Source of the DNA: a plasmid
Sequence record: NZ_LC532224.1
Reading direction: 5' to 3' (one strand)
DNA length: 64,000 bases
In this document: piece by piece, positions 1-64,000 of the stretch
Layout of the letters: every line of letters begins with the position of its first letter
Position numbering within the stretch: the first letter of the stretch is position 1
Notes under the pieces: model-generated
Told to the model about the DNA's origin: nothing
The model's input: the letters and a program-made list of their open reading frames with translations, nothing else
The model's database searches: none
Position numbers and translations under genes: made by a program

Positions 1-794
1 GGGCAGCTACAGGCGGGGTTGTAGTTTTGACTGATCAGGCCAGGATCAGGAAGCTCCTGAGCCTGATCAGTACCAGAGAAATATGGGGTATTGGTCGAAA
101 GATTAGTGAACGCCTGTCGGCTTTCGGGATCATCACTGCCGGTGATTTTTATAATAGCGACGTTCGCTTTTTACGTAAAAGCTTTGGCGTTGAAATCGAG
201 CGTACCTGGCGGGAACTGCATGGCGAACCATGTTTCCGGCTGCACGAGTCTCCTCCTGTCAGGCAACAGATTATCGTTTCCAGAAGTTTTGGTCAGCGCC
301 TTAATGAGATAGGCAAGCTACATGAGGCAGTTTCATTTTTTACCGCCCGGGCGGCAGAGCAGCTGCGCAAGGATGGCTCGTGGACCCGTCAAATCACAGT
401 CTTCATTCAGAGTAGCAATTATGCGCAAGGTGAAAACCGCTACAGCAATTGTGGTATCGAGCCGCTTACCGCTACACAGGACACCCGCGATCTGGTTGAT
501 GCAGCCATGACCATCCTGAACCGCATTTACAGACCCGGGATAGCGTATGCGAAAGCAGGGGTAATGCTCTCCGCTATGACTGACGGCACAGAGCAACTCA
601 GCCTGTTTGATACTCGCCCGGCCAGGCCTGGCAGTCAGGCACTGATGAAAGTTATGGACCGGTTCAATAAAGAAAAGCGCGGAGCTCTGTTTTTACTGGG
701 GGAAGGCATTCAACAGGATTTTCGTATGAAGCAGGCCATGCTATCACCGAGATATACGACCCGCTGGGATGAATTACTCGTTGTAAAAGCGTAG
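1..794 (+). CDS. UmuC/MucB/ImpB-family translesion DNA polymerase (Pol V catalytic subunit), C-terminal part; 5' end lies outside the window (frame open from nt 3, so the listed start at 27 is not the real one)
   Basis: Translation resembles the C-terminal little-finger region of UmuC-family polymerases; reading frame is open to the window edge. Confidence 0.75.
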   Translation, partial: AATGGVVVLTDQARIRKLLSLISTREIWGIGRKISERLSAFGIITAGDFYNSDVRFLRKSFGVEIERTWRELHGEPCFRLHESPPVRQQIIVSRSFGQRLNEIGKLHEAVSFFTARAAEQLRKDGSWTRQITVFIQSSNYAQGENRYSNCGIEPLTATQDTRDLVDAAMTILNRIYRPGIAYAKAGVMLSAMTDGTEQLSLFDTRPARPGSQALMKVMDRFNKEKRGALFLLGEGIQQDFRMKQAMLSPRYTTRWDELLVVKA

Positions 795-796
795 CG

Positions 797-817
797 GCCA
801 TGACCGGCATGGCCGTA
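797..817. terminator. Hairpin between convergent umuC-like and dsbA-like genes (cggccatg-accgg-catggccg)
   Basis: 8-bp perfect stem seen directly in the sequence between two convergent stop codons. Confidence 0.35.
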
Positions 818-827
818 CTCATCAAAT

Positions 828-844
828 GTGAAAGTAACTTTAGG
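828..844. promoter_or_regulatory. Palindromic motif copy gtgAAAGTAACTTTagg
   Basis: Member of the recurrent GAAAAGTAACTTTTC family. Confidence 0.45.
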
Positions 845-1649
845 CCCCGCGAGCTTTTTCGATTGCGCCCTGCAAAGTTGCTGCGTCCATAGCCCCGGGG
901 ATAAATGTGGTAGTCGCCGCATTCGGCTTTTTCATATTCATAATGATGAAACCGGGTGTGCCGGTGATCCCGAGCGCTTCGCCCAGCTGCATATTGCCGG
1001 AGATCACGTTTTCATACCGGTTTTTTTCCCTGTCAGAAAACGTGCTGTTAAACCCTGACTTTTCCACCACAGTATTAAAGTCAGTGAGTTCGAATTTGCG
1101 TTGAGAGGTCATGAAGGTATGAGCCACAGCCATCAGGTTGTTGTGGTACTTACGATAGGCTTCAGCACCGAAATTCTGATAGACGTGCAGACCCGTAGCG
1201 GCCCCCATGGCAGATACAGGTTTTGAACCGGCAAAAATCGGGAATTCTTTAAAGAAGAATTTTACATCTTTGCTCTGATTCATTACCGATTCAACAACAG
1301 GTGTAACCCGCATGCAGTAAATACACTGATAGTCGAAGAACTCGATTACCGCGACGTCGGCGTCATCAGGGCCGATGTTTGGCGTCTCCTTGGTATCCAG
1401 CAGAGCTGGCGCATATGGAATTATTCGTTCCACTGAGGCACTCACGTTCTGATTTTCCAGCGCCTTACCTGCTTCCACTAAATAATGGGGATTTTTTACC
1501 AGGTAAGTAGCGGCAATTTTGCCAATTTCTTCCTCACTGAGCACCTTCGGTTTAAAATAAGTTGCCGTGATTAACGCCGAGGCAGCGGTAGCAATAACCG
1601 CAGAAATTAAAATCGTGGCCATCGGTTTTAAATAAAATTCTTTAGACAT
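840..1649 (-). CDS. DsbA-like thiol:disulfide oxidoreductase, membrane-anchored thioredoxin fold
   Basis: N-terminal hydrophobic anchor; CxxC active site CIYC; thioredoxin-like length and context next to conjugation genes. Confidence 0.65.
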   Translation of the reverse strand: MSKEFYLKPMATILISAVIATAASALITATYFKPKVLSEEEIGKIAATYLVKNPHYLVEAGKALENQNVSASVERIIPYAPALLDTKETPNIGPDDADVAVIEFFDYQCIYCMRVTPVVESVMNQSKDVKFFFKEFPIFAGSKPVSAMGAATGLHVYQNFGAEAYRKYHNNLMAVAHTFMTSQRKFELTDFNTVVEKSGFNSTFSDREKNRYENVISGNMQLGEALGITGTPGFIIMNMKKPNAATTTFIPGAMDAATLQGAIEKARGA

Positions 1650-1755
1650 AGCTACCTTTATGCTTTTCAGCCTGTTAGTTATTAACCTGCGATGGATTAT
1701 ACTGGCCCGGTAAATCGGAATTATTCGTGAAACAATGCTTTTTGGAGATTAAAGG

Positions 1756-2367
1756 ATGATTAGGCAGGGCTTTATACTCACAACCGCAATGCTTTTGAGT
1801 GGATGCGGATATCATTTCGCAAACCAGGTAGATGCGTACGATCTAATGCCTCGTCCTGTTACAAATAAAAGGTTTCAGATAGTCCCTCCGGACGAAAGTA
1901 TTCAGTCCAGAATGTTTTCAGGCCGTTTTGCTGATGGATTAGCAAAAAAAGGAGTCATTATTTCCACTCACCAGCCAGATTATGTGCTCAGGTTCCGAAT
2001 CAGCAGCTCACAGGAGAACATGCAGTATAGCGAGCAGCTTCTTACTGGGGTGACAGGCTACGTTGTAGATAAAAAGACAACGAGAACTGACAAGCATGGC
2101 GAATTGCATACTGACTATGACTACAAGCCAGTCGATGGGGTAATAGGCACTGAGACGATGTCGCAGATGCACTATATGCGACAGCTGGATGTCGAGGTAT
2201 ACCCGTCAGCGAAAGGAGCAAAGCAGGTTCTGAAAGTGAGTATGCAAAGCAATGCACCTGTGCCGTCAGACAGCATTGCTTATTCAGCAATGATCGACGC
2301 CTTTACTGATAAATTTGATGCGCCGCTGCGTTCCGGAAATTATGTTGCAGTGATCCCCTGGAACTGA
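1756..2367 (+). CDS. Lipoprotein (lipobox LLSGC)
   Basis: Signal peptide ending in LSGC; RBS ggag 9 nt upstream of ATG. Confidence 0.55.
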   Translation: MIRQGFILTTAMLLSGCGYHFANQVDAYDLMPRPVTNKRFQIVPPDESIQSRMFSGRFADGLAKKGVIISTHQPDYVLRFRISSSQENMQYSEQLLTGVTGYVVDKKTTRTDKHGELHTDYDYKPVDGVIGTETMSQMHYMRQLDVEVYPSAKGAKQVLKVSMQSNAPVPSDSIAYSAMIDAFTDKFDAPLRSGNYVAVIPWN

Positions 2368-2426
2368 AAGCAGACGGCGGGAAGAGAATGTTCAAAAGTG
2401 ACTTTTGGACACGCACATTAACGTGG

Positions 2427-2849
2427 CTATCGCCCTCCCCCATTAAAATCATAAAGTCGGTAAAGATCGCCCATCGTGATGGAATTGGGCTTATTAATGA
2501 ACAGATACTGTAACTGTTCTTTATGTTGAGTACTGGCAGCTGCATTCATAAGCACTTCCAGGTAGAACTTGTAGCCTATGCTTCGCTCTGAATACATATA
2601 CTGGAACTGCATCAGTAAAATGCCTGACATAACATACAACAGCAGCAGACTGAGTAATACAGTGCTATCAGGCTGTTCCAGTGCCATACTGACATACCCT
2701 GAACCCAGAATGCACAGAAGCCACCCCGTCATTAGAGCAGGCACCCTACGACTCAGACGTTTATAACAACGTTTTATTACGGGATCCCGGAGATACTTTT
2801 TGTCAGGTATCCCCGTTGCTCTGATGACGAAGCTACTGAGTATCGACAT
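2427..2849 (-). CDS. Hypothetical membrane protein
   Basis: ORF with two or three hydrophobic segments; no recognisable domain. Confidence 0.3.
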   Translation of the reverse strand: MSILSSFVIRATGIPDKKYLRDPVIKRCYKRLSRRVPALMTGWLLCILGSGYVSMALEQPDSTVLLSLLLLYVMSGILLMQFQYMYSERSIGYKFYLEVLMNAAASTQHKEQLQYLFINKPNSITMGDLYRLYDFNGGGR

Positions 2850-2882
2850 CTTTTTTCCTTCTGGACGCTCTCAGTCAATAAA

Positions 2883-3281
2883 TCAGGCCAGGCGCTCATT
2901 GAAAGCTACCACGAGCTGCGAATCGGGATTTTTTACCAGTTCGGGCCGGATAACTTTTAGTTGCCTCGTTGGGGCGAGCTCATCTGTAGGCCTGATGGTG
3001 GTATTACCCGGCCCCTTGCGGGTACTGTCGGTGTTTACCTTGAGCTTTTTATTTCCCAGGTAGCTTTCCATCTTTTTAGAGATGGTGTCACCTGTGGTCG
3101 CAACACCAGAGAGTTCCTTTAGATGTTCACCTTTATCCATTTGTACCGATGACATCAGAAATCCGATTCCGGGATCGTTTTCCGTTCCACAGGCTCCGTA
3201 CTGACATTGTGCAGCGAAAACGGGCTGTACACCTACAGCAACCAGCATTAACGTACTCAGTAAAGTAGATTTCATACACAC
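2883..3281 (-). CDS. Small secreted Cys-containing protein
   Basis: Signal peptide (MKSTLLSTLMLVAVGVQPVFA), CQYGACG motif; co-oriented with the DsbC-like gene. Confidence 0.45.
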   Translation of the reverse strand: MCMKSTLLSTLMLVAVGVQPVFAAQCQYGACGTENDPGIGFLMSSVQMDKGEHLKELSGVATTGDTISKKMESYLGNKKLKVNTDSTRKGPGNTTIRPTDELAPTRQLKVIRPELVKNPDSQLVVAFNERLA

Positions 3282-3292
3282 CTCTTACAGTC

Positions 3293-3310
3293 GGAAAAGT
3301 TACTTTTGCG
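3293..3310. promoter_or_regulatory. Palindromic motif copy ggAAAAGTTACTTTTgcg (upstream of 2883-3281)
   Basis: Motif family member. Confidence 0.45.
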
Positions 3311-4049
3311 CAGCGCCCATTTGGGTCACCAGGTTTTCCGGGCTCAGCCACCCCGTAAATAACTGCGGTTTGCCGCTTAGTGTCACCATGGTAGGAGTAC
3401 CTTGCAGCGGGATTGTTGAGGCCACCTGGAAATGCGATTTGATAATGTTTAAGCAAGCCTCATCAGGACGTCCTTCCGGGATAGTTGAAACCGGATTCAT
3501 CGCTGCATCCAGAGCTTCGTTTGGCTTTGCTGAACACCAGATTTTGGCCATGTTCCCGGCTACTACCGAGTTCAGTCCTGCACGTGGGAATGCAAGAAAC
3601 TTAATCGAAATACCGGCATCAAGATAAGACTTCAGATCATGATGCAGTTTTTGGCAGTATCCACAGGTTATATCGGTAAAGATAGCAAGCCGGTATTTTT
3701 CGTTTGGTGATTTGTAGTCGATGGATTTTGTTTTGGATGCGAATTCCCGGACGCCCATTAAAATGGCCTGCTCAGTGGTGTTTACCACATCTTTACCTTT
3801 CACGTGGAATAAGCTTCCGGTAAAAATGTAATCTCCGTCTTTGCTCACGTAACTTACCCCCTCCCTGGAAATCACCGTAAAAATATCTTTTACTGGCGAG
3901 GGTTCGACGTGCTCGATTGAAAGCCCAATGGCTTTGAGCTTATCCCGGGCTGCATCTGGCAGTACCATTGTATTAACCGGCTCGGCATTCATCGTGAAGG
4001 CGGTACTTAATGAAAGAAGTAATACCGATGCCTTAATAATTTTTTTCAT
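3300..4049 (-). CDS. DsbC/TrbB-like periplasmic disulfide isomerase of conjugation systems
   Basis: Signal peptide; CGYC active site; size and fold typical of DsbC-like proteins encoded in F-type/H-type transfer regions. Confidence 0.7.
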   Translation of the reverse strand: MKKIIKASVLLLSLSTAFTMNAEPVNTMVLPDAARDKLKAIGLSIEHVEPSPVKDIFTVISREGVSYVSKDGDYIFTGSLFHVKGKDVVNTTEQAILMGVREFASKTKSIDYKSPNEKYRLAIFTDITCGYCQKLHHDLKSYLDAGISIKFLAFPRAGLNSVVAGNMAKIWCSAKPNEALDAAMNPVSTIPEGRPDEACLNIIKSHFQVASTIPLQGTPTMVTLSGKPQLFTGWLSPENLVTQMGAAQK

Positions 4050-4196
4050 TTCCGCTCCTTAAATCGAGCACTAATATTATCACGCCCCAAAATTCCAGAA
4101 TTTTGCTTAAACGCTTAAATCAACGGGTAAAGCCGAAAGAAAGTCGATAGATATATGGGAGAATAGATAAAACGTAGATTCAGTGGAGAAATCGTT

Positions 4197-4736
4197 GTGT
4201 TTACACCACCAGCAGATGATGTGAAACCTATTCCCGTTCCTGATGAGATTTACACTCAGTGCATTACGGATGCCGCCCGCTACTTCGGAATTGATGCTGA
4301 ACTGGTTTTTACGTTGTTTGACAATGAAGGCGGTAAGGTTGGTACTTTCAGCAGGAATACTAACGGCACTTATGATATTGGCCCAATGCAGATCAACTCA
4401 TCCAATCTACCTGAAATAAAAAAGCATTTCCCGACGGTAACGTGGCGGGTTCTGGCTTACGATGCTTGCGCAAGTTTCTGGGTTGGAACATGGTGGCTCT
4501 ATAGAAAAATTGTTGATCGCAAGGGCAATGTGTTTGAAGGGATTGCAGATTACAACAGCAAAACCCCAAAGGTACGTGCAAAGTACATATTTAACTTCAT
4601 GGTAAAGTACAATCGCCGGATCCAGCAGCGTAACGGGATGGGTGAGCTTTATCAATGGACCCAGCAACCTCCTCGATACAATGGCCATATAGCTAAAAAT
4701 GTCCCGGAGCAAAACCCGACTCCTGTTGTTAAATAA
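4197..4736 (+). CDS. Lytic transglycosylase (SLT domain), T4SS-associated (VirB1/P19-like); GTG start
   Basis: GPMQIN-type SLT motif; small periplasmic enzyme typical of conjugative systems. Confidence 0.6.
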   Translation: MFTPPADDVKPIPVPDEIYTQCITDAARYFGIDAELVFTLFDNEGGKVGTFSRNTNGTYDIGPMQINSSNLPEIKKHFPTVTWRVLAYDACASFWVGTWWLYRKIVDRKGNVFEGIADYNSKTPKVRAKYIFNFMVKYNRRIQQRNGMGELYQWTQQPPRYNGHIAKNVPEQNPTPVVK

Positions 4737-4818
4737 ATACAACCCGATATTACAGAAGATCATCGAGTGGCTTGGGTAAACCACCACAAATATTTCACAC
4801 TGACTCAGGAGTAATATA

Positions 4819-5376
4819 TTGTCTTCTTCTGCAAGAAATTTATTTAAGATTCTCTCTTCTTTCTTGATCCAGAAAAACCCTCATCATGAAGAAGTATGTG
4901 TTCATGAAGAAACAACAGCTGGTTTATGGGCCCCTCTCCCTGATTCGCATGTCGTGCTTTTCTTAGATTTCGATGGGGTTTGCCACAGGTGTAAAAATGA
5001 AACCTTTGAGCGAATGCCACTGTTAGAGAAATTGCTGGATAACTGCCCTGCCATGGTGATTGTTATCTCCAGCTCATGGCGTGAGTGCGCTAATACAAGT
5101 TATCTGAAATCTCTGTTCCGGGTGCCTTATAGAGACAAAATCATAGGTGCAACCGGTTCGGTATATTTAAAACACGGACAGACTGGTGTGCGGGCTGCCG
5201 AGTGTGAGGACTTTGTCTTTTCACATCGAGTTAAAGCATTTATCTGCCTTGATGACGACGAATCATTATTTCCGGCCGGTTATCCGCATTTGCACAAAAC
5301 CGATTATTACACGGGCCTCACCGAATCTGACCTTGCAGCTCTTAACGCAAGGTACCATCAGCTCATGGGACGCTGA
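4819..5376 (+). CDS. Hypothetical protein with HAD-like DxDG motif (FLDFDGV); TTG start
   Basis: RBS aggag upstream of TTG; motif resembles HAD phosphatase motif I. Weak. Confidence 0.4.
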   Translation: MSSSARNLFKILSSFLIQKNPHHEEVCVHEETTAGLWAPLPDSHVVLFLDFDGVCHRCKNETFERMPLLEKLLDNCPAMVIVISSSWRECANTSYLKSLFRVPYRDKIIGATGSVYLKHGQTGVRAAECEDFVFSHRVKAFICLDDDESLFPAGYPHLHKTDYYTGLTESDLAALNARYHQLMGR

Positions 5377-5382
5377 TGAACA

Positions 5383-5395
5383 AAGTAACTTTCCT
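5383..5395. promoter_or_regulatory. Palindromic motif copy AAAGTAACTTTcc (upstream of the HNH nuclease gene)
   Basis: Motif family member. Confidence 0.4.
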
Positions 5396-5499
5396 TTTAC
5401 CCTGTCACTGCTGATCTCGTACGCCCATCCACTTTAGGATTGATTGTTTTATACCATACGCAATAATGTCTCATATGAATTCGACAAGAAAGGGACATT

Positions 5500-6561
5500 A
5501 TGCTGCATCACTGTCAGGCTAAGTCACTGGATGACATATACCTTGAGGATATTCCCCACATCATACATCCGGCCACGGCGGTACATGACCTCGAAGATAC
5601 CGCCCTGCCAAACCGGATTATTCAGGAATGGAATTTACCGCAGGGATATACACAGTTTGTCAGCCGGTATCACCAGTTCCACCATCAACGCCCCTGGCTC
5701 GCTTACCGCGATACGCTTGACGACATCAGATACGGTAAGATCGTTCTGCTTAGAAAAGACATAACCGGCAATGCCGGGCCGGGGGTTATATCAAATGGCA
5801 ACCTACGCAATGACCTGCCCCTGTCCCTCTTTACCCGTCTGCGCGATATCATCTCTCGTCAGTTGAAACGCCCGGGGTATTACGTTCGATCAACGACACC
5901 AGCACAGCACGCCCAATCAACAAAAACCATTAATTCCAAAGCGGCTGGTCGTCTTCTCGCAGCTGGCGGGCTTTATAATGGAAATGTGGAGGGATTTCGA
6001 CATACGGCTGAACAACTTGGCGGCGAAGCTGTTGAAGGCTATGACCAGGTATTGAACGAAACAACTTCAGGTATGCTGGTTGCAGCGGCTTCACTTCTGG
6101 TTATCCGAAATCCAAGGTCTGCGGATGAATTGACAAGTTATCTCGGCAAGTACAAAAAAGCACACGTTTTGCTCGATGATATGAATGTTAGCGAATTGAA
6201 CTACATGCGCCGAGACAGAGCTGAATATTTAGCTCTCCGTGGACAATTCAACAATACTGTACGCCCTAACTTCCTTAAATCACTTTCAGACCACCCAGAT
6301 GCCCTGGCTACGTTTGAACCTAACGATTTGATGAAACTTGCAACAGGCAAGGTCCCCTCTGGGTGGCAGGTTCACCACAAGATCCCTCTTGATGATGGTG
6401 GCACAAACGCTATAGACAACCTGGTACTTATTCAGAATTCACCATACCATTCAGCACTGTCGAAAGCACAATCCATCATTACGAAGGATCTACCGTATAA
6501 TTCAAGCACCAAAGTTCTATGGCCATCGCCGAACGGTGTTATCTACCCGGTAGGAAAGTAA
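5500..6561 (+). CDS. HNH/colicin-DNase-type nuclease domain protein; C-terminal motif WQVHHKIPLDDGGTNAIDNLVLIQNSPYH
   Basis: C-terminal 60 aa match the HH...GG...N...N...H pattern of colicin E9/pyocin-type HNH DNases and WHH-type polymorphic toxin domains; no delivery domain. Confidence 0.5.
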   Translation: MLHHCQAKSLDDIYLEDIPHIIHPATAVHDLEDTALPNRIIQEWNLPQGYTQFVSRYHQFHHQRPWLAYRDTLDDIRYGKIVLLRKDITGNAGPGVISNGNLRNDLPLSLFTRLRDIISRQLKRPGYYVRSTTPAQHAQSTKTINSKAAGRLLAAGGLYNGNVEGFRHTAEQLGGEAVEGYDQVLNETTSGMLVAAASLLVIRNPRSADELTSYLGKYKKAHVLLDDMNVSELNYMRRDRAEYLALRGQFNNTVRPNFLKSLSDHPDALATFEPNDLMKLATGKVPSGWQVHHKIPLDDGGTNAIDNLVLIQNSPYHSALSKAQSIITKDLPYNSSTKVLWPSPNGVIYPVGK

Positions 6562-6570
6562 GAGGCGCTC

Positions 6571-7077
6571 ATGAAAGATTTAACTCAACTACTCAGCAGC
6601 TTAAAGAGGTTGATGGTTGCAGATCACTACCCTTTAGCCAGCCCGGTAGCCCCGGAAGTCTTGAAAGACTTAATCTGCAATCCGCCTCCAGTGGAGTGGG
6701 CAGATCACAAAAAGAGCGCCTATATAGATATACAGAAACTCATTAAAACCAGGCTTGATTATGCCCAAGTGTTTAATGCTATGGATGGTTTTGAGTACAA
6801 CGGACTTACGTTTTATAACCTTGTTCAGGCAGAGAACGAAAATCTATTGTGGTCAAATATTTACATACGCAACTTTGAAGCACGAGACAATGAAATCTAC
6901 GTTGACCCAAATCTCACTGATAAGGTGTTAATCGGAGAAGATGGCATGTCACTTTTCGCTTATAGTTTTGCAGACGACTGCTTTCAGATAAGAGACAAAG
7001 CATCTACTGATTATGTTATTGAATCTCATACAGAGTTTGATAGATTTTTGTCTTCACTGATTCAAACCGTCAGTTGA
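6571..7077 (+). CDS. Hypothetical protein immediately downstream of the HNH nuclease (candidate immunity protein)
   Basis: 10-bp spacing from the nuclease stop, own RBS; acidic small protein. Position is the only evidence. Confidence 0.35.
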   Translation: MKDLTQLLSSLKRLMVADHYPLASPVAPEVLKDLICNPPPVEWADHKKSAYIDIQKLIKTRLDYAQVFNAMDGFEYNGLTFYNLVQAENENLLWSNIYIRNFEARDNEIYVDPNLTDKVLIGEDGMSLFAYSFADDCFQIRDKASTDYVIESHTEFDRFLSSLIQTVS

Positions 7078-7105
7078 ATGTTCCGCAAGAGCGGTACTTC
7101 TGAAA

Positions 7106-7136
7106 AAAAGGCCGCAAACACATACTTTGCGGCCTT
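7106..7136. terminator. Bidirectional hairpin (aaggccgcaaa-cacatac-tttgcggcctt) between convergent genes
   Basis: 11-bp perfect stem read directly; lies between the 6571-7077(+) stop and traG(-) stop. Confidence 0.5.
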
Positions 7137-7199
7137 AATTGTTTAGCAGTAATTTACAATCTATTGATAGTCATTTCAGGAGGTTATATTCAACCTCCC

Positions 7200-10100
7200 T
7201 TATTTTTTATTTTCATTAAGCCACTGATCCGCTTTATCGACACGTGACTGGTAAGGCTCATTTGTGTTGCTCAGCTCTGACTTCATGTACTGAATGAATT
7301 CATCTGCTTTCTGAGGCCCAAAGCGTGGGTCATCCGTCAATTGCTGCCGGATAGCCCTTTCAGAGTTCTGCGCTGCATTCGCATAAGTCGAAACGCCGTC
7401 GCTGCTAATACTCTGATACCGGTCACTTACAGCTGCGACGCCATCAGACATCTGCATGTGATTAAGGACTTTACCCTGGAGAGAATCAGGCATATTTGCA
7501 GGGTTAGAGGCATCATTTGCTATCGATGTCTGGGTTTGAAGGATGCCCGCTCCCGTAAGCATCTCATTTACCGGTTTCGCCCCAACGCTGGTTAGCGTAT
7601 CCGAAACAAATTGCTGGCCCCCGAGTAGCGCACCAGAAATCGCGCCCCGCTCAGTGTTGGCCTCTATCTTTTCCCCAACCAAGCGATCTGTGACGGTCTG
7701 AGTGCGGTTACCAACGAGACCACCGCCCGACCCACCTTCTCCCAGGTTTGCCCGTACGACTGACTCAAGTGAACCATCAGCTCTGTTATGAGTGTTGAAA
7801 CTGCTATGGATGCTCTTAACGTCATTCATACTCCAGTTAACGTTATAGTTACCCAGTTCATTAAGGATCTTCTGGGTATCCGCTTTGAGCTGCTCTCTTT
7901 CGGCACCGGTAGCCATGGTGCTGGCACCATAGGTAAAGACAGCTTGCTGTGCCAATTCAGCTCGCTTATCGTCCCGGCTTAAGTTCGGGTTGTTGGCAAC
8001 ACGACTAAAGTAGTTATCAGTGTTATTAGATAAGCCACGAACTTGCCCGCTCTGATACATACTGTTCAAAGCAGTGGCTCGTTGATCCATTCCATCACCA
8101 ACCACCCGACCTCCAACCTTTTCCAGATCGTTAAATGTGCCTTCTGCATTTCTGACATCCTGACCCGAATTGACGACTTTCTCTACACCCTGATTATTCA
8201 GTACAGGTCCATTCTTTTCGAGAGAATTAAGCACATTCCTTTCTTCATCAGAATAAGTGCGGCCCACGTTGTTGTTATGTATTCCCTGAATATCGCCTTT
8301 GCCCGCGTTATCAAGGTTATACGGAGTAAAGCCAGCTTCACTTTTTCCAGGGACATGCTGTGTCGCGTCCTGAGCGTTGGAGGAAAGACCGAGTTTAGCC
8401 TGCGAATCTACACTTCCACCCAGTTCCCCTACGCGTGACGCACTCATCACGCCAGACGTATTTACGCTGTCAGGAGTTCTATCCTGTGCCTGAGTGATAG
8501 TATTAATTCCTGACCCGTCACCTGAAATTCTGTCGAGCTGATTGGTGATAGGTAGCAGCTGCTGTGCATTACCACCGAAGTCGGAAACCAGACTTTTAAG
8601 CAGGCTGGAGGTTTCACGGAGATCCTGTTTATTACTTTCGGCCGTCTCTCCCCGGGCGGTATCAATCGCAATTTTTTGCTCACTGAAATCTCGGGTTGCA
8701 GCCACAAGCGCGTCAGTACGTTGAAGCTGCGATCCAAGCTGATTACTGGCCTTGAAGGTATCGTTATAGGAGTTGAATTTCTCCATAAACGCATTCTCAT
8801 CCAGCCCATTCTTACGAGCAAAATTCCTTACATCATCATCACTGAAGTTTTTGTTGCGAATAGAATCGGAGAACCTGTCCAGGTTAATGCTTTGTTTAGA
8901 ATCAAGGCTCATTCCACTATTGGAGCTTGCGTTAGTCGAAACCGATGTAGAAATATTTTGCGCCATCGTCTGTGTCGCCTGGTTCATTTTCGACGATGCT
9001 TCTTTAAACGCATTAGTATTGGATATCTGATCGCTGCTTACCTGAGACGCCGCTTTACTGAACTGGTCAGTTAACGCAGAATCCTGGCTAAGCTGATTCG
9101 TGATTGCTTTTGAAAGGTCATTTGAAAGCGAGTCACTGCCTGTATTGGTCTTAGATGCACCGCTACTCAATTGCCCTGCTACAGCCGCTTTCAGCCCGGC
9201 TCCATTGCCAGTTCCAACACCTCCATTAAGCCCAGCGTTGAGAATAACATTTGAAGCAATGCTGGCCATCTGAGACGCACTCACCCCATGTTTCGTTGCA
9301 ATACCTTCTGCTACAGAGGCACCAATCTTATCCGAGATCTGCTTCATTGTTTGCAGGTTGGTTGAGAACTGCTGGCTCGACTGTCCTGACCTTCCAATTT
9401 CGCTCATCTGACTGTAACCAGCCTGGAATGAATTACTTGCCGCACTCATAACTGATGAGGTTACAGCTGATCCTTGTCCCTGGCTGTTAGCGATACTTGA
9501 ACCAGCATTCCACATTCCAAGACGGAAATTACTTGAATCAACTGCGCCGCCATCGCTGTATCCCTGACCGGTACTGGTTAAGGCGGTTCGTGTCACGTCA
9601 CCAAATGAAGATTTACCGCTGTTAGGGCCATCCCATACTTTGGGCGTTACATGACCAGTATCCACCGGCGCATCGGGGGTCACTCCCTTAACCGCATTCA
9701 TCATCGGGTGAATCGACTGTGTCATCAGGAATAATGTGAGTACCGGAATCAGAGCATAGAGGGCGGAAGCAACAGACAGGTATGAACTGTATGTTTCCGC
9801 AAGCCCTGGGAGTCCCATCCACGTGACGGCATTATTCTGGCTGTTGAGGGTGCTCCAGGTATCCAAGTCGGCCGTCGCGACTTTCTTCACATACGCGTTG
9901 ACCATTACTGCCGTAAGCGGCCACATATTCACGAAGAGGATAAGTTGCAAATATTTCGCCGCAGCGGCAACACCATTACCACCTAACGCCAGCAGCATAA
10001 GCAAAGCAAATGGAGCAACCATATAAGCAAACATTTCAAGGAATGCGATTGCTGCTCCCGACAGTTGTAACCACAACTGGCCCTGTGAAGCCATTGTGTT

Positions 10101-11150
10101 GGTTCGCTTCAGAGAAGCCTCAAACAACTGCATATCGGAAGCCAGACCGAGTGGGGTCTTATATTTGCTTGCGCCATTTCTGAGCTCATTCATAATGAAC
10201 AGGTTCAGGGTGGCGTCATACGAACCAATAGCCTTACCGTACATACCATTTGCTGACGCCATAACATCAGTAAAGCTTGCGCCGGTAGGTGCACCATTTG
10301 CTTCGTCTGGAGTAAGGATGCCGTTTGTCTGTCCTATAAGGGAAATAGTCTGGCGAGCTTCAGCTGTACTGGTAACCTGTTTCACAGTTGACCAGACCTC
10401 ATCACACGTACCAGATTTTGAACCGTTAGCGCCAACAATACTGGCAGAGGCATTCTTCAGTGCGCCTTTCATCGCCTGATTAATCCGGTCCATGCTATCT
10501 GCCAGATTAGCTGAGAAAATATCGTTAAAAATAGTTTCTTTACCGGCAATATTTGCGCTTGAGTTTTGGGTAGCCTTCAGGCAGTTGTATGCAAGAGACT
10601 GAACGGTAGCACATACGTTCATTGGCCCTAGCCCGCTGGCCGGTTCAGGAAATGCGGAACAGTAGCCCTGGCTATCGCCGCCCCATTGCAAAAACTTCAC
10701 GAATCGGATCATCGGACCGAGGGTGATGTCATCGTCCAGAGTTGTTGCAGACAGGTCCACCGGAGAAAGCGGATCAAACGCTGTTTTATAATCCTTCAGC
10801 AAACCCTGGCTTAAGTTAGTGGTGACGGTTGCCATCGCAGCAATAAAAATTGGAATTCCGTCGACGTTTCTGACCTCTCCCGACTTTACAGATTCAATAG
10901 TTACATCCACTCGAACCATTGCCATCATGAAAAGGATCAACCCCAAAAACCAGGAGAAAAACGGTAATTCATTTTTGGTCGGAGCCTGAAGCCATAGCCA
11001 CGTTTTATAGAATAGGCTCACACCTGCTACAACGGCGGCCGTGGTCAGGAACTCTTTTACACCAGTATATTGAGAAAAGATCAGGGCAATACCGGTAAAA
11101 GCCGACCAGACAAAATCAATATCACCCAGGGTATATATGTTGTAATCCAT
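7200..11150 (-). CDS. traG: Conjugal transfer mating-pair stabilisation protein TraG/TrhG (F-type/H-type T4SS), 1316 aa
   Basis: N-terminal polytopic membrane domain followed by a large Ser/Gly/Asn-rich periplasmic domain; size matches TrhG of IncHI plasmids; synteny traF-traH-traG. Confidence 0.85.
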   Translation of the reverse strand: MDYNIYTLGDIDFVWSAFTGIALIFSQYTGVKEFLTTAAVVAGVSLFYKTWLWLQAPTKNELPFFSWFLGLILFMMAMVRVDVTIESVKSGEVRNVDGIPIFIAAMATVTTNLSQGLLKDYKTAFDPLSPVDLSATTLDDDITLGPMIRFVKFLQWGGDSQGYCSAFPEPASGLGPMNVCATVQSLAYNCLKATQNSSANIAGKETIFNDIFSANLADSMDRINQAMKGALKNASASIVGANGSKSGTCDEVWSTVKQVTSTAEARQTISLIGQTNGILTPDEANGAPTGASFTDVMASANGMYGKAIGSYDATLNLFIMNELRNGASKYKTPLGLASDMQLFEASLKRTNTMASQGQLWLQLSGAAIAFLEMFAYMVAPFALLMLLALGGNGVAAAAKYLQLILFVNMWPLTAVMVNAYVKKVATADLDTWSTLNSQNNAVTWMGLPGLAETYSSYLSVASALYALIPVLTLFLMTQSIHPMMNAVKGVTPDAPVDTGHVTPKVWDGPNSGKSSFGDVTRTALTSTGQGYSDGGAVDSSNFRLGMWNAGSSIANSQGQGSAVTSSVMSAASNSFQAGYSQMSEIGRSGQSSQQFSTNLQTMKQISDKIGASVAEGIATKHGVSASQMASIASNVILNAGLNGGVGTGNGAGLKAAVAGQLSSGASKTNTGSDSLSNDLSKAITNQLSQDSALTDQFSKAASQVSSDQISNTNAFKEASSKMNQATQTMAQNISTSVSTNASSNSGMSLDSKQSINLDRFSDSIRNKNFSDDDVRNFARKNGLDENAFMEKFNSYNDTFKASNQLGSQLQRTDALVAATRDFSEQKIAIDTARGETAESNKQDLRETSSLLKSLVSDFGGNAQQLLPITNQLDRISGDGSGINTITQAQDRTPDSVNTSGVMSASRVGELGGSVDSQAKLGLSSNAQDATQHVPGKSEAGFTPYNLDNAGKGDIQGIHNNNVGRTYSDEERNVLNSLEKNGPVLNNQGVEKVVNSGQDVRNAEGTFNDLEKVGGRVVGDGMDQRATALNSMYQSGQVRGLSNNTDNYFSRVANNPNLSRDDKRAELAQQAVFTYGASTMATGAEREQLKADTQKILNELGNYNVNWSMNDVKSIHSSFNTHNRADGSLESVVRANLGEGGSGGGLVGNRTQTVTDRLVGEKIEANTERGAISGALLGGQQFVSDTLTSVGAKPVNEMLTGAGILQTQTSIANDASNPANMPDSLQGKVLNHMQMSDGVAAVSDRYQSISSDGVSTYANAAQNSERAIRQQLTDDPRFGPQKADEFIQYMKSELSNTNEPYQSRVDKADQWLNENKK

Positions 11151-11158
11151 GTCAGACC

Positions 11159-12574
11159 TCAGTTACGTGTGCCACGAATACTTTCAGTGAAAGCCTTCCG
11201 TTGCAGGCGACGGTTATCCCAGGTTGAAATGACGTCCGAGCTGGTACCGACCTGGCTGTGCGATAGCTCATAGGCGGCTTTAACCTGTTTTGAGAGATTG
11301 TCTGTTAATCGGTTGAGATCATCCCTTTTACCCGACAGCGACTCACTCGGTATGCTCATGGTTGAAATTTTGGCCTCAACCTGGCGCAACATGTTGATTA
11401 CGAGGCTCGTCGCAGCAATAGTGCTGATGTCCTGAATGTATGCGTACCCTTCCGGTGCTTCGAATGTTTGCAAAGAGTCGATAATGGTCGGGATGCCGAT
11501 ATAGGAGATAATGCGTAATTCATCATCTGAAACACGAACGTCGTTGATGATTTTTTTCTGTACGTTTAAAAGAAGATCAGAAATGGTATCCTTCAATCCC
11601 TTAAAACCACCGTCATTAACTTCTGACATGACAAGGCACTGAGCCTTTCGTGGGGATGATGGATCTGGTGCCGGAGAACACTTGAGCATTTTAATTGATC
11701 CGCCAGCTGGTGGCCCCATGATGTAATCCGTGACAGTCATGGTAGACGGGCGGACTTCCATTCCCGCTTTTTCGCCTTTGCTATCCCAGTTGATAATGAC
11801 AGTACCTACGAGAGACATAAGTTGTTCTGCCAGTTTATAACCGGATAACTCCGTTACCCCTCCGATGTTCATCGTTCCCTTATCAATATCCATGAACGAC
11901 ATATAGAAGAGGTTACCACTGAATTTTTCAGCGAACTCTTCGGGATCCTTTGCTTTAACCTGAGAAGTGACAGCTTCAGGTGACTTTGTCATCGATGAGC
12001 CAAAATCAGGAATAAGACCATTAATCGATCCCAGAATTGAGGCTGGTCCAGAGCTAACTGAGTTAGCGAACTGGCTTGGCGTACCCACGTTTTCAGAAAG
12101 GAAAGAGTAAGTTGCATTGCATGAATCTTTCGCAAATTTATTTAGCGCTTGCAGTTTGTTTTGGATGTCATTAATCGTTGCAGCACAGTCAGCACAAATA
12201 GCTGAAACAGCAACGTTAAAAGCATAGATAGCCGCACCCTGGGCAATACCACGGGCCACCTGCACAAGCTGGTCCCCGTTGATCATGCTGAAGGACCCAA
12301 GAAAAACGTCAATACCGTTACAACCGACAGAAGCTTTTGGAAACGACATGGAAACAAGGTTGGTATTAACGTTTGTTGTTCGGTAAGACATTGACCCGCC
12401 AACTATGCCTGTACGGGTTGCTGTGGAAAAGGTGGCCGGGCTGGTAGACGTCATCATGCCATTGAAAATGTTACGCATTGCGTTGTCTGCATTTGCAGTC
12501 GGGGCTAAAATTGCAGCACAAACAGAAAGAGACAAAAGTAACTTTTTGAAGTTGAAAACGGCATTACTGCGCAT
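11159..12574 (-). CDS. traH: Conjugal pilus assembly protein TraH/TrhH; start moved to Met 22 with RBS GGAGG
   Basis: Signal peptide plus conserved TraH N-terminal region; RBS ggaggcactt before ATG at 12574. Confidence 0.85.
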   Translation of the reverse strand: MRSNAVFNFKKLLLSLSVCAAILAPTANADNAMRNIFNGMMTSTSPATFSTATRTGIVGGSMSYRTTNVNTNLVSMSFPKASVGCNGIDVFLGSFSMINGDQLVQVARGIAQGAAIYAFNVAVSAICADCAATINDIQNKLQALNKFAKDSCNATYSFLSENVGTPSQFANSVSSGPASILGSINGLIPDFGSSMTKSPEAVTSQVKAKDPEEFAEKFSGNLFYMSFMDIDKGTMNIGGVTELSGYKLAEQLMSLVGTVIINWDSKGEKAGMEVRPSTMTVTDYIMGPPAGGSIKMLKCSPAPDPSSPRKAQCLVMSEVNDGGFKGLKDTISDLLLNVQKKIINDVRVSDDELRIISYIGIPTIIDSLQTFEAPEGYAYIQDISTIAATSLVINMLRQVEAKISTMSIPSESLSGKRDDLNRLTDNLSKQVKAAYELSHSQVGTSSDVISTWDNRRLQRKAFTESIRGTRN

Positions 12575-13610
12575 AAGTGCCTCCAAAACTGCCGCCAGCA
12601 TTGAGATAATTGACCGGATCGGCCGTAGGCATGTCATAGCCTTCGAGTTTTTGGTCCATTATTTTTTGAAGTAGGAATGGGTCTGATTCCATTTCGGATT
12701 TATTAACGGTAATAACGCCATCATCGCCGATGGTATATTGCCTTTTAATATCTAGAGTTGACTGGAACGAAGCGTCATCGATCAGATTCATGCCCTTCGC
12801 GGCAAGTATAATAGTGTTCTTTAATTCATCAGCGGAGATCATGCCTTCACTAATGCGCTGAGCTGATGTCCCATCCTTTGAAACCAGGAAAATTGTAGGT
12901 ACCTCTCGAATTTTAAATTGATCAATAATTTGTGCGTTGGGGATGTTAAAATCCTGAAAAAGGCCATTATGCAATGGCCTTCCATCCATACTGATTGGAA
13001 GAATATCTACCGAATAATAGTTCTGCATAAATTGAAGTATTTGGCTTTCTTCGTGGCAAAACTGGCAAGTACTCTGGAAAAAGAAAAATAAACCTGACTT
13101 AGTAAAGATATCTTTCATTACCGTTTGCTGATTTTTTTCAACAACAGTGCGGTGAGCATCCAGTGCCACCTTTTCCACTGGTTGCCTGCGTTTTTCAGAC
13201 ATCATCGGGTTTTTAAGAAAATAATCTTTTGATTTGTCAGAAAAACGCGTACTGATATCCAGCATTAACCTTTGCGCCGTGTAATAACGTGATAGATTTT
13301 CTGCGGTAGGGTTATCCATTGCCTGCGTTAACAGTCGAGGCATATTCTCTTTTAGCCATTTTGAATTTAAATCTACCATTTCCTCTTTTGAAGGCGAGCT
13401 AGCAGCACCGGTTGGTGGCAAAACCTCTTCTTCTTCAGCTTCGCTTTTTTTAGCAGGATCGTCATACCAGAAGAAACCCTTCTTATAAGCCTGGCCAGAT
13501 ACAAAGGGCGTATCTTTTATTAGGGGTTGCTCAGGGCTGGCGTGGGCACCAGTAATTACCAAAGACATAAGCAAAACCATCTTTGAAGGCGCTAATGCAA
13601 TACGAGTCAT
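12564..13610 (-). CDS. traF: Thioredoxin-fold pilus assembly protein TraF/TrhF (TrbB-like, CxxC: CQFC)
   Basis: Signal peptide; thioredoxin-like C-terminal half with CQFC; first gene of the traF-traH-traG operon. Confidence 0.8.
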   Translation of the reverse strand: MTRIALAPSKMVLLMSLVITGAHASPEQPLIKDTPFVSGQAYKKGFFWYDDPAKKSEAEEEEVLPPTGAASSPSKEEMVDLNSKWLKENMPRLLTQAMDNPTAENLSRYYTAQRLMLDISTRFSDKSKDYFLKNPMMSEKRRQPVEKVALDAHRTVVEKNQQTVMKDIFTKSGLFFFFQSTCQFCHEESQILQFMQNYYSVDILPISMDGRPLHNGLFQDFNIPNAQIIDQFKIREVPTIFLVSKDGTSAQRISEGMISADELKNTIILAAKGMNLIDDASFQSTLDIKRQYTIGDDGVITVNKSEMESDPFLLQKIMDQKLEGYDMPTADPVNYLNAGGSFGGTYAQ

Positions 13611-14201
13611 AGACCGTTCTCCTTTTCTGATGCGGTTATGATGGCATACAAAAAAAAGGTTAGAGCTCGTATAGCATGGTCGTTTTTATGTTGAAAAGGA
13701 CGGAAAAGGAGTGCTGACTAAGAAGATAGTCTCGGTGATGGAAAGATCATCCATCTTGCACGTTGTCAAAAATCCGGTGTAACAAAAACATGGTTTTATC
13801 GAATATCTAAAAGCAAATATTGCTTTGAAAACAGGTGTATTTAGAGCTGAAAAAAATCATCACAAGTAATGCTGTTTCTATATTTCAAAAAAGGAATAGC
13901 TAAGGATCAAAGAAGCGAACTTAGACAAGAATATAAAATATATTAATTGAAAGCGATTAAGAAGTCGTCATGCATAGAAGGTTTTGAGAACCTAAGTAGT
14001 TTTACGTTTTCAACAGAAAAAAAGGTGCACATTTTTGGAACGAAGAAAAACTGAATAAAGAAAAATCAAATTATATCTTTACTTGTCAAGAGTTGATATT
14101 TAAGTTGTAACTAATATTTGATTGTAAAGCAAACAACAGAATTTGACTTAAGTCAATATTTAGATTCAGACAAGGCAAGTTTCGCGATATCTTTTTTAAA
14201 T
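13611..14201. promoter_or_regulatory. 590-bp AT-rich intergenic region upstream of the traF-traH-traG operon and downstream of the 14202-gene
   Basis: Markedly AT-rich with many A/T tracts (read directly); likely curved/H-NS-targeted promoter region, as known for thermoregulated IncHI transfer operons. Confidence 0.4.
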
Positions 14202-14714
14202 TTAATCTAATTCTTCTTGAGAATACCTCTCTATGGCTGAAGCAGTTGAAGATAATCTGCAACGTGGACAGTGAGCATCATTTGTCACTGGCACAATGTA
14301 TGGGCGTTTACATTTTTCGCAGGCACCTAGTTCTTCAATTTCTTTCATAGAAGTAAGGATTTCTATTATTTTATTAACTTCCGGTGCGCATACAAAGTAT
14401 CCCAGATTATGAAGGACACTCATTATTCGGTTGAAGTCAATTTGCCGAAAACTCGCTTCCGGATTTATTGGATCAAAACCAAAATAGTTAACTGCGACAT
14501 CAATAACAGCAGAAAAGGCTCGGCGGTTATCTGTGCGTTTGCTCCAGCCCCGGATACCTTTTTTGAGTTTTGTTTTTGCACCAGGCTCAAAATCGATATT
14601 TTCAGCAACATGATTACCGTACAAAATTCGTATTGTATTTTTATTTGCCCCAAGCGACATAGTTCTTGCTGCTCGCAATAGAGCATTAGCTTTTGTTTGA
14701 TCGACCTTTGCCAT
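14202..14714 (-). CDS. Hypothetical protein with C-terminal zinc ribbon (CEKC...CPRC)
   Basis: CxxC-x16-CxxC motif; occupies the trhR/trhY-like position between the pilus operon and the putative oriT. Confidence 0.4.
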   Translation of the reverse strand: MAKVDQTKANALLRAARTMSLGANKNTIRILYGNHVAENIDFEPGAKTKLKKGIRGWSKRTDNRRAFSAVIDVAVNYFGFDPINPEASFRQIDFNRIMSVLHNLGYFVCAPEVNKIIEILTSMKEIEELGACEKCKRPYIVPVTNDAHCPRCRLSSTASAIERYSQEELD

Positions 14715-14715
14715 A

Positions 14716-15516
14716 TCAATAATCCTTTAACATAACTTTATTTGTTAAAGTGTTGAACACATCCTGACGGTGACTGGTGAACATAGTGTCATAACGTAAT
14801 AGTTCCATCAAATCATCACTAACTTTTCCTAACCGGATGTCAGCAGACAATTCATAAGCCCAGGCAAAAACTTTCGTTTTAAGTGAAACACTCTCTTCAA
14901 TATGCCCTTGTGAGAAAGCAATTGTACGTGGGAAAAGAACGACATCGTTAATTGTTTTTAACGATGAATAACCAATGTCTTTAATAGCATCAGCTGTAGT
15001 TGGTTTTAAACCAAAGAAAATACTTACAAACTCTGGTGCGAGCATTGAGATAAAGAACACCTGCATAAAGTAGTCATTCTGTATATCAACACATTTAGAA
15101 CGCAACTCATGAATCTTCTTGGGATTATAGATATCCACTGTACCATTCAGAAAAGTCACTTTTTCACCGGCATCGTAAATACCATAGTCAATATCATTTG
15201 TATCATATTCACGAATTACATTGGAATCACCGTCCAAGACCGCAGAAAAAAACCTCTCCCATGTAATTTCCTTTCCGAGTGTACGCGGAACCAAAAAACT
15301 ACCTGGACGTGTTTCCACTTCAAAAGCTAAATCAGCGGCTGTACTAAATCCTTTCCCAAATAGGCGACGCTGGAGAAGAGGAGTCCCAGTTTGATATGCA
15401 GAAGATCCATGCACAGGCAATAACATTAAAAATGCACGGTAACTACGAATAAGCGAAATCTCAGTGCGGAAAAGTTTACCGAGTAAGCTACGAGTTAAAT
15501 TATCAGATTCTGACAT
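14716..15516 (-). CDS. Hypothetical protein, 266 aa, operonic with the zinc-ribbon protein
   Basis: 2-bp gap to downstream gene; palindromic motif 75 bp upstream of its start. Confidence 0.4.
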   Translation of the reverse strand: MSESDNLTRSLLGKLFRTEISLIRSYRAFLMLLPVHGSSAYQTGTPLLQRRLFGKGFSTAADLAFEVETRPGSFLVPRTLGKEITWERFFSAVLDGDSNVIREYDTNDIDYGIYDAGEKVTFLNGTVDIYNPKKIHELRSKCVDIQNDYFMQVFFISMLAPEFVSIFFGLKPTTADAIKDIGYSSLKTINDVVLFPRTIAFSQGHIEESVSLKTKVFAWAYELSADIRLGKVSDDLMELLRYDTMFTSHRQDVFNTLTNKVMLKDY

Positions 15517-15588
15517 GTGCTGATTGTCCTTGCGCCATTACAATTGTTCAAATCTTCAACATGGATTTTTTGTTAGGTGTTCGGTAGG

Positions 15589-15606
15589 GTGAAAAGTAAC
15601 TTTTAG
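15589..15606. promoter_or_regulatory. Palindromic motif copy gtgAAAAGTAACTTTTag (75 bp upstream of 14716-15516)
   Basis: Motif family member. Confidence 0.5.
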
Positions 15607-15849
15607 TATTTTCTTAAGGCTTGAATAAGCCTTAAATCTATCCCTTCAACCACACCGCTTACTTGTAACACTTTTTAACCAAACTAACCAGAATTTTATC
15701 AAAAATTCCTGCGCATGCTAACGAAATGTGAAGCGATTAAAAAAAAACCTAAATCCAGCCCCTCCCAACGTTGGATTAGAATAACGACGTCTTTCACTGA
15801 CCGTCATAAACTGACATTTTTACTTTTCATCAACCTCATGCTTACATAG

Positions 15850-16010
15850 GATCACTAAACAAAGAAAAGTGACCCTATGAATGCCTCACATAGGGTCACT
15901 TATGTTTGAAAAGTGACCCTATGTAATGTCGTCATAGGGTCACTTTTTATAAAAGTGTCACTATGGACAAAGTTCCATAGGGTCATTTTTTTTGGAAAAG
16001 TGGCACTAGA
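15850..16010. repeat. Three tandem units (spacing 42-44 bp), each an inverted repeat AGTGACCCTATG-N9-CATAGGGTCACT (third unit degenerate); candidate oriT/relaxosome or regulator-binding iterons
   Basis: IR1 15868-15900, IR2 15912-15944, IR3 15954-15985, plus a fourth half-site near 15997; lies between divergent operons immediately upstream of the relaxase operon. Confidence 0.55.
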
Positions 16011-16074
16011 TATATGTATAACTTTAATAGAGCAATGCACATTATCAAAAGCAATAATCCACAATGGTCATTCT

Positions 16075-16093
16075 GTCAAAAGTAACTTTAGGG
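16075..16093. promoter_or_regulatory. Palindromic motif copy gtcAAAAGTAACTTTAggg (upstream of the relaxase operon)
   Basis: Motif family member. Confidence 0.5.
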
Positions 16094-16275
16094 GGTAGCG
16101 ATGGAAGTGAGGCTAAACTCGCTGTTACTGTTTCTGAAGGCCCCTCCCGAATGGGGGAAACAGCGAGTGCATTACATCTGTTCAATTCCCTCATCAAAGA
16201 GCATTCAAAAATCTTCTGTTCGTGAAAAAAAACGGAAATTTCCTCCGGTATAGTAATTTCACATCAGGAGGCGTC

Positions 16276-16761
16276 ATGAGTAATTCAAATCTTATAAGTT
16301 CTATAGAGCTAACACGTAAAAATTTACGTGCTCAGATTGAAGGTTTGCGTGTTGAGGCTGAAGATCTCATTACAAAATACTGGATCAAGTGGAAGGAACG
16401 AAACCACCAAGAGATTAACCTTACCCGACATAGCAAAGTTCCAAAGAGGGAGTACCTGGGTTCTTACGCACCAAAAGTTGAGCTAATTGGTAATGCCAGA
16501 AAAGTAACGATCACTTGGCATCAGTTCAGCCCTTATAAAACAAGAGCGCCTAGCCACATGTCAAAACGGGTGCAACCAATGAAAAGTGGAAAATATTCTA
16601 AGAACTGTTTTGTAAACCATGCCAGCTGGGAATACGAAATGATTTCTGAAACGGAAGCATTGCTGGAGCCTTACAGAGAAATGCTTGAGCTCTATCATTC
16701 AGCATATATCGAACTTGGACGAAAAATCCGTCAATACTCAAAAACTAAGGTGGCACAATGA
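16276..16761 (+). CDS. Hypothetical protein upstream of relaxase (candidate relaxosome accessory); start set to ATG after RBS AGGAGG
   Basis: Strong RBS caggaggcgtcATG; first gene of the traI operon. Confidence 0.4.
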   Translation: MSNSNLISSIELTRKNLRAQIEGLRVEAEDLITKYWIKWKERNHQEINLTRHSKVPKREYLGSYAPKVELIGNARKVTITWHQFSPYKTRAPSHMSKRVQPMKSGKYSKNCFVNHASWEYEMISETEALLEPYREMLELYHSAYIELGRKIRQYSKTKVAQ

Positions 16762-17495
16762 ACGACGCAATTATCACGGACAATGAGCGTATTAACATTG
16801 AACCAAAAGATGTAATGGTAAAAGGTTCAAATAAAAAGCAAGGCGTAAACGCTCAAACTTCTACTCAACGTAGACCAGAGCACCAGGGTATGGCCAAAGT
16901 TATTATTAACCCCGGCACCCCAGACTTTAACCGGTTTTTAACTGCCAGAAATGGAGCAGTCATCAGAGGTTTTGATGATGTGAGTATCGCTATTTCCTCT
17001 CTCTTTAAAACGGTTGATGCAGTTAAACATCCTGACCTTGTTCAGGCTATTCAGGATTGGTTCAACGAGCTGCATGAAGAAAACAATAAGATGAAAGAAA
17101 ATCTTGTTGCTTATATTAAGTCAATTGAGTTCGACAAGAATGACTCATTCATGTCATCAACTCAGTTTGTACCTTTCAGTTTTGAACCAGTACAACTCAA
17201 CTTCAATAACCACAACACCATGAGGTTTTACAAGTACATCTTCGAGATGAACCAGCTCATGAACACAATGTATGAGTACAACTCATTGGGTTTACTGGCT
17301 GTAAGCGACTATCCGGTTATGTCTCACAACATTATAAAGAGTATTAATTTATATGTTGAGAATGTGAAAAAGACTCTGAATGTTTCTCGCCGTAAGGATG
17401 GGCCATACAGTCCAGCAGAGTTCATCACCAAAGTAATGCAATATAAAAGTGTGCAGGCATACATTGCAGCCGAACTGTCAGGCAAACGTCGATAA
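16758..17495 (+). CDS. Hypothetical protein, 245 aa, translationally coupled (ATGA overlap) to upstream ORF
   Basis: Overlapping stop/start; position suggests a relaxosome component. Confidence 0.4.
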   Translation: MNDAIITDNERINIEPKDVMVKGSNKKQGVNAQTSTQRRPEHQGMAKVIINPGTPDFNRFLTARNGAVIRGFDDVSIAISSLFKTVDAVKHPDLVQAIQDWFNELHEENNKMKENLVAYIKSIEFDKNDSFMSSTQFVPFSFEPVQLNFNNHNTMRFYKYIFEMNQLMNTMYEYNSLGLLAVSDYPVMSHNIIKSINLYVENVKKTLNVSRRKDGPYSPAEFITKVMQYKSVQAYIAAELSGKRR

Positions 17496-17498
17496 GGT

Positions 17499-20400
17499 AT
17501 GATGATGAATTTCAGGGCGCTGTATTTATGTATTAAACGGATTTTGGGGATATTCTCATCTCAGGAGAATGATGCAACCTCTGTAATGATTGAGGATATA
17601 TCAAGCCTCTCTCCTTTTGCGCAGATTCTAGGAGATCAGAAGTACACTGTTCCTGATCATCCAAATCCAGAAGTCCTGAAATTCATCGAGTATCCAACTC
17701 GTCCGACGGGCATACAGACATTTAATGAACAGTCAATCCTGTCTCTGTATCGGGAAAAGCTGCACTCAATTTCAATGATGTTAGCTATCAGCGATAGCGA
17801 CATCAGGGACGATGCATATACATTTACTAATTTAGTTTTAAAGCCCTTGGTTGAATATGTTCGCTGGATACATCTTTTGCCAGCTTCCGAAAATCATCAT
17901 CATAATGGTATTGGTGGGTTACTTTCTCACAGCCTGGAAGTGGCCATACTCTCTTTAAAAAATGCGCATCACTCAGAACTGAGACCAATCGGATATCAAG
18001 ATGAAGAAGTAGTCCGTAGAAAAGTATATCTCTATGCTGCGTTTATCTGTGGTTTAGTCCATGATGCCGGAAAGGTTTACGATCTCGACATTGTAAGCCT
18101 GAATTTAGCTAGTCCGATCATTTGGACGCCAAGCTCACAAAGTCTTCTTGACTGGGCACGTGAAAATGACGTGGTTGAATACGAAATCCACTGGCGAAAG
18201 CGTATTCATAATCAACATAATATCTGGTCCAGCGTTTTCCTTGAGCGAATCCTAAACCCGGTATGTCTTGCATTTTTGGATCGGGTAAATAAAGAACGTG
18301 TTTATTCAAAAATGATCACCGCCCTAAACGTTTATACTGATGGGAATGACTTTTTGTCTAAATGCGTGAGGACCGCTGATTTCTATTCTACTGGTACAGA
18401 CCTTAATGTTTTACGTGACCCTATCATGGGTCTGCGTTCTAATGATGCAGCAGCAAGGGCCATTAGTACCATCAAGCACAACTTTACCAGTATCAATATC
18501 AACAATTACAATGCTAAGCCTATGCACATCATTATCGTAAATGGTGAGGTATACCTTAACGAGAACGCATTCCTTGATTTTGTTCTCAATGATTTCGAAT
18601 TACATAAATATAACTTCCCTCAGGGAGAGGCTGGTAAGACCGTATTGGTAGAATCCCTAGTTCAACGTGGTTACGTCGAGCCCTATGATGATGAGCGTGT
18701 CGTTCACTACTTCATTCCGGGTATCTATTCGGAAAACGAAATATCAAACATCTTTAGAAATGGGATAGGGAAACTAGAATTCTATAACCTTCTTAAGCTA
18801 AGGTGGATTGGTTTAATCTTTGATTCCTATAAAATCCCTGACTCAGTGCCGGGTCTTTTTAGCGTTAATGCCAATAAAGACTTTATTTACATTGACGAGC
18901 AAAAAACAGTTACTGAATACAGAAGACCAGTGCCCGGTCGGGACGTTATAACTAAAATTACTGATACTGTTGAGACGGCTGTTCTTAAGGTTAATGATTT
19001 AGGCCGCTCCTCTGCCTCTATTGATGTTGATATACATTCTAAGAAAAATGAAGGCTCATCCGACGATTTTGAGAAGAAAGCCGAAAGTGATAATGAAATT
19101 GATAATGACACGCAGATAGTTAAATCTGAGGGTGAGGAAGCAGCTGATCCTGTCATTCCTGATATAGAAGAAAGTGAAGATGAATCGGCAAAGGACACGG
19201 AATCCCATGTCCTGGTCAACCAACTTCATGAACTCCTTTTAAGCGCTCCACTTTCCAATGACTATATAGTGTGTGTTGATGCTGTCCCCTACCTCAACAT
19301 AGATACCACTATGGCATTGCTGCCGGGATTAGATGAAAAAGCATTCAGTGAAGAGCCCTATTTCCAACTGACATTCAGAGAAGGCTCTCTCGATGGAATG
19401 TGGATAGTAAGGGACATTGACGATCTGCGTTTAGTCCAGCTCGGCGATAACTGCGCCGGGTTCCAGCTCACCTATCATGAGCCAAGAAGGCCAACAACTT
19501 TAAAGTCACTTTTCAATACTTCTATGTATCAGGCATTAGTGATTAATGATGAGTCTTCTGTTGAAAACTCTGCCCCACGTCCAAAGCAAACGCTTGAGCT
19601 GCCTCCCCCACGTGTAAATGCAGTCGAAGAACATTCTGGCGACGTGGAATATCATGGAACCGATAGTGCATCCGCGACTGGTCCGCTGAAAACTGAGGCT
19701 GTGGAATATGAACATTATCAACATCTTTTTGAGAAAGAAGATGAAGAGCATGAGATCATTGATTATACCGATTTCTCACAGCTTAGTGTTTCTCGGCCAG
19801 AAGTCGGTAGTTGTGCAACAAGCTCTTCGGTCCATAATGAAAAGCTTCTCTCCGAGCCGTCAGAATTACCAGAACTTAACCGAGAACAGAACGCTGATCC
19901 CCAGGGTACGAATGAACGCTCTATGGATGTTTCTGTAGGACAAGAAAACTCAGAACCAGATACTGAGGGTAACTGCCCACCACCAGCTGAAGTTGTGTAT
20001 TCCCAGACCGAAGCAGCCGCAACCAGTGTGATGGCAAGTGAAGAGCCCGCCTTACCTCCTGTACTTGAAGAATCAAATGGAGAGCATGCGCCCACAGACG
20101 CTAAGGGGCATCATCTTTCGCCAGCACTGGCCAGACTGTTCGCCCCAACAGCACCGGTAGAAAAACAAAATCCCAAGCGCAACCGGAATAAATCATCGGA
20201 CAAAGCAGAAGTACAAAAACCAGCATCACCTGTTTCTGGTCACAATCTGAACAGTAAAGTCTTTGCATCTACTGAATCAGACCAAAATGGTGAATTCTCG
20301 CTTATAAGCGAAGGTGACGTTACAGAGCTTGAATTTGTAGAAATTGCGTTAGTACTGCATCAAATTCTGTCCAAAATGGAGGTGGCGTTTAAAAGAAAGC

Positions 20401-20651
20401 GCAAAAACAGATTTATGGTAAGTACTCCTAATACTCTCTATCTGACCCAATCTTGCGTGGAAAAATTTGGGTCGCAGTTAGAGGCTCAAGATCTTTTCAA
20501 TAAGCTTCCTCAGTACCTCGTTAATTCTGGTGCTGTGATCAATACAAAATGCCATGCATTTAACATGCCTACTTTGCTGGCCGCATCAGACCGGGCGAAA
20601 GTGGACATTGAACGAATTATCAATAACCTGAAAGAGGCTGGGAACCTATAA
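17499..20651 (+). CDS. traI: MOBH-family relaxase TraI (HD-domain TraI_2 type) with long acidic disordered C-terminal half
   Basis: HHHNGIGGLLSHSLEV...HDAGK histidine/HD motif characteristic of MOBH relaxases (R27/SXT/IncA/C TraI); size about 1050 aa as in IncHI TraI. Confidence 0.7.
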   Translation: MMMNFRALYLCIKRILGIFSSQENDATSVMIEDISSLSPFAQILGDQKYTVPDHPNPEVLKFIEYPTRPTGIQTFNEQSILSLYREKLHSISMMLAISDSDIRDDAYTFTNLVLKPLVEYVRWIHLLPASENHHHNGIGGLLSHSLEVAILSLKNAHHSELRPIGYQDEEVVRRKVYLYAAFICGLVHDAGKVYDLDIVSLNLASPIIWTPSSQSLLDWARENDVVEYEIHWRKRIHNQHNIWSSVFLERILNPVCLAFLDRVNKERVYSKMITALNVYTDGNDFLSKCVRTADFYSTGTDLNVLRDPIMGLRSNDAAARAISTIKHNFTSININNYNAKPMHIIIVNGEVYLNENAFLDFVLNDFELHKYNFPQGEAGKTVLVESLVQRGYVEPYDDERVVHYFIPGIYSENEISNIFRNGIGKLEFYNLLKLRWIGLIFDSYKIPDSVPGLFSVNANKDFIYIDEQKTVTEYRRPVPGRDVITKITDTVETAVLKVNDLGRSSASIDVDIHSKKNEGSSDDFEKKAESDNEIDNDTQIVKSEGEEAADPVIPDIEESEDESAKDTESHVLVNQLHELLLSAPLSNDYIVCVDAVPYLNIDTTMALLPGLDEKAFSEEPYFQLTFREGSLDGMWIVRDIDDLRLVQLGDNCAGFQLTYHEPRRPTTLKSLFNTSMYQALVINDESSVENSAPRPKQTLELPPPRVNAVEEHSGDVEYHGTDSASATGPLKTEAVEYEHYQHLFEKEDEEHEIIDYTDFSQLSVSRPEVGSCATSSSVHNEKLLSEPSELPELNREQNADPQGTNERSMDVSVGQENSEPDTEGNCPPPAEVVYSQTEAAATSVMASEEPALPPVLEESNGEHAPTDAKGHHLSPALARLFAPTAPVEKQNPKRNRNKSSDKAEVQKPASPVSGHNLNSKVFASTESDQNGEFSLISEGDVTELEFVEIALVLHQILSKMEVAFKRKRKNRFMVSTPNTLYLTQSCVEKFGSQLEAQDLFNKLPQYLVNSGAVINTKCHAFNMPTLLAASDRAKVDIERIINNLKEAGNL

Positions 20652-22735
20652 TGTCAGATTCGAAGAGGACTAACCTCCATGCACAAGAGAATTTTTATCG
20701 GCCTATTCTTGAGTATCGTAGTGCCTCAATACTTTTGATTTGTTCGGTTTCTATGCTTTATATGGGACTTTCTTCAGACGGACTGGACATCGCCCCAATA
20801 GTTCTGTTCACCTCAATATTGCTTTTTTTGCTGTGCCTTTATCGTTGCAAAACAGCAGCGCCATTTTTGATGGCTCATTGGCGTGTATTCAAGCGACATT
20901 TCATGTTCGTTAGTCTTGATTCACTGCGTGTAATTAACAAAAGTAACTTTTTCTCCAATGAGCGAAAGTATCGTCAACTGGTTCAGGATTATCAAAATAA
21001 AAATAAGGATATACCCGAGCGAAAGTCCTATTTTTGTGATGGGTTTGAGTGGGGTCCGGAACATGCGGATCGGGCATATCAAATAGCTAACCTCTCCAGT
21101 GATAAACGTGAGATCGAGTTGCCATTCGTCTTCAACCCAATTAAGAGACATTTTGACGCAATGGCTCGTAAGATGGGCGGCAGCAATGCAATTTTTGCTG
21201 TGGAACGTAGGGAACCCATATTTGTAACTGAAGACAATTGGTTTGGTCATACTCTGATAACCGGAAACGTGGGTACCGGGAAAACGGTGCTACAGCGTTT
21301 ACTAAGCATTAGCATGCTTCATCTTGGTCATGTTGTTGTTGTCATAGATCCAAAGAACGATGCAGAGTGGCGAGAATCTCTAATGGAAGAGGCTAAGACC
21401 CTCGGTCTTCCTTTCTATAAATTTCATCCTGGCCAGCCAGCATCTTCGGTCTGTATTGATGTCTGCAACACCTATACTAATGTTTCTGACCTAACATCTC
21501 GTCTTTTGAGCTTGGTGACAGTTCCCGGTGAGGTTAACCCATTCGTTCAGTATGCCAAGGCTCTCGTTTCCAATGTGATTTCCGGGCTTTCTTACATAGA
21601 GAAAAAGCCTTCTATTTATCTGATTCACAAGAACATGAAAAGCCACATGTCTATTGTGAATCTTACAGTCAAGGTAATGGAGTCATGTTACGCGAGATAT
21701 TATGGTTACGATGTCTGGACCGAAAAAGTTAAGTACGTCGCTAACGATACCTTGCCGGTACGTTTCAAGCGTCTCGCTGAATGGTTTACGGCTCATTTCA
21801 TGAATTACGAGGGGTCCGAACAAATAGACTGGTTAGATACTGTTTCCCAGCTTATTGATTACTCAATGTCCGACCCAGAGCATATGGCTAAAATGACCGC
21901 AGGTATTATGCCTGTTTTCGATATGCTCATTGAAAAACCTTTAAATGAGCTTTTATCTCCTAACCCGAACTCAGTATCATCAAGAGAAATTGTAACAAGC
22001 GAAGGGATGTTCAGCACTGGCGGGGTGCTATACATTTCGCTTGATGGCCTTTCAAACCCCGATACAGCAGCTGCTATTTCTCAATTAATAATGTCAGATC
22101 TGACCTCCTGTGCCGGTAGTCGCTACAACGCTCAAGATGGTGATATGTCAGCTAATTCCAGGATAAGTATTTTTGTTGATGAGGCACACTCAGCCATTAA
22201 CAACCCTATGATTAACCTTCTGGCGCAGGGTCGTGCAGCGAAAATTGCACTGTTTATTTGCACCCAAACCATCTCCGACTTTATTGCTGCGGCAAGTGTT
22301 GAAACTGCCAATCGAATTACGGGGCTCTGCAACAATTATATAAGCTTGCGAGTCAACGATACTCCTACTCAGACGCTTGTTGTAGAGAACTTTGGTAAGA
22401 GTGCGATAAGCACAAATATGGTCACTTATACGACCGGTTCAGAAACATCTTTGCCGCATAATAACTTCTCAGGTTCAATCTCAGAAAGAAAGCAGACAAC
22501 TTTAGAAGAGAGTATTCCAAAGGATCTCTTGGGTCAGGTCCCTATGTTTCACATAGTTGCCAGGCTTCAAGATGGCAGGAAGGTTGTAGGCCAAATCCCT
22601 ATTGCTGTTGCTGAGAAACAAATGAAGCCAAACACAACTCTGTCGGAAATGCTTTTCAAGAAGGCCGGAAAAGTTACTTTGCGTCAAAATCTCGATATCA
22701 AAAATCTTAATAAATTTCTAAGGAAGTTGCATTGA
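20651..22735 (+). CDS. traG: Type IV coupling protein (TraD/TraG-family, FtsK-like ATPase), 694 aa
   Basis: Two N-terminal TM helices, Walker A GNVGTGKT, Walker B DEAH; same length as IncHI coupling protein TraG. Confidence 0.8.
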   Translation: MSDSKRTNLHAQENFYRPILEYRSASILLICSVSMLYMGLSSDGLDIAPIVLFTSILLFLLCLYRCKTAAPFLMAHWRVFKRHFMFVSLDSLRVINKSNFFSNERKYRQLVQDYQNKNKDIPERKSYFCDGFEWGPEHADRAYQIANLSSDKREIELPFVFNPIKRHFDAMARKMGGSNAIFAVERREPIFVTEDNWFGHTLITGNVGTGKTVLQRLLSISMLHLGHVVVVIDPKNDAEWRESLMEEAKTLGLPFYKFHPGQPASSVCIDVCNTYTNVSDLTSRLLSLVTVPGEVNPFVQYAKALVSNVISGLSYIEKKPSIYLIHKNMKSHMSIVNLTVKVMESCYARYYGYDVWTEKVKYVANDTLPVRFKRLAEWFTAHFMNYEGSEQIDWLDTVSQLIDYSMSDPEHMAKMTAGIMPVFDMLIEKPLNELLSPNPNSVSSREIVTSEGMFSTGGVLYISLDGLSNPDTAAAISQLIMSDLTSCAGSRYNAQDGDMSANSRISIFVDEAHSAINNPMINLLAQGRAAKIALFICTQTISDFIAAASVETANRITGLCNNYISLRVNDTPTQTLVVENFGKSAISTNMVTYTTGSETSLPHNNFSGSISERKQTTLEESIPKDLLGQVPMFHIVARLQDGRKVVGQIPIAVAEKQMKPNTTLSEMLFKKAGKVTLRQNLDIKNLNKFLRKLH
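22667..22683. promoter_or_regulatory. Palindromic motif copy ggAAAAGTTACTTTgcg (3' end of the coupling-protein gene, 50 bp before the next gene)
   Basis: Motif family member; second near-copy inside the same gene at 20936-20955. Confidence 0.35.
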
Positions 22736-23844
22736 TGGATGAAAAAATTGTCCTGACGCGCCAGCAAATTTTAAGCTCTGCACTAAAAGTCAGCAAATGT
22801 CGCTCGCTCGTAAAAAGGCGCTTTCAGTCTTTGGGTTTAAAGTACGCAGATTCTCAGGAAGTTCGAGATCGGCTAACTATGATAGAAAAAAACGCGTTTC
22901 ATCATTTGGGAAAATTTTGTCAGAGCAACGATATCGATTCCCTATTCTCCATGGCAAATACCCTGTCTGAGCTTTTCCTTTTAAAGGGAGAGTTGATCAC
23001 GACTGATCCCTTTGGGGACCGTGAAACCAGCTACTGGTCGGTACCACAAGGATCATGCCATGAATGGATTCAATCACTGACCACCAGCGAAGGTCCTGAA
23101 CGTAAATTCGTTAGTTTCCGTATTTCTTTCGATAACAATGACGTACGGTGTGATCTTGTAAAAAAGAATGCCCGTATGCTTGGTTGTTATCTTTTGCCTT
23201 ATTTCGTCGATTTAACACGCACGGTGGGCGCATTCATTAATTTGCCAGGTAGTGTCTCTTTTAAACAAGTACAGCGCATCAAACCCCAGATTCATCCAGA
23301 AACAACACATAGTCATATAGTTACTATTGAGGACTCTCCCTTTCTTTCTCGGTTAAAATTTAAAATCATTACTGCCATAGATCAGCTTCCTGACCCTAAT
23401 GGCCTTTATACAAACACCTTTAACAGCATTATTGACCGTGCACTGCTGACTCATCTCAAAACCGAACAGGAAAAAATAGATAGTCCAAGAGTCTGCAAAA
23501 ATGTGATTTCGGCTTTTGCCGACTCAACTCTTTCTCTGCCGGTGTTTAACATCGGCCTAAACGAGCAGTACAGATACTGGACGCCGTGGGGCATCAACTT
23601 TATAGAATTTTCCCGCCAGGCCGCAAAAGCAAGGACCGCTGTATTTGTTCCTGATGTGGGACAGATCGAGTGGAAAAGCGCAGAGCATAAAGAACTGGCG
23701 GAGTTAAGCCTCATCGACCAAATCATACCTAAACAGTACCACTGGCTCCTGGGTATCCCGACGATGTGGCGTAACAACTATTGCAATCACGATCAGAGGC
23801 TAGCTCTTTTTCGTGAATGGAGGGAAAGCAATGGCTGCGGATAA
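22732..23844 (+). CDS. Hypothetical protein, 370 aa, in transfer operon
   Basis: ATGA overlap with the coupling protein gene; no recognised domain. Confidence 0.4.
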   Translation: MMDEKIVLTRQQILSSALKVSKCRSLVKRRFQSLGLKYADSQEVRDRLTMIEKNAFHHLGKFCQSNDIDSLFSMANTLSELFLLKGELITTDPFGDRETSYWSVPQGSCHEWIQSLTTSEGPERKFVSFRISFDNNDVRCDLVKKNARMLGCYLLPYFVDLTRTVGAFINLPGSVSFKQVQRIKPQIHPETTHSHIVTIEDSPFLSRLKFKIITAIDQLPDPNGLYTNTFNSIIDRALLTHLKTEQEKIDSPRVCKNVISAFADSTLSLPVFNIGLNEQYRYWTPWGINFIEFSRQAAKARTAVFVPDVGQIEWKSAEHKELAELSLIDQIIPKQYHWLLGIPTMWRNNYCNHDQRLALFREWRESNGCG

Positions 23845-24493
23845 TACAAGCAGGGCAGCAGTGCTCAGAACAATGCTTTTTTTTGGCATGGTCATTTATT
23901 TTGGTTACAGCTTGGCTTTCCAGAATACTGAGGAGCTCAAATATCAGATTACTCAGGAGGTTAATGCAAGCCGGTCCATCATATCAAATGACCGTTGGAA
24001 GTCTGTCATTGCAAATAGTGAAGCGACTTTAAATTGGTTGGTACATGACTATAAGTTAATTGACTATCTGAATACTATTCTGATCCCTGACACCAAAAAA
24101 CCAGCCAGAGGTATTAACATTGTTGCTGAAAAATTTACCTCTATTAATTACACTATGGCCAAAAACATACCCCTCTTACTTTATCAGTCCATTTTCCGGT
24201 GGAACTTAATCCTGGGGTGGCTAATCGTTTTTCTGCCCTATCTATTTGCCATGCTAGCAGATGGAATGTACCAGTGGAAATTGAAGAGGTACGTATTTGG
24301 TAAGGTTACAGTTCAGTTTTATCGTATTTGGTTTCGAGCATTTTGGGTGATCAGTGCTTTAACGATGGTCTACCTGGTCATGCCAAATATGTCACTATTT
24401 AACAATATCGCTCAACTTTTCCCACCAGTCGCTTTATTGATACTGGGAATTGCATTGAATCGCTTGTGGTCTAACTTTCAAAAACTCATGTAA
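23813..24493 (+). CDS. Integral membrane protein, 226 aa (TraJ-like by position and size in IncHI Tra1)
   Basis: Four or five hydrophobic helices; overlaps the upstream gene. Confidence 0.45.
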   Translation: MNGGKAMAADNTSRAAVLRTMLFFGMVIYFGYSLAFQNTEELKYQITQEVNASRSIISNDRWKSVIANSEATLNWLVHDYKLIDYLNTILIPDTKKPARGINIVAEKFTSINYTMAKNIPLLLYQSIFRWNLILGWLIVFLPYLFAMLADGMYQWKLKRYVFGKVTVQFYRIWFRAFWVISALTMVYLVMPNMSLFNNIAQLFPPVALLILGIALNRLWSNFQKLM

Positions 24494-24503
24494 AGGTGGT
24501 CAG

Positions 24504-25685
24504 ATGTTAAGCAGTAAAAAAAGGAAGTCCCCTACAAATATCAAAGAATCGCTCAATGATAACGCTGACCGTTTTTATAAGATGTTTCGCATTCATACCA
24601 CGGCAAAAGTTGCTATGTCGCTAATTGCCATGACCGCTGTAGGGTTTTCTTTCTACAATCTTTACGAACAATGGCAGGACGCTGAAGGGAAGAAAGACCA
24701 TATAGCTGTAATACGGATTTCTGGCGAGATGGGTACCGGCTCGGAAACGGGCGATGGAACAGTGATCGCAACAGCTCTTGCCAAAGCTTACAATAATCCC
24801 CATGCCAAAGCAGTTATTATCGAGGCAGAGTCAGGTGGTGGTGGTCCCTCTGACGCCATCATTATTTACCGCCAGATAAACGCGCTTAAAAACCACCAGC
24901 CACAGATTGAACGCGTATCAGATGCCGGTGGCTCTCTTTCATCTGTAGCCGCTGACAAGAGTAACAAAACCGGGAGCACAGAACGTGGCGATGAAGCACG
25001 GTCGAAGCAAAACTCCCTCGAAGTACTCTCCAGCGGTACCGGTCGTTTTTTCTCTGATATCGCAGACTCATATAAACCAATCATCGTTAGTGTGAAAGGC
25101 ATATGCGCATCCGCATGCTATTACGCGGTATCGCCCGCTGATGCAATTTATGCCGACAGTAATGCCCTGATCGGTTCTATCGGTGTGCGTATGGACCACT
25201 GGAATCTGTCAGAGATCATGAGCACAGTAAGCGTCAAGAATGAGCCCCTTACGGCCGGTGAGTTCAAAGATGCTCTTGACCCCTTCCACCCATTGTCCGA
25301 TTCAACGAGGGAGTTCATGCAGAAGGAGATCCTGAACACGATGCATGAAAAATTTATAACTGATGTTGAACTTGGACGGGGTAAAAAGCTTCTCTCGCGT
25401 CATGATGCCGATGCTGTTTCTCTCTATTCAGGCCGTGTATGGCCAACACCTCAGGCAGTTAAGTACGGCCTGGTGGATGGAGATCTTACGTCAGTAGAGA
25501 TCCGTACACGTCTTTCAAAAATGTACTCCACTGACACGTTCAAAAACTACAATGAGCCTCATCGTAATCTCCGTTCTGCACTCGGCATGCTGATGAGCCT
25601 GTCTTCAAATATTGAGAGCCTTACCGGTACCACTACCCGCTTAGTAGAATCTGTTAATGCCACCAGCTACCCCTCTGTGAGGTAA
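24504..25685 (+). CDS. S49-family peptidase (SppA-like, ClpP/crotonase fold), membrane-anchored
   Basis: N-terminal TM helix; SppA-like motifs (IRISGEMGTG..., GICASACYY). Confidence 0.6.
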   Translation: MLSSKKRKSPTNIKESLNDNADRFYKMFRIHTTAKVAMSLIAMTAVGFSFYNLYEQWQDAEGKKDHIAVIRISGEMGTGSETGDGTVIATALAKAYNNPHAKAVIIEAESGGGGPSDAIIIYRQINALKNHQPQIERVSDAGGSLSSVAADKSNKTGSTERGDEARSKQNSLEVLSSGTGRFFSDIADSYKPIIVSVKGICASACYYAVSPADAIYADSNALIGSIGVRMDHWNLSEIMSTVSVKNEPLTAGEFKDALDPFHPLSDSTREFMQKEILNTMHEKFITDVELGRGKKLLSRHDADAVSLYSGRVWPTPQAVKYGLVDGDLTSVEIRTRLSKMYSTDTFKNYNEPHRNLRSALGMLMSLSSNIESLTGTTTRLVESVNATSYPSVR

Positions 25686-25686
25686 C

Positions 25687-26418
25687 ATGGATGCTTTCAA
25701 TCTGCTGTGGAGCATTACGGGGGTAGCTTTCATTATCCTTATTTTCGTCGTGTTGCTGTGTCTGTTGGGATTTATGACCTCTGCCATAGCGGAACGGCGG
25801 ACTGCAAAGGCAATTGAATCTGGGCTTCCTGAAGAAGCTCAGGGGCTACTTAGTGATCTCACCTTTCAGTTGTCGGCTCATAGCACTACGCAGGTTGATC
25901 ACATTCTCGTAGCCCCACATGGTATATACGTCATAGAGCAGAAAAACTACGTAGGCAAGCTCTACGGTACTCTGGAGGAAAGCCACTGGCGGAAATGGAC
26001 TCAGTCCCGAACCCTCAAGTTGCAGAACCCGTTTAAGCAAAACCAGGGGCACATCAGGGCTATTCAGTCTGCTCTTAAGGCTAGAGAACTGGAATGTATC
26101 AATGTCGTCATCATAAACGGACGTTGTAAGTTTGATGGCATCAAGCCGGAATGGTTATGTATGGGGATGGACGATTTTATCCATAAAGTCAAACAACGAC
26201 GAGGGCTACGGTTGTTCACACCGGAGTCTGTTCAGCACATCTGTTCGGTGTTGAAGTCAACAAGGAAGTCGCCAGGGCTCTATACGGACCTTACTCATAT
26301 TCATAACATAACGACAAAGTACAAAGCCCCGATGAAATTCGAGCAACGAGTAACATACATTCTGCTCAACTTTATCCATTATCTGTGGGCAAGTCTGTTC
26401 ACTAAGCAGAAGCCTTAG
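25687..26418 (+). CDS. NERD (nuclease-related domain) protein with N-terminal TM helix
   Basis: HILVAPHGIYVIEQKNYVG motif typical of NERD; start overlaps the peptidase stop. Confidence 0.55.
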   Translation: MDAFNLLWSITGVAFIILIFVVLLCLLGFMTSAIAERRTAKAIESGLPEEAQGLLSDLTFQLSAHSTTQVDHILVAPHGIYVIEQKNYVGKLYGTLEESHWRKWTQSRTLKLQNPFKQNQGHIRAIQSALKARELECINVVIINGRCKFDGIKPEWLCMGMDDFIHKVKQRRGLRLFTPESVQHICSVLKSTRKSPGLYTDLTHIHNITTKYKAPMKFEQRVTYILLNFIHYLWASLFTKQKP

Positions 26419-26446
26419 CGCTCTATCATTGGTAAGGCTGTAAAAT

Positions 26447-26478
26447 GTCTGCAAAAGGCCCCATCGGTAAATTGTTGG
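26447..26478 (+). terminator. Rho-independent terminator after the transfer/NERD operon (aaggcccca...tggggcttttt)
   Basis: Hairpin followed by T-run, read directly. Confidence 0.45.
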
Positions 26479-26704
26479 GGCTTTTTCTTTGCGTAGTTCT
26501 GATACGGTTTATCCTGTGGAGCATTATGGCCACCAGCCAGCTGGTGACTGGCCAACGCTTTGTATGACGTAGCCTACTCAGGGCAGGCTATTTTAGAGGG
26601 ACCGATTTTTATCCGGGCTAATTTAGAAAGAGATAATTTGAACTTAGGCGGGCTGACCACCAGCAGAGAGGTAAATCACTAGCCGGTGATATTGACAGAA
26701 GTCG

Positions 26705-27067
26705 TCAGGGGTTTAACGCCGGAATATTTTGCCAGGCCTCCTGCAAGGTCTGCAAGACTTCTACAAGTGATAGTGACGGCCACAGGACTGTTTCCGTCAT
26801 TATCACTCCAGGTGGCTCGCACTCTACTGGTACCAGAATTAAAACAACACGAGTTCCTTTTACCTGGTAGGCAAGGTTTACTGCCGGTTGGCGGTAGGAG
26901 GCCAGTACACCCTCACCATATTGAGCAGGGTTACTTGCCCAGTTCCGCACCATTGCATACACCTGAGGCATATACCGACTATCCAGATCCCCTTTGGGCC
27001 GTCTGAACGGCACGATTTCTTCTGAGCGGTAGGTGGTCGTTGTTGTATTGGTTGTCATCTTTGTCAC
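26705..27067 (-). CDS. Hypothetical protein, 120 aa (Thr-rich N-terminus)
   Basis: Strong RBS GGAGGTG 5 nt upstream of ATG; preferred over the overlapping plus-strand ORF. Confidence 0.45.
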   Translation of the reverse strand: MTKMTTNTTTTTYRSEEIVPFRRPKGDLDSRYMPQVYAMVRNWASNPAQYGEGVLASYRQPAVNLAYQVKGTRVVLILVPVECEPPGVIMTETVLWPSLSLVEVLQTLQEAWQNIPALNP

Positions 27068-27123
27068 CTCCCCTGTTCGTCCATTTAGAGTTTTAAGCTG
27101 CTTTACACATCACACTCAACTGA

Positions 27124-27408
27124 TTATTTAAGCTGGTCATCGTCTCTGGCCAGCATAGCCCAACCATTCGCCTGGTTTTCGCGGGAGTAAGGATTCATTT
27201 CAAAATAACTATCTACCGCGTCGCTGTCCGCAACAGAACTGTTGTTAGCTCTCTTTGAACCCTGAACCACTACAGCATCAACCTCTGCGGCTTTCCCGTT
27301 GCGCTGTACCAGGATTTTAACCGTATTGGGCTTACGTCTTGCGAGCAGTTTGTTGGCGATAAAAAGCACAACAATCCAGGCCAAAAGCACGTATAAAAAT
27401 GTATTCAT
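27124..27408 (-). CDS. Small membrane-anchored protein, 94 aa
   Basis: RBS aaggaggg; N-terminal TM helix. Confidence 0.45.
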   Translation of the reverse strand: MNTFLYVLLAWIVVLFIANKLLARRKPNTVKILVQRNGKAAEVDAVVVQGSKRANNSSVADSDAVDSYFEMNPYSRENQANGWAMLARDDDQLK

Positions 27409-27568
27409 AATGCCCTCCTTTGTATGTGATTATTATACCTGCTTCCATTGCAGGCCAAACAGGTTCGGTGCATGAAAAATAGACTTCTCTCCGGCGTATA
27501 GCAATCTACTTACTGATCTGTTTTCGTATCAAACTGTATGGCATAACCGAGGGGCGTACGTGGTGAGT

Positions 27569-27586
27569 CAGAAAGTTACTTTTCCG
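27569..27586. promoter_or_regulatory. Palindromic motif copy cagAAAGTTACTTTTccg
   Basis: Motif family member; about 160 bp upstream of 27124-27408. Confidence 0.5.
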
Positions 27587-27764
27587 TAATAGTTAATTTC
27601 AGATCCTTCTTCCAGTTACGCTTCAGTATAAAACCGATACCCTCTAATTCAGCATCCTTCACGTTTAATACGCTTCACTTTAAGGCAGGGCTTTTCGGTT
27701 GAAATGAATTCTTTTTCCGGTTGCTGGACATGGGTTTCATCCTGATAGTTAAAGTTGCAGGCTA

Positions 27765-28064
27765 TCAGTCACCACCACCACCTCCGTCACCTCCTCCACC
27801 GCCACCATCACAACCACCAGCTATGCTATTTTCACCATTACAATCACCTCCGAGGGGGTTCAAATGGCTGCTCCCCTGTAGATGGTGTCCTTGCCAGATC
27901 GAACCCGAACCAGCGCCTCCTGAGCGTCTTTGCTTGCCCTGAGGCAATTGTGCAGGCTCACCAGCACCGGCGGTACCAAAAATGTCCCGGGCAATTTTAT
28001 AAAGAAGGTAAAAAGGTACGCCCAGCATCATAAAAAAGATTACTGAAAATATTACACGTTCCAT
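27765..28064 (-). CDS. Small membrane protein with Gly/Asp-rich C-terminal tail encoded by a GGT/GGC/GAT codon repeat
   Basis: RBS caggagatcatcaATG; N-terminal TM helix; 3' third is a simple codon repeat (27770-27835). Confidence 0.4.
   Translation of the reverse strand: MERVIFSVIFFMMLGVPFYLLYKIARDIFGTAGAGEPAQLPQGKQRRSGGAGSGSIWQGHHLQGSSHLNPLGGDCNGENSIAGGCDGGGGGGDGGGGGD
27770..27835. repeat. Simple G-rich codon repeat (GGT/GGC/GGA/GAT)n inside the small membrane protein gene
   Basis: caccaccaccacctccgtcacctcctccaccgccaccatcacaacc read directly; source of spurious poly-Pro/poly-His ORFs on the opposite strand. Confidence 0.6.
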
Positions 28065-28496
28065 TGATGATCTCCTGTCTTGTGAGAGACCAGTTATATC
28101 AGGGTGATTCAGTATTTCCGTTTAGAAAAGAGTACTAATTTGGCCCTGTTCGCTCTTAATTTGCCATCCGGGAAAAAGTCATAGGGATAGGCCTGCCAGA
28201 GTCAATAACTTCCAGTGATCTGGAGGAGACCCCGGCTCTCTGAGCCCTCATGGATGGTACGGCTTTACCCCTTGTAAACAGATTCACGTTCCGCAGGACA
28301 AACATCGACTACTGACGTCTCATATTTGCTGACGCTAATCCGACGTCTCATTGCCGTCTGCTTGTTTTCTTTAAAGGGTGTATTAGACGAATATCAAATC
28401 GGAATGGTAGGGGATGTGTGGGCACCATGCCCGGCCCTCTTTGAGCATCTGAGAGATTGGAGACCTAGCCGGGTAAGATAGCTACTTTCTTACGGG

Positions 28497-28865
28497 TTAC
28501 CCTTCAAATCCAAAGACGAAACGGACGCTGCCGTTCTCCACGTGGAGACGCTTTACTTCTTCGACAAATTCCTGGATCACCTCTCCGGCGTTATCGGGTG
28601 GTATGGCTGACAAAATTTCTTCCGAAGTCAGCCATGAGTATGAATGTTCACCGAATAAATCATCATCTTCGGACGGTATATCATCAGGTAATCCGCGTAA
28701 TGCGTGGATAAAAACTGCTGATGTGCTCGCCCTTTCACGATCTACATCAAATCCGAGCCAGGCAAAGTGGAGATATGATCGGTCCCCTTTATAATTGCTT
28801 GATAAATTAATCCATTTACCAGGCTTTTCTTCCCTTTGAAATCGCCAGCAGATATCAACGCCCAT
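28497..28865 (-). CDS. Hypothetical protein, 122 aa
   Basis: ORF with plausible start; no domain recognised. Confidence 0.4.
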   Translation of the reverse strand: MGVDICWRFQREEKPGKWINLSSNYKGDRSYLHFAWLGFDVDRERASTSAVFIHALRGLPDDIPSEDDDLFGEHSYSWLTSEEILSAIPPDNAGEVIQEFVEEVKRLHVENGSVRFVFGFEG

Positions 28866-29090
28866 TAAGAAACTCCATTACTATCGTTCGTATGAGATAA
28901 CTATCATTTCAGAATACTATGACTTCTTCCCGTATAGAACTAATCGCTCACGCCATTTAGCTACTTACTTTTTTTACGTACGCTTGCAGCGCAGTACCTT
29001 GAGAGAAGTAAGTAAGACTGGGCGAAGCCAACCGGTTCCGCCACCTCGCTCACCGGCTTTTAGGCGTAAGCACTGAAGTCAGCCTCCATG

Positions 29091-29633
29091 CTAACTGGCG
29101 AGCCTGCGAAAGTCAGACTCGTTGTTATAAAGCGGCATATCGTAAGCAGTGTCTGAAATGAACATTCGGATCTGCTCAAGCGTCATGCCACAATGAAAAC
29201 GGGTTACGCTCACATTGGCCCGGGGGAAGTCAGCACAAAATGCATTCAAAACATTCTCATGGACAATACCAATGTTGATTAACGCAGCTGGCCCGTTGTC
29301 ACGGAAAGATACGACACGGAATCCCCCATACCAGCCTGACTGGGAGAAAAATGAAAATGCACTCGTTGCCAGACCATTAGACAGGTCATAGCGCAATTTC
29401 CCGCTCAGAGACTGGCTGTCTCTGCTGTACACGCGATTAATGAAAATGCCGGGACCAACTTCTACCGGCTGCTTGTTGCTTGCTAAACACGGAAAGCCCA
29501 CCAGCGAAACCTCCCTTTCTCCTAACCAGTTTACCTGATACCCGGCAGTGAGAAAGTCAGTCAGTTCTACGCCAGAAAGAGCATTAATGGCCGCAATATC
29601 GGTATCCAAAATATTTACGTTTTTCATATTCAT
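29091..29633 (-). CDS. Hypothetical protein, 180 aa (downstream gene of a two-gene cassette)
   Basis: 61-bp gap to upstream ORF on the same strand; no confident domain call. Confidence 0.4.
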   Translation of the reverse strand: MNMKNVNILDTDIAAINALSGVELTDFLTAGYQVNWLGEREVSLVGFPCLASNKQPVEVGPGIFINRVYSRDSQSLSGKLRYDLSNGLATSAFSFFSQSGWYGGFRVVSFRDNGPAALINIGIVHENVLNAFCADFPRANVSVTRFHCGMTLEQIRMFISDTAYDMPLYNNESDFRRLAS

Positions 29634-29694
29634 CTCATCTATATTCTAAAGTGCGTTTTTTGTCTATCAGCCCGAGGATTGAAAATTTGAATAT

Positions 29695-30132
29695 TTAATG
29701 TGACAGAAAAATACCTGTCACCTTTTCAAAAACTGCCTGCAATTGAATATCGAGAGAGTCCATTTTAAAATCCACCAGCTCAGCTTTATTATCGCAAACC
29801 GAATAAAAATAGGAGTCAAATGCGTCTGTATCTTCATCTTTAAAAATACGGAAGGAATTAATTTTATTATGCCCTTCAAATTCGGCATGAATACCATAGC
29901 GAACCGAGCCGTCATCGAACTGAACAACCCGTCGTACAGAATTAATCCGGACGTACTGTTTTAAGGCCCTCGCGAAATCGGCATTTAACGCCAACGCTCG
30001 TAAGATTGAATCAGCGGTTTCATTCTGCTTTTTACGATCATATTCAAACATCCCACAGCCGGTGTTACGAAAGACCGGCTGAAGAGCATTAACCAGGTTG
30101 AAGGAATCCACGTTTCTGTCGTTTCTGTACAT
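29695..30132 (-). CDS. Hypothetical protein, 145 aa (upstream gene of a two-gene cassette)
   Basis: RBS ggggcaggagatatctcATG; operonic with 29091-29633. Confidence 0.4.
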   Translation of the reverse strand: MYRNDRNVDSFNLVNALQPVFRNTGCGMFEYDRKKQNETADSILRALALNADFARALKQYVRINSVRRVVQFDDGSVRYGIHAEFEGHNKINSFRIFKDEDTDAFDSYFYSVCDNKAELVDFKMDSLDIQLQAVFEKVTGIFLSH

Positions 30133-30176
30133 GAGATATCTCCTGCCCCTCCGCTATACGAAGGGGCTTGATAGGG

Positions 30177-30473
30177 TTACTGCCAGGCTGCGATCACTTC
30201 TTCGCACTGGAAATGAGATAAGCACTGCTGGAGTAAAAGGGCCAGCACCGCTGTGTTAGGGACGCGATTGTTACACCACGCGTTGAATAGCAGCTGCCAT
30301 GGACCGGCATAATACCCGGCCAGTTTCTTTTTTTGTTTATCTGTGCAGCAGCTGGAAATGGCCTGCTGATAAAGGCTTTCATTCTCGGCACCAGAGCGTT
30401 GTTGCAGTGCCTGATAAATATAGGAGTAGACAGAATCGGAGCAATTAGATGCATAGGCCAGATTGGTTTTCAT
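30177..30473 (-). CDS. Hypothetical Cys-rich small protein, 98 aa
   Basis: RBS aggaggtattATG; no domain recognised. Confidence 0.35.
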   Translation of the reverse strand: MKTNLAYASNCSDSVYSYIYQALQQRSGAENESLYQQAISSCCTDKQKKKLAGYYAGPWQLLFNAWCNNRVPNTAVLALLLQQCLSHFQCEEVIAAWQ

Positions 30474-30607
30474 AATACCTCCTGTGTTTTTGGGTATTAT
30501 ATAAAACTCCGACCTACTGGCTAATAACCCACACTGTAATTTCTTTTAAAAACACAATAAATTTTCAAAATTGGACCAGTGTGGATTTAAGCGAGCAGTT
30601 TAAATCT

Positions 30608-31168
30608 TTATGAACTAGCTTTCAAAGAGGTTGGTTTTTCGGGAAGTTTTTTGCCAGACCAGCATGTTGGTTTTTTTTCTGTAGTGCAGATTAGCTGGTA
30701 CCTGCCCCTTCTTACCTCTTTGAGCAATGACTGTTTGAAATATGGTAAGCCCAGTTCAAAAACCCAGTAACGACCGTCTGCAAAAACGACTGAATTTTCA
30801 ACGCCATCCGAAGCCACCAAGGATGCATCATTAAGTAGACGTTCTTCATAATGAAATGGTAATGAAAATGTCAGATATAACGCACAAAGTACAAAGATTC
30901 CTGTGAGACTAACTGCCAGTGAACCACAATAACCAGAATAAACATTTAAATTTCTTTTGATAAATTTCTCATGCAAGATTACAAGCAGACAGAATACACA
31001 AGCTACCAGCCCAAATCCTACATGCAGATAAAACTGTCTTATTTCATCATTCCAGACGATGTTGTCCCATTTCGTGCTTAAGATTGAACCCAACAAGGAG
31101 ATAATAAAAGCGGCAATTTGAGAACTGATAAAGTAGGAGAAAGCTGACTTTGAAGTTATTTTTTTCAT
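30608..31168 (-). CDS. Integral membrane protein, 186 aa; IS903 inserted 43 bp upstream of its start
   Basis: Four or more hydrophobic helices. Confidence 0.4.
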   Translation of the reverse strand: MKKITSKSAFSYFISSQIAAFIISLLGSILSTKWDNIVWNDEIRQFYLHVGFGLVACVFCLLVILHEKFIKRNLNVYSGYCGSLAVSLTGIFVLCALYLTFSLPFHYEERLLNDASLVASDGVENSVVFADGRYWVFELGLPYFKQSLLKEVRRGRYQLICTTEKKPTCWSGKKLPEKPTSLKASS

Positions 31169-31211
31169 AGAAACAGGAACCTCTTTACCTCGTTCCTGAT
31201 CAGAGAAAAGA

Positions 31212-32268
31212 GGCTTTGTTGAATAAATCAGATTTCGGGTAAGTCTCCCCCGTAGCGGGTTGTGTTTTCAGGCAATACGCACGCTTTCAGGCATACCTGC
31301 TTTCGTCATTTTGTTCAGCGCTCGTACCAGGGCCATAGCCTCCGCAACCTGACCATCGTAGTCACGCAGCGTCAGTGAACCCCCGAACAGCTGTTTTACC
31401 CGGTACATCGCCGTTTCCGCTATCGAGCGACGGTTGTAATCTGTTGTCCATTTCCACCGCGCATTACTCCCGGTCATTCGCTGATTAGCCACTGCACGGT
31501 TACGGTCTGCATATTCACCGGGCCAGTAACCCGCACCTTTTCGGGGAGGGATAAGCGCGCTGATTTTCTTACGCCGCAGTTCATCGTGACATAGCCGGGT
31601 ATCGTAAGCGCCATCGGCGGCGGCTGACCTGATTTTCCGGTGGGTTTGCCGGATTAACCCGGGGAAGGCCTCTGAGTCCGTAACGTTGTTCAGCGACAGG
31701 TCAGCGCAGATGATTTCATGTGTTTTACTGTCAACGGCGAGATGCAGCTTACGCCAGATACGGCGGCGTTCCTGGCCATGCTTTTTGACTTTCCACTCGC
31801 CTTCACCGAAGACCTTCAGCCCGGTGGAATCAATTACCAGGTGTGCGATTTCACCCCGGGTGGGCGTTTTGAAACTGACATTAACCGACTTTGCCCGCCT
31901 GCTGACACAGCTGTAATCCGGGCAGCGTAGCGGAACGTTCATCAGAGAAAAAATGGAATCAATAAAGCCCTGCGCAGCGCGCAGGGTCAGCCTGAATACG
32001 CGTTTAATGACCAGCACAGTCGTGATGGCAAGGTCAGAATAGCGCTGAGGTCTGCCTCGTGAAGAAGGTGTTGCTGACTCATACCAGGCCTGAATAGCTT
32101 CATCATCCAGCCAGAAAGTTATGGAGCCACGGTTGATGAGGGCTTTATTGTAGGTGGGCCAGTTGGTGATTTTGAACTTTTGCTTTGCCACGGAACGGTC
32201 TGCGTTGTCGGGAAGATGCGTGATCTGATCCTTCAACTCAGCAAAAGTTCGATTTATTCAACAAAGCC
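31212..32268 (-). mobile_element. IS903 (IS5 family), 1057 bp, 18-bp terminal IRs GGCTTTGTTGAATAAATC, 9-bp TSD GAGAAAAGA on both sides
   Basis: Ends and duplication read directly (TSD 31203-31211 and 32269-32277); internal 322-aa ORF is the IS903 transposase. Confidence 0.9.
31268..32236 (-). CDS. tnpA: IS903 (IS5-family) DDE transposase
   Basis: Near-identical to the known IS903/IS102 transposase sequence by recollection; inside the IS ends. Confidence 0.9.
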   Translation of the reverse strand: MKDQITHLPDNADRSVAKQKFKITNWPTYNKALINRGSITFWLDDEAIQAWYESATPSSRGRPQRYSDLAITTVLVIKRVFRLTLRAAQGFIDSIFSLMNVPLRCPDYSCVSRRAKSVNVSFKTPTRGEIAHLVIDSTGLKVFGEGEWKVKKHGQERRRIWRKLHLAVDSKTHEIICADLSLNNVTDSEAFPGLIRQTHRKIRSAAADGAYDTRLCHDELRRKKISALIPPRKGAGYWPGEYADRNRAVANQRMTGSNARWKWTTDYNRRSIAETAMYRVKQLFGGSLTLRDYDGQVAEAMALVRALNKMTKAGMPESVRIA

Positions 32269-32689
32269 GAGAAAAGACACAAAACGCACCATGCGCAAAA
32301 AACTGCAAGTCCAGATGCAATAATCTCGCGTAAAAACATATTAAACGTTTCCGATAATGAATAAGTAATTACCATATCCTCTCCGTAAGTCTACATATAA
32401 TTCAGACGTGACAAATAATTAAAGGCATTGCTATTCTATCATTATGCATTGCGTTTAAAATCATTTCTAATTCAGCAGAGTAGCGATACAGGCATTTCGC
32501 TATCCTAAAATCTGGTAGCTTTCCATTTCCTTGCTGAGATAAATCAAAATAATTCTATTTATTGCCTATTCGGATGCTGCAAAACCTTATAAATCCGGAT
32601 GTATATCACTTAACAGTGAACCATTCGGTGACTTGCTCTCCGTGAGGTCCACCGGGTTTATCCAGTAGGGAACATTCTGCTTTTACCGT

Positions 32690-32971
32690 TTACTGCATAC
32701 GCGAGCAGGAATTCTGTTGCAGTTCTGCATTTGCCTGCTTTTCCAGTGCTGTCATAACCCGGCGGAGCATCGCCAGAGCCTGAACAGGCGAGCTCCCAAA
32801 CTGCACTTTCACTTCATCCGTATCATGATCCTGAATCAGGTCGAGGATGTTCACTTCGATCCCTGCCCCGTTTTCATCTTTTGCCGTGCACTGAATACTT
32901 ACCCGGGTCACCGAATCCGTCAGGACTGGCAGTGGGTTAGTCTTGTCTACGTTGATAAAAGCCTTCTTCAT
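32690..32971 (-). CDS. Hypothetical protein, 93 aa
   Basis: ORF with plausible start; no domain. Confidence 0.35.
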   Translation of the reverse strand: MKKAFINVDKTNPLPVLTDSVTRVSIQCTAKDENGAGIEVNILDLIQDHDTDEVKVQFGSSPVQALAMLRRVMTALEKQANAELQQNSCSRMQ

Positions 32972-33036
32972 TGCCCTGTTTCCCCTTGTCCTGAAAAAGT
33001 TACCGACCCGTCCGGATGGAGGGGTCGGTCAGAAAA

Positions 33037-34221
33037 TCATGCCTGTCCCTTATTCATCTTCTCAGCATGCTTACGCAGGTACTCTTTCAGGTCAGCATGA
33101 GCATTGATGATATCGTTCATTTCATCATTGGTCAGAACAAGCGTGTAAGTATCAGTGCTGACAGATTCACCTTCTTTAAGCTTGGCTTCTTCAGCAATAC
33201 GTTCAAAAATCGGGATCGCGGTGTCGGCAATGACGGTCACGGTCTTTTTGTTCAGAACGCTGGACATGGATGGTGCTTTACCTGCCGGGTTCTGTTTAGG
33301 AGCGCTGTCCTTTGGAGCCGGAGCTGGTTCCTGTACCGGTGGCGTAACCAGCGTCTCTGTATTGCTTTCATCATTCAGTTGATCCGGTACCGGGGTGTTA
33401 ACGGTAGCATTACCTGCCGGTTGCTCATCACCGGAGTTTTCCGGAGTCTGCGGATCTGCCATGCGCTCTTCTACCTTGGCAGCTTTGACGAATTTCAGCG
33501 TGTTTTTCGTCGCTTTACCATAGATGGAGATCGCCTTGTTGATGTTATCTACCGCATCCTCACCGCTGTACATATACTCGTCCAGCGCAACGTACATGCT
33601 CACCTGATCGCTCACAAGCATGGTCTGTAGTTCAGAAGGCAGGTCCAGTACGCGAACCATCTGGCGAAGATGCTGCTCTGATTTACCACGTTTTTTTGCC
33701 AGTTCCGCAAAGGTCTTAGGCTCTTCTTTATCTTCAACAAGACGCTTAATTGAAAGCGCTTCAGCTACGACAGACAGCGCCAGGTTGGAGTTGCCGGTCA
33801 GGGTGAAGAGTTCTGCTTTTGAAGCGCTACCGCGAAACTCTTCGCAGCGAATACGAGTAATGCGTTCACGCCCTTCTGCTTCCAGCTGGCGGTTTGCAAT
33901 AGCGATGGAACGGATACGGCAAGCCCCCTGACGCAGTACAGGTACGCCATTAACCATCTGAACAACGATAGGCGTCACGCTGAACGGGTCTTCCATGTAG
34001 GCATCGGCCAGGCTGTTCAGGTGTTCCACAACGTGAGGCATTGAATAGTAGAGCTCGCCCATACCGGCCGTGCGGGTGTTAAAGCCTTCCTGCTCTACAA
34101 CAACCGAAGGGTCAATGATAAGGCCGTTACCTTTACGGGCACCGTTACCAGTGCGTTCCAGGTAACCACGAAGGCTGATTTCGTTGCTGTTGTTTTTTAC
34201 TTCAGTTTCGATTGCGGACAT
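33037..34221 (-). CDS. ParB/Srx-superfamily (ParB-like nuclease/partition-type) protein with Pro/Glu-rich linker
   Basis: N-terminal region resembles ParB/Spo0J N-domain; two copies of the GAAAAGTAACTTTTC palindrome at 90 and 220 bp upstream of its start. Confidence 0.5.
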   Translation of the reverse strand: MSAIETEVKNNSNEISLRGYLERTGNGARKGNGLIIDPSVVVEQEGFNTRTAGMGELYYSMPHVVEHLNSLADAYMEDPFSVTPIVVQMVNGVPVLRQGACRIRSIAIANRQLEAEGRERITRIRCEEFRGSASKAELFTLTGNSNLALSVVAEALSIKRLVEDKEEPKTFAELAKKRGKSEQHLRQMVRVLDLPSELQTMLVSDQVSMYVALDEYMYSGEDAVDNINKAISIYGKATKNTLKFVKAAKVEERMADPQTPENSGDEQPAGNATVNTPVPDQLNDESNTETLVTPPVQEPAPAPKDSAPKQNPAGKAPSMSSVLNKKTVTVIADTAIPIFERIAEEAKLKEGESVSTDTYTLVLTNDEMNDIINAHADLKEYLRKHAEKMNKGQA

Positions 34222-34307
34222 TTTTGTTCTCTCTTTTGGTTGGTTGTTTAACTGCGCTACAACACAACAATACCAGGTTCGACATTTTTTCTAATAGGTT
34301 GCACAGA

Positions 34308-34325
34308 AGAAAAAGTAACTTTTCT
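34308..34325. promoter_or_regulatory. Palindromic motif copy gaAAAAGTAACTTTTctt (90 bp upstream of the ParB-like gene)
   Basis: Motif family member. Confidence 0.5.
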
Positions 34326-34435
34326 TAAAAAAAATTCCTGAGACAATACTACTCGATCCGTCCGTTTTAAATCTTCACAACAGTGGGCCGTTTTTACGTT
34401 TAAGCAAAATAGCTGGTTCAGAAGGTGAGTCGGAG

Positions 34436-34455
34436 AGAAAAGTTACTTTTCCGGT
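34436..34455. promoter_or_regulatory. Palindromic motif copy gagAAAAGTTACTTTTccgg (220 bp upstream of the ParB-like gene)
   Basis: Motif family member. Confidence 0.5.
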
Positions 34456-34637
34456 TGTCTGGGCCAGTGATGAGAGAGTGGCAGGACAGGAATGGCTAAA
34501 CCGGTGCGGGTCTCTTGTAAGTCGCAGGGGATTGAGGAGATATAGAGGTAAACCGGTACGTTCAGTTTTTGGATTGAGCCGGGCTTTTGGCCCGGGCTTA
34601 AGGAAGCGGAAATTTGAACGAACTGGCAGGTAATGAT

Positions 34638-34814
34638 TTATGCCGCCGACAGCTGGCCGTCAGTGCTTTGCTGTTCTGGTTTGACAGTTGGGGGATAACC
34701 GGCAGTTAGCCGCTGGCATTCCGCATCACAGAAAGCCCTGAGGTTGCTGAAGACGGACTCCATGAAATCAGCATGAGCATACGAGTCTACAGGACGTGTC
34801 TTGTTATCTTTCAT
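34638..34814 (-). CDS. Small hypothetical protein (start MKDNK after RBS GAGGAG)
   Basis: RBS; short ORF only. Confidence 0.25.
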   Translation of the reverse strand: MKDNKTRPVDSYAHADFMESVFSNLRAFCDAECQRLTAGYPPTVKPEQQSTDGQLSAA

Positions 34815-35324
34815 CTTGTTCTCCTCAATCATTATTAAAACCAGCGGATTTAGTTCCTGGCGCTCCATCTGCTGACCGGCTTTCCCAGAGAGCAGCGATG
34901 TGTCGGGTTCTGTTTCTCATTTTATCGTTTTCATCGGGCCCATCCGGCCGTATAAGAGACCGATTTGGCATGTTTAAGAAACGTACTGGCGACATTAAAA
35001 GCTGAGGTTGGCTTTGGAATAAAAGGATACTTTTCCCGTTTGTCAGGTCTTTCGCTACCGCTGCACGATGATTCTGTCAGGCATTCTGCGCCCTCCTTGG
35101 CTGTACATCTTGAAACAAGCGGTGGGATGTTCCCTTCCCCCTGCTCACCGCAGAATAATTGGCAAGTCCCGACGGTCGTTCCGTACGAGCCGGGTCCAAA
35201 TAATGAATAAATACAACGCCACTTCAATTGTATTGACAATAGAAGTTAGGAGGATCATAGTGTCATTCATGGTGCGGCTTTCGCACCACCGCCCCGGCGG
35301 TACCGGGCAGAACTGGAGTACCTC

Positions 35325-36269
35325 ATGAAACTTTCCCGTCAGACGACTTCTGATACTTCTGTTGATGGCCGTTCACGCGCATATGCCTGGGGCCGTGTCC
35401 ATTATTTCATTATCGAACATGCACCAATGGCTGAGCTGGTCGCTATTGACGAGCTGCTGGAAAAAGCTGGCTGGAGCAATGACGGCTGTCCGAACTATGA
35501 GAAAGATGACGAGTTTGGTAATGCTGGTTACAGCTGTGGTTACTGGATCGATATTGACAGCGTGGGAAGCTTCAAGGCTGACTACAAACGTCTTAAGGGT
35601 GAGATTAGTGCGCATATCGCCTCAAAGGCGGCAGAGGTGGAGATCCGCGTACTGGACTCGATGTCCGACAAAGAATGTAAAGATGTTGCCTCGGTGGCAT
35701 GTACTGTTCGCCGTGACTTACGTACGCAGTCCGAATCGCTTCATTCACTGCGTACTATCGTAACGGTTGATCATTACAATCCCTATGTGATCACCAGCCG
35801 CCCGCTGAGCATTTCCGCCTGGACACTTATCCACGACTGTCTGAAAACCGGCACCATCAATGACGTCTGTTCACGGTTGAGTTCATTAATCCTGCACTCT
35901 GAAGCCGCGATTGCCCGTTGTAAGGGAAGCTCCGACTACTCTTCGGAACACGCTCAGCTATCGTTTTTTGCTGGTAACGACTATGTCACCAGACGCACCC
36001 TTGTTGATGCAGCTCACGAAGAGGCTCTGCGAATGAACCGCCGCTTTGATGAACGTATTGCAATGAACGCGGATTCTGATGCCAGAAGGCTCCAGTGCGA
36101 ATTCAACCTGAGCAACCATGTCGTACAGCGTCGGACCGTTGAATCTGCTCATATCCAGGCAATCAACGAAGACGTCACCCGTTCACAGGCGGAACCACGC
36201 TGCCCTGGAAAGCTTCTTCTGAAAATGACCAGTCATGAGGAAGTGCGGGACTCACTGAGCACCTGTTAG
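35325..36269 (+). CDS. Hypothetical protein, 314 aa
   Basis: First of five co-oriented ORFs; no domain. Confidence 0.45.
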   Translation: MKLSRQTTSDTSVDGRSRAYAWGRVHYFIIEHAPMAELVAIDELLEKAGWSNDGCPNYEKDDEFGNAGYSCGYWIDIDSVGSFKADYKRLKGEISAHIASKAAEVEIRVLDSMSDKECKDVASVACTVRRDLRTQSESLHSLRTIVTVDHYNPYVITSRPLSISAWTLIHDCLKTGTINDVCSRLSSLILHSEAAIARCKGSSDYSSEHAQLSFFAGNDYVTRRTLVDAAHEEALRMNRRFDERIAMNADSDARRLQCEFNLSNHVVQRRTVESAHIQAINEDVTRSQAEPRCPGKLLLKMTSHEEVRDSLSTC

Positions 36270-36364
36270 TCCAGCGACACCCCCTGCGGCTCTACTACCG
36301 GGCCGCAGTCTGCTCCGGCCAGATGGTGCCAGTGGCGTAATGAATTTGTTTAATAAGGCTGAGT

Positions 36365-36967
36365 ATGATGAATAAAGAACAACTAATCGACAAACTGGAA
36401 CGCGTGGTATGTGGTCAGTACTCCTACGAAATGCAGGAGCTTGCGTATTCGGCCCTCTGCTGCATTAAAGGCACCCCGGACGACTGCGCTAAGTTCCCTG
36501 TTACGCGTCCGCTGCCTGACACCTTAGTGGACGTATGGGACGAGATCGGGCAATACCTTGGCACAGGCAAAGCCATTGAAACTCGCAGTTGCGGCGTTTC
36601 GCTTCTGCTTCATGGACACTGCTACGATTCAAATCATGTGCTGTACTGGCGCAATGCTGGCGCACTTCCAGCAGCTTGCGATACGCCACTGGCTGGTGGG
36701 TCTCGCAAACTGTTCACCTGCTCAGCCTGTGGAGTGGACGGTCTGGATGAACCACCTGAAACCAGTTGCCACTGCTGCACAGAGGGGGCCCACTGGATTG
36801 AGAGCAGGCTCTTCACCTCCGGGCAGGCAGACCCTGAAGAATTTAGACCCGTGGCGGTCGTGAAAGAGTGTGCAGGCTCAACGCCGGATGATCGGCTCAT
36901 CTGGAGCGTGATTGAACAGCTCAACGGCGAACTGGCGGAAGGCGATAAACTATTTAAGCGACGCTGA
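36365..36967 (+). CDS. Cys-rich hypothetical protein, 200 aa (multiple CxxC pairs)
   Basis: Seventeen Cys including CHCC and CSAC motifs; possible metal-binding protein. Confidence 0.45.
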   Translation: MMNKEQLIDKLERVVCGQYSYEMQELAYSALCCIKGTPDDCAKFPVTRPLPDTLVDVWDEIGQYLGTGKAIETRSCGVSLLLHGHCYDSNHVLYWRNAGALPAACDTPLAGGSRKLFTCSACGVDGLDEPPETSCHCCTEGAHWIESRLFTSGQADPEEFRPVAVVKECAGSTPDDRLIWSVIEQLNGELAEGDKLFKRR

Positions 36968-37020
36968 CAGATCACGTCAGCATTTATATCAGACGAACTC
37001 CAGAATAATTTAAAGCAACC

Positions 37021-37377
37021 ATGAACATGAAAAAGCCCAAAGCTGCATTACAGAATGCCATGAAAGAAGATGTGCCAGCTGTGACACAGATTCAGATGCG
37101 ATCTACGGTTTCCAGAAAGGTTCGCTATGTAAAACAGGCAAATCGAGAGGGTCTGAAATTATCTGAGTGGATGTCGCGGCATCTCGACGCTGTCTGTGAT
37201 ACCGCAGATGAGATTCATAAAGGCAAACGCTCAACTCCGGTTGCGCCTGGGAAGATTCCCCCTGAGGTATACCAGGTGATATACGATCAGTGCGGCGGGT
37301 TCGTGGAGTGTGATGCTAATGCCCAGGTAATCTGGGAAGCCTGCCGTGATGCCATTCTTAACGGAGACAAAGGGTAA
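37021..37377 (+). CDS. Hypothetical protein, 118 aa
   Basis: ORF in operon context. Confidence 0.4.
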   Translation: MNMKKPKAALQNAMKEDVPAVTQIQMRSTVSRKVRYVKQANREGLKLSEWMSRHLDAVCDTADEIHKGKRSTPVAPGKIPPEVYQVIYDQCGGFVECDANAQVIWEACRDAILNGDKG

Positions 37378-37423
37378 ACGGCAGGTATCGCCTGTCATTT
37401 TTACCCTTGTGAGGAAAATCCTG

Positions 37424-37627
37424 ATGAACCATGAGAGCCGAACTGTATACCTGAACACGGCCATTGAGGCCCTGTTGAAAGCTGAGGCGGCTCTGAACGA
37501 GCTGGCATTAGCCTATGTACTCAAACCAGGTGAAAAGGCAAGCGCATGCCATCCCCGAACCGGTACGCTTTCCACAGCTTCCCAGGTAAGAAAACTTCGC
37601 CGTGTTCTAGAAAAAAACAAGTTATGA
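37424..37627 (+). CDS. Small hypothetical protein, 67 aa
   Basis: RBS gaggaaaatcctgATG. Confidence 0.3.
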   Translation: MNHESRTVYLNTAIEALLKAEAALNELALAYVLKPGEKASACHPRTGTLSTASQVRKLRRVLEKNKL

Positions 37628-37908
37628 CGGCCCTTATACGCTGGCATAATGTACCGTGCTTCGCTCATCCCAGCAGTATGGGTTTTAAACTCTTCCATTT
37701 TTAAGAGTACGGGAAGAGCCTTATTATTGTCGCATACCCTACGGATGCATTGCAGTTCAAACCGCTGTTCGGTGCAATTATTGCTGTATCCGGCGGATTT
37801 GAAAATGACAGAAATAGTGATGTAAAGCTCCGCCATTAAAGAAATGCCCCGTAGTTTGGCGAATCAACTTTCTGAATTATCTCGATGAACACCATTTAAG
37901 GAAATCGA

Positions 37909-38229
37909 ATGTGTGATTTTTGCAGGGCTGACGAAAATTACTTTCATATGGCAGAATGCGTGTATGACCAACTGGTTAAAGAGTATCCCGTAATGTGGCT
38001 GCGGGATTCAACCCGGATCGGGGCCTGCTACCTCTGTCGAGAACTGCTGTCGCCGGAGGGGATGGTCCTGGCGATGCAGAGCGCTTTCCCTGCGAAGGGA
38101 TGGCGGCTGCGTATTTGGTACAATGAAACCATTGACGAAGAGATAGAACCGCAGCGTGGAGACTGTATTGAGCTGTCCTCCAGGGCGGACGCTCTGCTGT
38201 CCTTCATGTCGTTCCAGGAAAAGGTTTAG
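37909..38229 (+). CDS. Hypothetical protein, 106 aa (CxxC...CxxC N-terminus)
   Basis: RBS aaggaaatcgaATG. Confidence 0.4.
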   Translation: MCDFCRADENYFHMAECVYDQLVKEYPVMWLRDSTRIGACYLCRELLSPEGMVLAMQSAFPAKGWRLRIWYNETIDEEIEPQRGDCIELSSRADALLSFMSFQEKV

Positions 38230-38825
38230 CGCTGCGGCCCCCCTCACAAAAAGGCGCTTTCCGCGACAAATCTGGTACGACCGGACAACGTTGAGTCAAT
38301 TCTTGCTTCCCCGCAGAAGAATCCCTATGAAGTAAAGTAGAGGTAGGCATTACGCCCACCAGCAAACCTGATAACTGTTCTTTGCGTAACATCCTCAAAC
38401 TTCTGGTGCCTTCGTAGACTGCGATGCGAATGCCCATGAGCTGAATTCACCGTATCATTTGACCGGATGCAGCGAGAACAGAAATGACAATGTTTGAACG
38501 ATTTGCCAGACGGCCATAAAACTCTACTGGGTACAGAATAAGGACTGACCGCAATGGCTACGTTCTATGAGCTACCGACCAGTGAGAAGTCCATTGTTTC
38601 CGGTACGTGCCCGGACGAGCACCGGTGAAATTTTTCCCGACTGGATTACGCTAAGGCTTTTGAACGGTTTGCGTGAAGTGGGACTCTTTGGGTCTGGTTC
38701 TTGATTTATACAAAAGGCTATATGCCACAAGACGGGAGGAAAAAAGGGTTTCCCCGACTGGAGAAACCCTTTCAAAAGGTGCCGATGGCATACTAATCCA
38801 CACCCCGAAAAGAGGGGGTTGCCCC

Positions 38826-40164
38826 CATAAGCGCTAACTTAAGGGTTGTGGTATTACGCCTGATATGATTTAACGTGCCGATGAATTACTCTCACGATAA
38901 CTGGTCAGCAATTCTGGCCCATATTGGTAAGCCCGAAGAACTGGATACTTCGGCACGTAATGCCGGGGCTCTAACCCGCCGCCGCGAAATTCGTGATGCT
39001 GCAACTCTGCTACGTCTGGGGCTGGCTTACGGCCCCGGGGGGATGTCATTACGTGAAGTCACTGCATGGGCTCAGCTCCATGACGTTGCAACATTATCTG
39101 ACGTGGCTCTCCTGAAGCGGCTGCGGAATGCCGCCGACTGGTTTGGCATACTTGCCGCACAAACACTTGCTGTACGCGCCGCAGTTACGGGTTGTACAAG
39201 CGGAAAGAGATTGCGTCTTGTCGATGGAACAGCAATCAGTGCGCCCGGGGGCGGCAGCGCTGAATGGCGACTACATATGGGATATGATCCTCATACCTGT
39301 CAGTTCACTGATTTTGAGCTAACCGACAGCAGAGACGCTGAACGGCTGGACCGATTTGCGCAAACGGCAGACGAGATACGCATTGCTGACCGGGGATTCG
39401 GTTCGCGTCCCGAATGTATCCGCTCACTTGCTTTTGGAGAAGCTGATTATATCGTCCGGGTTCACTGGCGAGGATTGCGCTGGTTAACTGCAGAAGGAAT
39501 GCGCTTTGACATGATGGGTTTTCTGCGCGGGCTGGATTGCGGTAAGAACGGTGAAACCACTGTAATGATAGGCAATTCAGGTAATAAAAAAGCCGGAGCT
39601 CCCTTTCCGGCACGTCTCATTGCCGTATCACTTCCTCCCGAAAAAGCATTAATCAGTAAAACCCGACTGCTCAGCGAGAATCGTCGAAAAGGACGAGTAG
39701 TTCAGGCGGAAACGCTGGAAGCAGCGGGCCATGTGCTATTGCTAACATCATTACCGGAAGATGAATATTCAGCAGAGCAAGTGGCTGATTGTTACCGTCT
39801 GCGATGGCAAATTGAACTGGCTTTTAAGCGGCTCAAAAGTTTGCTGCACCTGGATGCTTTGCGTGCAAAGGAACCTGAACTCGCGAAAGCGTGGATATTT
39901 GCTAATCTACTCGCCGCATTTTTAATTGACGACATAATCCAGCCATCGCTGGATTTCCCCCCCAGAAGTGCCGGATCCGAAAAGAAGAACTAACTCGTTG
40001 TGGAGAATAACAAAAATGGTCATCTGGAGCTTACAGGTGGCCATTCGTGGGACAGTATCCCTGACAGCCTACAAAACGCAATTGAAGAACGCGAGGCATC
40101 GTCTTAACGAGGCACCGAGGCGTCGCATTCTTCAGATGGTTCAACCCTTAAGTTAGCGCTTATG
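38826..40164 (+). mobile_element. IS186 (IS4 family), about 1339 bp, terminal IRs CATAAGCGCTAAC.../...GTTAGCGCTTATG, GC-rich about 10-bp TSD GGGTTGCCCC
   Basis: Ends and duplication read directly; left flank gggggttgcccc, right flank gggttgcccccc. Confidence 0.85.
38875..39993 (+). CDS. IS186/IS421 (IS4-family) transposase
   Basis: Recognised as the E. coli IS186 transposase sequence; inside the IS ends. Confidence 0.9.
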   Translation: MPMNYSHDNWSAILAHIGKPEELDTSARNAGALTRRREIRDAATLLRLGLAYGPGGMSLREVTAWAQLHDVATLSDVALLKRLRNAADWFGILAAQTLAVRAAVTGCTSGKRLRLVDGTAISAPGGGSAEWRLHMGYDPHTCQFTDFELTDSRDAERLDRFAQTADEIRIADRGFGSRPECIRSLAFGEADYIVRVHWRGLRWLTAEGMRFDMMGFLRGLDCGKNGETTVMIGNSGNKKAGAPFPARLIAVSLPPEKALISKTRLLSENRRKGRVVQAETLEAAGHVLLLTSLPEDEYSAEQVADCYRLRWQIELAFKRLKSLLHLDALRAKEPELAKAWIFANLLAAFLIDDIIQPSLDFPPRSAGSEKKN

Positions 40165-40699
40165 GGGTTGCCCCCCTCTTTGTCAGCTACTTACCGGATT
40201 CGTAGGCCAGGATAGCAGATACCTCCCTTGTTCCGTCTTTCATCCGCAACTCGCAAAGCGAGTTTCGTGTGAGCCAGGTGAATATCAACAGCGTTAAACA
40301 AACTATTAATATGCACAAAACAATGGGTTGGTTCGGCATTTTCATGGCCTTCTTCTCCTTGCATTTAAGCAGGCAAGAGGCTACTCTGAATGTGACTAGC
40401 ATACAGGGGCCTCGGGTTAATTGAAAAATTACTCGGGGCTTTCTGCTTTTACCACAGTCAAACAGTGTTACCGCTGGCTGGGGCAAAAGCCTCCAGCACC
40501 AGCGTTATTATACCACCCTGCCCTGATCAGCCAAACACCCCGCCTACATAAATTACTGATTTTTCATTTATTTGACATGATTCACTTCCGGTTGTCGGCG
40601 AAAGTCATTTTATACTAAAGAAAAGGGTAACGGGCAGCTGCTGGGTCGGAACATACAGTGCAGTTCCTGCCCGTTTAATTTCCGGATGCAATGGTAGGA

Positions 40700-41305
40700 T
40701 CAGGAGGCACTGCTTCCGTTGATTAGGGAAATCTTATGTGCCTGAATACGGCTGTATTCGAGATGGGATGCAATATTACAGATGCGCTCCAGTCGATCAT
40801 GCAGCCTCGTGTAGGTCAGTCGATGAATACCGGACATTTCATCAAGTAGCCAGCGCTTGATGTAAGGGTTACAGGAAAGCCGGGCAAGATCGTCGTCATC
40901 CACTTCGTCAAAGAACCAGTACTGCTCCATCGGGACTACCTGAAATATCCACGGCCGGGGATAGTCCCCTGTGACAACCAAAAACCATGCAAGAAAGCAT
41001 AGACACAGCTCAACGACCATAAGCATCGAAAATTGCGAATAACTTAGACCGGGCACATAGGGTGAACTATCCGCAACATACCCCCTGAGCAATTCCGCCA
41101 CAAGGTAGCCCAATAGCGTCAAGGCCAGCATCAGGGTCAGGATTAATCCCCCATTAAACGCTACCGAAGCCTTTTGAACCCGATCAGGTGCTGTCCGGCT
41201 GCGATAGTTGGTCACTACTCTTTCTACAAGTGCCCTTATGGCAGCCTGTTCTTTACTGACATCAGCTCCGGAAAAACCGGACGGGCTTTTATTTAATTCA
41301 GTCAT
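40700..41305 (-). CDS. Integral membrane protein, 201 aa
   Basis: Three or four hydrophobic helices. Confidence 0.45.
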   Translation of the reverse strand: MTELNKSPSGFSGADVSKEQAAIRALVERVVTNYRSRTAPDRVQKASVAFNGGLILTLMLALTLLGYLVAELLRGYVADSSPYVPGLSYSQFSMLMVVELCLCFLAWFLVVTGDYPRPWIFQVVPMEQYWFFDEVDDDDLARLSCNPYIKRWLLDEMSGIHRLTYTRLHDRLERICNIASHLEYSRIQAHKISLINGSSAS

Positions 41306-41521
41306 ACCCCACTCCTGTTATGTGCTCTACTTAACAAACACGTAGATCATACAGAGCTCACGGACGCACTCCTGCCAGATAAAGGAGGGAATTTGGCTGT
41401 AAGACGGTTAGCCAACAGTTCAGGTTATGCGTGGGATCCGCCCAGTCAGAAAGGATTCCGTTAATAACAGGCAAGGTTAAAGGCAGATGGACGGTGAAAT
41501 TGTGGGTGCTAAAAGGGGGTA

Positions 41522-41803
41522 TTACTCTTTTTCCTGCATAGCGGTTTTTTCAGCCCGGGTGGCCAGACGAACATTTCCGAAAGGCTCACGGACAAGCAGT
41601 GGCTTCTCCTTCTTCCAGCCCCTGATAGCCGTTTCTCCAAACCGACGTGGTGCATTGCCGTTCCAGCGAGCAATCACATGGTTATCATGAATTTCAATAA
41701 TGACAACGGGGTGGACAATGACCGTTGAAATGGTGGTATTTCCCATTTTGGTACGGGTTACAGACCAAACCTGCATCCCGGATTCCAGCTGGCTGATTTT
41801 CAT
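41522..41803 (-). CDS. Hypothetical protein, 93 aa
   Basis: ORF only. Confidence 0.35.
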   Translation of the reverse strand: MKISQLESGMQVWSVTRTKMGNTTISTVIVHPVVIIEIHDNHVIARWNGNAPRRFGETAIRGWKKEKPLLVREPFGNVRLATRAEKTAMQEKE

Positions 41804-41948
41804 ATTATATCCTTAAGCCATCACGAACTGCGCCACAAACAATTAATGTGGCGCAATTTACCATAAACAATAAACATCAGATACCCGTGAAAAGATTTCC
41901 CTTTATTTTAAAATTCTTCTGGAGAAAAAATGATATTTCCAGAAGAGG

Positions 41949-42125
41949 TCAGCGAAATTCAGAAACGGCCATCACAATGGTGCTGCGCTGACGCTGGCGT
42001 TCTGCCTTGCGCTGCCTGCGGCGATAGATCTGTTTTGCGCTGACGTAAGGGCAGTCCTCACGGGTATACCAGCAGCAGCCGCAAGGTTCGGGCCGGGGTT
42101 TTCCGGCAAGTCCAAATGGTTTCAT
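41949..42125 (-). CDS. Small Cys/Arg-rich protein, 58 aa (not in ORF track, under 60 aa)
   Basis: RBS aaggtga before ATG; CGCCWYTREDCPY then basic tail. Confidence 0.25.
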   Translation of the reverse strand: MKPFGLAGKPRPEPCGCCWYTREDCPYVSAKQIYRRRQRKAERQRQRSTIVMAVSEFR

Positions 42126-42178
42126 CAAGTCACCTTTTTAATGTTTTTAATGGAAAGATACTTACCTAACCCATTGTT

Positions 42179-42490
42179 TTATAGGAAATAACGTTGTTGC
42201 ATAAACAGATACAGATAACCCTCAGGAGAAAACATGCAAAGGTTATCAGTGATAACCGCGTCCAGATACCGAGTGTCAGTCTGTAAACGTTTTATCACCA
42301 GAAAATGTGCTGCCGCAGCCTTAATGCCAGAACTACCGTTTACAACATTATGTATACCCGCTTTGAATAACGAACGAGCATGAATTACCTTTTCCCGGGC
42401 CGCTTCGATCTCAGCATTAATAACGCATTGCCGCGCCTGGATGACTGCCTCTCCGGTTAAATCGCGGAAATTCATTAGAGATGTGATCAT
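42179..42490 (-). CDS. Hypothetical protein, 103 aa
   Basis: RBS ggagag; ORF only. Confidence 0.4.
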   Translation of the reverse strand: MITSLMNFRDLTGEAVIQARQCVINAEIEAAREKVIHARSLFKAGIHNVVNGSSGIKAAAAHFLVIKRLQTDTRYLDAVITDNLCMFSPEGYLYLFMQQRYFL

Positions 42491-42712
42491 GATTGACTCT
42501 CCAGATTATGTGGAATCATTATAACAACTGGCACCACGCCACAAATAACCTGAGATAAATTCTTTGAAATATTCCTATATATAAGGAATTACAGTCGGAA
42601 AAGAAACAATGAAATAGCGCCGACCGCTTAAAATCGATAAATTAAAATGGACGGCACTGGAATGAAAAACTGAAAGTAGTAAGACCGTAATTATCCTTCA
42701 CGGATGTAAGCT

Positions 42713-42913
42713 TTAAAAGAGGAGTACTGGCAAAGCTTTGCCAAGTACTTCGGCGGTTGTGTCTACGATTTTACGGATGTCATCGATCTGCGAAGGCTTA
42801 TTCAACACCACCGTAAAAAGCTCTCCTTCGTTATCAGCCTGCTCGCAGTTTCCGTATCGGCTCCCGTCGTACAGCTGCACAATACGTGACATAGAAGACT
42901 TTGTTTGTTTCAT
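42713..42913 (-). CDS. Hypothetical protein, 66 aa
   Basis: ORF only. Confidence 0.3.
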   Translation of the reverse strand: MKQTKSSMSRIVQLYDGSRYGNCEQADNEGELFTVVLNKPSQIDDIRKIVDTTAEVLGKALPVLLF

Positions 42914-42952
42914 GGCTTTGCACCTGCTTTTAGGCAGTTTGGTTACTGGTTA

Positions 42953-43177
42953 TCAGAAGCTGGTTTCATGCGCTTCCGGCTGGGACACGAACTGGTATTT
43001 GACGCCGCCAGGCACACCTACTGCTTCGGCAATAGAGTCGCAAAGCCGCGATAAATCATTTAGTGTCATCGGATATTCAATATCTACTGAATATAAAGCA
43101 CCTGCATTTTCAGCATCTTCGATGTTTTTATACTGGGCACTAAATATAGCAATGGTCTGAATTTCGTGGTTATGCAT
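42953..43177 (-). CDS. Small conserved protein, paralogue of 51460-51699 (shared core DIEYPMTLNDLSxLCxSxAxAVGxPGGxKY)
   Basis: Two copies about 8.5 kb apart share an alignable 35-aa core (about 70-75 percent identical). Confidence 0.45.
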   Translation of the reverse strand: MHNHEIQTIAIFSAQYKNIEDAENAGALYSVDIEYPMTLNDLSRLCDSIAEAVGVPGGVKYQFVSQPEAHETSF

Positions 43178-43231
43178 GAACCGGTCCTTATTAAATTATA
43201 AAAGCCACCCGAGAGTGGCCTGAGTGGAAAC

Positions 43232-43435
43232 TTAAATCTGTGAAGTATATTTGAGAGATTTTTTGCGATCCAGATGCCGGGCAACAATGGTTCCGATAAC
43301 AAGTAGCGTGATGACCGCACTGAAGAAGGTGCTGTCAGGGACGCCCTGGAAAAAATCACTGAAACTGTAAACAATAAAAATCAATGCGCAAAAATAGAAA
43401 ACGATACGAACATAAGGGGTAAAAAACATTTTCAT
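43232..43435 (-). CDS. Small membrane protein, 67 aa
   Basis: RBS ggaaggcaaccgATG; two TM helices. Confidence 0.35.
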   Translation of the reverse strand: MKMFFTPYVRIVFYFCALIFIVYSFSDFFQGVPDSTFFSAVITLLVIGTIVARHLDRKKSLKYTSQI

Positions 43436-43572
43436 CGGTTGCCTTCCATTCAGGGAGAATTCTCAGTAATTACATCACACCTGAAGAGAAACTATTTTCG
43501 TATAAATGAGCATTTTCGACATATCAGAGGGGGGTTTTACTCATAAATGAGGTAGTAAGGGTCACACTTGAG

Positions 43573-43592
43573 ATGAAAGTTACTTTCCTGGC
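43573..43592. promoter_or_regulatory. Palindromic motif copy gatGAAAGTTACTTTCctgg
   Basis: Motif family member; upstream of 43232-43435. Confidence 0.5.
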
Positions 43593-43614
43593 TGCGAACG
43601 AACTATCTCAAATG

Positions 43615-43908
43615 TTAGAGGTGTGCGTTCGCCTTAAGAGCTTCATGCCCTGAGGAGCTCAACTTGAGCCGATAGTATAAACCTGGCTCCAGATGCCTTA
43701 CTGGCTGGCATAACTCCACGAGGCCCAGCCGGAACAGGACCGGAGAGCTCCTGCACGTCACATCATCAGGATTCCCCATAAACGTACGCCGTTCTCTGGC
43801 CCGTCTGAAATTGCCAGAGATATCATAGATCGTGCCGGATGCCATCCGTCTTAACACGTAAATCTGCGCCCTTGTAAGCTTCTGGGCGGAACTGCTTAAA
43901 CCTGACAT
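43615..43908 (-). CDS. Hypothetical protein, 97 aa
   Basis: ORF only. Confidence 0.3.
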   Translation of the reverse strand: MSGLSSSAQKLTRAQIYVLRRMASGTIYDISGNFRRARERRTFMGNPDDVTCRSSPVLFRLGLVELCQPVRHLEPGLYYRLKLSSSGHEALKANAHL

Positions 43909-43987
43909 ACCTTCCCGGCCTTATATAAAACAATCCGCCAGCAGCTCGACTGGCGGACAATGTTTGACTGGATACAGCAAGGACATA

Positions 43988-44479
43988 CTATTTGCTGACA
44001 AGTTTGATATTGGTTTCACTCATTCGAAGTCGAAACTCCTGAAAACCCTGCTCTACCGCTAACTCCAGCCACTCAACGGGAATGGTATAGCTACAATCAG
44101 ACCCACCCAAAGCGGCATCACAAGCGTAATCCCAGTCCTCATCCAGTTTTGGATTCATCCCCTGGGCGTAAGCCACAGTATCGCGGGATGCGGGAGAGCC
44201 CTCAAGCTCAGCATTAGTGATCAGGTATACACCATGACTGTGCGCGAGAAGCACTTTTGGCACCAGATGTGTGCTGGCAATTTTTGAGGATGAGGGAAAG
44301 AAAACCCTACCAGCTTTACGCGCCTCTTCTTCAGTCTGTCCCTCAGCGTTAAGGAGGGCTCCCCCCGGATAGCATGCCGGGTCATAGATCTGATCTGGGG
44401 TGACCGAAAACGTTTTTGCGGTGCGAATTTCTTCGATCAGTTTATTGATATCTGCCATTTCAAATACGAGAGTGGTCAC
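43988..44479 (-). CDS. Hypothetical protein, 163 aa
   Basis: Operonic with 44484-44831. Confidence 0.45.
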   Translation of the reverse strand: MTTLVFEMADINKLIEEIRTAKTFSVTPDQIYDPACYPGGALLNAEGQTEEEARKAGRVFFPSSSKIASTHLVPKVLLAHSHGVYLITNAELEGSPASRDTVAYAQGMNPKLDEDWDYACDAALGGSDCSYTIPVEWLELAVEQGFQEFRLRMSETNIKLVSK

Positions 44480-44483
44480 AGGC

Positions 44484-44831
44484 TTACTCTCCCTCTTCAG
44501 TGGACAACATCAGATACTTTGTTGCCAGCAGAAGCTCTCCCACATCCTTGAGGGACAATTCAGCTTTGCCTTCTACGGCAAGCTGCAAGCGCTGTCGAAT
44601 TGCATGAACAGAATCTGAAGATAAAGATGCCATTTTGCGCAAAACGGCATTAGCCTTTTCTACAGCAGGATACAGAATTTCTGAGTTGGTATTATCTTCG
44701 TCATTATCAAAGATAATTTCAGAATCCATATTGATGTTATCTTCAAGCCAGCTTGAAAGCACTTCAAGTAATGACATCACCTTTTCAATTTGCATATCGC
44801 CTCCTCTGTTAACATGAAACAAATATAACAA
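44484..44831 (-). CDS. Hypothetical acidic protein, 115 aa
   Basis: RBS ggaggcgatATG. Confidence 0.4.
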   Translation of the reverse strand: MLYLFHVNRGGDMQIEKVMSLLEVLSSWLEDNINMDSEIIFDNDEDNTNSEILYPAVEKANAVLRKMASLSSDSVHAIRQRLQLAVEGKAELSLKDVGELLLATKYLMLSTEEGE

Positions 44832-45311
44832 AGTGGCTTACCCGGCTAATAACCTGAGCAGAAAGTTTTCGAACTTAGTTTGAAAACAAGTTTTCTGCTC
44901 AGGTTAATGTTAAAGTCGCTGGGTAAAAGATAAAAGGCACTGAAGATGATTTAAGCATCAAACAGACTAAATAGGATTCCGTCTTTTATAACGCTTTTAA
45001 AATAGAATGAATGAAATATAAATTTTGCGTTTAAGAATGAACGCTGTAGAGGATGATTTATCCAGTGATATGCAGTTTGTGGCCTTTAAAAAGGCTTTAT
45101 TATGGACTTGAATTGCAAAGAGAGCACCGACATTTTTCTGGGGGCTCCCGCAGAGAAAAAGCTGTGAGGTTATGAAGACGTATAGGAGGTATTCGGCGAA
45201 ATACTGTATGGCCACAGGAGAGCTTCAGCACCCATATCCTGCCGCCTCGCTCGCCTGTGGTGATTTCAATATGTTCTACGTCATACCACGTAGTTGTATT
45301 TCTCACTTTGT

Positions 45312-45632
45312 TTATGCTTCCTGACACCGCGTGAACGCAATCTTCGTCTGGATGCGTTCATAGATGGAAAACTGCCTTTCAATGGAATCGGCATTAGACA
45401 GTAATTCATGAAGCTCAGCAGAATCTGTATCAGGAACGATAGCGACAGAAACTCCATATTTACGCCCAGTTCTGATCAGGTGCGCAAGTTTTTCCTTCTC
45501 TGATTCTGTGAGCATTGCCAGATCCCTTCCGGATACCTGCTCGATAAATGGACCAAGGTTTTTCGGAAAAAAGGGTTCGGCATCAGAATTATGTACCGGG
45601 AGCGTTTGCGGCTTATCGAAGCTATTGGACAT
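45312..45632 (-). CDS. Hypothetical protein, 106 aa
   Basis: ORF; motif copy about 150 bp upstream. Confidence 0.4.
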   Translation of the reverse strand: MSNSFDKPQTLPVHNSDAEPFFPKNLGPFIEQVSGRDLAMLTESEKEKLAHLIRTGRKYGVSVAIVPDTDSAELHELLSNADSIERQFSIYERIQTKIAFTRCQEA

Positions 45633-45780
45633 GAAAAGAACCTTTATAGTTAGAGAGGTGGAGACTGAATGCGTAGCCCATTAAAATTAGTAGTGCCACA
45701 CTCGAATGCTAATCATACTTTATGATGGCTATGGTAGGAATGGCCGTCAACTTAAACCGCCAGAAGCGAGCCATTCACCG

Positions 45781-45796
45781 TTAAAGTAACTTTCCC
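45781..45796. promoter_or_regulatory. Palindromic motif copy ttAAAGTAACTTTCcc
   Basis: Motif family member; upstream of 45312-45632. Confidence 0.5.
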
Positions 45797-45810
45797 GTAT
45801 GATGTTCTTT

Positions 45811-46041
45811 TTATGGAATGAGTTGTTCACACTCCTCTTTAAGAGCCGCCCTGGAACGAGATCGACAGACTTTGCTTAATGAAGAGCGTAATTGATGTTC
45901 ATCAACCCCATCAGCGACAAACTGACCAATTTTCTTTTCAAGACGCTGCATTGCCTCATAAAGCTTGGCATCAGTATTATTTTTAAGAAACCTCAGTATA
46001 TAATCAGCAATAATTTGAACAGGAGTAAAGTTACACATCAT
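45811..46041 (-). CDS. Hypothetical protein, 76 aa
   Basis: ORF only. Confidence 0.3.
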   Translation of the reverse strand: MMCNFTPVQIIADYILRFLKNNTDAKLYEAMQRLEKKIGQFVADGVDEHQLRSSLSKVCRSRSRAALKEECEQLIP

Positions 46042-46185
46042 GTATCCTTAATAAGTTGTGTAAAAATAAAACCATAAAAAACATAATCAGAAGTAGATTA
46101 TTATACTTGAGTAAGCTTTTCAGCTAACAAGCTGGAGAAGCAGATTCCGGTAAATTACTACATATTTGATAAAAGTTACTGAATA

Positions 46186-46212
46186 AAAAAGCCCAGCGTA
46201 CCGGGCTTTCAT
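46186..46212 (-). terminator. Rho-independent terminator of the kla operon (minus strand: aaagcccggtacgctgggcttttttatt)
   Basis: Hairpin plus T-run immediately after the klaC stop. Confidence 0.5.
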
Positions 46213-47106
46213 TCAATTTGATTCTAAGAATCTGACTCGCCGCCTGATTTTTATACCAAGAAGAGCGAACAAAACGCCAACGAATGCGACGGGACTACCT
46301 ACTTTAAGACAATTAACCGACGCTTTTGAAAAGGTATGTGATTTAGACATACGTTTTTGCTCATAACGAATCGCAAGTGGTGAGACGGATTTATCTAAAG
46401 CTGTCTTTTCCAATGCATAACGAACTTTCACGGGAATATTTGACTGTAATACACCAGACATATACGCCCTAACAACATTCTGTGTTAACTTCACATCTGG
46501 CTTGCCGAGTTTTATATGTAGTTGCGCCTTTAAATAGTTTACAGATACCTCTTCGCCTGAGGGCCAATTACTATCATTTAAATATGCGACAAGTTTATCG
46601 TATTTTTCATGTTTTACATATTTCTTGATAACCTTTACAGTCGAAGCTGAAGTGGCATCAGTCTCTTCCGAACCTAAAGCAGATGTAAAAACTGACAAGC
46701 CGATAAGAAAAGCGCCAGCAATTAGAAGCATCGGGAATATCTCACCTATTTCCTCCCCCTTTAAAATTTTAAAGGCAGTTGAAGAAACTACTAATAGCCC
46801 CATAATCCCTAATAGCAACTTAGAATATGTAGTTAGGAAGCCTCCAAATGCATCGCCAAAATCCGAAACCACTAACTTATCTTCACCTTCAGATGAATTG
46901 AAGAATGACAAGGGCACATCAATATCAAAGTCCAGAACTGAAGGTGAGAGGTGTAATGACAGCAACCACAAGCAAAGACCAAAAATCATTATCAGCAGGC
47001 CCGCACCAAATATCGCGAAACCTGAATTTCTAATCTTTATAGACCGGTGAAAAAGAAATGACAGTTCACGGGAAAAATCGTCACTACTCTTAAGGTTACG
47101 CACCAT
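46213..47106 (-). CDS. klaC: KlaC/TelB-like integral membrane protein of the kilA/tellurite-resistance operon
   Basis: Polytopic membrane protein as third gene after klaA-klaB(telA); size about 300 aa as in RK2 KlaC. Confidence 0.55.
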   Translation of the reverse strand: MVRNLKSSDDFSRELSFLFHRSIKIRNSGFAIFGAGLLIMIFGLCLWLLSLHLSPSVLDFDIDVPLSFFNSSEGEDKLVVSDFGDAFGGFLTTYSKLLLGIMGLLVVSSTAFKILKGEEIGEIFPMLLIAGAFLIGLSVFTSALGSEETDATSASTVKVIKKYVKHEKYDKLVAYLNDSNWPSGEEVSVNYLKAQLHIKLGKPDVKLTQNVVRAYMSGVLQSNIPVKVRYALEKTALDKSVSPLAIRYEQKRMSKSHTFSKASVNCLKVGSPVAFVGVLFALLGIKIRRRVRFLESN

Positions 47107-48208
47107 GATCTACCCCTTTTTGTGTCAGTCGGGTGCGCAAATTCTCACGCATGGCAAGAACCTGTTTTTCTGTTTCCCTGAGCTTAATAGCCCCTTCTCT
47201 CTGGATTTTAACAACATCGCCAACCGTCTGGATAAGCGTATCCTGCACCTCTTTAAGGGTGCTTATATCAATAACCAGCCGTTGGTTTGCTTTCATAGTT
47301 TCTACTGCATTGCGATGCAGTAATTTTGCATTACTACGGAGTAACTCATTGTTGGCATTATCGATATCATTGGCAAGATTTACAGCGTTACGCTGTCCAT
47401 TTAGAGAAATGGCTAACAGAAACTGACGCTTGAAATTAGGGACAGTAACCTCTTTGACGCTATGAAACTTGTCGATAAGACTTTGGTTATTTGCCTGTAT
47501 AATCCGTACCATTGGCAATACTTGCATAGCAGACTGCTGAGAAACAACTAAATCGCCAATACGTTTTTCTAAATTAGCAATTAGCGTATCCAGATCAGAT
47601 ACTTCCTGGAACTTAGCAGGATTGTTACCAACATTAGCTCTGAGATTTTCTGCTTTTAATTGTAATTCTCCCAGCCTTAATTTACCGGCAGCAATATGTA
47701 CACCTGTTAAGTGGTGTTCTTTAACGACTTCATCAAACATTTGCTGGAGCGAAATATTATTAGAACCGAGGCTATTCTGTGTAACTGAAACCTCTGAAAC
47801 CAGAGCATCGATTTGTTCACGAGTTGATTCAAACTGTGCGGCGAAATTCTTCCCACGGGTGCGGATTTTATCCAACAAAGGGCCAATAACTGGCAGATTT
47901 GAACGACTTTCAGTTAAGTTCGAGATGTTTACATTTCTTGCAAGGTTGATAATTTCAGTTAATTTGCTCCCGGCTTCGTCTAAATCTTTATTGCGAATTT
48001 GCTCAAGCAGGCTATCCGCATAATTAGCAGTGTTTTCCCCCATTGCCCGGCCAAAACGATAAACTGTTCCTGGATCATCGGCATTAATGCATTCCGCGAC
48101 GGCTTTAATCTCTTGTTCATCTTGCTCATTCAGCCCGAACTTTTCCAGTTCAGCGGAAGTCAAAGTAAAAGCAACAACCTCAGTTTTGGTGGTCAAATTA
48201 TTAATCAT
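47096..48208 (-). CDS. telA: TelA/KlaB toxic anion (tellurite) resistance protein
   Basis: 370-aa coiled-coil protein with TelA-family sequence signature; synteny klaA-klaB-klaC. Confidence 0.7.
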   Translation of the reverse strand: MINNLTTKTEVVAFTLTSAELEKFGLNEQDEQEIKAVAECINADDPGTVYRFGRAMGENTANYADSLLEQIRNKDLDEAGSKLTEIINLARNVNISNLTESRSNLPVIGPLLDKIRTRGKNFAAQFESTREQIDALVSEVSVTQNSLGSNNISLQQMFDEVVKEHHLTGVHIAAGKLRLGELQLKAENLRANVGNNPAKFQEVSDLDTLIANLEKRIGDLVVSQQSAMQVLPMVRIIQANNQSLIDKFHSVKEVTVPNFKRQFLLAISLNGQRNAVNLANDIDNANNELLRSNAKLLHRNAVETMKANQRLVIDISTLKEVQDTLIQTVGDVVKIQREGAIKLRETEKQVLAMRENLRTRLTQKGVDHGA

Positions 48209-49014
48209 TTTTGGAATCCCTCTAAATTTTGTCGCAGGCTTTTTAGAAGAGCCTCGTGGGCCTGATTAGCTTTTCTAACAATCGTAGGGTCAGTGTTATT
48301 TACTGATAACAGCGAAAGTGTGTGTTGCCGCCATACTGGAACCAGGACTTTTATAGTTTCGTTAAAGCGGTCAGCAATATCTATACAAGTCCCGCGAGTG
48401 ATTTCCATCTGCATGGCGGCCATTTCATGAGACGCAAGCAGTGTTGCCAGGTTAGCTAAACGTCTGGCAAATCTTTCCCTCGGTTTATCGAAGACAAGGC
48501 TTAGATCGTCACTATTTTTTTCTTCGGTAGAATCCCTAAGGAACTCATGGCCTGCCTGGATAAAAATTTTAAGGCGTTTGATTTCTGACACATATGTTTC
48601 AAGCAGCTCTTCTAAAGCCAGTAGCGTCTCATTCACATGTGTCAGATATCCGTTCCCCTCATTAATAAGATTTTCCACCTTCTCACGTGCGTGTTGGTAA
48701 CGAACGCGCTTTTCAAGGTGTTTGCCCGTAAAGCGGGAAAACCAGGATGGATTGCTACTGATAGAACGTGGATCTGCCTCCGCTAAGGCACTTACGATAC
48801 GGTTCAAGGCTCCTGATAAAGCGGTAACTGCGTCTTTCTCCAGAAGATTTGAATACTTATCCATAGCCTTCGAAGATAAAGCCGAGTCGCCGTAATGGCT
48901 TATTGCCCCAGCATTAAGCAGAAGACCGGGTATAAATTCTTCTTTGAGTTCTGCTATCGATATGTTGCTGCTGTCAGTTGAAACGTTCATTTTTGCCTCA
49001 AAATGGTTATCCAT
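48205..49014 (-). CDS. klaA: KlaA-like protein (first gene of the kilA/tellurite-type operon)
   Basis: 269 aa, overlaps the telA start (ATGA); assignment by synteny and size. Confidence 0.5.
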   Translation of the reverse strand: MDNHFEAKMNVSTDSSNISIAELKEEFIPGLLLNAGAISHYGDSALSSKAMDKYSNLLEKDAVTALSGALNRIVSALAEADPRSISSNPSWFSRFTGKHLEKRVRYQHAREKVENLINEGNGYLTHVNETLLALEELLETYVSEIKRLKIFIQAGHEFLRDSTEEKNSDDLSLVFDKPRERFARRLANLATLLASHEMAAMQMEITRGTCIDIADRFNETIKVLVPVWRQHTLSLLSVNNTDPTIVRKANQAHEALLKSLRQNLEGFQK

Positions 49015-49584
49015 GACAGCCTATCATTTACCGTTCTGCTGATTTTTCGGTTAAAGCGCCAAAACCTGGGTTTATCCGTTTTCGAGGCAAAAAAATAGAA
49101 TCTGATCCTCACGTAACCCTTTGCCATTCTGATTAAAGGAGAAGTCCCCTACTGTCTGTGCACTGAATTCAGCACTGGATGAAGTTAGGACATGAAGTGC
49201 ACATAGATCCCCTGCTTGACCTACCAATCACCGCCTTCAATGTTTAGATCTGGTGACCTTACAGCGACCATTTCTCTAACCGGATGGTCATTGTTGTCGT
49301 GGCTGCTCCCCAACAGCAGGCTTACCGTTCCGCTGGCAGAGTAATACATCGCGTCAGGAAAGTGCTCCCTGACCTCCTAAAGCAATTTGTTCATGCTGTT
49401 AGTTAAACGATAAAAGCGTCGGGCTGCGTTCGGCATAGCTTCTTCCAGGAGGTCAGAAGCATCAATCTCACGGCCGTTTATAACGCGGAGAATATCTTGC
49501 TCATCCATAGGTTACTCCCAGGCAATAAATCAAAGTGGCCAGGCAAAAGGAGACTCGCCTGGCATCAAAAAGAATAAAAGGTCG

Positions 49585-50241
49585 TTACGAACTGATAATG
49601 ATGGCCTGGTCAGTTTGAGGAAGTCGGTTTCCTCTGATGAATGCTGGATGGCTTAAACGAGCAGATGACATGGTCATCGCCAGAAATGTCTCTTCACGCG
49701 AACGCAGCAATTCCCCCCATGAATAGGTTTCCCATACGTCGTGGGAAAGATCGGATTCCTTTATGTACCTTGACTGCATTGTTGGTTCAAAATCGACGGG
49801 AGCTAGACTGTCATAGGATGGATGTACACGGTACCCCAATTCTTCCTCCCTCTGATGGTATGCATGTGCCAAAAGGACATCATGGGAGACCAAGTCATAG
49901 TCTTTGTCCTGAACGAGCGTTTTTACGGTATGACTAATTTTTCCAAAGCCTTCAATTTCCCAGATTGTTATCATTGTGAACTCAGTTAAAGTCCGTGGGC
50001 TTTTTACCAGAAAGCCATTTAATGCACGTCGCCCCTTCAACATGACAACGTGGTAGGACTTGTTGGGATAAGGTTTCATTGCCACCAGCGAATCAGCTTT
50101 AAGCTCAAGTGACAATTCAGGTACAGAAACTGACACGAGAGTACACTTGTTTTTCATATGGTGAAGAATACGGGGCACAAGATGCAGATACATCATTTTC
50201 TCCTTTGAAGGATATACCAGGCAGCTCCTCAGCAGCATCAA
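49585..50241 (-). CDS. Hypothetical protein, 218 aa
   Basis: ORF only. Confidence 0.4.
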   Translation of the reverse strand: MMLLRSCLVYPSKEKMMYLHLVPRILHHMKNKCTLVSVSVPELSLELKADSLVAMKPYPNKSYHVVMLKGRRALNGFLVKSPRTLTEFTMITIWEIEGFGKISHTVKTLVQDKDYDLVSHDVLLAHAYHQREEELGYRVHPSYDSLAPVDFEPTMQSRYIKESDLSHDVWETYSWGELLRSREETFLAMTMSSARLSHPAFIRGNRLPQTDQAIIISS

Positions 50242-50306
50242 AATATTTAAATCACTCTTTAATTAGTAAACCACTGCTGATTAACTTCTTTTATGTTTCA
50301 CAGAAA

Positions 50307-50873
50307 TTATTCGTTTTGTTTCTGTTCGTTATACTGCTCAAACCAGAAGACGACCGGTTTTTCTACAATATGAAGCAACCCAAAACGTTCTGCGGTACGG
50401 AAATACACGCTATATGCGCGAGCCCGTTCAACCTGTTTGGTAATTTCTTTTCTCATTCCTTCAACACTAAAAGCTCCTTTAAAAAGGTTGCAGGGGGCGC
50501 ATGATGGAAATAAGTTTTCTATAGCATGCAGTTCAGGGTGCATAACCTTACCCGTACTTCGGGCAACATGAGTTACGCCGCTGCCGACAGGGGCTCTCAC
50601 CAGTTCAAAGTCGCGTCGAACAGGCTCAACATGATCGGCATGCCACCCTTTTTCAGGAAGCTTGCAACCACAATAGGCACAACGCCCCCCAAATTTCATT
50701 CGCAGCTCAGCTCGCTGTATTTTAGAGATCTTATTTTTAGGTTTTGAGAACCTACCATCAGGTGATTCAGCTTTGGATAACTTTGCTGAGGGCTCAGGTA
50801 ATTCAACTAAATTCCCGTTGATATTTATCACCTTGACCATATCATTTTCCGCCTTTACTAAGCTCACGGGCAC
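50307..50873 (-). CDS. HNH endonuclease (CxxC...HxxH...CxxC zinc-finger HNH)
   Basis: CAYCGC...HADHVEP...HPELHAIEN...CAPCN motif. Confidence 0.6.
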   Translation of the reverse strand: MPVSLVKAENDMVKVININGNLVELPEPSAKLSKAESPDGRFSKPKNKISKIQRAELRMKFGGRCAYCGCKLPEKGWHADHVEPVRRDFELVRAPVGSGVTHVARSTGKVMHPELHAIENLFPSCAPCNLFKGAFSVEGMRKEITKQVERARAYSVYFRTAERFGLLHIVEKPVVFWFEQYNEQKQNE

Positions 50874-50894
50874 AGGAACTGGCTTAAGTAACCG

Positions 50895-51089
50895 CTAAAG
50901 ATAACAGCCACTGACTGCATCTACCCAGACCTTCTGTTTATACTCAATAGGCCACCCCTCTTTATCTGCCCGGATGACGCAATCATTTACCGTGGTGCGT
51001 GACCGGATACGAACATCAAGCGGAAGCGAATCGTTATCCACACGAGCCTGTGCCTCATTTAAAATGCGTAAAAACATCTCTTTGGTCAT
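50895..51089 (-). CDS. Hypothetical protein, 64 aa
   Basis: Overlaps the downstream gene start (ATGA). Confidence 0.3.
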   Translation of the reverse strand: MTKEMFLRILNEAQARVDNDSLPLDVRIRSRTTVNDCVIRADKEGWPIEYKQKVWVDAVSGCYL

Positions 51090-51397
51090 TCAGATACCCC
51101 CTCAACTTTGCGAATTTTGATCAGATGAGGGCGACTCAGTTTACAAAGTTGTTCTGTCGCTTCATCAATCGAATTGAACCGATGAGCCTCTTCGATATTT
51201 AAAGTCCAGTATTTCGCTTTCCCTTCTCCCAGATCGGACTCAAAATAATTTCGCTTTACATCCATTTTTTTAGGCCTGCCATTTATCTTGACGACATTAT
51301 GTCTGTCATCAAAAAGAAATTCGTCCCCCTCAAAAGTGATTAATACAAATGGCCCCTCAGGCTTGGAAGTCCGGGAACTTTCCATTTTCAAAGTCAT
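51086..51397 (-). CDS. Hypothetical protein, 103 aa
   Basis: RBS gagaggctgaagtATG. Confidence 0.4.
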   Translation of the reverse strand: MTLKMESSRTSKPEGPFVLITFEGDEFLFDDRHNVVKINGRPKKMDVKRNYFESDLGEGKAKYWTLNIEEAHRFNSIDEATEQLCKLSRPHLIKIRKVEGVSE

Positions 51398-51459
51398 ACT
51401 TCAGCCTCTCGATAGAACTCATGAAACGTCAAATTAAAATGGACTCACACCACACTGAT

Positions 51460-51699
51460 TCAGTATTCCTCCTGAACCCCATTAGGCTCTGTTGTGATTT
51501 CATATTTAATTCCGCCAGGTGCTCCCACAGCGTCCGCGACCGACTCACACAGCAGCGAGAGATCGTTGAGGGTCATTGGGTGTTCAATGTCCAGCGTGAA
51601 GAGTTTCCCGGCTTGCTTGGCGGCTGTCTTGTCAGCATGTTCGGCATTAAAAAGGTATACGGTGTGTTTTTCCTGAGCGGGTGTATTTTGATTTTGCAT
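51460..51699 (-). CDS. Small conserved protein, paralogue of 42953-43177
   Basis: Shared core motif; palindromic motif 130 bp upstream. Confidence 0.45.
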   Translation of the reverse strand: MQNQNTPAQEKHTVYLFNAEHADKTAAKQAGKLFTLDIEHPMTLNDLSLLCESVADAVGAPGGIKYEITTEPNGVQEEY

Positions 51700-51829
51700 T
51701 GATGATCCTTTTGTTTAGTTCCCCGATTCCGGGGGTGAGTGAATTAATTTAAATTTATATTCGTCTGGTTTAATTAGAACGTTTCCACGCTATGCGTAAA
51801 CAGGTAATGCAAGGGCTGTATCAACAGGA

Positions 51830-51847
51830 TTAAAGTTACTTTTCTGG
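51830..51847. promoter_or_regulatory. Palindromic motif copy ttAAAGTTACTTTTctgg
   Basis: Motif family member; 130 bp upstream of 51460-51699. Confidence 0.5.
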
Positions 51848-51948
51848 ATGCAGCAACGCTTGGACATGATGTCCACATTACATCACGATCAAAGCTAAGT
51901 TTTTTTTGTATAACCCCTCCATTTTCGTGTGTTTCGCGTTTCAGACGC

Positions 51949-52905
51949 TTATACGACCTGCTTGACCATCCTCATCAGAAGGCGGTTTAACAGTCCTTTC
52001 GCTGTCGGGCGATTGCTATCGACATAGTAAAAACCTGTTTTGGTCGTACCGTGAGCACTGCTCAGCACCCTCAGTTCCCAGATAACGTCACGGATAACGC
52101 CGCCATTTTCTGGCTTAAGGCATTCAGATAAATGGCGCATGAAACGAGCTCTTACGGCACGGTAATAGCGGAACTCCTCTGGCTGGTTAGTATTTTCTTT
52201 CACCCGGAGTCGCTGGTTACACAGAGTTAGAACTGCATCCATCATTCCCGCCTTCAGCTTCGCCTGGATCGCACCTTGTTGCTGTTCCCTCTCACCTTCG
52301 AGTAACGTTAAAATTCTTTCTCCGAGTGCCGTCTTGTTGTGTACGTGCAACTGAACACAGGCAGCTACGCATGCCCAGAATCTGAACTTTTTTATCTGTC
52401 CACGCAATTTCCGGGCTACAACCTGACGGTATGCAGAATCACTGAGTATTTTAAAACGCCGACTGGCAACCAGCTCTGGAAGCGACACTCTGTCGCCTAT
52501 CCCCAGGCGGGAAAAGGTTTGTCCCCGTTGTGCGAGACGATGATAGACAGCGCCCTTGCCTTTTGAAATTCGGACCGCGCCATAACGAAGAAGATACTGA
52601 GCAGCAGTCGTTGGAGTAAACTCACCGTCAGCGATGCGCTGGCGTAACCCGTCGTATTCATGCCAGATAATCCAGGACGCCGTATCTTCTTCAACAGTCA
52701 GCTCATCCTCTTCCTCGAATGCCACGACGACAGAACTGCTCTCTCCGGTCTTTAGGCTACGTGAAGCCCTGGGGTCAGCCTGCCCGTCAAAATAGGTCAT
52801 CAGCGGCAACGTATCAGTCAGTCCATCATAAGCTGTACCGAACCGGCCTCCGGGCAGTTTCATCCAGAGTGGAGCTGGCATTGGTGTACGGGGCACAGGC
52901 TGCAT
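51949..52905 (-). CDS. Hypothetical protein (start trimmed to MQPVP to remove a 110-bp overlap)
   Basis: ORF; RBS ggatgag before ATG at 52905. Confidence 0.35.
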   Translation of the reverse strand: MQPVPRTPMPAPLWMKLPGGRFGTAYDGLTDTLPLMTYFDGQADPRASRSLKTGESSSVVVAFEEEDELTVEEDTASWIIWHEYDGLRQRIADGEFTPTTAAQYLLRYGAVRISKGKGAVYHRLAQRGQTFSRLGIGDRVSLPELVASRRFKILSDSAYRQVVARKLRGQIKKFRFWACVAACVQLHVHNKTALGERILTLLEGEREQQQGAIQAKLKAGMMDAVLTLCNQRLRVKENTNQPEEFRYYRAVRARFMRHLSECLKPENGGVIRDVIWELRVLSSAHGTTKTGFYYVDSNRPTAKGLLNRLLMRMVKQVV

Positions 52906-52912
52906 GTCAGGC

Positions 52913-53419
52913 TCATCCATCCTCAAGAAGGTCCAGATCGGCCTCTTCCCAGACCCTGCGATAGATCTCAATTGCCCGAAACGGGCGAGGGTTGAAACAG
53001 TGCAACGACCAGAGGAAATCAACGTGGATCACGTTTGCTTCCTGTACAAGCCGAAATTGTGGCTCAGCCATACGACGGTTATAAGCCGTATCGTCAACCT
53101 CGCCGGAAAGTAGCTTTCTGCGATGCTCTGCCGCACGTCTTGCTTCAACATAATCAAGGCTGCAACAGGCATGAAAAAGACGTTCAGTCAGGGACGAAGA
53201 AAAGATATTGGGTTGAAGACGCACATATCCGCCTTCGAACACTTTACGACCGATATAATCCCGCAGGCTCCAGTCGTACTGGATCTTAGAAAGAAATCGC
53301 TGAAGACGACTCAGGCCAGCCTGATAACCGTATTTCTCCGGGTCAGTTCGAAGGAGCGTTTCCATTGAATGGTCAACCCCTACTGCTGTGCAAAAGGAGC
53401 ACCCTATAATTCTGATCAT
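52913..53419 (-). CDS. Hypothetical protein, 168 aa
   Basis: ORF only. Confidence 0.4.
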   Translation of the reverse strand: MIRIIGCSFCTAVGVDHSMETLLRTDPEKYGYQAGLSRLQRFLSKIQYDWSLRDYIGRKVFEGGYVRLQPNIFSSSLTERLFHACCSLDYVEARRAAEHRRKLLSGEVDDTAYNRRMAEPQFRLVQEANVIHVDFLWSLHCFNPRPFRAIEIYRRVWEEADLDLLEDG

Positions 53420-53518
53420 TTAGAAATTTTTTTGCGTTTAAAATCAATGAATTGAAAGATTTCATTTTTCTAAGTCTGATAAAACAGATGAAAACCCAAC
53501 TGACTATACTCATAAAAC

Positions 53519-53848
53519 TCAATCTTTGCGCTGCTGTACGATACCAGTAATTACAGGCGCCGAGTTTAACATCATGAAAAGTAGCCCAATAATGAATGAC
53601 GCAACGCCAGCTGCGGTGCCTAACTTCTGACTGAACACCATTGAAACAAAGTACATATTTGGGATAAAAACGGACATAGCAATCACGAAAAGTAACTTAT
53701 TCAGATAATTATTTATTCGGGTCTTAACCTCAACTCTATCATAAAAAGCCATCGAAACGTAAGCAGTTATCAGTGAATAAAAAGACCATGTCATATAGTT
53801 AACCGATTCATTAAATGCCTCTCGCAAAAGCAAAGCACTTTCTGTCAT
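53519..53848 (-). CDS. Small membrane protein, 109 aa
   Basis: Three hydrophobic helices. Confidence 0.35.
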   Translation of the reverse strand: MTESALLLREAFNESVNYMTWSFYSLITAYVSMAFYDRVEVKTRINNYLNKLLFVIAMSVFIPNMYFVSMVFSQKLGTAAGVASFIIGLLFMMLNSAPVITGIVQQRKD

Positions 53849-56800
53849 TCCCTACCTCATTAAATCAATAGAAAATAAATCTGAATAATTTATTTTTAAA
53901 AGAAAAGAACACAACATAACTTCAGTAGTTATGATTAATCCCTGAATGATTATTTCTTAGCAAGATATAACATGCTTAATGTATATCAGGCAATAAAAAA
54001 ACTCCCAAAGACCACCGCTGTGGTCTTCAGGTATAGGATTTAAAGAACGAACTCAGTCCGGAAACGTATCACTATCTTCTGTAACGTCCGCTTTCTCTGG
54101 TAACATTCTGTTTTTAATATACTGTGAATTCCTGCAGATGAGAGGAAAAATCTCCGAGTTATTCATTATACAACTCGTTGCCGTACGGGCGTCCTCCGGA
54201 GACCATGATGAAAATGAAAACGTCTGACGGTCAAGCCATTGAGACAATAATACATTATCAACAGAAGCGCTAAACAGCGCCGCAATAGCCCTGCGTTCAA
54301 CGGCCTTCTCAGGTTCAATAAACGACAACTCATTATGAAAACGGGTAATAATCGCAATACGGCTGTCAATACGAATATGTCTTTCAAGTAAGACATCGTG
54401 CAACTCATCAAGTACAGTCTCTCTCTGGGTATCGTCGAGGCAAGACCACAGGAAATGAATGTTCTCGGCATTTGTGACAACGTCTGGCTCTGCATCACGG
54501 AACCATGATGCAAAGATACCCACACTACCTTCCATCCGGATATGCTGCCCCTGAAGTTGCATTTGTTCAAGGATAAAGCGCATGTTCACAGGAAGAACCG
54601 TAAAACACTCAATAAGCCTTTCAGAAGAACTAAATACTCCACATGCCAGGGCGTTCAGCTTTTTCTTCAAAATATCAAACTGCTCACCTGACTGATATAC
54701 GTCATGGAGAAATACTGGACCCATAGCATTCACATCAGACTCAATTATTTTCTCTGACAGTGCTTTTTGACGCTCTCGCACAAATATTAAAAGAGAGGTT
54801 GCATTTGTAGCTTCTTTGATGACGTCATACTGACCTTTAACAAAGCTCAGGACAGGTATATTCACCAGAAGACCTAAATCAACAATCCTGCCAACAGCAT
54901 TTTTGATGTACGGCAGAACATTTTTATCCTTAAGTGCTATAAAGATACTCTCGGCAGTACGTAGATAACGAAGATATGCAGCCAAAGCCAGGTCAAACCG
55001 TTCCTCACCAATATGTTCACTGTACGACTCGATACCGGCATAGTTACCATGGAGCACCATGTGAGCAACAGCCTGTGCAGCAAATTCCGCAGGGAAGAGA
55101 TTCCTCGTCGCCGTATTATTAAGATAATATTGATTTAAAACATTATTATTCCAGTCCGGGCTCAGAACAATTTTTCTGAAATGGATAACGTCCTCAACAA
55201 CCTGACGATTTTTAAGCGTCATTATTGCAGAGCTAACCTGAGCCCCACCTGTACCATCATTCTTTCCAATTACGTTCTGTACCGCCTTCGATGCAATATT
55301 GATATGCCGGATAATTCCCGGATTAAAAAGGTCTATCTGAGGTTGCTCAGCTCCATAGCGTAACATCTCCTCCCGACCGTGATTTCCGATATCTAGTGTG
55401 CCAATTTTCAGGTTTGACAAGGTCTCTTCATTATTGACAAGGTATTCCACATAAAATACGCCATCTACAAAATTCTCCATTTTATTCAGTAGTGATTCAC
55501 CGGCCAGAACAGAGTATGAATCAGCTTCCTGCAGCAACGTCTGCGTGGATTCAGCCTCCAATTTTTCTGAATCCTGAATTTCATCAAGTTTACTCACAAT
55601 AAACGATATTTGCCTTTCGACGAAAGGCTCTAGGCTTATCCGCCCGTCAGCCATCAGTTTCTGCAGACTCAATACGAAACCTTCATCATTCTTTTCTCTG
55701 AGTGAAACAGCATAACTCTGATTCAGCATTTGCACTGCGACTTTGAGTTGCGGTTCGGCGAGAGCCTGACACTTCTCATCCATCCGGCTATAAGAAACCA
55801 GCCAGTCTCGCATCTGAATATGTGGTGCCACTCGCTGCCATGCTTCAGCGAAACCCCACAAGGCCGTCAGTTCTTCAAGCCGTGGGATATTTATAGCACC
55901 AATCGCGTCTTTAAGAGGCGTATCAAGCAACTCGCTCCTGGCAAGCTCCACCGTGGACTGATAGTGGATGCTCATCAGAAATTCGCTCCATCTTTCTGTA
56001 TCGTTATTAAAAATTCGGGATATTTGTTGATAAGTTAGCGAGAGCATCTCGTCAAAATCATCCGGAGCAATACCGGGTTCGGTCTGACTAGCTTTGGGAT
56101 CGCGAAGTAATACTTTAATATCTCGCTCCCCGTATCTGACCACCAGTAAGTAGAGAGCAATAAGAATATGGCGATGATCTTCTGTTGCAGGAACGGTAAG
56201 GTTCAGAATATGAATATCATTAACAAACTTCTTCATTAATCGCGGTGTGATACGAGGATACTCAGAGGGTTTCCAGCGCTCAAGCAACACCGTTGCTTCC
56301 CGGCACGCTATCCCTGCATCCTCATTTACTGTTTCTTTCCAGTACTGCCTTAACGCTTCCTGCCATCCTGCCGAAATAAGAGGAGGAACCTGAAAACTTA
56401 CAGGAATCCGCTTTGCAATAAACTCACGCCCGCTGAAACCCGCCACAGAAAGTGAGGCTGAAACCTGTCTTGCCGAATAGGGCACCACTATCCTGAAGTG
56501 TTCATGAGTGGCTCCGGCAATAAGCTCCATATCACTCCAGAGCTCTTTCACTTTGTCTGCACTGATTCGGTCCAGATTATCAATGATAAGGATGAAGCGA
56601 TCTCCATGGGAAATGACCTCTTTGGAGGTAAATCCCTGCAGAGCTTCAGCCAGCTCAATAGCTCCGACCTCCTTATTAACTAGCCAAGTCTCTTCAATCC
56701 TGTCAGTACTGTTGCGTTTGAACAAATCACCAATACTCGAATACCCTTTCTTTCTGTACCATTCCATGTTCTGCAGGCATGCCAGTCCTGCGACCATAAT

Positions 56801-56891
56801 GGCAGGAGAAAGAAACGCGGCCACCTCAACATAAAAAAGCCACCCTAATAATGACTCCTTGTGATCCTACCCACGTAATGTGGACACGGCC

Positions 56892-57746
56892 CTAAGCGAG
56901 GTTCTGGTTTTCAAATTGTTCGGGACTGAGTCCGCCACAGGCACTGTGTCGGCGCCACCGATTGTAATCACACTCGATATAATTAAACACCGTCATCCGC
57001 ATGATTTCCCGGCTGATAAGGCGTTCCCCGTGGATACATTCCACCTTCAGCGAGTGGAAGAAGCTTTCCGCGCAGGCATTGTCGTAACAACATCCTTTGG
57101 CACTCATGCTACCGTGCAGATTATGCCGCTTCAGTAACGCCAGATAGTCTGCCGAACAGTACTGCCCGCCTCTGTCCGTATGCACGATGACATTTTCCGG
57201 GCGCTTACGTCGCCAGAGTGCCATCTGTAGCGCATCGCAGGCCAGCTGCGCTGTCATCCGCGACGACATCGACCAGCCGATGACAGCACGGGACCACAGG
57301 TCAATGACCACCGCCAGGTACAACCAGCCTTCGTCCGTGCGCAAGTACGTGATGTCACCCGCCCACTTCTGATTCGGGCCACTCGCGTAAAAATCCTGTT
57401 TCAGCAGATTTTCAGACACCGGCAGGCCATGTTCGCGGTATCGGACCGGGCTGAACTTCCGGGCCGCTTTTGCGCGAAGCCCCTGACGCCGCAGGCTGGC
57501 GGCAATGGTTTTGACGTTGTACTCAGGCAGTTCGTCAGCGAGACGAGGCGCACCATAACGCTGTTTTGCCTCAGTGAATGCCTGACGGACAGCAGTATCA
57601 CAGACGAGCCGGAACTGCTGACGTGGTGTTATCTGCTGACGACGCAGACGCCACGCATACCAGCCGCTACGGGCGACCCGCAGTACCCGGCATATGGCTT
57701 TGACGCTGAACTCAGCCCGATGTTTTTCAATAAAGACATACTTCAT
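56892..57746 (-). CDS. IS3-family transposase OrfB (DDE integrase domain)
   Basis: 284 aa with DDE motif context; overlaps orfA by 4 nt. Confidence 0.85.
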
Positions 57747-58042
57747 TTCAGGCGCTTCGCGAAGTATGTCGCGGCCTTTTGGAGAATGGCCAGCTCCTCT
57801 GCCTGTTCCGCCAGTTGGCGCTTAAGACGGGCAATTTCAACGGACATTTCCTGCTCACGTTCGGAAGAGCTGCGGGCATTGTTAATCTTACTGCGCCATG
57901 CGTAGAGCTGGGATTCGTACAGGCTGAGTTCCCGGGCAGCGGCAGCAACACCGATACGTTCCGCAAGCTTCAGGGCTTCGTTGCGGAATTCAGGCGTGTA
58001 CTGTTTGCGGGGCTTCTTACTGGTTGATGCTGGTTTTGTCAT
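57743..58042 (-). CDS. IS3-family transposase OrfA (HTH, leucine zipper)
   Basis: 99 aa, close to E. coli IS3 OrfA. Confidence 0.85.
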
Positions 58043-59433
58043 GAGTCACCTCTGGTTAAGAGTTTACTCACTTAGTCGTGTGTCCACTATTCGTGGGTAA
58101 GATCATTGTTAGTAAAATATTGATTAAGGTCTGTTAGCACATAACGAAGCATCTGCACGGAAAGCAATGACAGTAAAATAAAAACGACGGTCAACCAGCT
58201 TAGCCTGCTGCTGACCCTCTTGTCGTATTCAACGATGTTACCCAGAGCCAGATTTTTATACTTATCCAACACATCCCGGGAGCCCGGACATTGTAGGCTG
58301 ACCCCGTGGTGGATGACATCGATAAGCGCTTTTTTAGTTGAGCCATGATGGTAACGTTCTGCATCAAAGTTAATGAACGTAAAATCATCTTTAAGCTTTT
58401 TCTGCAGGAACTTCAATATTGTTGACTTACCTGAACCCAGCTCACCTTCCAGACCAATAATATTGACATCAGGTGTCCTGATGATCTGAGCCACATTCTC
58501 TGCAACTTTTTCATGACTGCTGCCTCTAAACATATCCTGGTCAGCGGGTGATTCCGTCTGCAATCGTAGAGTCATTCAGCAATTTCCTTCGTTATAACGT
58601 AAGATTCTTTCACTATTAGACACAGTACAGAGCCCACAGCAACCAAATGACTGCAGCCGGGGCAGTTTAGTTTTAAGCATGCATAAGCCGATTTCGATGG
58701 AATCCCTTTCACACAATAATATTGAATTGAAGCAATGAAAACATTAATGTGTTTGTTGTGACTAGCTGCAGGGGCCTGGAAGAAATTCCAAAGCCTGACA
58801 AACCGGAACAGGGCTTGCTCTGCTCCGGTTTTATCCAGTTCATCTTGAAGCCCTTGTTTTTGTTACATATCCCTGCTCACTCTTTCAGCCATTGTTAAGC
58901 TTCTTGTGTGTAATCTGCGAATAATACGGATGCAAAATTGATGCAATGGATTATACATACCTACAGCGCACGTTACGCTGAGCTGAATCGAATTTCAGAG
59001 AACGTTCTTCGCTATTACCCTGCCCAGCCAGTTGAACACATTTTATCATCCGGCCCCGAGAGTGACATGTTCTCTGCCTGGTACAGCCTTCATCAGAGTC
59101 AAACTAGACGTTATTTACAGGCAAAAGAAGACAGCTACAGAGTTTAAGTCTGACATTATTCGTGGCTGTGTCTGCCTTCGGAGTTTTCAGCTTATCCCGA
59201 TAACAGCGGTTTTGAAAAATTGACGTTTTTTACACCGGTACATTGCCCGAACGCAATCTCCCCCGTAGCGAAATACCGCCCCGCAGAAAATCGTCCATGC
59301 TCGGCATGCCCCTGGAACATCAGCATCTTTTCAATAAAGGTTTTACAGCCTATAGTCTGTATAACACAAAATACACCTTACCTGCTGTATTACAGGGCGG
59401 TACTCCCTACTCAGTCTGCGAGGCAGGTCACTT

Positions 59434-59730
59434 ATGAATAATCAGTTCCCGATAAAAACGCTGAACCAGCTCAGACCTGTGCTAATCGGGTTTCGCAAAA
59501 TCAAGGGCTTCACGCAAAAAGATGTGTCTGAGAGGCTTGGCGTAACGCAGCAAACCTATGCCCGCCTGGAAGCAAACCCTGCTAGCGCCAGTATTGATCG
59601 TCTGTACAAGGTATTCAGTATTCTGGGCGTAGAAATAACGCTGTCATCTATTTCCCCTTCACCCTTCATTTCCCACACAGAGATGAGGGGGGCATTTGAC
59701 AGCACTCCCGCCAGACGGGAGAAATGGTGA
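59434..59730 (+). CDS. XRE-family HTH transcriptional regulator (HipB-like architecture, C-terminal Trp), no hipA partner visible
   Basis: HTH_XRE motif TQKDVSERLGVTQQTYARLE; 98 aa. Confidence 0.5.
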   Translation: MNNQFPIKTLNQLRPVLIGFRKIKGFTQKDVSERLGVTQQTYARLEANPASASIDRLYKVFSILGVEITLSSISPSPFISHTEMRGAFDSTPARREKW

Positions 59731-60153
59731 CTATTAGAAGTTTGCTAGTTTTGTCGAATGACGCCAACTACATGTCCGCATCCATCGAGTAGTGGCTTCA
59801 AGCCACGATTGTCACTGCCTCCGCTGCCTTTTTCCAGTAACTCTCTCCTTTTAATTCTAATATTTAGGGGTGTCAACGCAAAGCAGAAACGGCACCTTCT
59901 TTGCGAGACAGAAATGACCTGTGATTGCCTGGCCGATTTATGGCAGCTAAGTGCGAGAAGCGGATATAGCGAATTCGCCATTGTACGGGATTAGCAGGTT
60001 TACTGAAGCAACCTGCGATGGCGTTATGGCAATAGTCAGTCCCCTGTCCAGTCGGCATAGGTGGCCACCTCGTCACCGCCGGGGATAAACTGATTGAAGC
60101 CTCCGCGCAAAATCACTTATTCTTTTCCGTTAATAAAATGCAGGAGCAAAGTC

Positions 60154-60810
60154 ATGACTGGCGAAATTCGTGGGCGAGGCAGGCCACGAAAAACAGAGAG
60201 TACCTATACAGATACCCGTAATGACCTGATCCGAAGCGGGCTTGAACTGCTCACGCAGAATGGTTTTCTTTCAACGGGAGTCGATGCCATTGTCAAAAAT
60301 GCCAGTGTTCCTAAAGGCTCATTTTATTACTATTTCAAGAGCAAAGAAGAGTATGCCCAGACTGTTCTGAGCGCCTATGACAGTTTCTTTGTGCATAAAC
60401 TCCAAAAACATCTGTATGAATCATCCTTCACACCAATGATGCGTCTGGAAAATTTCATCGACGATGCCTGCGACGGCATTAAAAAGTACAATTTCACCCG
60501 GGGCTGTCTGGTTGGCAATATGATGCAGGAGAGTCCGGGTCTTCCACTGTCCTTTATCAAACAGCTCCACGAAATACTTGAGCGCTGGCAGGCGCTTGTG
60601 GCGTGCTGTCTGTCCGACGCGTTATCTTCGGGCGAAATCCGTTCCGATATGAATAATACGCAACTGGCGGCCATTTTCTGGAGCAGTTGGGAGGGTGCCG
60701 TAATGCGTGCCAAACTTTATTGCTCAACCCAGCCTGTGTACGACTTCTGGAGCTATTTCAAAAAGTCAGTACGCTATCAGCCCTCTAAGGACACGGCTGT
60801 TGAAAAGTAA
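60154..60810 (+). CDS. TetR/AcrR-family transcriptional regulator (start moved to MTGEIRGRG after RBS caggagc)
   Basis: N-terminal TetR HTH (GVDAIVKNASVPKGSFYYYF); divergent from the reductase gene. Confidence 0.7.
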   Translation: MTGEIRGRGRPRKTESTYTDTRNDLIRSGLELLTQNGFLSTGVDAIVKNASVPKGSFYYYFKSKEEYAQTVLSAYDSFFVHKLQKHLYESSFTPMMRLENFIDDACDGIKKYNFTRGCLVGNMMQESPGLPLSFIKQLHEILERWQALVACCLSDALSSGEIRSDMNNTQLAAIFWSSWEGAVMRAKLYCSTQPVYDFWSYFKKSVRYQPSKDTAVEK

Positions 60811-60872
60811 AAAAGGGGCCGCAGCCCCTGATAATAATTATCAAACCCAGGCTGAGCCTGGCTTCCACTTCA

Positions 60873-61862
60873 TTAGCTACACTGAATTACTGCCCGGCCA
60901 CGAATTCCGCCACTCAGAAGTTTTTCGGCCACATTGATGGCATCACTCAGCGGATAAACGGTGGTCAGGCTATCCAGTCTGGACTCCGGTAAATACTGTA
61001 CCGCCTGCTGCCAGATCGCCGCTCTTTTTTCCTTCGCGAACATGACACTGTCAATCCCTTTCAGCGTGACGCCACGCAGGATAAACGGAGCCACATTCCC
61101 CATTAGTTCCATCCCCTGTGCCATGCCGCAGGCTGCAACAATACTGCCATAACGCACCCCGGCGCATACATTGCAGAGCGTATGGCTACCGACTGTATCA
61201 ATGGCGGCAGCCCAGCGTTCTTTCTGTAACGGTTTTCCGGGACAGGAGAGCTCGGAACGGTTAATAATCTCGTCCACACCGACCGTTTTATAGAGCCAGG
61301 CAGCCTCTTCCGGGCGTCCAGTAGACGCCGTAACGCGGTACCCCATTGATGCAAGGATCATGGCCGCAATGCTCCCGACGCCGCCGCTGGCACCGGTAAC
61401 AAGTACCGGACCATCTTCAGGCTTAATACCATGATTCAGAAGTGCGTCTACGCACAGCATCGCGGTAAACCCAGCTGTTCCGATTGCCATTACGTGTTTG
61501 CCGTTAGCGCCAGCCGGGAGCGGCGTCAGCCAGTCTCCATTTACCCGTGCTTTTTCGGATAGTCCGCCCCAGTGTTTTTCCCCAACACCCCAGCCGGTCA
61601 GGAGAACCTTATCTCCGGCCTGATATTCGGGATGTGAACTGGCGGACACTGTACCGGTAAAATCAATGCCGGGCACCATGGGAAAGCGTCGGACGATTGG
61701 GCCCCGGCCCGTAATGGCCAGTGCGTCTTTGTAGTTGATGGATGAATAGTCAACATTGACCTCCACATCCCCCTGCGGTAGTTCACTTTCAGCGATTTCA
61801 GCAAGTTGCGCACTATAGCGTCCATCTGTTTTGTTGATTAATAAAGATTTAAACACGTTCAC
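60873..61862 (-). CDS. YhdH/AcuI-family NADPH-dependent acrylyl-CoA reductase / quinone oxidoreductase (MDR superfamily)
   Basis: Alignable to E. coli YhdH over full length (recalled sequence), roughly 55-60 percent identical, so a homologue and not the K-12 allele. Confidence 0.75.
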   Translation of the reverse strand: MNVFKSLLINKTDGRYSAQLAEIAESELPQGDVEVNVDYSSINYKDALAITGRGPIVRRFPMVPGIDFTGTVSASSHPEYQAGDKVLLTGWGVGEKHWGGLSEKARVNGDWLTPLPAGANGKHVMAIGTAGFTAMLCVDALLNHGIKPEDGPVLVTGASGGVGSIAAMILASMGYRVTASTGRPEEAAWLYKTVGVDEIINRSELSCPGKPLQKERWAAAIDTVGSHTLCNVCAGVRYGSIVAACGMAQGMELMGNVAPFILRGVTLKGIDSVMFAKEKRAAIWQQAVQYLPESRLDSLTTVYPLSDAINVAEKLLSGGIRGRAVIQCS

Positions 61863-62256
61863 CTCGTTTGTCCGGGCGTTTACCGTTCAGTCATTAAGTC
61901 GTCAATAAATAATATTGACCGATCGTCTAATAATCAACACTACTATCCCAGTGCTTTGCCAGCATTCAAGAAACATTATTCATTTCATGCACTTAAAGCT
62001 GTCTTTTTTGACCGACATCAAACTGTATTCTGGTTTATCTGGTGCAGAGGGAAAATCAGCATCCCTGAAGATACATAGCTAATGCTTCAGAACACGGCTG
62101 ATGATGCGATAAAACAACCAGGCTTTAATGAGTTAGTCTGAGCGGACCTTCGGCTCAGTAAATAGGTCCGCTCCGTGCCAAGAGCAGACGCTGGTAATTC
62201 GGGTAATGGTGCCAACTTACTGATTTAGTGTATGATGGTGTTTTTGAGGTGCTCCA

Positions 62257-62532
62257 GTGGCTTCTGTTTCTATCAGCTGTCCCTCCTGTTCAGCTACTGA
62301 AGGCGTGGTGCGTAACGGTAAAAGTACTGCCGGACATCAGCGCTATCTCTGCTCTCACTGCCGTAAAACATGGCAGCTACAGTTCACTTACACCGTCTCT
62401 CAGCCCGGTACACACCAGAAAATTATTGATATGGCCATGAATGGCGTCGGATGTCGCGCCAGTGCACGCATTATGGGCGTTGGCCTCAACACGATTTTAC
62501 GACACTTAAAAAACTCAGGCCGCAGTCGGTAA
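62257..62532 (+). CDS. insA: IS1 InsA
   Basis: Recognised IS1 InsA sequence. Confidence 0.9.
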
Positions 62533-62954
62533 ACTCACGCATACAACCGGGCAGTGACGTCATTGTTTGCGCGGAAATGGACGAACAGTGGGGTTACGTC
62601 GGCGCTAAATCACGCCAGCGCTGGTTGTTTTACGCGTATGACAGGATACGGAGGACGGTTGTGGCGCACGTATTCGGTGAACGCACGTTGGTCACGCTGG
62701 AGCGTCTTCTGGGCCTGCTGTCGGCCTTTGAGGTCGTGGTATGGATGACGGATGGCTGGCCGCTTTATGAATCACGCCTGAAGGGAGAACTGCACGTTAT
62801 CAGCAAGCGATATACGCAGCGCATTGAGCGGCATAACCTGAATCTGAGGCAGCATCTGGCAAGGCTGGGCAGGAAGTCACTGTCGTTCTCAAAATCGGTG
62901 GAGCTGCATGACAAAGTCATCGGGCATTATCTGAACATAAAACACTATCAGTAA
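62451..62954 (+). CDS. insB: IS1 InsB (expressed as InsAB' via -1 frameshift)
   Basis: Recognised IS1 InsB sequence. Confidence 0.85.
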
Positions 62955-63067
62955 GTTGGAGTCATTACCGGTGCTCTGATATATTTATTATACTATAGTG
63001 GGGTATGTGTTGATCTTAATGTAATACTCCCCTATAGTATAAGAAATACAGAGCAGTGAGGTAAGCA

Positions 63068-63343
63068 ATGCCCAGTACTCCTGAAGAGAAAAAAAAGGTC
63101 CTAACCCGGGTTCGCCGTATCCGGGGTCAGATTGATGCTCTGGAAAGAGCACTTGAAAGTGGCGCTGAATGCCGTTCCGTTCTCCAGCAAATCGCCGCCG
63201 TCCGGGGCGCCGCTAACGGACTGATGGCAGAGGTGCTGGAGAGCCACATACGGGAAACCTTTGACCAGAATGACAGCTACAGTCATGAAGTCAGTAAATC
63301 AGTTGACGATACGATTGAGCTGGTTCGTGCCTATCTTAAATAG
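63068..63343 (+). CDS. frmR: FrmR formaldehyde-responsive repressor (CsoR/RcnR family)
   Basis: About 90 percent identical to E. coli FrmR as recalled. Confidence 0.85.
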
Positions 63344-63347
63344 GTGA

Positions 63348-64000
<653 letters not shown>

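Follow-up and report, generated by a model that had tools for sequence, protein, structure and literature searches.

A sharply conserved palindromic site family on the backbone of IncHI plasmids and its candidate ParB/KorB-like binder

IncHI plasmids carry on their backbone a short palindrome, AAAGTWACTTT, at about 50 copies per plasmid, and this feature belongs to the whole IncHI plasmid superfamily. The copies described one by one below lie in a stretch of 64,000 nucleotides of plasmid DNA (record NZ_LC532224.1, hereafter the window), which is IncHI2 plasmid backbone from the Tra1 region. The preferred reading, to which a probability of about 0.5 is given, is that these are independent, candidate high-affinity sites kept by purifying selection, and that their most likely binder is P-A, an orphan ParB/KorB-like protein encoded in the window (Table 1). 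IncHI plasmids are drug-resistance megaplasmids, and for this candidate site family a literature search found no paper describing the motif, which agrees with the preliminary description, where it was not recognised as the site of any characterised enterobacterial regulator.

The window contains 14 exact copies, compared with 0.13 expected from dinucleotide-preserving shuffles (n = 100, none of which reached 14), and every site listed in the preliminary description is present, so that the palindrome itself is real. The extended consensus is (g)A-AAAGT-W-ACTTT-T(c), with a perfectly conserved core of 11-13 bp. The motif is unusually sharp, the 14 perfect copies being accompanied by six with one mismatch, about two of which correspond to the chance expectation. 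The first list contained all of its full sites correctly but missed the exact copy in trhH (12535-12545), as well as three copies whose centre base is G or C (2395, 15152 and 19502), while its "half copy" at 46171-46184 is a remnant with three mismatches. Because it has no counterpart in R27, the variant at 2395 offers weaker evidence of function. The flanks, described earlier as conserved, are so only at positions +/-6 (A/T, 69%) and +/-7 (G/C, 45%); farther out they are random, with a mean pairwise identity of 29%. These unrelated flanks indicate, as the preliminary description supposed, independent sites rather than a mobile repeat such as a MITE. The centre base shows no preference with respect to the orientation of the downstream gene (12:12), and such symmetry fits the dimeric binder proposed at the outset.

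The placement of the sites is more varied than was first thought. Instead of 12 or more intergenic copies, 11 lie between genes or at their ends and three are intragenic, including the two correctly assigned to the coupling-protein gene. The statement that nearly all copies sit 70-220 bp upstream of operon starts was too strong, as only about 8 of the 14 have a start codon 77-223 bp downstream; the copy at 831 is at a gene end (in R478 its counterpart separates umuC and dsbA, whose ends converge there) and that at 3296 is within an operon. A fixed spacing of the sites to -35/-10 elements was looked for and none was consistent, nor was a KorA-like co-operator motif found near the sites. The trhR-mobI gap is presumably the location of oriT, as in R27.

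Table 1. Palindrome copies, variants and genes encoding candidate binders (window coordinates unless stated otherwise)
Feature	Position	Context	Counterpart or remark
Motif copy AAAGTAACTTT	831-841	3' end of dsbA (840-1649, minus)	R27 orthologous position intact
Centre-G variant AAAGTGACTTT	2395-2405	between 2020-2367 (plus) and 2427-2687 (minus)	no R27 counterpart
Motif copy AAAGTTACTTT	3296-3306	24-bp intra-operon gap, thioredoxin-fold gene (3300-4049, minus) / gene 2883-3275 (minus)	AAAGTCACTTT at R27 orthologous position
Motif copy	5382-5392	108 bp upstream of HNH endonuclease gene (5500-6561, plus)	
Motif copy	12535-12545	inside trhH, 34 nt from start; overlaps 3' end of thioredoxin-family gene	kept in R27
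trhR and trhY	14202-15516	minus; trhR 14716-15516, trhY 14202-14714	synteny with R27 R operon
Centre-C variant AAAGTCACTTT	15152-15162	inside trhR	AAAGTTACTTT at R27 ortholog position
Motif copy	15593-15603	77-82 bp upstream of trhR (14716-15516, minus), edge of trhR-mobI gap	R27 108821 conserved
Motif copy	16079-16089	192 bp upstream of mobI/traH (16276-16761, plus), first gene of H (relaxase) operon	R27 site within 300 bp of projected position (108336)
Centre-C variant AAAGTCACTTT	19502-19512	inside MobH relaxase gene	no R27 counterpart
Motif copy	20940-20950	inside coupling-protein gene (20651-22735), 289 nt from start	R27 orthologous position conserved
Motif copy	22670-22680	inside coupling-protein gene, ~60 nt before end	conserved in R27
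Motif copy	27572-27582	164-169 bp upstream of hypothetical gene 27124-27408 (minus)	R27 site near projected position (97181)
P-A, orphan ParB/KorB-like protein	33037-34221	minus	394 aa, WP_001272971.1
Motif copy, proximal	34312-34322	91-96 bp upstream of ParB-like gene	R27 (92231 or 92113) and all other lineages
Motif copy, distal	34439-34449	218-223 bp upstream of ParB-like gene	sole perfect 15-mer, GAAAAGTTACTTTTC
Motif copy	43576-43586	~145 bp upstream of small gene 43232-43435 (minus)	R478 equivalent 227998
Motif copy	45783-45793	~155 bp upstream of gene 45312-45632 (minus)	R478 equivalent 230205
Three-mismatch remnant AAAAGTTACTGAA	46171-46184		not significant
Motif copy	51832-51842	~135 bp upstream of gene 51460-51699 (minus)	R478 equivalent 236254
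P-B, second orphan ParB-like paralog	R478 268858-270021	outside window	R27 R0042

Counts on complete plasmids gave 47 exact copies for R478 (IncHI2) versus 0.24 in shuffled sequence, and 42 for R27 (IncHI1) versus 0.14, the motif being the commonest palindrome on both by a factor of >5. It is likewise by a wide margin the leading palindrome in every more distant IncHI-like contig examined, and occurs in identical form in plasmids from Serratia, Salmonella, Enterobacter, Klebsiella, Yersinia, Leclercia and Buttiauxella hosts. The family is thus element-wide, as first claimed, yet larger than this one element. Within the plasmids the sites are confined to the backbone and absent from accessory modules: scans of the R478 accessory bins at 60-70, 80-110 and 120-140 kb returned zero copies, as did 40 kb of IncC DNA and 21 kb of an unrelated element. 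About 60% of the sites plasmid-wide are intergenic, a threefold enrichment (30 of 54 sites in 18.6% of the DNA, p = 1.6e-9), and most of these precede a start codon by 60-300 bp; one of the intergenic sites of R27 (11569) falls in the R0009-trhP intergenic region, a documented internal promoter region of that plasmid. The remaining sites, about 40%, are intragenic, which departs further from the supposed placement at operon starts. Some members of the family separate the ends of converging genes (831; R478 175717).

Conservation between R478 and R27 is marked, with the full motif kept at 25 of 27 alignable sites and the flanks only 65-85% identical. Third-codon positions are identical in 48 of 50 cases (96%) within the motif versus 43% in the flanking codons, indicating selection on the DNA itself, also inside genes, and intergenic motif positions are identical in 80 of 80 cases versus 74% in the flanks. 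The intragenic sites are as strongly conserved as the intergenic ones and, given their share of the total, the sites are not simply promoter operators.

P-A, already named among the candidate regulators in the preliminary description, is the best candidate for the binder. By fold class, as judged from its sequence and modelled structure, it is a ParB-family protein with an N-terminal ParB-type domain, a helix-turn-helix (HTH, residues 149-209), a disordered linker (256-323) and C-terminal helices. It scores 26.6 bits with Pfam HTH_ParB (cut-off 22.6), phmmer matches the Caulobacter ParB HTH, and the AF2 model, confident over residues 1-255, has KorB of RK2 as its top Foldseek match (8qa9, E = 2.5e-8, target TM 0.66), ahead of ParB and Noc. 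All lineages examined have perfect sites just ahead of the P-A gene, 1-6 in each: two in IncHI2 and in IncHI1, six within 870 bp in IncHI1B (where the protein is 35% identical), five in K. grimontii, three in Pseudocitrobacter, two in Yersinia and in Buttiauxella, and one in Leclercia. Since conserved sites are also found in many other intergenic regions, those upstream of P-A are suggestive and not unique. Likewise, every IncHI-like plasmid seen combines the motif with all of P-A, P-B, TrhR/TrhY and HtdA, so that joint presence does not separate the candidate binders. The predicted recognition helix of P-A, [ST]-x-x-H-[LIV]-R, is constant from 100% down to about 35% identity. Box II has the variant RQGACRIRS, in which GACRIRS, lacking Glu, takes the place of the canonical GERRxRA, and Box III has GN in place of EN; these departures make CTP-dependent clamping uncertain. 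The gene has no adjacent parA, and the protein sequence contains no ParA-binding motif as defined in PMC12704722, [LFI]G[KR]G[LFI]. If R0104 of R27, mapped by gene order only, corresponds to P-A, the expression of its gene does not differ between 25 and 37 °C (2196 versus 2155; PMC7366339).

The site family is carried on the conserved backbone of IncHI1, IncHI2, IncHI1B and uncharacterised relatives, and according to the preferred reading P-A would dock as a dimer on AAAGTNACTTT through its ParB-type HTH, possibly with nucleotide-dependent clamping. Autoregulation would follow from the pair of sites in front of the P-A gene, and from the other sites the protein might act on backbone promoters in the neighbourhood, typically at a distance of 60-300 bp. 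H-NS silencing governs IncHI plasmids, and the mode of action could be either KorB-like repression at a distance or VirB-like antagonism of this silencing; we infer the sign of the effect, as we do the identity of the binder. Either mode would make P-A a cis/trans layer of the plasmid-wide regulon seen in R27 transcriptomes. The intragenic 40% of the sites count against this model, as a simple operator scheme has no need of them.

The same intragenic sites, conserved as strictly as the others, would be accommodated if the ParB-like protein bound the palindrome mainly for DNA organisation of the 180-400 kb plasmid, with the sites as loading or anchoring points for Noc-like tethering, ParB-like bridging or condensation, an auxiliary centromere, or the handling of the incoming strand after transfer. 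This rather improbable alternative also draws on the sites between convergent gene ends, on the perfect copies that, like parS and NBS, form no graded affinity series, and on Noc and chromosomal ParB being among the top structural matches of P-A. However, it would not lead one to expect the intergenic enrichment or the clustering before start codons, P-A lacks both a neighbouring parA and the ParA-binding motif, and IncHI plasmids already carry the genes of two partition systems, one ParAB-type and one ParMR-type, both reportedly functional (Lawley and Taylor, 2003). It seems unlikely that the binder is instead P-B, alone or together with P-A. P-B does share the ParB HTH and the N-terminal ParB domain, and in R27 its expression ranks among the highest of the plasmid's genes and increases under all conjugation-promoting conditions. 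A conserved one-mismatch variant, AAAAGGTACTTTT, lies 81-95 bp upstream of P-B in R478 and R27, and exact sites lie 117 bp (IncHI1B) and 33 bp (a metagenomic contig) upstream of its orthologs. Against P-B, its predicted recognition helix varies (SPTTIS, SNTTIA, SEMAVR, SEQNIR, TTAYVK) under an invariant motif, whereas that of P-A is conserved, and the site preceding P-B in R478 and R27 is imperfect, while those of P-A are perfect throughout.

A similarly doubtful proposal is that the motif is the DNA box of TrhR/TrhY, the known IncHI conjugation activator pair, or of an HtdA-TrhR/TrhY circuit in which loss of htdA would free TrhR/TrhY and activate all site-bearing backbone operons. Mutation of htdA in R27 derepressed 139 of 181 genes, including most of the non-tra backbone and excluding accessory genes, and the F, H, AC and Z operons are activated by TrhR/TrhY (PMC7366339). 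This backbone-only derepression mirrors the backbone-only distribution of the motif, which counts for the P-A reading too. Upstream sites are found for the H operon (16079) and the Z operon (R478 20627), centre-G/C variants lie about 250-280 bp upstream of trhA, trhR has a conserved site 80 bp upstream and a centre-C variant inside it, and the literature search found no defined DNA site for TrhR/TrhY. Nevertheless, the pair ranks below P-A as a candidate: at the F-operon promoter, its clearest target, both the IncHI2 window and R27 were free of sites matching the 13-mer with up to three mismatches, and the R operon, which has a site, is reportedly unresponsive to HtdA. TrhY has a C-terminal CxxC-N13-CxxC motif, but neither protein shows a recognisable HTH or a Pfam, NCBIfam or PDB sequence match; moreover, a perfectly symmetric palindrome of 11-13 bp with no preferred orientation would be an unusual target for a heteromeric activator, and strongly conserved intragenic sites are unexpected for a promoter-proximal activator. 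It is very unlikely that the plasmid backbone has recruited the site of a chromosomal factor common to Enterobacterales: the motif is the same in plasmids from the host genera named above, but it tracks plasmid lineage and not host, is absent from the accessory DNA of the same plasmids and from IncC DNA of the same hosts, and fifty perfect copies on one replicon are atypical of a host regulon. To our knowledge, no enterobacterial regulator has this consensus. The idea that the copies arose by chance or are what is left of a small mobile repeat (a MITE, for example), in favour of which one can say only that the motif is short and A+T-rich, can be given practically no credence and was rejected in view of the excess over expectation (14 versus 0.13 in the window, 47 versus 0.24 on R478), the unrelated flanks, and the conservation of orthologous positions between plasmids that are about 72% identical.

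The proposed pairing of P-A with the palindrome has a parallel in KorB of RK2, which binds OB operators and in whose manner P-A may act. By analogy, the pairing can also be likened to that of Noc with its NBS sites and of VirB with virS sites.

The palindrome AAAGTWACTTT, which has two 5-nt arms about a single central A or T and forms the core of AAAGTNACTTT, occurs 14 times exactly in the window against 0.13 copies expected, and its 15-mer version, GAAAAGTTACTTTTC, is matched 11 times at up to two mismatches (0.17 expected). The family is sharp, with 14 perfect copies and only six one-mismatch copies, about two of which are expected by chance. The palindrome family noticed in the preliminary description is therefore real, and the copies listed there are present; one exact copy had been overlooked, three additional copies carry G or C at the centre, and what was called a half copy is a three-mismatch remnant. 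The accompanying claim, that nearly all copies lie upstream of operon starts, holds for about 8 of the 14, which are found 77-223 bp upstream of a start codon (those of trhR, mobI, the HNH gene, gene 27408, the gene of the ParB/KorB-like protein P-A with two sites, and genes 43435, 45632 and 51699), whereas three copies fall inside genes, another at the 3' end of dsbA and another in a 24-bp gap within an operon.

The region 14000-36000 shares 100% identity with many Enterobacter IncHI2A plasmids (MOBH relaxase, MPF-F), and the gene layout of the first half of the window was taken from the annotation of one IncHI2A plasmid and from the IncHI2 reference plasmid R478 (see table). The gap between trhR and mobI presumably holds oriT, as in the IncHI1 reference plasmid R27. 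After the H operon there follow about 30 kb of chiefly small hypothetical genes, broken up by insertion sequences; about 35 of them, mostly hypothetical, run in one direction downstream of the relaxase operon, and several of their short transcription units have a motif copy 135-170 bp upstream. Insertion sequences account for three differences seen here: an ISVsa5/IS10 end replaces umuDC beside dsbA, unlike R478; an IS903B insertion has shortened the neighbouring hypothetical gene to 186 aa, against 233 aa in R478; and an IS4-family element also differs from R478. No motif copy was lost to these three insertions.

Coordinates of the features discussed in the text (window, the 64,000-nt stretch of NZ_LC532224.1)
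Feature	Sequence	Position	Strand	Source or remark
ISVsa5/IS10 end	window	1-794		
dsbA and dsbC-like genes	window	early part		IncHI2A/R478 annotation
trhG, trhH, thioredoxin-family gene (F operon)	window	7200-13610	minus	IncHI2A/R478 annotation
Overlooked exact motif copy	window	12535		
trhY	window	14202-14714	minus	IncHI2A/R478 annotation
trhR	window	14716-15516	minus	IncHI2A/R478 annotation
mobI, MobH relaxase, coupling protein (H operon)	window	16276-22735		annotation
Small, mostly hypothetical genes	window	26700-53900	minus	
Motif copies upstream of short units	window	27572, 43576, 45783, 51832		
IS903B	window	31268-32236		
Hypothetical gene beside P-A	window	32690-32971		
P-A gene	window	33037-34221	minus	WP_001272971.1
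Hypothetical gene beside P-A	window	34638-34814		
IS4-family (IS421-like) element	window	38875-39993		
Three-mismatch remnant	window	46171		called a half copy
P-B gene	R478	268858-270021	minus	
P-B gene (R0042)	R27	45191-46348		annotated 'partition protein'
Variant AAAAGGTACTTTT	R478	270102		
Variant AAAAGGTACTTTT	R27	45096		
Motif copy in TnsA-like gene	R478	115078		Tn7-like element
Motif copy, R0009-trhP region	R27	11569		
IncHI1B motif cluster	L013	19122-19871		
IncHI1B motif cluster	L027	210-541		
Third ParB-like gene	L030	6559-7443		distant relative
ACTTTCACATGTGAAAGT copies	NC_022522.2 (L024)	3438, 3897, 9221, 12557, 24029, 27444		IncC

The suggestion of an element-wide distribution was borne out beyond the window by scans of whole plasmids, with expectations from block shuffles. 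R478 (274.8 kb) contains 47 exact copies, or 54 at any centre base (0.24 in shuffles), and R27 (180.5 kb) contains 42, or 46 at any centre base (0.14 in shuffles), that is, about 50 per plasmid. When all palindromes of the form 5+0/1+5 were counted de novo, the motif ranked first in both plasmids (54 versus 8 in R478, 46 versus 4 in R27), and it was likewise the top palindrome in each of the more distant IncHI-like sequences reached, namely an IncHI1B plasmid (12 copies in 34 kb), contigs of Yersinia intermedia, Leclercia, Buttiauxella, Pseudocitrobacter and Klebsiella grimontii, and two still remoter metagenomic contigs. No copy occurs in the accessory and metal-resistance blocks of R478, in 40 kb of IncC plasmid DNA or in an unrelated 21-kb element, controls that together comprise about 120 kb with no site, and the motif can serve as a simple sequence marker of IncHI-type backbone DNA.

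Two observations concern the distribution of sites outside this general picture. One exact copy in R478 falls in a TnsA-like gene of a Tn7-like element, in seemingly accessory transposon DNA; it is the sole such case on this plasmid, lacks an R27 counterpart and may be due to chance. Sites are denser in IncHI1B plasmids (12 in 34 kb and 9 in 7 kb), where tight clusters hold 4-6 copies within 330-750 bp and resemble a centromere or loading array more than single operators.

Evidence that the sequence is maintained was obtained by aligning R478 with R27 (blastn), whose site flanks are 65-85% identical. A complete motif is present at the orthologous R27 position for 25 of the 27 R478 sites covered by the alignment, and 10 of 15 sites with only a flank aligned have an R27 copy within 300 bp. 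At alignable intergenic sites all 80 motif positions are identical (100%), against 74% in the flanks, and at intragenic sites the values are 97.8% and 71.8%. At third-codon positions of the intragenic sites, the motif is identical at 48 of 50 (96%) and the flanks at 43%. These copies are read in all three frames (as KVT[LF], [EK]SNF and KKLLL) and thus do not reflect one repeated peptide. By this comparison, purifying selection acts on the DNA sequence itself, within genes as well as between them.

The sites are also placed nonrandomly, as 30 of the 54 in R478 lie in the 18.6% of the plasmid outside annotated coding sequence (p = 1.6e-9). About 60% of the sites in R478 and R27 are intergenic and the rest intragenic; the intergenic ones in R478 mostly precede a start codon by 59-301 bp, many of them by 95-225 bp, and some intragenic ones lie 11-150 nt from the gene start or immediately before the next gene. 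Promoter activity has been demonstrated experimentally for the R0009-trhP intergenic region of R27, which contains one of the sites, so at least some sites are in real promoter regions.

Dispersal of the motif as part of a MITE or other repeat can be rejected, since similarity stops at the core and the flanks are unrelated. Conservation of the flanks had been claimed, and this holds at positions +/-6 (A/T, 69%) and +/-7 (G/C, 45%), whereas the remaining flanks have a mean pairwise identity of 29% (maximum 46%) and information content at background beyond +/-7; accordingly, the copies are independent sites. An alignment of 24 oriented intergenic sites revealed no conserved column outside positions -7 to +7. 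An oriented signal of the KOPS or Chi type was likewise rejected because the centre base, which is A in 29 R478 copies and T in 18, follows no positional pattern, and the asymmetric base occurs in both directions equally often (12:12). Around six sites, matches to consensus sigma-70 promoters were no more numerous than in shuffles and their spacing was inconsistent, and k-mer enrichment within +/-100 bp of 100 sites gave no convincing second motif of the KorA kind.

The perfect symmetry of the 5+1+5 site implies a dimeric binder, and the best candidate is P-A, an orphan ParB/KorB-like protein of 394 aa. Its helix-turn-helix domain is recognized by Pfam (PF17762, HTH_ParB, residues 149-209, 26.6 bits against a cut-off of 22.6) and matches that of Caulobacter ParB (6s6h and 6t1f, phmmer). 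The AF2 model is confident for residues 1-255 (mostly pLDDT 85-95), followed by a predicted disordered linker (256-323) and a C-terminus predicted to be helical. Foldseek returned KorB of RK2 as the best PDB match (8qa9, E = 2.5e-8), then ParB (7bnr, 6t1f, 1vz0) and Noc (7ol9, 6y93), with matches spanning about 220-237 columns, and together with the model placed a ParB/Srx fold N-terminal to the HTH, which is the two-domain architecture of ParB. The invariant blocks GFNTR, RQGACRxR[AS] and GN (alignments A1-A3) correspond to ParB Boxes I-III; Box II keeps the Gly and two Arg and Box III the Asn, while both Glu and the first Arg of the canonical GERRxRA and ENxxR are replaced, although nucleotide binding cannot be judged from sequence (PMC12704722). 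No parA is found beside the gene, whose neighbours are small hypothetical genes, and the protein lacks the ParA-binding motif [LFI]G[KR]G[LFI]; P-A is therefore an orphan rather than a partition ParB.

The gene of P-A is itself accompanied by the motif. Its start codon is preceded, at 91 and 218 bp, by two perfect sites that are both kept in R27, and one to six perfect sites occur within 900 bp upstream in all eight lineages examined, including six sites at an IncHI1B ortholog that is only 35% identical. Throughout the lineages the predicted recognition helix keeps [ST]-x-x-H-[LIV]-R, and a joint change of motif and helix was seen in none of the lineages found. The family is small (403 matches at E <= 1e-3 in a profile search of 1.84 billion representative proteins); a search of genome contigs for distant relatives gave only four loci, all IncHI-like, and IncC-type relatives (about 300-330 aa) have no association with the motif.

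A second orphan ParB-like paralog, P-B, could bind the motif instead. Its gene, located between a Dam methylase and a DUF4942 gene and among the most highly expressed of R27 (R0042), also has upstream sites, which are the conserved one-mismatch variant AAAAGGTACTTTT 81-95 bp away in R478 and R27 and exact copies at orthologs in other lineages. Phylogenetic distribution does not separate the two proteins, as both occur in the same ~2,390 plasmid records; P-B is ranked below P-A because its helix varies among lineages that share an identical motif. A third ParB-like gene is present in a distant relative. In the main rival reading, the motif could be the box of TrhR and TrhY, the pair that in R27 is counteracted by HtdA and jointly activates four operons, F, H, AC and Z (PMC7366339). 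Loss of HtdA at 25 °C derepressed 139 of 181 expressed R27 genes, sparing the transposon, tet, cit, muc and parAB genes (PMC7366339), and this reading is entertained because such a split between backbone and accessory genes mirrors the distribution of the motif. However, the motif does not accompany every promoter that depends on the pair: exact sites are found at H and Z, AC has only centre-G/C variants 250-280 bp upstream, and the F-operon promoter region contains nothing within three mismatches of the 13-mer, in the window and R27 alike. Moreover, the R operon has a site and yet was reported as HtdA-independent (PMC7366339), TrhR and TrhY gave no sequence match in Pfam, NCBIfam or the PDB and have no recognizable DNA-binding domain, and conserved intragenic sites with orientation-free symmetry suit a ParB-type binder better. 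As regards TrhY itself, it has an invariant C-terminal CxxC-N13-CxxC (C132, C135, C149, C152), which is zinc-ribbon-like and recalls activator subunits of the FlhC/AcaC type in related MOBH elements, with no database match; its AF2 model is poor (pLDDT 53).

With P-A as the preferred binder, its dimers would occupy the approximately 50 palindromes, the two upstream sites would by their position autoregulate its gene, and binding at the remaining sites would affect nearby backbone promoters. Autoregulation is consistent with the equal expression of R0104, which corresponds to P-A by gene order only, at 25 and 37 °C in R27. KorB, a CTP-dependent clamp loaded at its OB sites, silences promoters at a distance (PMC11790492), and the ParB-like VirB relieves silencing by H-NS on a virulence plasmid that is under thermal control (PMC10770331). 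Since IncHI plasmids are under the control of H-NS and Hha, and their conjugation is H-NS-silenced and temperature-regulated (PMC7366339), silencing like that of KorB and relief like that by VirB are both plausible. A mainly architectural role of the sites, like that of Noc sites, is another possibility, for which the conserved intragenic sites and those at convergent gene ends speak. In its full form, to which we give roughly one chance in four, the regulatory reading holds that P-A, a divergent protein of the ParB fold that may be hydrolysis-dead or CTP-independent, silences or anti-silences the whole 180-400 kb IncHI backbone through about 50 invariant loading sites, some intragenic, and thereby supplies the cis/trans link that has been missing between HtdA-TrhR/TrhY, H-NS/Hha and the switch of expression, plasmid-wide and dependent on temperature. 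If true, the plasmids that carry typhoid multidrug resistance and mcr-1 would have a system like that of KorB or VirB, but four times as large.

IncHI plasmids are major vehicles for mcr-1, for carbapenemases and for the multidrug resistance of Salmonella Typhi, and the circuit of HtdA, TrhR/TrhY and H-NS/Hha that places their transfer under temperature control has largely undefined DNA targets. The R27 transcriptome revealed that a single mutation derepresses three quarters of the plasmid genes, with no cis element to explain it, and the words 'motif', 'operator' and 'palindrome' are absent from that paper (PMC7366339). The 10- and 11-mer strings occurred only in unrelated papers, and the literature searched on IncHI2, R27, ParB, KorB and ChIP-seq named neither the sequence nor a plasmid-wide IncHI operator; most subscription journals, including that of the original R478 paper, were outside this search, within which the palindrome is, as had been supposed, undescribed. 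A conserved backbone-wide palindrome with a ParB/KorB-like candidate binder offers a testable handle on the derepression of R27.

Among known systems, the AcaCD/SetCD boxes of IncC and SXT/R391 elements (PMC4207636, PMC4542580) are similar in forming an element-wide regulon over the tra operons of a related MOBH/MPF-F family, in which the activator role has TrhR/TrhY as its IncHI counterpart. The AcaCD boxes are promoter-proximal activator sites of an FlhDC-like heteromer, present at all activated promoters and not compact perfect palindromes, whereas the IncHI motif is missing at the F-operon promoter and absent from IncC DNA. The IncC plasmid NC_022522.2 has an 18-bp perfect palindrome of its own, ACTTTCACATGTGAAAGT, in six copies over 40 kb of backbone, one of them 62 bp upstream of parA and beside a 'KorB domain-containing' ParB. 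Its core, TTTCAC..GTGAAA, resembles chromosomal parS, and its outer arms, ACTTT...AAAGT, match those of the IncHI motif in everted order, perhaps by coincidence; IncC may thus possess a dispersed network of ParB or KorB sites in its own right.

Noc of Bacillus subtilis is, like P-A, an orphan ParB paralog without ParA, with dozens of near-perfect palindromes over the replicon, many intragenic; about 70 such NBS sites exist. Unlike P-A, it is chromosomal; it acts in the control of cell division and tethers DNA to the membrane by an N-terminal amphipathic helix, a helix that is not evident in P-A, and its sites are not enriched upstream of genes. VirB of the Shigella virulence plasmid (PMC10770331) is an orphan ParB-like protein of a large enterobacterial plasmid that is H-NS-silenced and temperature-regulated, with inverted-repeat sites, often distant, upstream of promoters. 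It is akin to P1/F-type plasmid ParB, whereas the HTH of P-A matches the chromosomal ParB/KorB/Noc type; the virS sites are few and imperfect, and VirB is thermo-induced, unlike R0104, if correctly mapped to P-A. By this analogy, and as pure inference, P-A might act in anti-silencing.

The closest parallel is KorB of RK2 (IncP-1), a plasmid-encoded ParB-family protein whose identical short perfect palindromes (OB core TTTAGCGGCTAAA) are spread over the backbone, some at promoters and others up to more than 1 kb away or intragenic (McLean et al. 2025, PMC11790492). Both proteins have a site at their own operon, and R478 and R27 display the same kind of network, with many identical palindromes in promoter-proximal, distal and intragenic positions and none in accessory modules. 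The Thomas laboratory reportedly distinguished promoter-proximal, promoter-distal and remote or intragenic classes among 12 OB sites, as against about 50 sites in IncHI plasmids. The IncHI site is unrelated in sequence and has an odd-length spacer, and P-A, only ~18% identical to KorB, has no adjacent ParA partner (IncC in RK2) or ParA-binding motif, a Box II (GACRIRS) devoid of the Glu and first Arg, and a C-terminal domain predicted, at low confidence, to be helical instead of SH3-like. A ParB-fold protein acting with dispersed palindromes as a global plasmid regulator is of a kind already known from KorB. Different here are the sequence and geometry of the site, the number of sites, the lack of a detectable co-operator and, with P-A as candidate binder, an orphan protein with an apparently divergent nucleotide-binding pocket, which would provide a second large-scale case, in clinically dominant plasmids, of ParB-fold proteins as global gene regulators.

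Follow-up and report, generated by a model that had tools for sequence, protein, structure and literature searches.

What is the role of the long palindromes that lie between the regulators of conjugation and the relaxase operon of the IncHI plasmids, and which protein recognises them? The megaplasmids of IncHI1 and IncHI2 rank among the major carriers of resistance genes such as mcr-9, blaNDM and blaIMP, and of the multidrug resistance of typhoid strains, and their origin of transfer (oriT) has so far been placed only to an intergenic region. In R27, the region homologous to this locus was reportedly defined experimentally as oriT by Lawley in 2002, in a test that is said to have covered only the whole intergenic fragment, so the oriT locus itself is already known. 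In the accessible literature on the R27 oriT, the palindromes are given no role, the binding site of TraH is undefined, and nic is unmapped. To our knowledge, no binding sequence has been defined for a MobI-family protein, the recognition of DNA by MOBH1 relaxosomes is poorly understood, and no MOBH1 nic site has been mapped.

The stretch of DNA analysed here (the window) comprises 64,000 nt of the plasmid record NZ_LC532224.1, and its positions 15500-16300 are identical to the IncHI2 plasmid R478. The comparison of sequences suggests that the palindrome array is quite probably the protein-binding core of the IncHI oriT, that is, a relaxosome platform which TraH would bind, adjacent to the nic region. 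While the oriT locus is not new, the contrast in conservation between half-sites and spacers, their concerted change, the opposite phasing of the units, and the presence of the module on chromosomal islands are. The array is located between trhR/trhY and traH, at 266-431 bp upstream from traH, in the following surroundings:

14202..14714, minus strand: trhY, second tra-operon co-activator, with a C-terminal CxxC-N15-CxxC motif
14716..15516, minus strand: trhR, one of the two tra-operon co-activators
15592..15604: plasmid-wide 13-bp palindrome AAAAGTNACTTTT, copy left of the array, position conserved
15693..15721, minus strand: candidate trhR promoter, with -35 TTAGCA, 17-nt spacer and TG-extended -10 TAAAAT
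16078..16090: 13-bp palindrome AAAAGTNACTTTT, copy with one mismatch, 68 bp right of the array, position conserved in all IncHI lineages
16249..16271, plus strand: candidate traH promoter -10 TATAGT (16249-16254) and ribosome-binding site AGGAGG (16266-16271)
16276..16761, plus strand: traH, 161-aa MobI-family protein with a net charge of +11, proposed array binder and relaxase adaptor
16758..17495, plus strand: 245-aa ORF of the H operon (ORF245), R0118-like, soluble, with an all-helical low-confidence model and no known domain
17499..20651, plus strand: traI, MOBH-family relaxase (TraI_2 domain)
20651..22735, plus strand: traG/traD, type IV coupling protein

The array has the position of an oriT, upstream of a MobI-family gene and near the genes of the TraI_2 relaxase and the type IV coupling protein, and in SXT, R27, IncC and Rts1, the mobI/traH gene directly adjoins oriT (PMC10838148, PMC5587640). 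The proposal of the sequence-only reading, that this is a candidate oriT or relaxosome site, is supported by the identity with R478, the adjoining MobI gene, the literature on oriT and mobI, and the portable module on the islands described below. The same reading expected a relaxosome accessory factor among the neighbouring genes, which is supported for the ORF at 16276, a MobI-family gene and the equivalent of R27 TraH, but not for the 14202/14716 cassette, which encodes the activators TrhY and TrhR, nor for the 245-aa protein, in which a DNA-binding fold is not apparent. The 179 aa attributed to TraH correspond to the GTG start of the longest ORF, and the ATG at 16276, preceded by AGGAGG, gives 161 aa.

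Both TrhR and TrhY are transcriptional activators of the tra operons, including the H operon (PMC7366339). Neither has a significant match in Pfam, NCBIfam or the PDB sequences, and the CxxC-N15-CxxC motif of TrhY may represent an FlhC-like zinc site. No DNA-binding domain matched ORF245, a near-neutral protein in whose structure model (pLDDT 58) such a fold is not apparent. In all the lineages examined, the gene after mobI resembles that of ORF245 in size; this extends to Vibrio, where the similarity of the protein is only marginal (E 0.066). The candidate trhR promoter lies inside an invariant block of approximately 90 bp (15657-15745), 125 bp left of the array, and the candidate traH -10 and AGGAGG, approximately 240 bp to the right, are kept in all lineages. 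R478 contains 50 sites of the 13-bp palindrome, and copies of it flank the array in all the lineages. As this palindrome has 9 bp in common with the half-site of the array (AAAAGTGAC / GTCACTTTT), the earlier claim that the arms are distinct from this global palindrome is doubtful.

Tandem inverted repeats were indeed found where they had been reported, with start-to-start distances of 44 and 42 bp. In the original phasing, the first unit, AGTGACCCTATG-N9-CATAGGGTCACT (15868-15900), and the second, again AGTGACCCTATG-N9-CATAGGGTCACT (15912-15944), are perfect, while nine of the 12 positions pair in the third, AGTGTCACTATG-N10-CATAGGGTCATT (15954-15987). These three units stand, but in place of the single additional half-site there are two, CATAGGATCACT on the left (15845-15856) and AGTGGCACTAGA on the right (15999-16010, the 16003 region). 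Overall, then, positions 15845-16010 contain eight 15-bp half-sites, AAAAGTGACCCTATG, which alternate in orientation and pair into four palindromes of 33-35 bp, with centre spacings of 23, 21, 23, 21, 21, 22 and 23 bp (mean 22.0). What evolution has kept constant is the unit in the opposite phasing, CAT...CTTTT-N3-5-AAAAG...ATG, which replaces the original one and gives the following features:

15845..15879: unit A, CATAGGATCACTAAA-N5-AAAAGTGACCCTATG, 35-bp palindrome, the least conserved unit
15889..15923: unit B, CATAGGGTCACTTAT-N5-AAAAGTGACCCTATG, 35 bp, left edge of the module common to plasmids and chromosomal islands
15933..15965: unit C, CATAGGGTCACTTTT-N3-AAAAGTGTCACTATG, 33 bp, the right arm being a conserved variant, GTGGCAC in other lineages
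15976..16010: unit D, CATAGGGTCATTTTT-N5-AAAAGTGGCACTAGA, 35 bp, the right arm identically degenerate in all lineages
16003..16025: tail CACTAGATATATGTATAACTTTA, conserved and non-repeated, candidate nic region
15888..16025: smallest conserved module (138 bp), composed of units B-D and the tail ACTAGATATATGTATAACT, proposed core oriT

A chance origin of these repeats is excluded by their excess over shuffled sequences. The 12-mer, with up to two mismatches, has 13 matches in the window, seven of them inside the 166-bp array, against 3.7 +/- 1.9 expected, and none of the 100 shuffled windows reached 13. The 15-mer pattern has eight matches against 0.97 expected. In the whole of R478 (274,762 bp), the 12-mer with no more than one mismatch is confined to the array; two additional "places" returned by blastn are the array matching its own opposite strand, rather than further copies.

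The comparison of six IncHI lineages revealed a marked contrast within the array, in which the half-sites are 0.85-0.91 identical, against 0.41-0.43 in the internal spacers and 0.51 in the flanks. The half-site itself varies between lineages, being CATAGGGTCACTTTT in HI1/HI2, CATAGTGTTACTTTT in L017, CAWAGAGTCACTTTT in L020, and CATTKGTAWCTTTT in the Klebsiella lineage, and each lineage-specific change occurs on both arms and in all the units. This concerted change points to a single protein that recognises the sequence itself, and not to a mere potential for hairpin formation. The part of the tail beyond the last half-site (16011-16025) is 87% conserved among the lineages. Unit A is missing from the Photorhabdus lineage, as well as from every island copy. 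In the PLSDB, 1,422 plasmids carry the array, all of them large and of the IncHI type, with an identity of at least 99% in 936 of the 1,422. No small plasmid with the array alone was found among these matches, which counts against the oriT reading.

The array is not restricted to plasmids. Units B-D and the tail were also found on seven metagenomic contigs, which belong to two unrelated families, and on E. coli chromosomes, in islands that lack TraH, TrhR, TrhY, ORF245, TraI, the 13-mers and the IncHI promoters. Between plasmids and islands, the identity is 0.94 in the half-sites and 0.83 in the tail, but only 0.32 in the spacers and 0.26-0.32 in the flanks, and positions 16011-16025 of the tail are 100% conserved among the islands. 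The module is under strong selection in the absence of the IncHI genes and promoters, which fits a portable cis-acting oriT and not the operator of a promoter, and the presence of the 138-bp module on islands without tra genes demonstrates that the core is portable to non-autonomous elements.

In E. coli EC2001 (NZ_CP133811.1), for example, the island, at 921.1-941.4 kb, is a 20.3-kb element inserted at tRNA-Gly, with an integrase beside the tRNA-Gly, two AlpA genes, and a 17-bp att repeat, CCCTTCGCCCGCTCCAA, at both ends. A MobI or relaxase domain was sought in this island and none was found. The backbone of the tRNA-Gly island is P4-like (integrase, Icd-like and TOPRIM/DUF927 primase genes), and the island combines the integrase, att repeats, RDF-type gene and oriT-matching sequence of an integrative mobilisable island that mimics an oriT. 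The second family carries a DUF1233 excisionase in place of the AlpA of the tRNA-Gly family, with the same array in both. The fact that the islands copy exactly units B-D and the tail indicates that they probably borrow the IncHI relaxosome through oriT mimicry, and, from this sequence evidence, the chances that they really are mobilised by IncHI plasmids appear slightly better than even. The more demanding proposal, in which the 138-bp module is a self-sufficient IncHI oriT and the chromosomal islands spread by mimicking it and hijacking the IncHI1/HI2 relaxosome, is evenly balanced between true and false. A search of the accessible literature recovered no description of islands with an IncHI oriT.

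Which protein would recognise the half-sites? TraH matches the Pfam family PF19456 (MobI) with an E-value of 3.5e-22 (79.2 bits, cut-off 26.6). Its AlphaFold2 model (pLDDT 86; helix 3-47, strands 64-71 and 76-83, helix 117-160) consists of two helices of approximately 45 residues, each approximately 66 A long, and a small beta-sheet. Two long helices and a small beta-sheet have also been described for the IncC MobI, which places TraH in the MobI family by its fold, even though the two sequences are barely alignable. A search for structural relatives of TraH in the PDB found none, the best matches being prefoldin and V-ATPase stalk topologies at E > 0.2, and a scan of a genome collection with the TraH alignment returned four loci. 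The IncC MobI forms dimers or multimers by self-association, with a single major ChIP-exo peak that overlaps oriT and mobI, and recruits the relaxase by binding its C-terminal domain, and the published dimer model has two beta-sheets on a positively charged face (PMC13635750). The R27 TraH is the MobI-like factor required by the MOBH11 relaxases (PMC13635750). Judged from the monomer model and the published description of the dimer, rather than from dimer coordinates, an antiparallel TraH dimer of the modelled length could span half-sites that are 21-23 bp (71-78 A) apart.

The beta-hairpin region of TraH is near-invariant in the four lineages that have the same half-site, and is substituted where the half-site differs. 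The covariation singles out no binder, however, given that TrhR, TrhY and ORF245 diverge in parallel with the repeats, as TraH does. Taken together, TraH appears fairly likely to be the protein that occupies the repeats of the array.

The mechanism envisaged here begins with the geometry of the array, in which the alternation of the half-sites at every two helical turns would leave them all facing one side of the DNA. Most likely, TraH would bind each 33-35-bp palindrome as a dimer and polymerise along the array, and the resulting platform would recruit the MOBH relaxase TraI, which would nick one strand nearby, before TraG, the coupling protein, receives the DNA from it. For the nic region, the leading candidate would be the conserved, non-repeated tail ACTAGATATATGTATAACT, at the traH-proximal edge of the array (16003-16025), with cleavage by TraI predicted within or beside ACTAGATATATGTATAAC, although this placement of nic is tentative.

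The array could, alternatively, be merely an operator or upstream activating site that serves the two divergent promoters, of trhR and of traH, and is occupied by TrhR/TrhY, by HtdA or by an autoregulatory TraH, with the oriT elsewhere in the intergenic region. The array does lie between the two divergent promoter candidates, and the H operon is activated by TrhR/TrhY (PMC7366339), but neither promoter core is overlapped, with at least 125 bp separating the array from the trhR -35 and approximately 240 bp from the traH -10. The confinement of the 12-mer to the array also means that it does not recur at the TrhR/TrhY promoters of R478, where matches to the 15-mer with up to three mismatches are at chance-like levels outside the array, with none in the upstream regions of F, AC and Z that were examined. 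Separately, a shared TrhRY box was sought in the conserved GTTCGTGAAAAAAAA upstream of the traH -10; no copy of it was seen at the promoters of F, AC or Z, which have only A/T tracts of 7-8 bp in common with the traH promoter. The array is intact in the pF1267-type plasmids, despite the frameshift in their trhR, and the islands keep the module under intact selection without the IncHI promoters or regulators. An exclusive operator role is very unlikely. Proteins that bind an oriT often regulate the neighbouring promoters as well, as in the case of TraM/TraY in F and TraJ/TraK in RP4, and the array may have a secondary regulatory role of this type.

The palindromes may also be recognised directly by TraI as single-stranded or cruciform hairpins, with no part for TraH there. 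The precedent is the MOBH2 TraI of the gonococcal island (GGI), which requires a 32-nt inverted repeat 3' of nic, of which the structure, and not the sequence, matters (PMC6736028). The array folds strongly as single-stranded DNA (-40 kcal/mol, z = -9.1), and unit D abuts the conserved tail. Hairpins need only complementarity within a unit, yet all the units of one lineage share their sequence and change together, the arms of units C and D contain conserved non-complementary variants, and a single nic site has no need for three to four near-identical hairpins. A MobI adaptor is also required by the MOBH1 relaxases, unlike the MOBH2 ones (PMC13635750), and the hairpin explanation is unlikely overall. 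It is distinctly unlikely that the half-sites are bound by another nearby protein instead of TraH, either ORF245, which has in its favour the similar-sized gene after mobI in every lineage examined, or a plasmid-wide regulator that also recognises the 13-mer, as the 9 bp shared with the half-site and the flanking position of the 13-mer would suggest. The model of ORF245 is, however, of low confidence and near neutral, with no match to a DNA-binding domain, the 13-mers are wholly missing from the island copies, and it is MobI that has been demonstrated as the oriT binder in the related IncC system.

The least credible explanation, which we regard as highly improbable, is a site of recombination or multimer resolution that mimics an oriT through cointegrates. 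The array has several inverted-repeat sites with short central spacers, the island copies lie approximately 20 to 280 bp from excisionase-type genes, and in IncA/C a 14-bp inverted repeat (RecHS) can masquerade as an oriT (PMC5587640). Against this, a recombinase gene was not found within 12 kb on either side of the array on R478, the same array accompanies unrelated excisionases (AlpA and DUF1233) in the two island families, and the E. coli island has its own att sites and separate arm-type repeats, GTTGGTTCA, approximately 1 kb from the array copy. Eight half-sites at a spacing of two helical turns are also unlike the known res or dif-type sites.

Some other candidates were rejected. The rep genes of R478 (1-876 and 260265-261353) are far from the array, which discards replication iterons, and so are the par genes (15475-17729 and 20835-22522, in R478 positions), which discards a parC/parS partition centromere. 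An IncP-like nic consensus, CCTG at 15708, varies across the lineages, and the hairpins found here are short and perfect, unlike the Frpo-type single-strand promoters. In Vibrio hepatarius (locus L016, with a MobI 32% identical), there are eight direct repeats, CGGCACCGAACT, upstream of mobI, but given that a divergent actin-like ParM and a small ORF adjoin them, they may be a parC centromere, and were not used as support.

The reading of the array as the TraH-bound core of oriT can be set beside known systems. R27 (IncHI1) has the same gene order around its oriT, trhY-trhR / array / traH-orf-traI-traG, and in the IncHI1 plasmid pHCM1 all eight half-sites are nearly identical to those of R478 (IncHI2), whereas the spacers and the remainder of the intergenic region are approximately 75% identical between the two types. 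The oriTs of IncA/C and SXT/R391 (MOBH12) also lie upstream of a MobI-family gene, the product of which provides specificity, as the adaptor that binds oriT and brings in the relaxase. These oriTs are likewise AT-rich, with many repeats in both orientations, such as the approximately nine ATTCCA/TGGAAT motifs in 200 bp of pR55, and mobilisable genomic islands carry copies of them. The architecture of the IncA/C oriT is different, however: short inverted repeats of 4-7 bp and overlapping 14-bp direct repeats directly adjoin mobI and extend over its promoter, in contrast with the four long palindromes of 33-35 bp in IncHI, which have a strict period of 43-44 bp and are 266-431 bp from traH. The rules of recognition by MobI are not simply transferable to IncHI as a result, and the fact that the IncC and MGI oriTs abut mobI, while the IncHI array does not, counts against the oriT reading. 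The C-terminal domains of the relaxases also differ between MOBH11 and MOBH12 (PMC13635750).

A more distant parallel, of function only, is found in the sbm sites of TraM in F and the sba sites of TrwA in R388, where an oligomeric accessory protein binds multiple symmetric sites, all on the same helical face and between nic and the first Dtr gene, to build a platform that connects the relaxosome with the transfer machinery. They have no relationship of sequence or fold with the IncHI array and TraH: the tetrameric TraM and TrwA have the ribbon-helix-helix fold, and TraH/MobI, for which there is no solved relative, forms a long helical hairpin with a small beta-sheet.

The analysis provides a 138-bp candidate core, a half-site consensus with its natural specificity variants, and a candidate nic region. 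If the proposal is true, a recognition sequence would for the first time be defined for a MobI-family adaptor, namely the half-site, and the set of islands (the 20-kb P4-like element at tRNA-Gly and the DUF1233 family) would be previously unrecognised as spreading via the IncHI relaxosome. The presence of the core on chromosomal islands means that mobilisation in trans by the IncHI plasmids may extend to these islands and to chromosomal DNA. Like the MGIs of SXT/R391 and the iOriT elements, the tRNA-Gly island combines att repeats, an integrase and regulators of the AlpA type with a short match to the oriT core of a helper, and has no relaxase or MobI; unlike the MGIs, it would have an IncHI plasmid as its helper, in place of an ICE, and its backbone is P4-like. 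The backgrounds in which the tRNA-Gly island occurs are of the E. coli and Citrobacter types.

The palindromic repeats lie in a 759-bp intergenic region that separates two divergent gene groups. The surrounding stretch (window 15500-16300) shows 100% identity with R478, an IncHI2 plasmid from Serratia marcescens (NC_005211.1), and with several hundred further plasmids of the IncHI2 group. Colinearity with R478 does not extend over the entire window and breaks down past Tra1: the whole-sequence comparison to the reassembled plasmid fails and the downstream motif positions are shifted by approximately 8 kb, which indicates that the window comes from an IncHI2 plasmid other than R478. The colinearity is lost at about 27600-34300 of the window (202457-217287 in R478), and the tet(B)/IS cluster of R478 sits in the stretch of this offset.

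Features of the array locus (window positions)
14202-14714, minus: trhY, after trhR
14716-15516, minus: trhR, upstream gene of the minus-strand pair
15657-15745: invariant block of ~90 bp, holding a sigma-70-like promoter directed at trhR
15721-15716 and 15698-15693, minus: -35 and TG-extended -10 of this promoter
15845-15856: left outer half-site
15868-15900: AGTGACCCTATG-N9-CATAGGGTCACT, perfect palindrome
15912-15944: AGTGACCCTATG-N9-CATAGGGTCACT, perfect palindrome
15954-15987: AGTGTCACTATG-N10-CATAGGGTCATT, imperfect palindrome
15999-16010: right outer half-site
16249, plus: traH -10 (TATAGT), with a ribosome-binding site ahead of traH
16276, plus: ATG of traH, with AGGAGG ahead of the start; Pfam MobI (PF19456), E 3.5e-22
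between traH and traI, plus: 245-aa ORF (ORF245)
17499-20651, plus: traI, MOBH relaxase
20651-22735, plus: coupling-protein gene

All three palindromes proposed by the sequence-only reading were found, while its single additional half-site proved to be two, one at either end, which gives eight alternating half-sites. Their centre-to-centre distances (23, 21, 23, 21, 21, 22, and 23 bp) correspond to two helical turns, so that all eight are on the same side of the helix. Conservation extends over 15 bp per half-site (AAAAGTGACCCTATG), and this pattern matches 8 times in the window against 0.97 expected. The 12-mer, with up to two mismatches, matches 13 times against 3.7 expected (13 or more in 0 of 100 shuffles), and with at most one mismatch it is confined to the array within all 274,762 bp of R478. 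A chance origin of the repeats is excluded.

The array is also present in the lineages listed below, and the half-site itself varies among them.

Lineages with the array, and TraH identity to R478
Photorhabdus plasmid-like contig (L019): 86%
IncHI1 pHCM1 (L002): 76%
pNDM-CIT-type (L003) and pF1267-type (L004): 75-78%
L020: 59%
Metagenomic lineage L017/L018: 54%
Klebsiella IncHI1B/FIB(Mar) (L007) and Pluralibacter (L015): 39%

Half-site variants
HI1/HI2: CATAGGGTCACTTTT
L020: CAWAGAGTCACTTTT
L017: CATAGTGTTACTTTT
Klebsiella: CATTKGTAWCTTTT

Among six lineages, the mean pairwise identity of the half-sites is 0.85, or 0.91 without unit A, the leftmost unit, which is lost in Photorhabdus; that of the 15 bp just after the array is 0.87, with 0.41-0.43 in the spacers and 0.51 in the flanks. 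In every case, the lineage-specific changes are concerted in both arms and all units, which suggests that a single protein recognises the sequence specifically. The comparison also corrects the N9 phasing initially taken as the unit, the spacers of which are 9, 9, and 10 bp in R478 but 12 and 23 bp in Klebsiella. When phased as CAT...CTTTT-N-AAAAG...ATG, the spacers are 5, 5, 3, and 5 bp in R478, 6, 5, 3, and 5 in L017, and 3, 3, and 3 in Klebsiella, so that the constant unit is a 33-35-bp palindrome whose outer ends are CAT and ATG (units A-D, 15845-16010).

Metagenome contigs scanned for the exact palindrome yielded 36 loci. At 28 of these, the array is flanked by TraH or TrhR homologues in the IncHI arrangement, with both in most of the 28, and the short contig L044 has a TrhR homologue only. 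Seven loci (L024, L028, L035, L045, L046, L048, and L051) carry no homologues of TraH, TrhR, TrhY, ORF245, or TraI, and neither 13-mers (the plasmid-wide palindrome AAAAGTNACTTTT) nor IncHI promoters; each has only units B, C, and D and the tail AAAGTGGCACTAGATATATGTATAACTAC, on contigs of 46-52% G+C. They form two families, with no relationship beyond a 156-bp stretch, one with an AlpA-family gene ~20 bp from the array, the other with a DUF1233 putative excisionase ~275 bp away. The module with the AlpA gene was recovered at eight chromosomal places in 5,426 complete Escherichia coli genomes. In strain EC2001 (NZ_CP133811.1 921104-941428; L059 13105 to L058 15387), it sits within a 20.3-kb P4-like island, ~1 kb from the right-hand end; the island is inserted at tRNA-Gly, and a 17-bp direct repeat, CCCTTCGCCCGCTCCAA, marks its two ends. 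This island encodes a P4-type integrase, two AlpA proteins, an Icd-like protein, a TOPRIM/DUF927 primase, an SSB, an SLT-domain protein, a Rap1a immunity protein, and a YafO toxin, and it lacks any MobI or relaxase domain. In the interval from the array to attR (L058 15010-15140), repeated GTTGGTTCA / TGAACCAAC motifs near attR, separate from the array, probably serve as arm-type sites for the integrase or excisionase.

The stretch common to plasmids and islands corresponds to window 15888-16025. Between the HI1 and HI2 plasmids and the islands, identity is 0.94 in the half-sites and 0.83 in the tail (1.00 among islands), falling to 0.32 in the spacers and 0.26-0.32 in the flanks, that is, near-random drift everywhere but in the half-sites and tail. 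Judged from sequence, this pattern is the signature of oriT mimicry, and is a strong argument that units B-D together with the tail act in cis as a portable unit. Such mimicry is known for genomic islands mobilised by SXT/R391 elements. The tRNA-Gly P4-like island and the DUF1233-excisionase family are candidate IncHI-mobilisable islands of the oriT-mimic kind; no description of islands with an IncHI oriT core was found in the literature searched.

The 138-bp module (units B-D and the tail) is very probably the oriT core. The oriT/relaxosome interpretation made from the sequence was right, but the locus is the already known IncHI oriT region: the traH-trhR intergenic region of R27 was reportedly cloned by Lawley et al. 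in 2002 and mobilised by R27. No role assigned to the IncHI palindromes was found in the literature searched, which did not cover that study. In IncA/C plasmids, the oriT lies immediately upstream of mobI (PMC5587640), and MobI-type genes directly adjoin the oriT in SXT and R27, as in Rts1 (PMC10838148). The array would be an accessory-protein-binding oriT, a known kind. An operator serving only the two IncHI promoters is very improbable, since the module is retained on islands, the motif is missing from other TrhRY-dependent promoters, and the array is distant from both promoter cores (trhR and traH), overlapping neither. That the array is a recombination site masquerading as an oriT is scarcely credible, as no recombinase is adjacent on the plasmids, and the att and arm repeats of the island are separate from it.

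In the favoured mechanism, the relaxosome of the IncHI oriT assembles on the array: TraH dimers would bind the palindromes, polymerise along one DNA face, and recruit the MOBH11 relaxase TraI, which would nick nearby. TraH of R27 has been cited as the MobI-like factor of MOBH11 relaxases, and MobI of IncC plasmids self-associates into dimers and multimers, binds the relaxase C-terminal domain, and gives one major ChIP-exo peak overlapping oriT and mobI (PMC13635750). The IncC dimer is modelled as a pair of long antiparallel helices, with two three-stranded sheets lying on a face of positive charge (PMC13635750). The AlphaFold2 model of TraH (pLDDT 86, pTM 0.78) likewise has two helices of ~66 Å (3-47 and 117-160) and a small sheet (strands 64-71 and 76-83), and no solved structural relative was found. 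An antiparallel dimer could, by extrapolation from this monomer model, separate its sheets by about two turns of DNA, in agreement with the half-site spacing. TraH is strongly basic (net charge +11, against +3 for ORF245, -4 for TrhR, and +5 for TrhY). Across the four lineages with the HI1/HI2 half-site, the TraH beta-hairpin hardly varies, and two homologues with different half-sites (P0013 and P0017) have substitutions at its strand positions, a suggestive TraH-half-site pairing, not decisive because TrhR diverges in parallel. On balance, TraH is rather likely to be the half-site-binding protein.

Direct reading of the palindromes as hairpins by TraI has a precedent in the gonococcal island (PMC6736028), and the array folds strongly as single-stranded DNA (z = -9.1). 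It is nevertheless unlikely, since hairpin potential would demand only complementarity within a unit, not the concerted change observed, and MOBH1 relaxases depend on MobI. Binding by a different protein, for instance ORF245 or one that recognises the 13-mer, would be compatible with the 9 bp (AAAAGTGAC) that half-site and 13-mer have in common, but is quite improbable given the islands without 13-mers and the lack of DNA-binding features seen in ORF245.

The tail (16003-16025) is nominated as the nic region because it is the sole conserved non-repeated sequence of the portable module; placing the nic site within it is tentative. The IncHI1 tail of pHCM1, CACTAGATAGATGTATAAC (counterpart of window 16003-16022), can be set against the dissected IncA/C oriT core of pR55, which includes ATTCCAGATAGATAG (L021, 264-280). 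Both contain the 8-mer AGATAGAT at the mobI-proximal edge of the repeats, which may hint at a MOBH1 nic motif or be chance in AT-rich DNA. The eight-half-site anatomy with its corrected phasing, the evidence of selection and covariation, the minimal module with a candidate nic region, and the chromosomal islands bearing it go beyond the accessible literature.

The 13-mer matches 14 times in the window (2394, 3295, 12534, 15151, 15592, 16078, 19501, 20939, 22669, 27571, 34311, 34438, 51831, and 53688) against 0.5 expected, with 50 sites, 25 of them exact, on the whole of R478. The copies at 15592 and 16078 bracket the array, at positions conserved in every IncHI lineage. The sites are both intergenic and intragenic, many just past gene ends or in intergenic gaps, with no systematic presence at TrhRY-dependent promoters.

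Between the array and traH in R478 (16106-16168), there is a long imperfect hairpin, ACTCGCTGTT...CCCC-N8-GGGG...AACAGCGAGT, which is not conserved in IncHI1 or the other lineages compared. A Vibrio hepatarius contig (L016, 2445-2945) has eight direct repeats of CGGCACCGAACT, with a divergent pair (a parM-like gene and a small ORF) on one side and, on the other, a mobI homologue and then a 235-aa ORF; these repeats may serve as a parC centromere, as an oriT, or as both. In the pF1267-type plasmids (L004 1697-2517), an apparent frameshift divides trhR into ORFs of 176 and 149 aa, with an IS1 nearby; these plasmids are typed as mobilisable, and their oriT array, traH, and relaxase gene are intact despite the split. 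TrhR and TrhY jointly activate the IncHI tra operons (PMC7366339). Residues 131-152 of TrhY (14202-14714, minus strand) form a terminal CEKC-N15-CPRC (CxxC-N15-CxxC) motif, with a weak Zn-ribbon Pfam match (E 0.017). This motif presumably resembles the FlhC zinc site, which suggests that TrhR/TrhY are activators of the FlhDC/SetCD/AcaCD type.

Follow-up and report, generated by a model that had tools for sequence, protein, structure and literature searches.

An orphan ParB-family protein and a conserved palindrome suggest a KorB-like control system across the IncHI plasmid backbone

The 64,000-nucleotide stretch of plasmid DNA analysed here (the window; sequence record NZ_LC532224.1) is IncHI2 plasmid backbone, and it encodes a 394-aa protein (WP_001272971.1) that existing annotation calls either 'hypothetical' or 'DNA-binding protein'. 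A sequence-only reading of this DNA had singled it out as the sole ParB/Srx-type protein in the window, which proved correct: two paralogues are encoded on the same plasmid type, and both sit outside the window. We found no published work on this gene or on the palindrome motif described below, and neither the paper on IncHI2 evolution nor the one on the R27 transcriptome mentions the gene. The gene, the domains of its product and a hairpin adjoining it are as follows:

33037..34221, minus strand: gene for the orphan ParB-like protein, 394 aa (open reading frame, annotation, Pfam, AF2, Foldseek)
33787..34173, minus strand: ParB/Srx-type N-terminal domain, codons 17-145 (high pLDDT, alternating strands and helices, Foldseek, profile alignment to Spo0J)
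33907..33936, minus strand: variant phosphate-binding P-motif LRQGACRIRS, of the form GxxRxR-A/S, codons 96-105 (translation, alignments)
33457..33786, minus strand: ParB-type helix-turn-helix domain, codons 146-255 (Pfam PF17762, phmmer)
33643..33684, minus strand: predicted recognition helix KSEQHLRQMVRVLD, codons 180-193, aligned to GKSRSHVANTMRLL of Caulobacter ParB
33259..33456, minus strand: disordered Pro-rich acidic linker, codons 256-321 (pLDDT 23-37, composition, ortholog alignment)
33040..33258, minus strand: small helical C-terminal domain, codons 322-394 (pLDDT 54-79, alignments)
32994..33029, minus strand: hairpin followed by a U-run just past the stop codon (centroid -20 kcal/mol, z only -1.3)

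The hairpin is a possible weak intrinsic terminator, one that the terminator scan did not call. The only structured RNA that Rfam returned in the region is sok (40343-40501), and PADLOC gave no match to anti-phage defence there.

A Pfam scan of the protein at E values up to 1 returned HTH_ParB (PF17762) as its sole match (residues 149-209; its 26.6 bits, E 7e-6, clear the gathering cut-off of 22.6), with no match to KorB, KorB_C or the P1-ParB domain PF08775, and the Pfam ParBc domain went undetected. By phmmer, the helix-turn-helix matched Caulobacter ParB (6s6h and 6t1f, E 1.5e-4). The AF2 model is confident over residues 20-250 (pLDDT about 90), and the Foldseek search that the earlier reading had proposed, run on this model, recovered ParB, KorB and Noc structures over about 220 columns with E about 1e-7. 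KorB (8qa9) gave the top superposition among the PDB matches (TM 0.65 of target), covering the N-terminal domain and the helix-turn-helix. As modelled, then, the protein has a full ParB fold, consisting of an N-terminal domain, a ParB-type helix-turn-helix, a linker and a small C-terminal domain. The sequence-only reading had also described a Pro/Glu-rich linker ahead of an acidic C-terminal domain, of which the first part holds: residues 256-321 include 13 prolines in 66 residues, carry a net charge of -7, have pLDDT below 50, and differ between orthologs in both length and sequence. The C-terminal domain, by contrast, is just slightly acidic (net charge -3); it is predicted by AF2, at moderate confidence, to form a helix-strand-helix, it contains a conserved TYTLVLTNDEM segment that is common to the paralogues and to a homologue from IncC plasmids, and it is presumed to be the dimerisation domain.

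Three motifs mark the N-terminal domain: GFNTR (residues 46-50), LRQGACRIRS (96-105) and GNSNL (143-147). In a profile alignment, G99-A-C-R102-I-R104 falls on GERRxR of Spo0J and, more broadly, RQG(A/H)CRxRA sits on AGERRxRA; the GxxR phosphate motif, which is the conserved P-motif of the ParB fold (PMC12704722), is therefore kept. G99, R102 and R104 are invariant in orthologs, as is Cys101 within the same motif. The canonical ParB gating residues (the Q of QPR, the E of GERR, and ENLQR) are absent from the alignment of the 394-aa protein, which has FNTR (N for Q), GACR (A/H for E) and (T/D)GNSN in place of ENLQR. In ParB, residues of the Q52 and E93 type together with ENLQR drive CTP hydrolysis; Q52 and E93 are the positions mutated in solved structures of M. 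xanthus ParB, and both are replaced here. Because these residues are replaced, the CTP dependence 'as in ParB/KorB' that the sequence-only reading had in mind appears doubtful. Relatives in the superfamily mostly read G-H-C-R at the P-motif, which resembles the Srx/DGHxR branch, a branch that goes with ATP or other NTPs (PMC12704722). The G-(A/H)-C-R motif could serve a nucleotide other than CTP, or could be redox-sensitive through its invariant cysteine.

Two short palindromes precede the gene:

34311..34323, no strand: proximal palindrome AAAAGTAACTTTT, centred 96 nt ahead of the ATG
34438..34450, no strand: distal palindrome AAAAGTTACTTTT, centred 223 nt ahead of the ATG

Both are copies of the 13-bp palindrome AAAAGTWACTTTT, and the 127 bp between them agree with the pair of copies about 130 bp apart that had been reported from sequence. 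The presence of several sites ahead of the gene is conserved: all seven lineages (IncHI2, IncHI1, Pseudocitrobacter with three sites, Buttiauxella, Yersinia, a Leclercia type, and Klebsiella IncHI1B with five sites) have two or more in the 600 bp that precede the ortholog, at protein identities of 36-65%, the lowest of these belonging to the Klebsiella ortholog. The spacing of the sites ranges from 36 to 212 bp, and because it is not conserved, the cooperativity that had been read into this pair is unfounded. (The genome-collection scan contributed only three loci.) The proximal site is identical in IncHI1 at 13 of 13 positions, within flanks that are 70% identical, and an equivalent occurs 96-116 nt before the ATG in six of the seven ortholog lineages; the IncHI1 counterpart of the distal site is GAAAGTAACTTTT, about 225 nt upstream. 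A conserved TATTAG-like element lies upstream of the gene, 22 nt after the site centre, and a sigma-70 scan returned nothing upstream of the gene.

The palindrome recurs throughout the plasmid. Counting 13-mers with up to one mismatch, the window contains 13 where 0.17 would be expected, a number that no shuffle out of 100 attained. A complete IncHI2 plasmid has 45 sites against 0.58 expected, or 55 when the 11-bp core is used, all of them in backbone DNA. Apart from the two upstream of the gene, those in the window are:

2394..2406, no strand: palindrome with central G, between two convergent genes
3295..3307, no strand: palindrome in the 24-bp gap of co-directional genes, 26 nt before the start codon
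12534..12546, no strand: intragenic palindrome at the 5' end of trhH (13/13 in IncHI1, flanks 62% identical)
15151..15163, no strand: intragenic palindrome with central C, in a 266-aa gene (11/13 in IncHI1)
15592..15604, no strand: palindrome in the oriT/Tra1 divergent intergenic region (13/13 in IncHI1), 82 nt upstream of the leftward operon running through trhH
16078..16090, no strand: palindrome (one mismatch) in the oriT/Tra1 intergenic region, 192 nt upstream of mobI
20939..20951, no strand: palindrome inside the gene for the coupling protein, which is annotated traD (13/13 in IncHI1, flanks 71% identical)
22669..22681, no strand: palindrome (one mismatch) at the 3' end of the gene for the coupling protein, with the next gene about 60 nt away (12/13 in IncHI1)
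27571..27583, no strand: intergenic palindrome (one mismatch), 169 nt upstream of a 94-aa gene (27124-27408, minus strand)
51831..51843, no strand: intergenic palindrome (one mismatch), 138 nt upstream of a small minus-strand gene
53688..53700, no strand: palindrome (one mismatch) inside a mechanically called open reading frame (53519-53848, minus strand), in a region where window and reference plasmid differ

The palindrome is the sole enriched one on the plasmid apart from IS copies; no second one assignable to the paralogues emerged, the other top matches coming from IS26 copies. That it belongs to some larger repeat or to a mobile element was ruled out: its flanks hold no information, and it is therefore a free-standing, protein-sized site. 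Intergenic positions are over-represented (13 of 24 sites, or 54%, against the 23.5% of DNA that is intergenic; p = 0.001), 17 of the 45 sites (about 40%) are intragenic, and some others lie between convergent genes. Across 21 intergenic sites, no fixed operator-promoter geometry was found with respect to start codons or to -10/-35-like hexamers. The palindromes are not classical operators: simple operator occlusion is unlikely because so many are intragenic, some separate convergent genes, and the intergenic ones keep no constant distance to start codons or promoter-like hexamers.

Seven orthologous positions could be compared between IncHI1 and IncHI2, four of them intragenic: 88 of their 91 site bases are common to both plasmids (11-13 of 13 per site), in flanks that are 62-71% identical. 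By this comparison, the palindrome is a plasmid-wide site under purifying selection. Every locus that carries the ortholog has 3-5 sites per 10 kb, whereas the IncC locus, which has only a distant homologue, contains zero AAAGTNACTTT sites, and the palindrome is likewise absent with the remote homologue from Yersinia enterocolitica.

A dispersed palindrome and a ParB fold might suggest partition, and partition ParBs (Spo0J, ParABS) do share with the 394-aa protein their fold, the helix-turn-helix family PF17762 and a palindromic target. However, an ordinary partition ParB was rejected. The gene has no adjacent parA, as the sequence-only reading had stated: its neighbours are small and without a match to ParA or any other informative Pfam family, and the nearest parA is about 70 kb away. 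There, outside the window, this plasmid type carries both a P1-type ParA/ParB system and ParM/ParR, so that a partition role for the 394-aa protein is unneeded. Par1 comes with 249-bp repeats of its own, and its ParB carries PF08775; BLASTP found no similarity between that ParB and the 394-aa protein, and the stretch of the reference plasmid with these repeats and the Par1 genes (28727-40146) contains zero palindrome sites. A clustered centromere beside the operon is absent, the sites being dispersed over the whole backbone. Nor does the protein have the ParA-interaction peptide G-(K/R)-G-(L/F/I), given as an LG(R/K)GL-type motif in PMC12704722: its nearest segment, RKGNGL, which is part of a predicted beta-hairpin, has Asn in place of K/R. 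The replaced catalytic residues are a further difference from partition ParBs. A conserved small partner gene was also sought and rejected, the 93-aa downstream open reading frame being limited to three lineages.

A looser structural or segregation accessory, in which the dispersed sites act like multiple parS to condense or position the 200-300-kb plasmid or to feed a partition ATPase, is in our view very unlikely. It would make sense of the fairly even spread of sites (about one per 4-5 kb of backbone), many of them intragenic or flanked by convergent genes, which are odd places for a transcription operator, and of site clusters that adjoin replication genes: IncHI2 sites 22580 and 23366, and five sites next to a RepB-family gene in Klebsiella. 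Noc of Bacillus subtilis is similarly an orphan ParB paralogue with many dispersed palindromes and no ParA, and it is among the structure matches (7ol9). Noc, however, is chromosomal, acts in division-site selection, has canonical GERR and ENLQR, and bears an N-terminal membrane-targeting helix; the N-terminus of the 394-aa protein, MSAIETEVKNNSNEIS, is polar rather than hydrophobic and by eye unlike such a helix. The missing parA and ParA-binding peptide and the two complete partition systems elsewhere weigh against an accessory role as well, as does the absence of the gene from about 10% of related plasmids. Some 116 plasmids with paralogue 2 (at least 95% identity) lack the 3-kb region, and the 394-aa gene is therefore dispensable for maintenance.

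The existence of paralogues raises the question of which protein reads the palindrome. They and an orphan ParB-like protein of IncC plasmids (WP_000268395.1, annotated 'hypothetical' or 'ParB') belong to the same superfamily as the 394-aa protein, at about 30% identity over the N-terminal domain plus helix-turn-helix; all are found on MOBH/MPF_F plasmids and have in common FN(T/S)R, a motif of the G-H-(C/R)-R type and a C-terminal strand-helix segment, but their recognition helices differ from that of the 394-aa protein. We know of no described function for the IncC homologue or the IncHI paralogues. It is conceivable, if unlikely, that another plasmid factor (paralogue 2, paralogue 3 or something unrelated) reads the palindrome and that the 394-aa gene is simply a heavily regulated member of its regulon. 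In IncHI2, IncHI1A and Klebsiella plasmids, a single site precedes the ATG of paralogue 2 (387 aa) by 87-112 nt, and because of this promoter site in three lineages, the paralogue remains a candidate binder or co-binder. An attempt to separate it from the ortholog by co-occurrence failed, as both travel together in all IncHI lineages; moreover, the plasmid offers no second enriched palindrome as a target for a paralogue, and Klebsiella plasmids have 5-site clusters away from the ortholog. Against this reading, the ortholog has the largest upstream cluster of the three ParB-like genes in every lineage examined (2-5 sites, compared with one for paralogue 2 and none for paralogue 3), and its recognition helix is the one that is conserved along with the motif. 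E182, Q183, H184 and R186 are invariant in an alignment of 18 orthologs, and all orthologs, but neither paralogue, have S-x-x-H-(L/V/I)-R-(Q/K) in this helix; a point on the other side is that the Klebsiella ortholog carries E182V and Q183T with an unchanged palindrome. The helix of paralogue 2 varies by lineage (SPTTISS, SNTTIAA, SEMAVRQ) despite the invariant motif.

If the 394-aa protein is the binder, KorB of RK2 offers the nearest precedent. The KorB operator OB, TTTAGCSGCTAAA, is likewise a 13-bp odd-centred palindrome present in many copies both near to and far from promoters, with one operator in the promoter of KorB's own operon. KorB also shares the layout of the protein beyond the ParB N-terminal domain and helix-turn-helix: a long linker, acidic and disordered, leads to a small C-terminal domain. 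The differences are nevertheless substantial: the 394-aa protein lacks a KorB or KorB_C match, and its gene has neither an adjacent incC/parA (or any IncC-like gene) nor a korA-like partner in its neighbourhood; there are about 50 sites rather than 12, with the intragenic share noted above; and the P-motif is G-A-C-R rather than G-A-R-R, GNSN replaces ENLQR, the C-terminal domain is predicted to be helical rather than SH3-like, and each plasmid has three ParB-like genes. The KorB-like global regulator put forward in the sequence-only reading is thus partly upheld: in its fold, its want of a ParA, its plasmid-wide conserved palindrome and the conserved set of several sites ahead of the gene, but not in KorB's domains and partners, the placement of the sites or the catalytic residues.

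Cumulatively, our analysis suggests that the 394-aa protein and its approximately 50 palindromes form an undescribed plasmid-wide control system resembling that of KorB. We give slightly less than even weight to the specific proposal that this orphan ParB-family protein of the IncHI backbone binds the palindromes as a distance-acting, self-repressing regulator. Its helix-turn-helix would recognize the 11-13-bp palindrome (A)AAAGT-N-ACTTT(T), and dimers would load at about 50 sites over the roughly 200-kb backbone, including both divergent Tra1 operon promoters, a position upstream of Tra2, positions beside replication genes, and two in the promoter of its own gene. Loaded there, the protein would exert its effect at a distance, probably in the manner of KorB, by forming a nucleotide-gated clamp or a spreading complex, damping transcription of backbone operons and repressing its own gene in a negative feedback. 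We infer here that the 394-aa protein, and not a paralogue, is the binder, that a nucleotide switch is used, and that the effect is repression.

The same sites could, in principle, serve activation. VirB of the Shigella virulence plasmid is of the P1-ParB type and has few sites; it too is an orphan regulator of the ParB family, encoded by a large plasmid of enterobacteria. VirB is a CTP switch that binds inverted repeats, from which, at up to about 1 kb from promoters, it acts remotely on DNA silenced by H-NS (PMC10770331). A comparable anti-silencer on IncHI plasmids would load at the palindromes and remodel or displace H-NS/Hha, thereby activating backbone operons under conditions such as the permissive temperature or recent entry into a new host. 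IncHI conjugation is indeed repressed by H-NS/Hha (PMC7366339). The plasmid encodes homologues of both, with sites at the start of the gene directly downstream of hns (136059) and just after hha (82479), and the lack of a fixed site-promoter geometry is as expected for action at a distance. Nonetheless, we regard anti-silencing as improbable: several sites upstream of the protein's own gene in seven lineages fit negative feedback better, a feature typical of plasmid global repressors, and Pfam finds HTH_ParB only, without the P1-ParB domain that it detects in the Par1 ParB. The Spo0J/KorB-like helix-turn-helix, the approximately 50 sites and their presence in the gene's own promoter also set the 394-aa protein apart from VirB.

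Returning to the KorB-like reading, a more far-reaching version, which we hold with considerable reserve, is that an unusual G-(A/H)-C-R ParB-fold switch and its two paralogues govern the transcriptional or topological state of all 200 kb of the IncHI backbone. This undescribed whole-backbone layer may extend across IncHI1, IncHI2, IncHI1B and their relatives through some 50 conserved palindromes, many of them intragenic, and may operate, for example, at establishment after transfer or in thermoregulated conjugation.

In Salmonella, Enterobacter, E. coli and Klebsiella, resistance genes are carried on IncHI1, IncHI2 and IncHI1B plasmids; blaCTX-M-15 is on the reference IncHI2 plasmid, and the Klebsiella plasmids compared bear the name virNDM5. 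The regulators of IncHI transfer named in the R27 study are HtdA, TrhR/TrhY and H-NS/Hha (PMC7366339), to which the palindrome network, if our interpretation is true, would add a global layer comparable to the IncP kor regulon. One gene and one 13-bp motif would then provide a handle on plasmid cost, establishment and transfer, and the range of ParB-fold switches that function outside DNA segregation would be widened, in this case by one with a non-canonical nucleotide motif.

Databases list the 394-residue ParB-like protein as 'hypothetical protein' or 'DNA-binding protein'; its fold, its HTH and its GxxR motif place it in the ParB superfamily. The ParB HTH was the sole domain reported by Pfam, scoring over its gathering threshold, NCBIfam matches to ParB and Noc were both sub-threshold, and phmmer against the PDB hit the Caulobacter ParB HTH. 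In an AlphaFold2 model based on 18 orthologs, confidence is high over residues 20-250 and moderate over a helical C-terminal domain, with residues 256-321 disordered: this stretch (13 Pro in 66 residues, net charge -7) is the Pro-rich low-complexity linker described in the sequence-only reading. Foldseek, which that reading had suggested running, matched the N-domain and HTH over about 220 columns (E ~1e-7) to PDB structures of M. xanthus ParB with CTPγS, RK2 KorB, Noc, Caulobacter ParB and Spo0J, the best TM-score being that of KorB (8qa9; 0.65 of the target). The predicted recognition helix, S-x-x-H-(L/V/I)-R-(Q/K), is common to all orthologs.

Features of the window
33037..34221, minus strand: ORF of the target protein, 394 residues
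33907-33936, minus strand: P-motif GACR with Cys101, which is invariant among orthologs
31212-32268: IS903 copy with a 9-bp duplication, inserted relative to the reference plasmid
38827-40163: second insertion relative to the reference, encoding a DDE transposase (DDE_Tnp_1)

Two copies of the 13-bp palindrome AAAAGTWACTTTT do precede the gene, as had been read from the sequence, at 34311-34323 and 34438-34450, 127 bp apart. We gathered orthologs from seven lineages, all of which carry the identical palindrome two or more times in the 600 bp before the ortholog; in six of the seven, the centre of one site lies 96-116 nt before the ATG.

Orthologs and upstream palindromes (identity is that of the protein to the window protein)
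IncHI2 (window): reference; 2 sites, centres 96 and 223 nt before ATG
IncHI1 pHCM1 (L008): 65%; 2 sites
Pseudocitrobacter (L012): 64%; 3 sites
Leclercia type (L018): 50%; 2 sites, at about -250 and about -290
Buttiauxella (L013): 47%; 2 sites
Yersinia intermedia (L017): 44%; 2 sites
Klebsiella IncHI1B/IncFIB (L009): 36%; 5 sites

A TATTAG-like element, starting 22 nt past the site centre, is conserved in five aligned upstream regions; if it is a -10 hexamer, the proximal site would overlap the -35 region, which is conjecture. Every ortholog-bearing locus has 3-5 sites per 10 kb, and a 24.6-kb stretch of an IncC plasmid with a distant homologue only has zero. The Klebsiella IncHI1B/IncFIB plasmids also hold dense five-site clusters away from the ParB-like gene (L009:159-1418 and L015:209-540), one of them directly downstream of a RepB-family replication gene, and L015 has nine core sites within 7 kb.

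The palindrome is a genuine site, spread across the plasmid and kept by selection. Allowing at most one mismatch, the window has 13 copies of AAAAGTWACTTTT where 0.17 are expected, and 45 copies, where 0.58 are expected, lie on the whole reference plasmid, pCRENT-193_1 (NZ_CP024813.1; 298,989 bp; typed IncHI2A, MOBH, MPF_F), where the 11-bp core AAAGTNACTTT has 55 copies. In a de novo palindrome count (arms of 5-7 bp), it was the sole enriched palindrome apart from IS26 copies. An origin in a larger repeat is ruled out, because positions past ±6 of the centre hold essentially no information. Every site lies in the backbone: the resistance region (107-196 kb) lacks sites except for one at 136059, in a small segment between IS elements that holds an hns homologue. 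The 93 kb of backbone with annotation holds 24 sites, of which 13 are intergenic, compared with 23.5% intergenic DNA (p = 0.001), and a manual tally of the whole plasmid put 24 sites between genes, 17 within genes and 4 at gene boundaries. Intergenic sites occupy both sides of the divergent oriT/Tra1 region; others lie upstream of the first Tra2 operon, beside replication genes and, as a pair, upstream of the target gene. A constant distance from sites to start codons or promoter-like hexamers was looked for and not found. DNA of IncHI1 (pHCM1) and IncHI2 is only 71-75% identical across the region, and at seven orthologous positions 88 of 91 site bases are shared, against 62-71% identity over the 50-bp flanks. 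Since the 13-mers were kept as their flanks diverged, and four of the seven sites are intragenic, the alignments indicate that purifying selection is acting on the sites themselves.

The target had been described as the only ParB-type protein, which holds for the window; on the plasmid as a whole, tblastn recovered two paralogues outside the window, both with a ParB HTH.

Paralogues on the reference plasmid (L002)
L002:15689-16852, minus strand: paralogue 2, 387 aa, 32% identical to the target
L002:20066-21118, minus strand: paralogue 3, 350 aa, 26% identical to the target

Paralogue 3 is divergent from a RepB-family replication gene and has no site. Paralogue 2 and a Dam methylase gene are divergently oriented, and 87 nt upstream of the paralogue is the variant site AAAAGGTACTTTT, kept in IncHI1A too; one site lies 87-112 nt before its ATG in IncHI2, IncHI1A and Klebsiella plasmids. 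That another protein binds the motif is possible: paralogue 2, given its upstream site and its constant co-occurrence with an ortholog of the target, either belongs to the regulon or could be what binds the motif in place of the target. The recognition helix of paralogue 2 differs among lineages while the motif stays constant, which favours, but does not prove, the 394-aa protein as the binder. AAAGTNACTTT was not found in DNA of the IncC plasmid NC_022522.2 (L010), which carries four copies of a 16-bp palindrome, CTTTCACATGTGAAAG (L010:1219, 4555, 16027 and 19442), that resembles chromosomal parS, one copy lying 64 bp upstream of parA; the product of its orphan ParB-like gene (L010:11944-12882) carries G-H-R-R-R-R. 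Nor was the palindrome found at a remote homologue (25% identity) on the Yersinia enterocolitica plasmid NZ_CP124257.1 (L019:11575-11800), whose upstream region holds a hairpin with 12-bp arms, CCGGTTTTCAATT-TAAG-AATTGAAAACCGG (11707-11736), and several more TTGAAAA/TTTTCAA copies; further superfamily members, too, may have upstream motifs of their own.

No parA partner is adjacent, in agreement with the sequence-only reading: the adjoining genes encode no ParA or other informative domain, no parA/parS module was found at the locus, and the plasmid's Par systems, a P1-type ParA/ParB pair and a ParM/ParR pair, lie about 70 kb away. The P1-type parA/parB pair is preceded by two tandem arrays of a 249-bp repeat (4.1 and 4.5 copies; L002:34110-36689), which hold no palindrome site and probably form the Par1 centromere region; the target has no similarity to Par1 ParB. 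In place of the ParA-binding motif, G-(K/R)-G-(L/F/I) (PMC12704722), the target N-terminus has RKGNGL in a structured hairpin. Lacking a ParA, a ParA-binding peptide and a centromere cluster, the target is rejected as a partition ParB. The gene is also non-essential for plasmid maintenance, because about 116 plasmids with paralogue 2 (at least 95% identity) have no match to the 3-kb target region and database entries often hold a shortened protein (276-281 aa).

That 3-kb region is 95-100% identical in 982 plasmid records (Escherichia, Salmonella, Enterobacter, Klebsiella and others), and a search of phage sequences with it gave no match. The window aligns to positions 232,283-283,271 of pCRENT-193_1, with accessory DNA unlike the reference beyond 53407. 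The target gene is followed by a 93-aa gene, and IS903 is inserted about 420 bp downstream of the latter, splitting this pair from the remaining leftward gene run. The Tra1 transfer genes of the region (trhH, mobI, MobH relaxase and coupling protein) are followed by a long series of small genes of unknown function. Elsewhere are the sok antitoxin RNA of a hok/sok module (40343-40501, minus strand; Rfam RF01794, 84 bits) and, at 54053-58575, a KAP-family P-loop NTPase gene, apparently interrupted by an IS3-family element (rve integrase, 56892-57746) and followed by a TetR regulator, a Zn-dependent dehydrogenase and IS1 in a segment unlike the reference plasmid.

Profile alignment places RQG(A/H)CRxRA on AGERRxRA of Spo0J, so the GxxR P-motif and the next Arg are retained; the Glu and first Arg of GERR become Ala/His and an invariant Cys, QPR becomes FNTR and ENLQR becomes (T/D)GNSN. 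An exhaustive profile search returned 427 cluster representatives, only about 3 of them full-length orthologs. The P-motif of these relatives is mostly G-H-C-R (others are GHHR, GEHR and GECR), the commonest form across 129 superfamily representatives, and resembles the Srx/DGHxR branch of this fold. Binding of nucleotides other than CTP is reported for divergent ParB folds (PMC12704722). Nucleotide binding by the target is plausible; its CTP specificity and CTP hydrolysis are doubtful. The P-motif with its Cys101 is reminiscent of GCHR, the Cys-containing sulfiredoxin motif, and a redox or non-CTP chemistry is conceivable.

The simplest interpretation is a KorB-like system, in which the orphan ParB-fold protein would recognise the 13-bp palindrome, autoregulate, and act on backbone operons from many dispersed loading sites. 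Sliding or spreading fits better than simple operator occlusion, because the sites are dispersed, partly intragenic and without promoter geometry. The earlier proposal of a KorB-like global regulator is partly supported, by the fold and the many dispersed sites; unlike KorB proper, the target has no KorB or KorB_C domain and no KorA or IncC partner. In working, KorB would be closest to it, VirB and Noc being other orphan analogues. A serious rival has the target acting as a VirB-like anti-silencer that counters H-NS/Hha, known regulators of IncHI transfer (PMC7366339), and a structural role is possible. Literature searches found no paper on the target gene, its accessions or the motif, and all the functions put forward here for the protein are proposals. 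The plasmids without the region and the shortened proteins are natural loss-of-function variants open to comparison. IncHI plasmids are clinically important, and the nucleotide motif of the protein is unusual.
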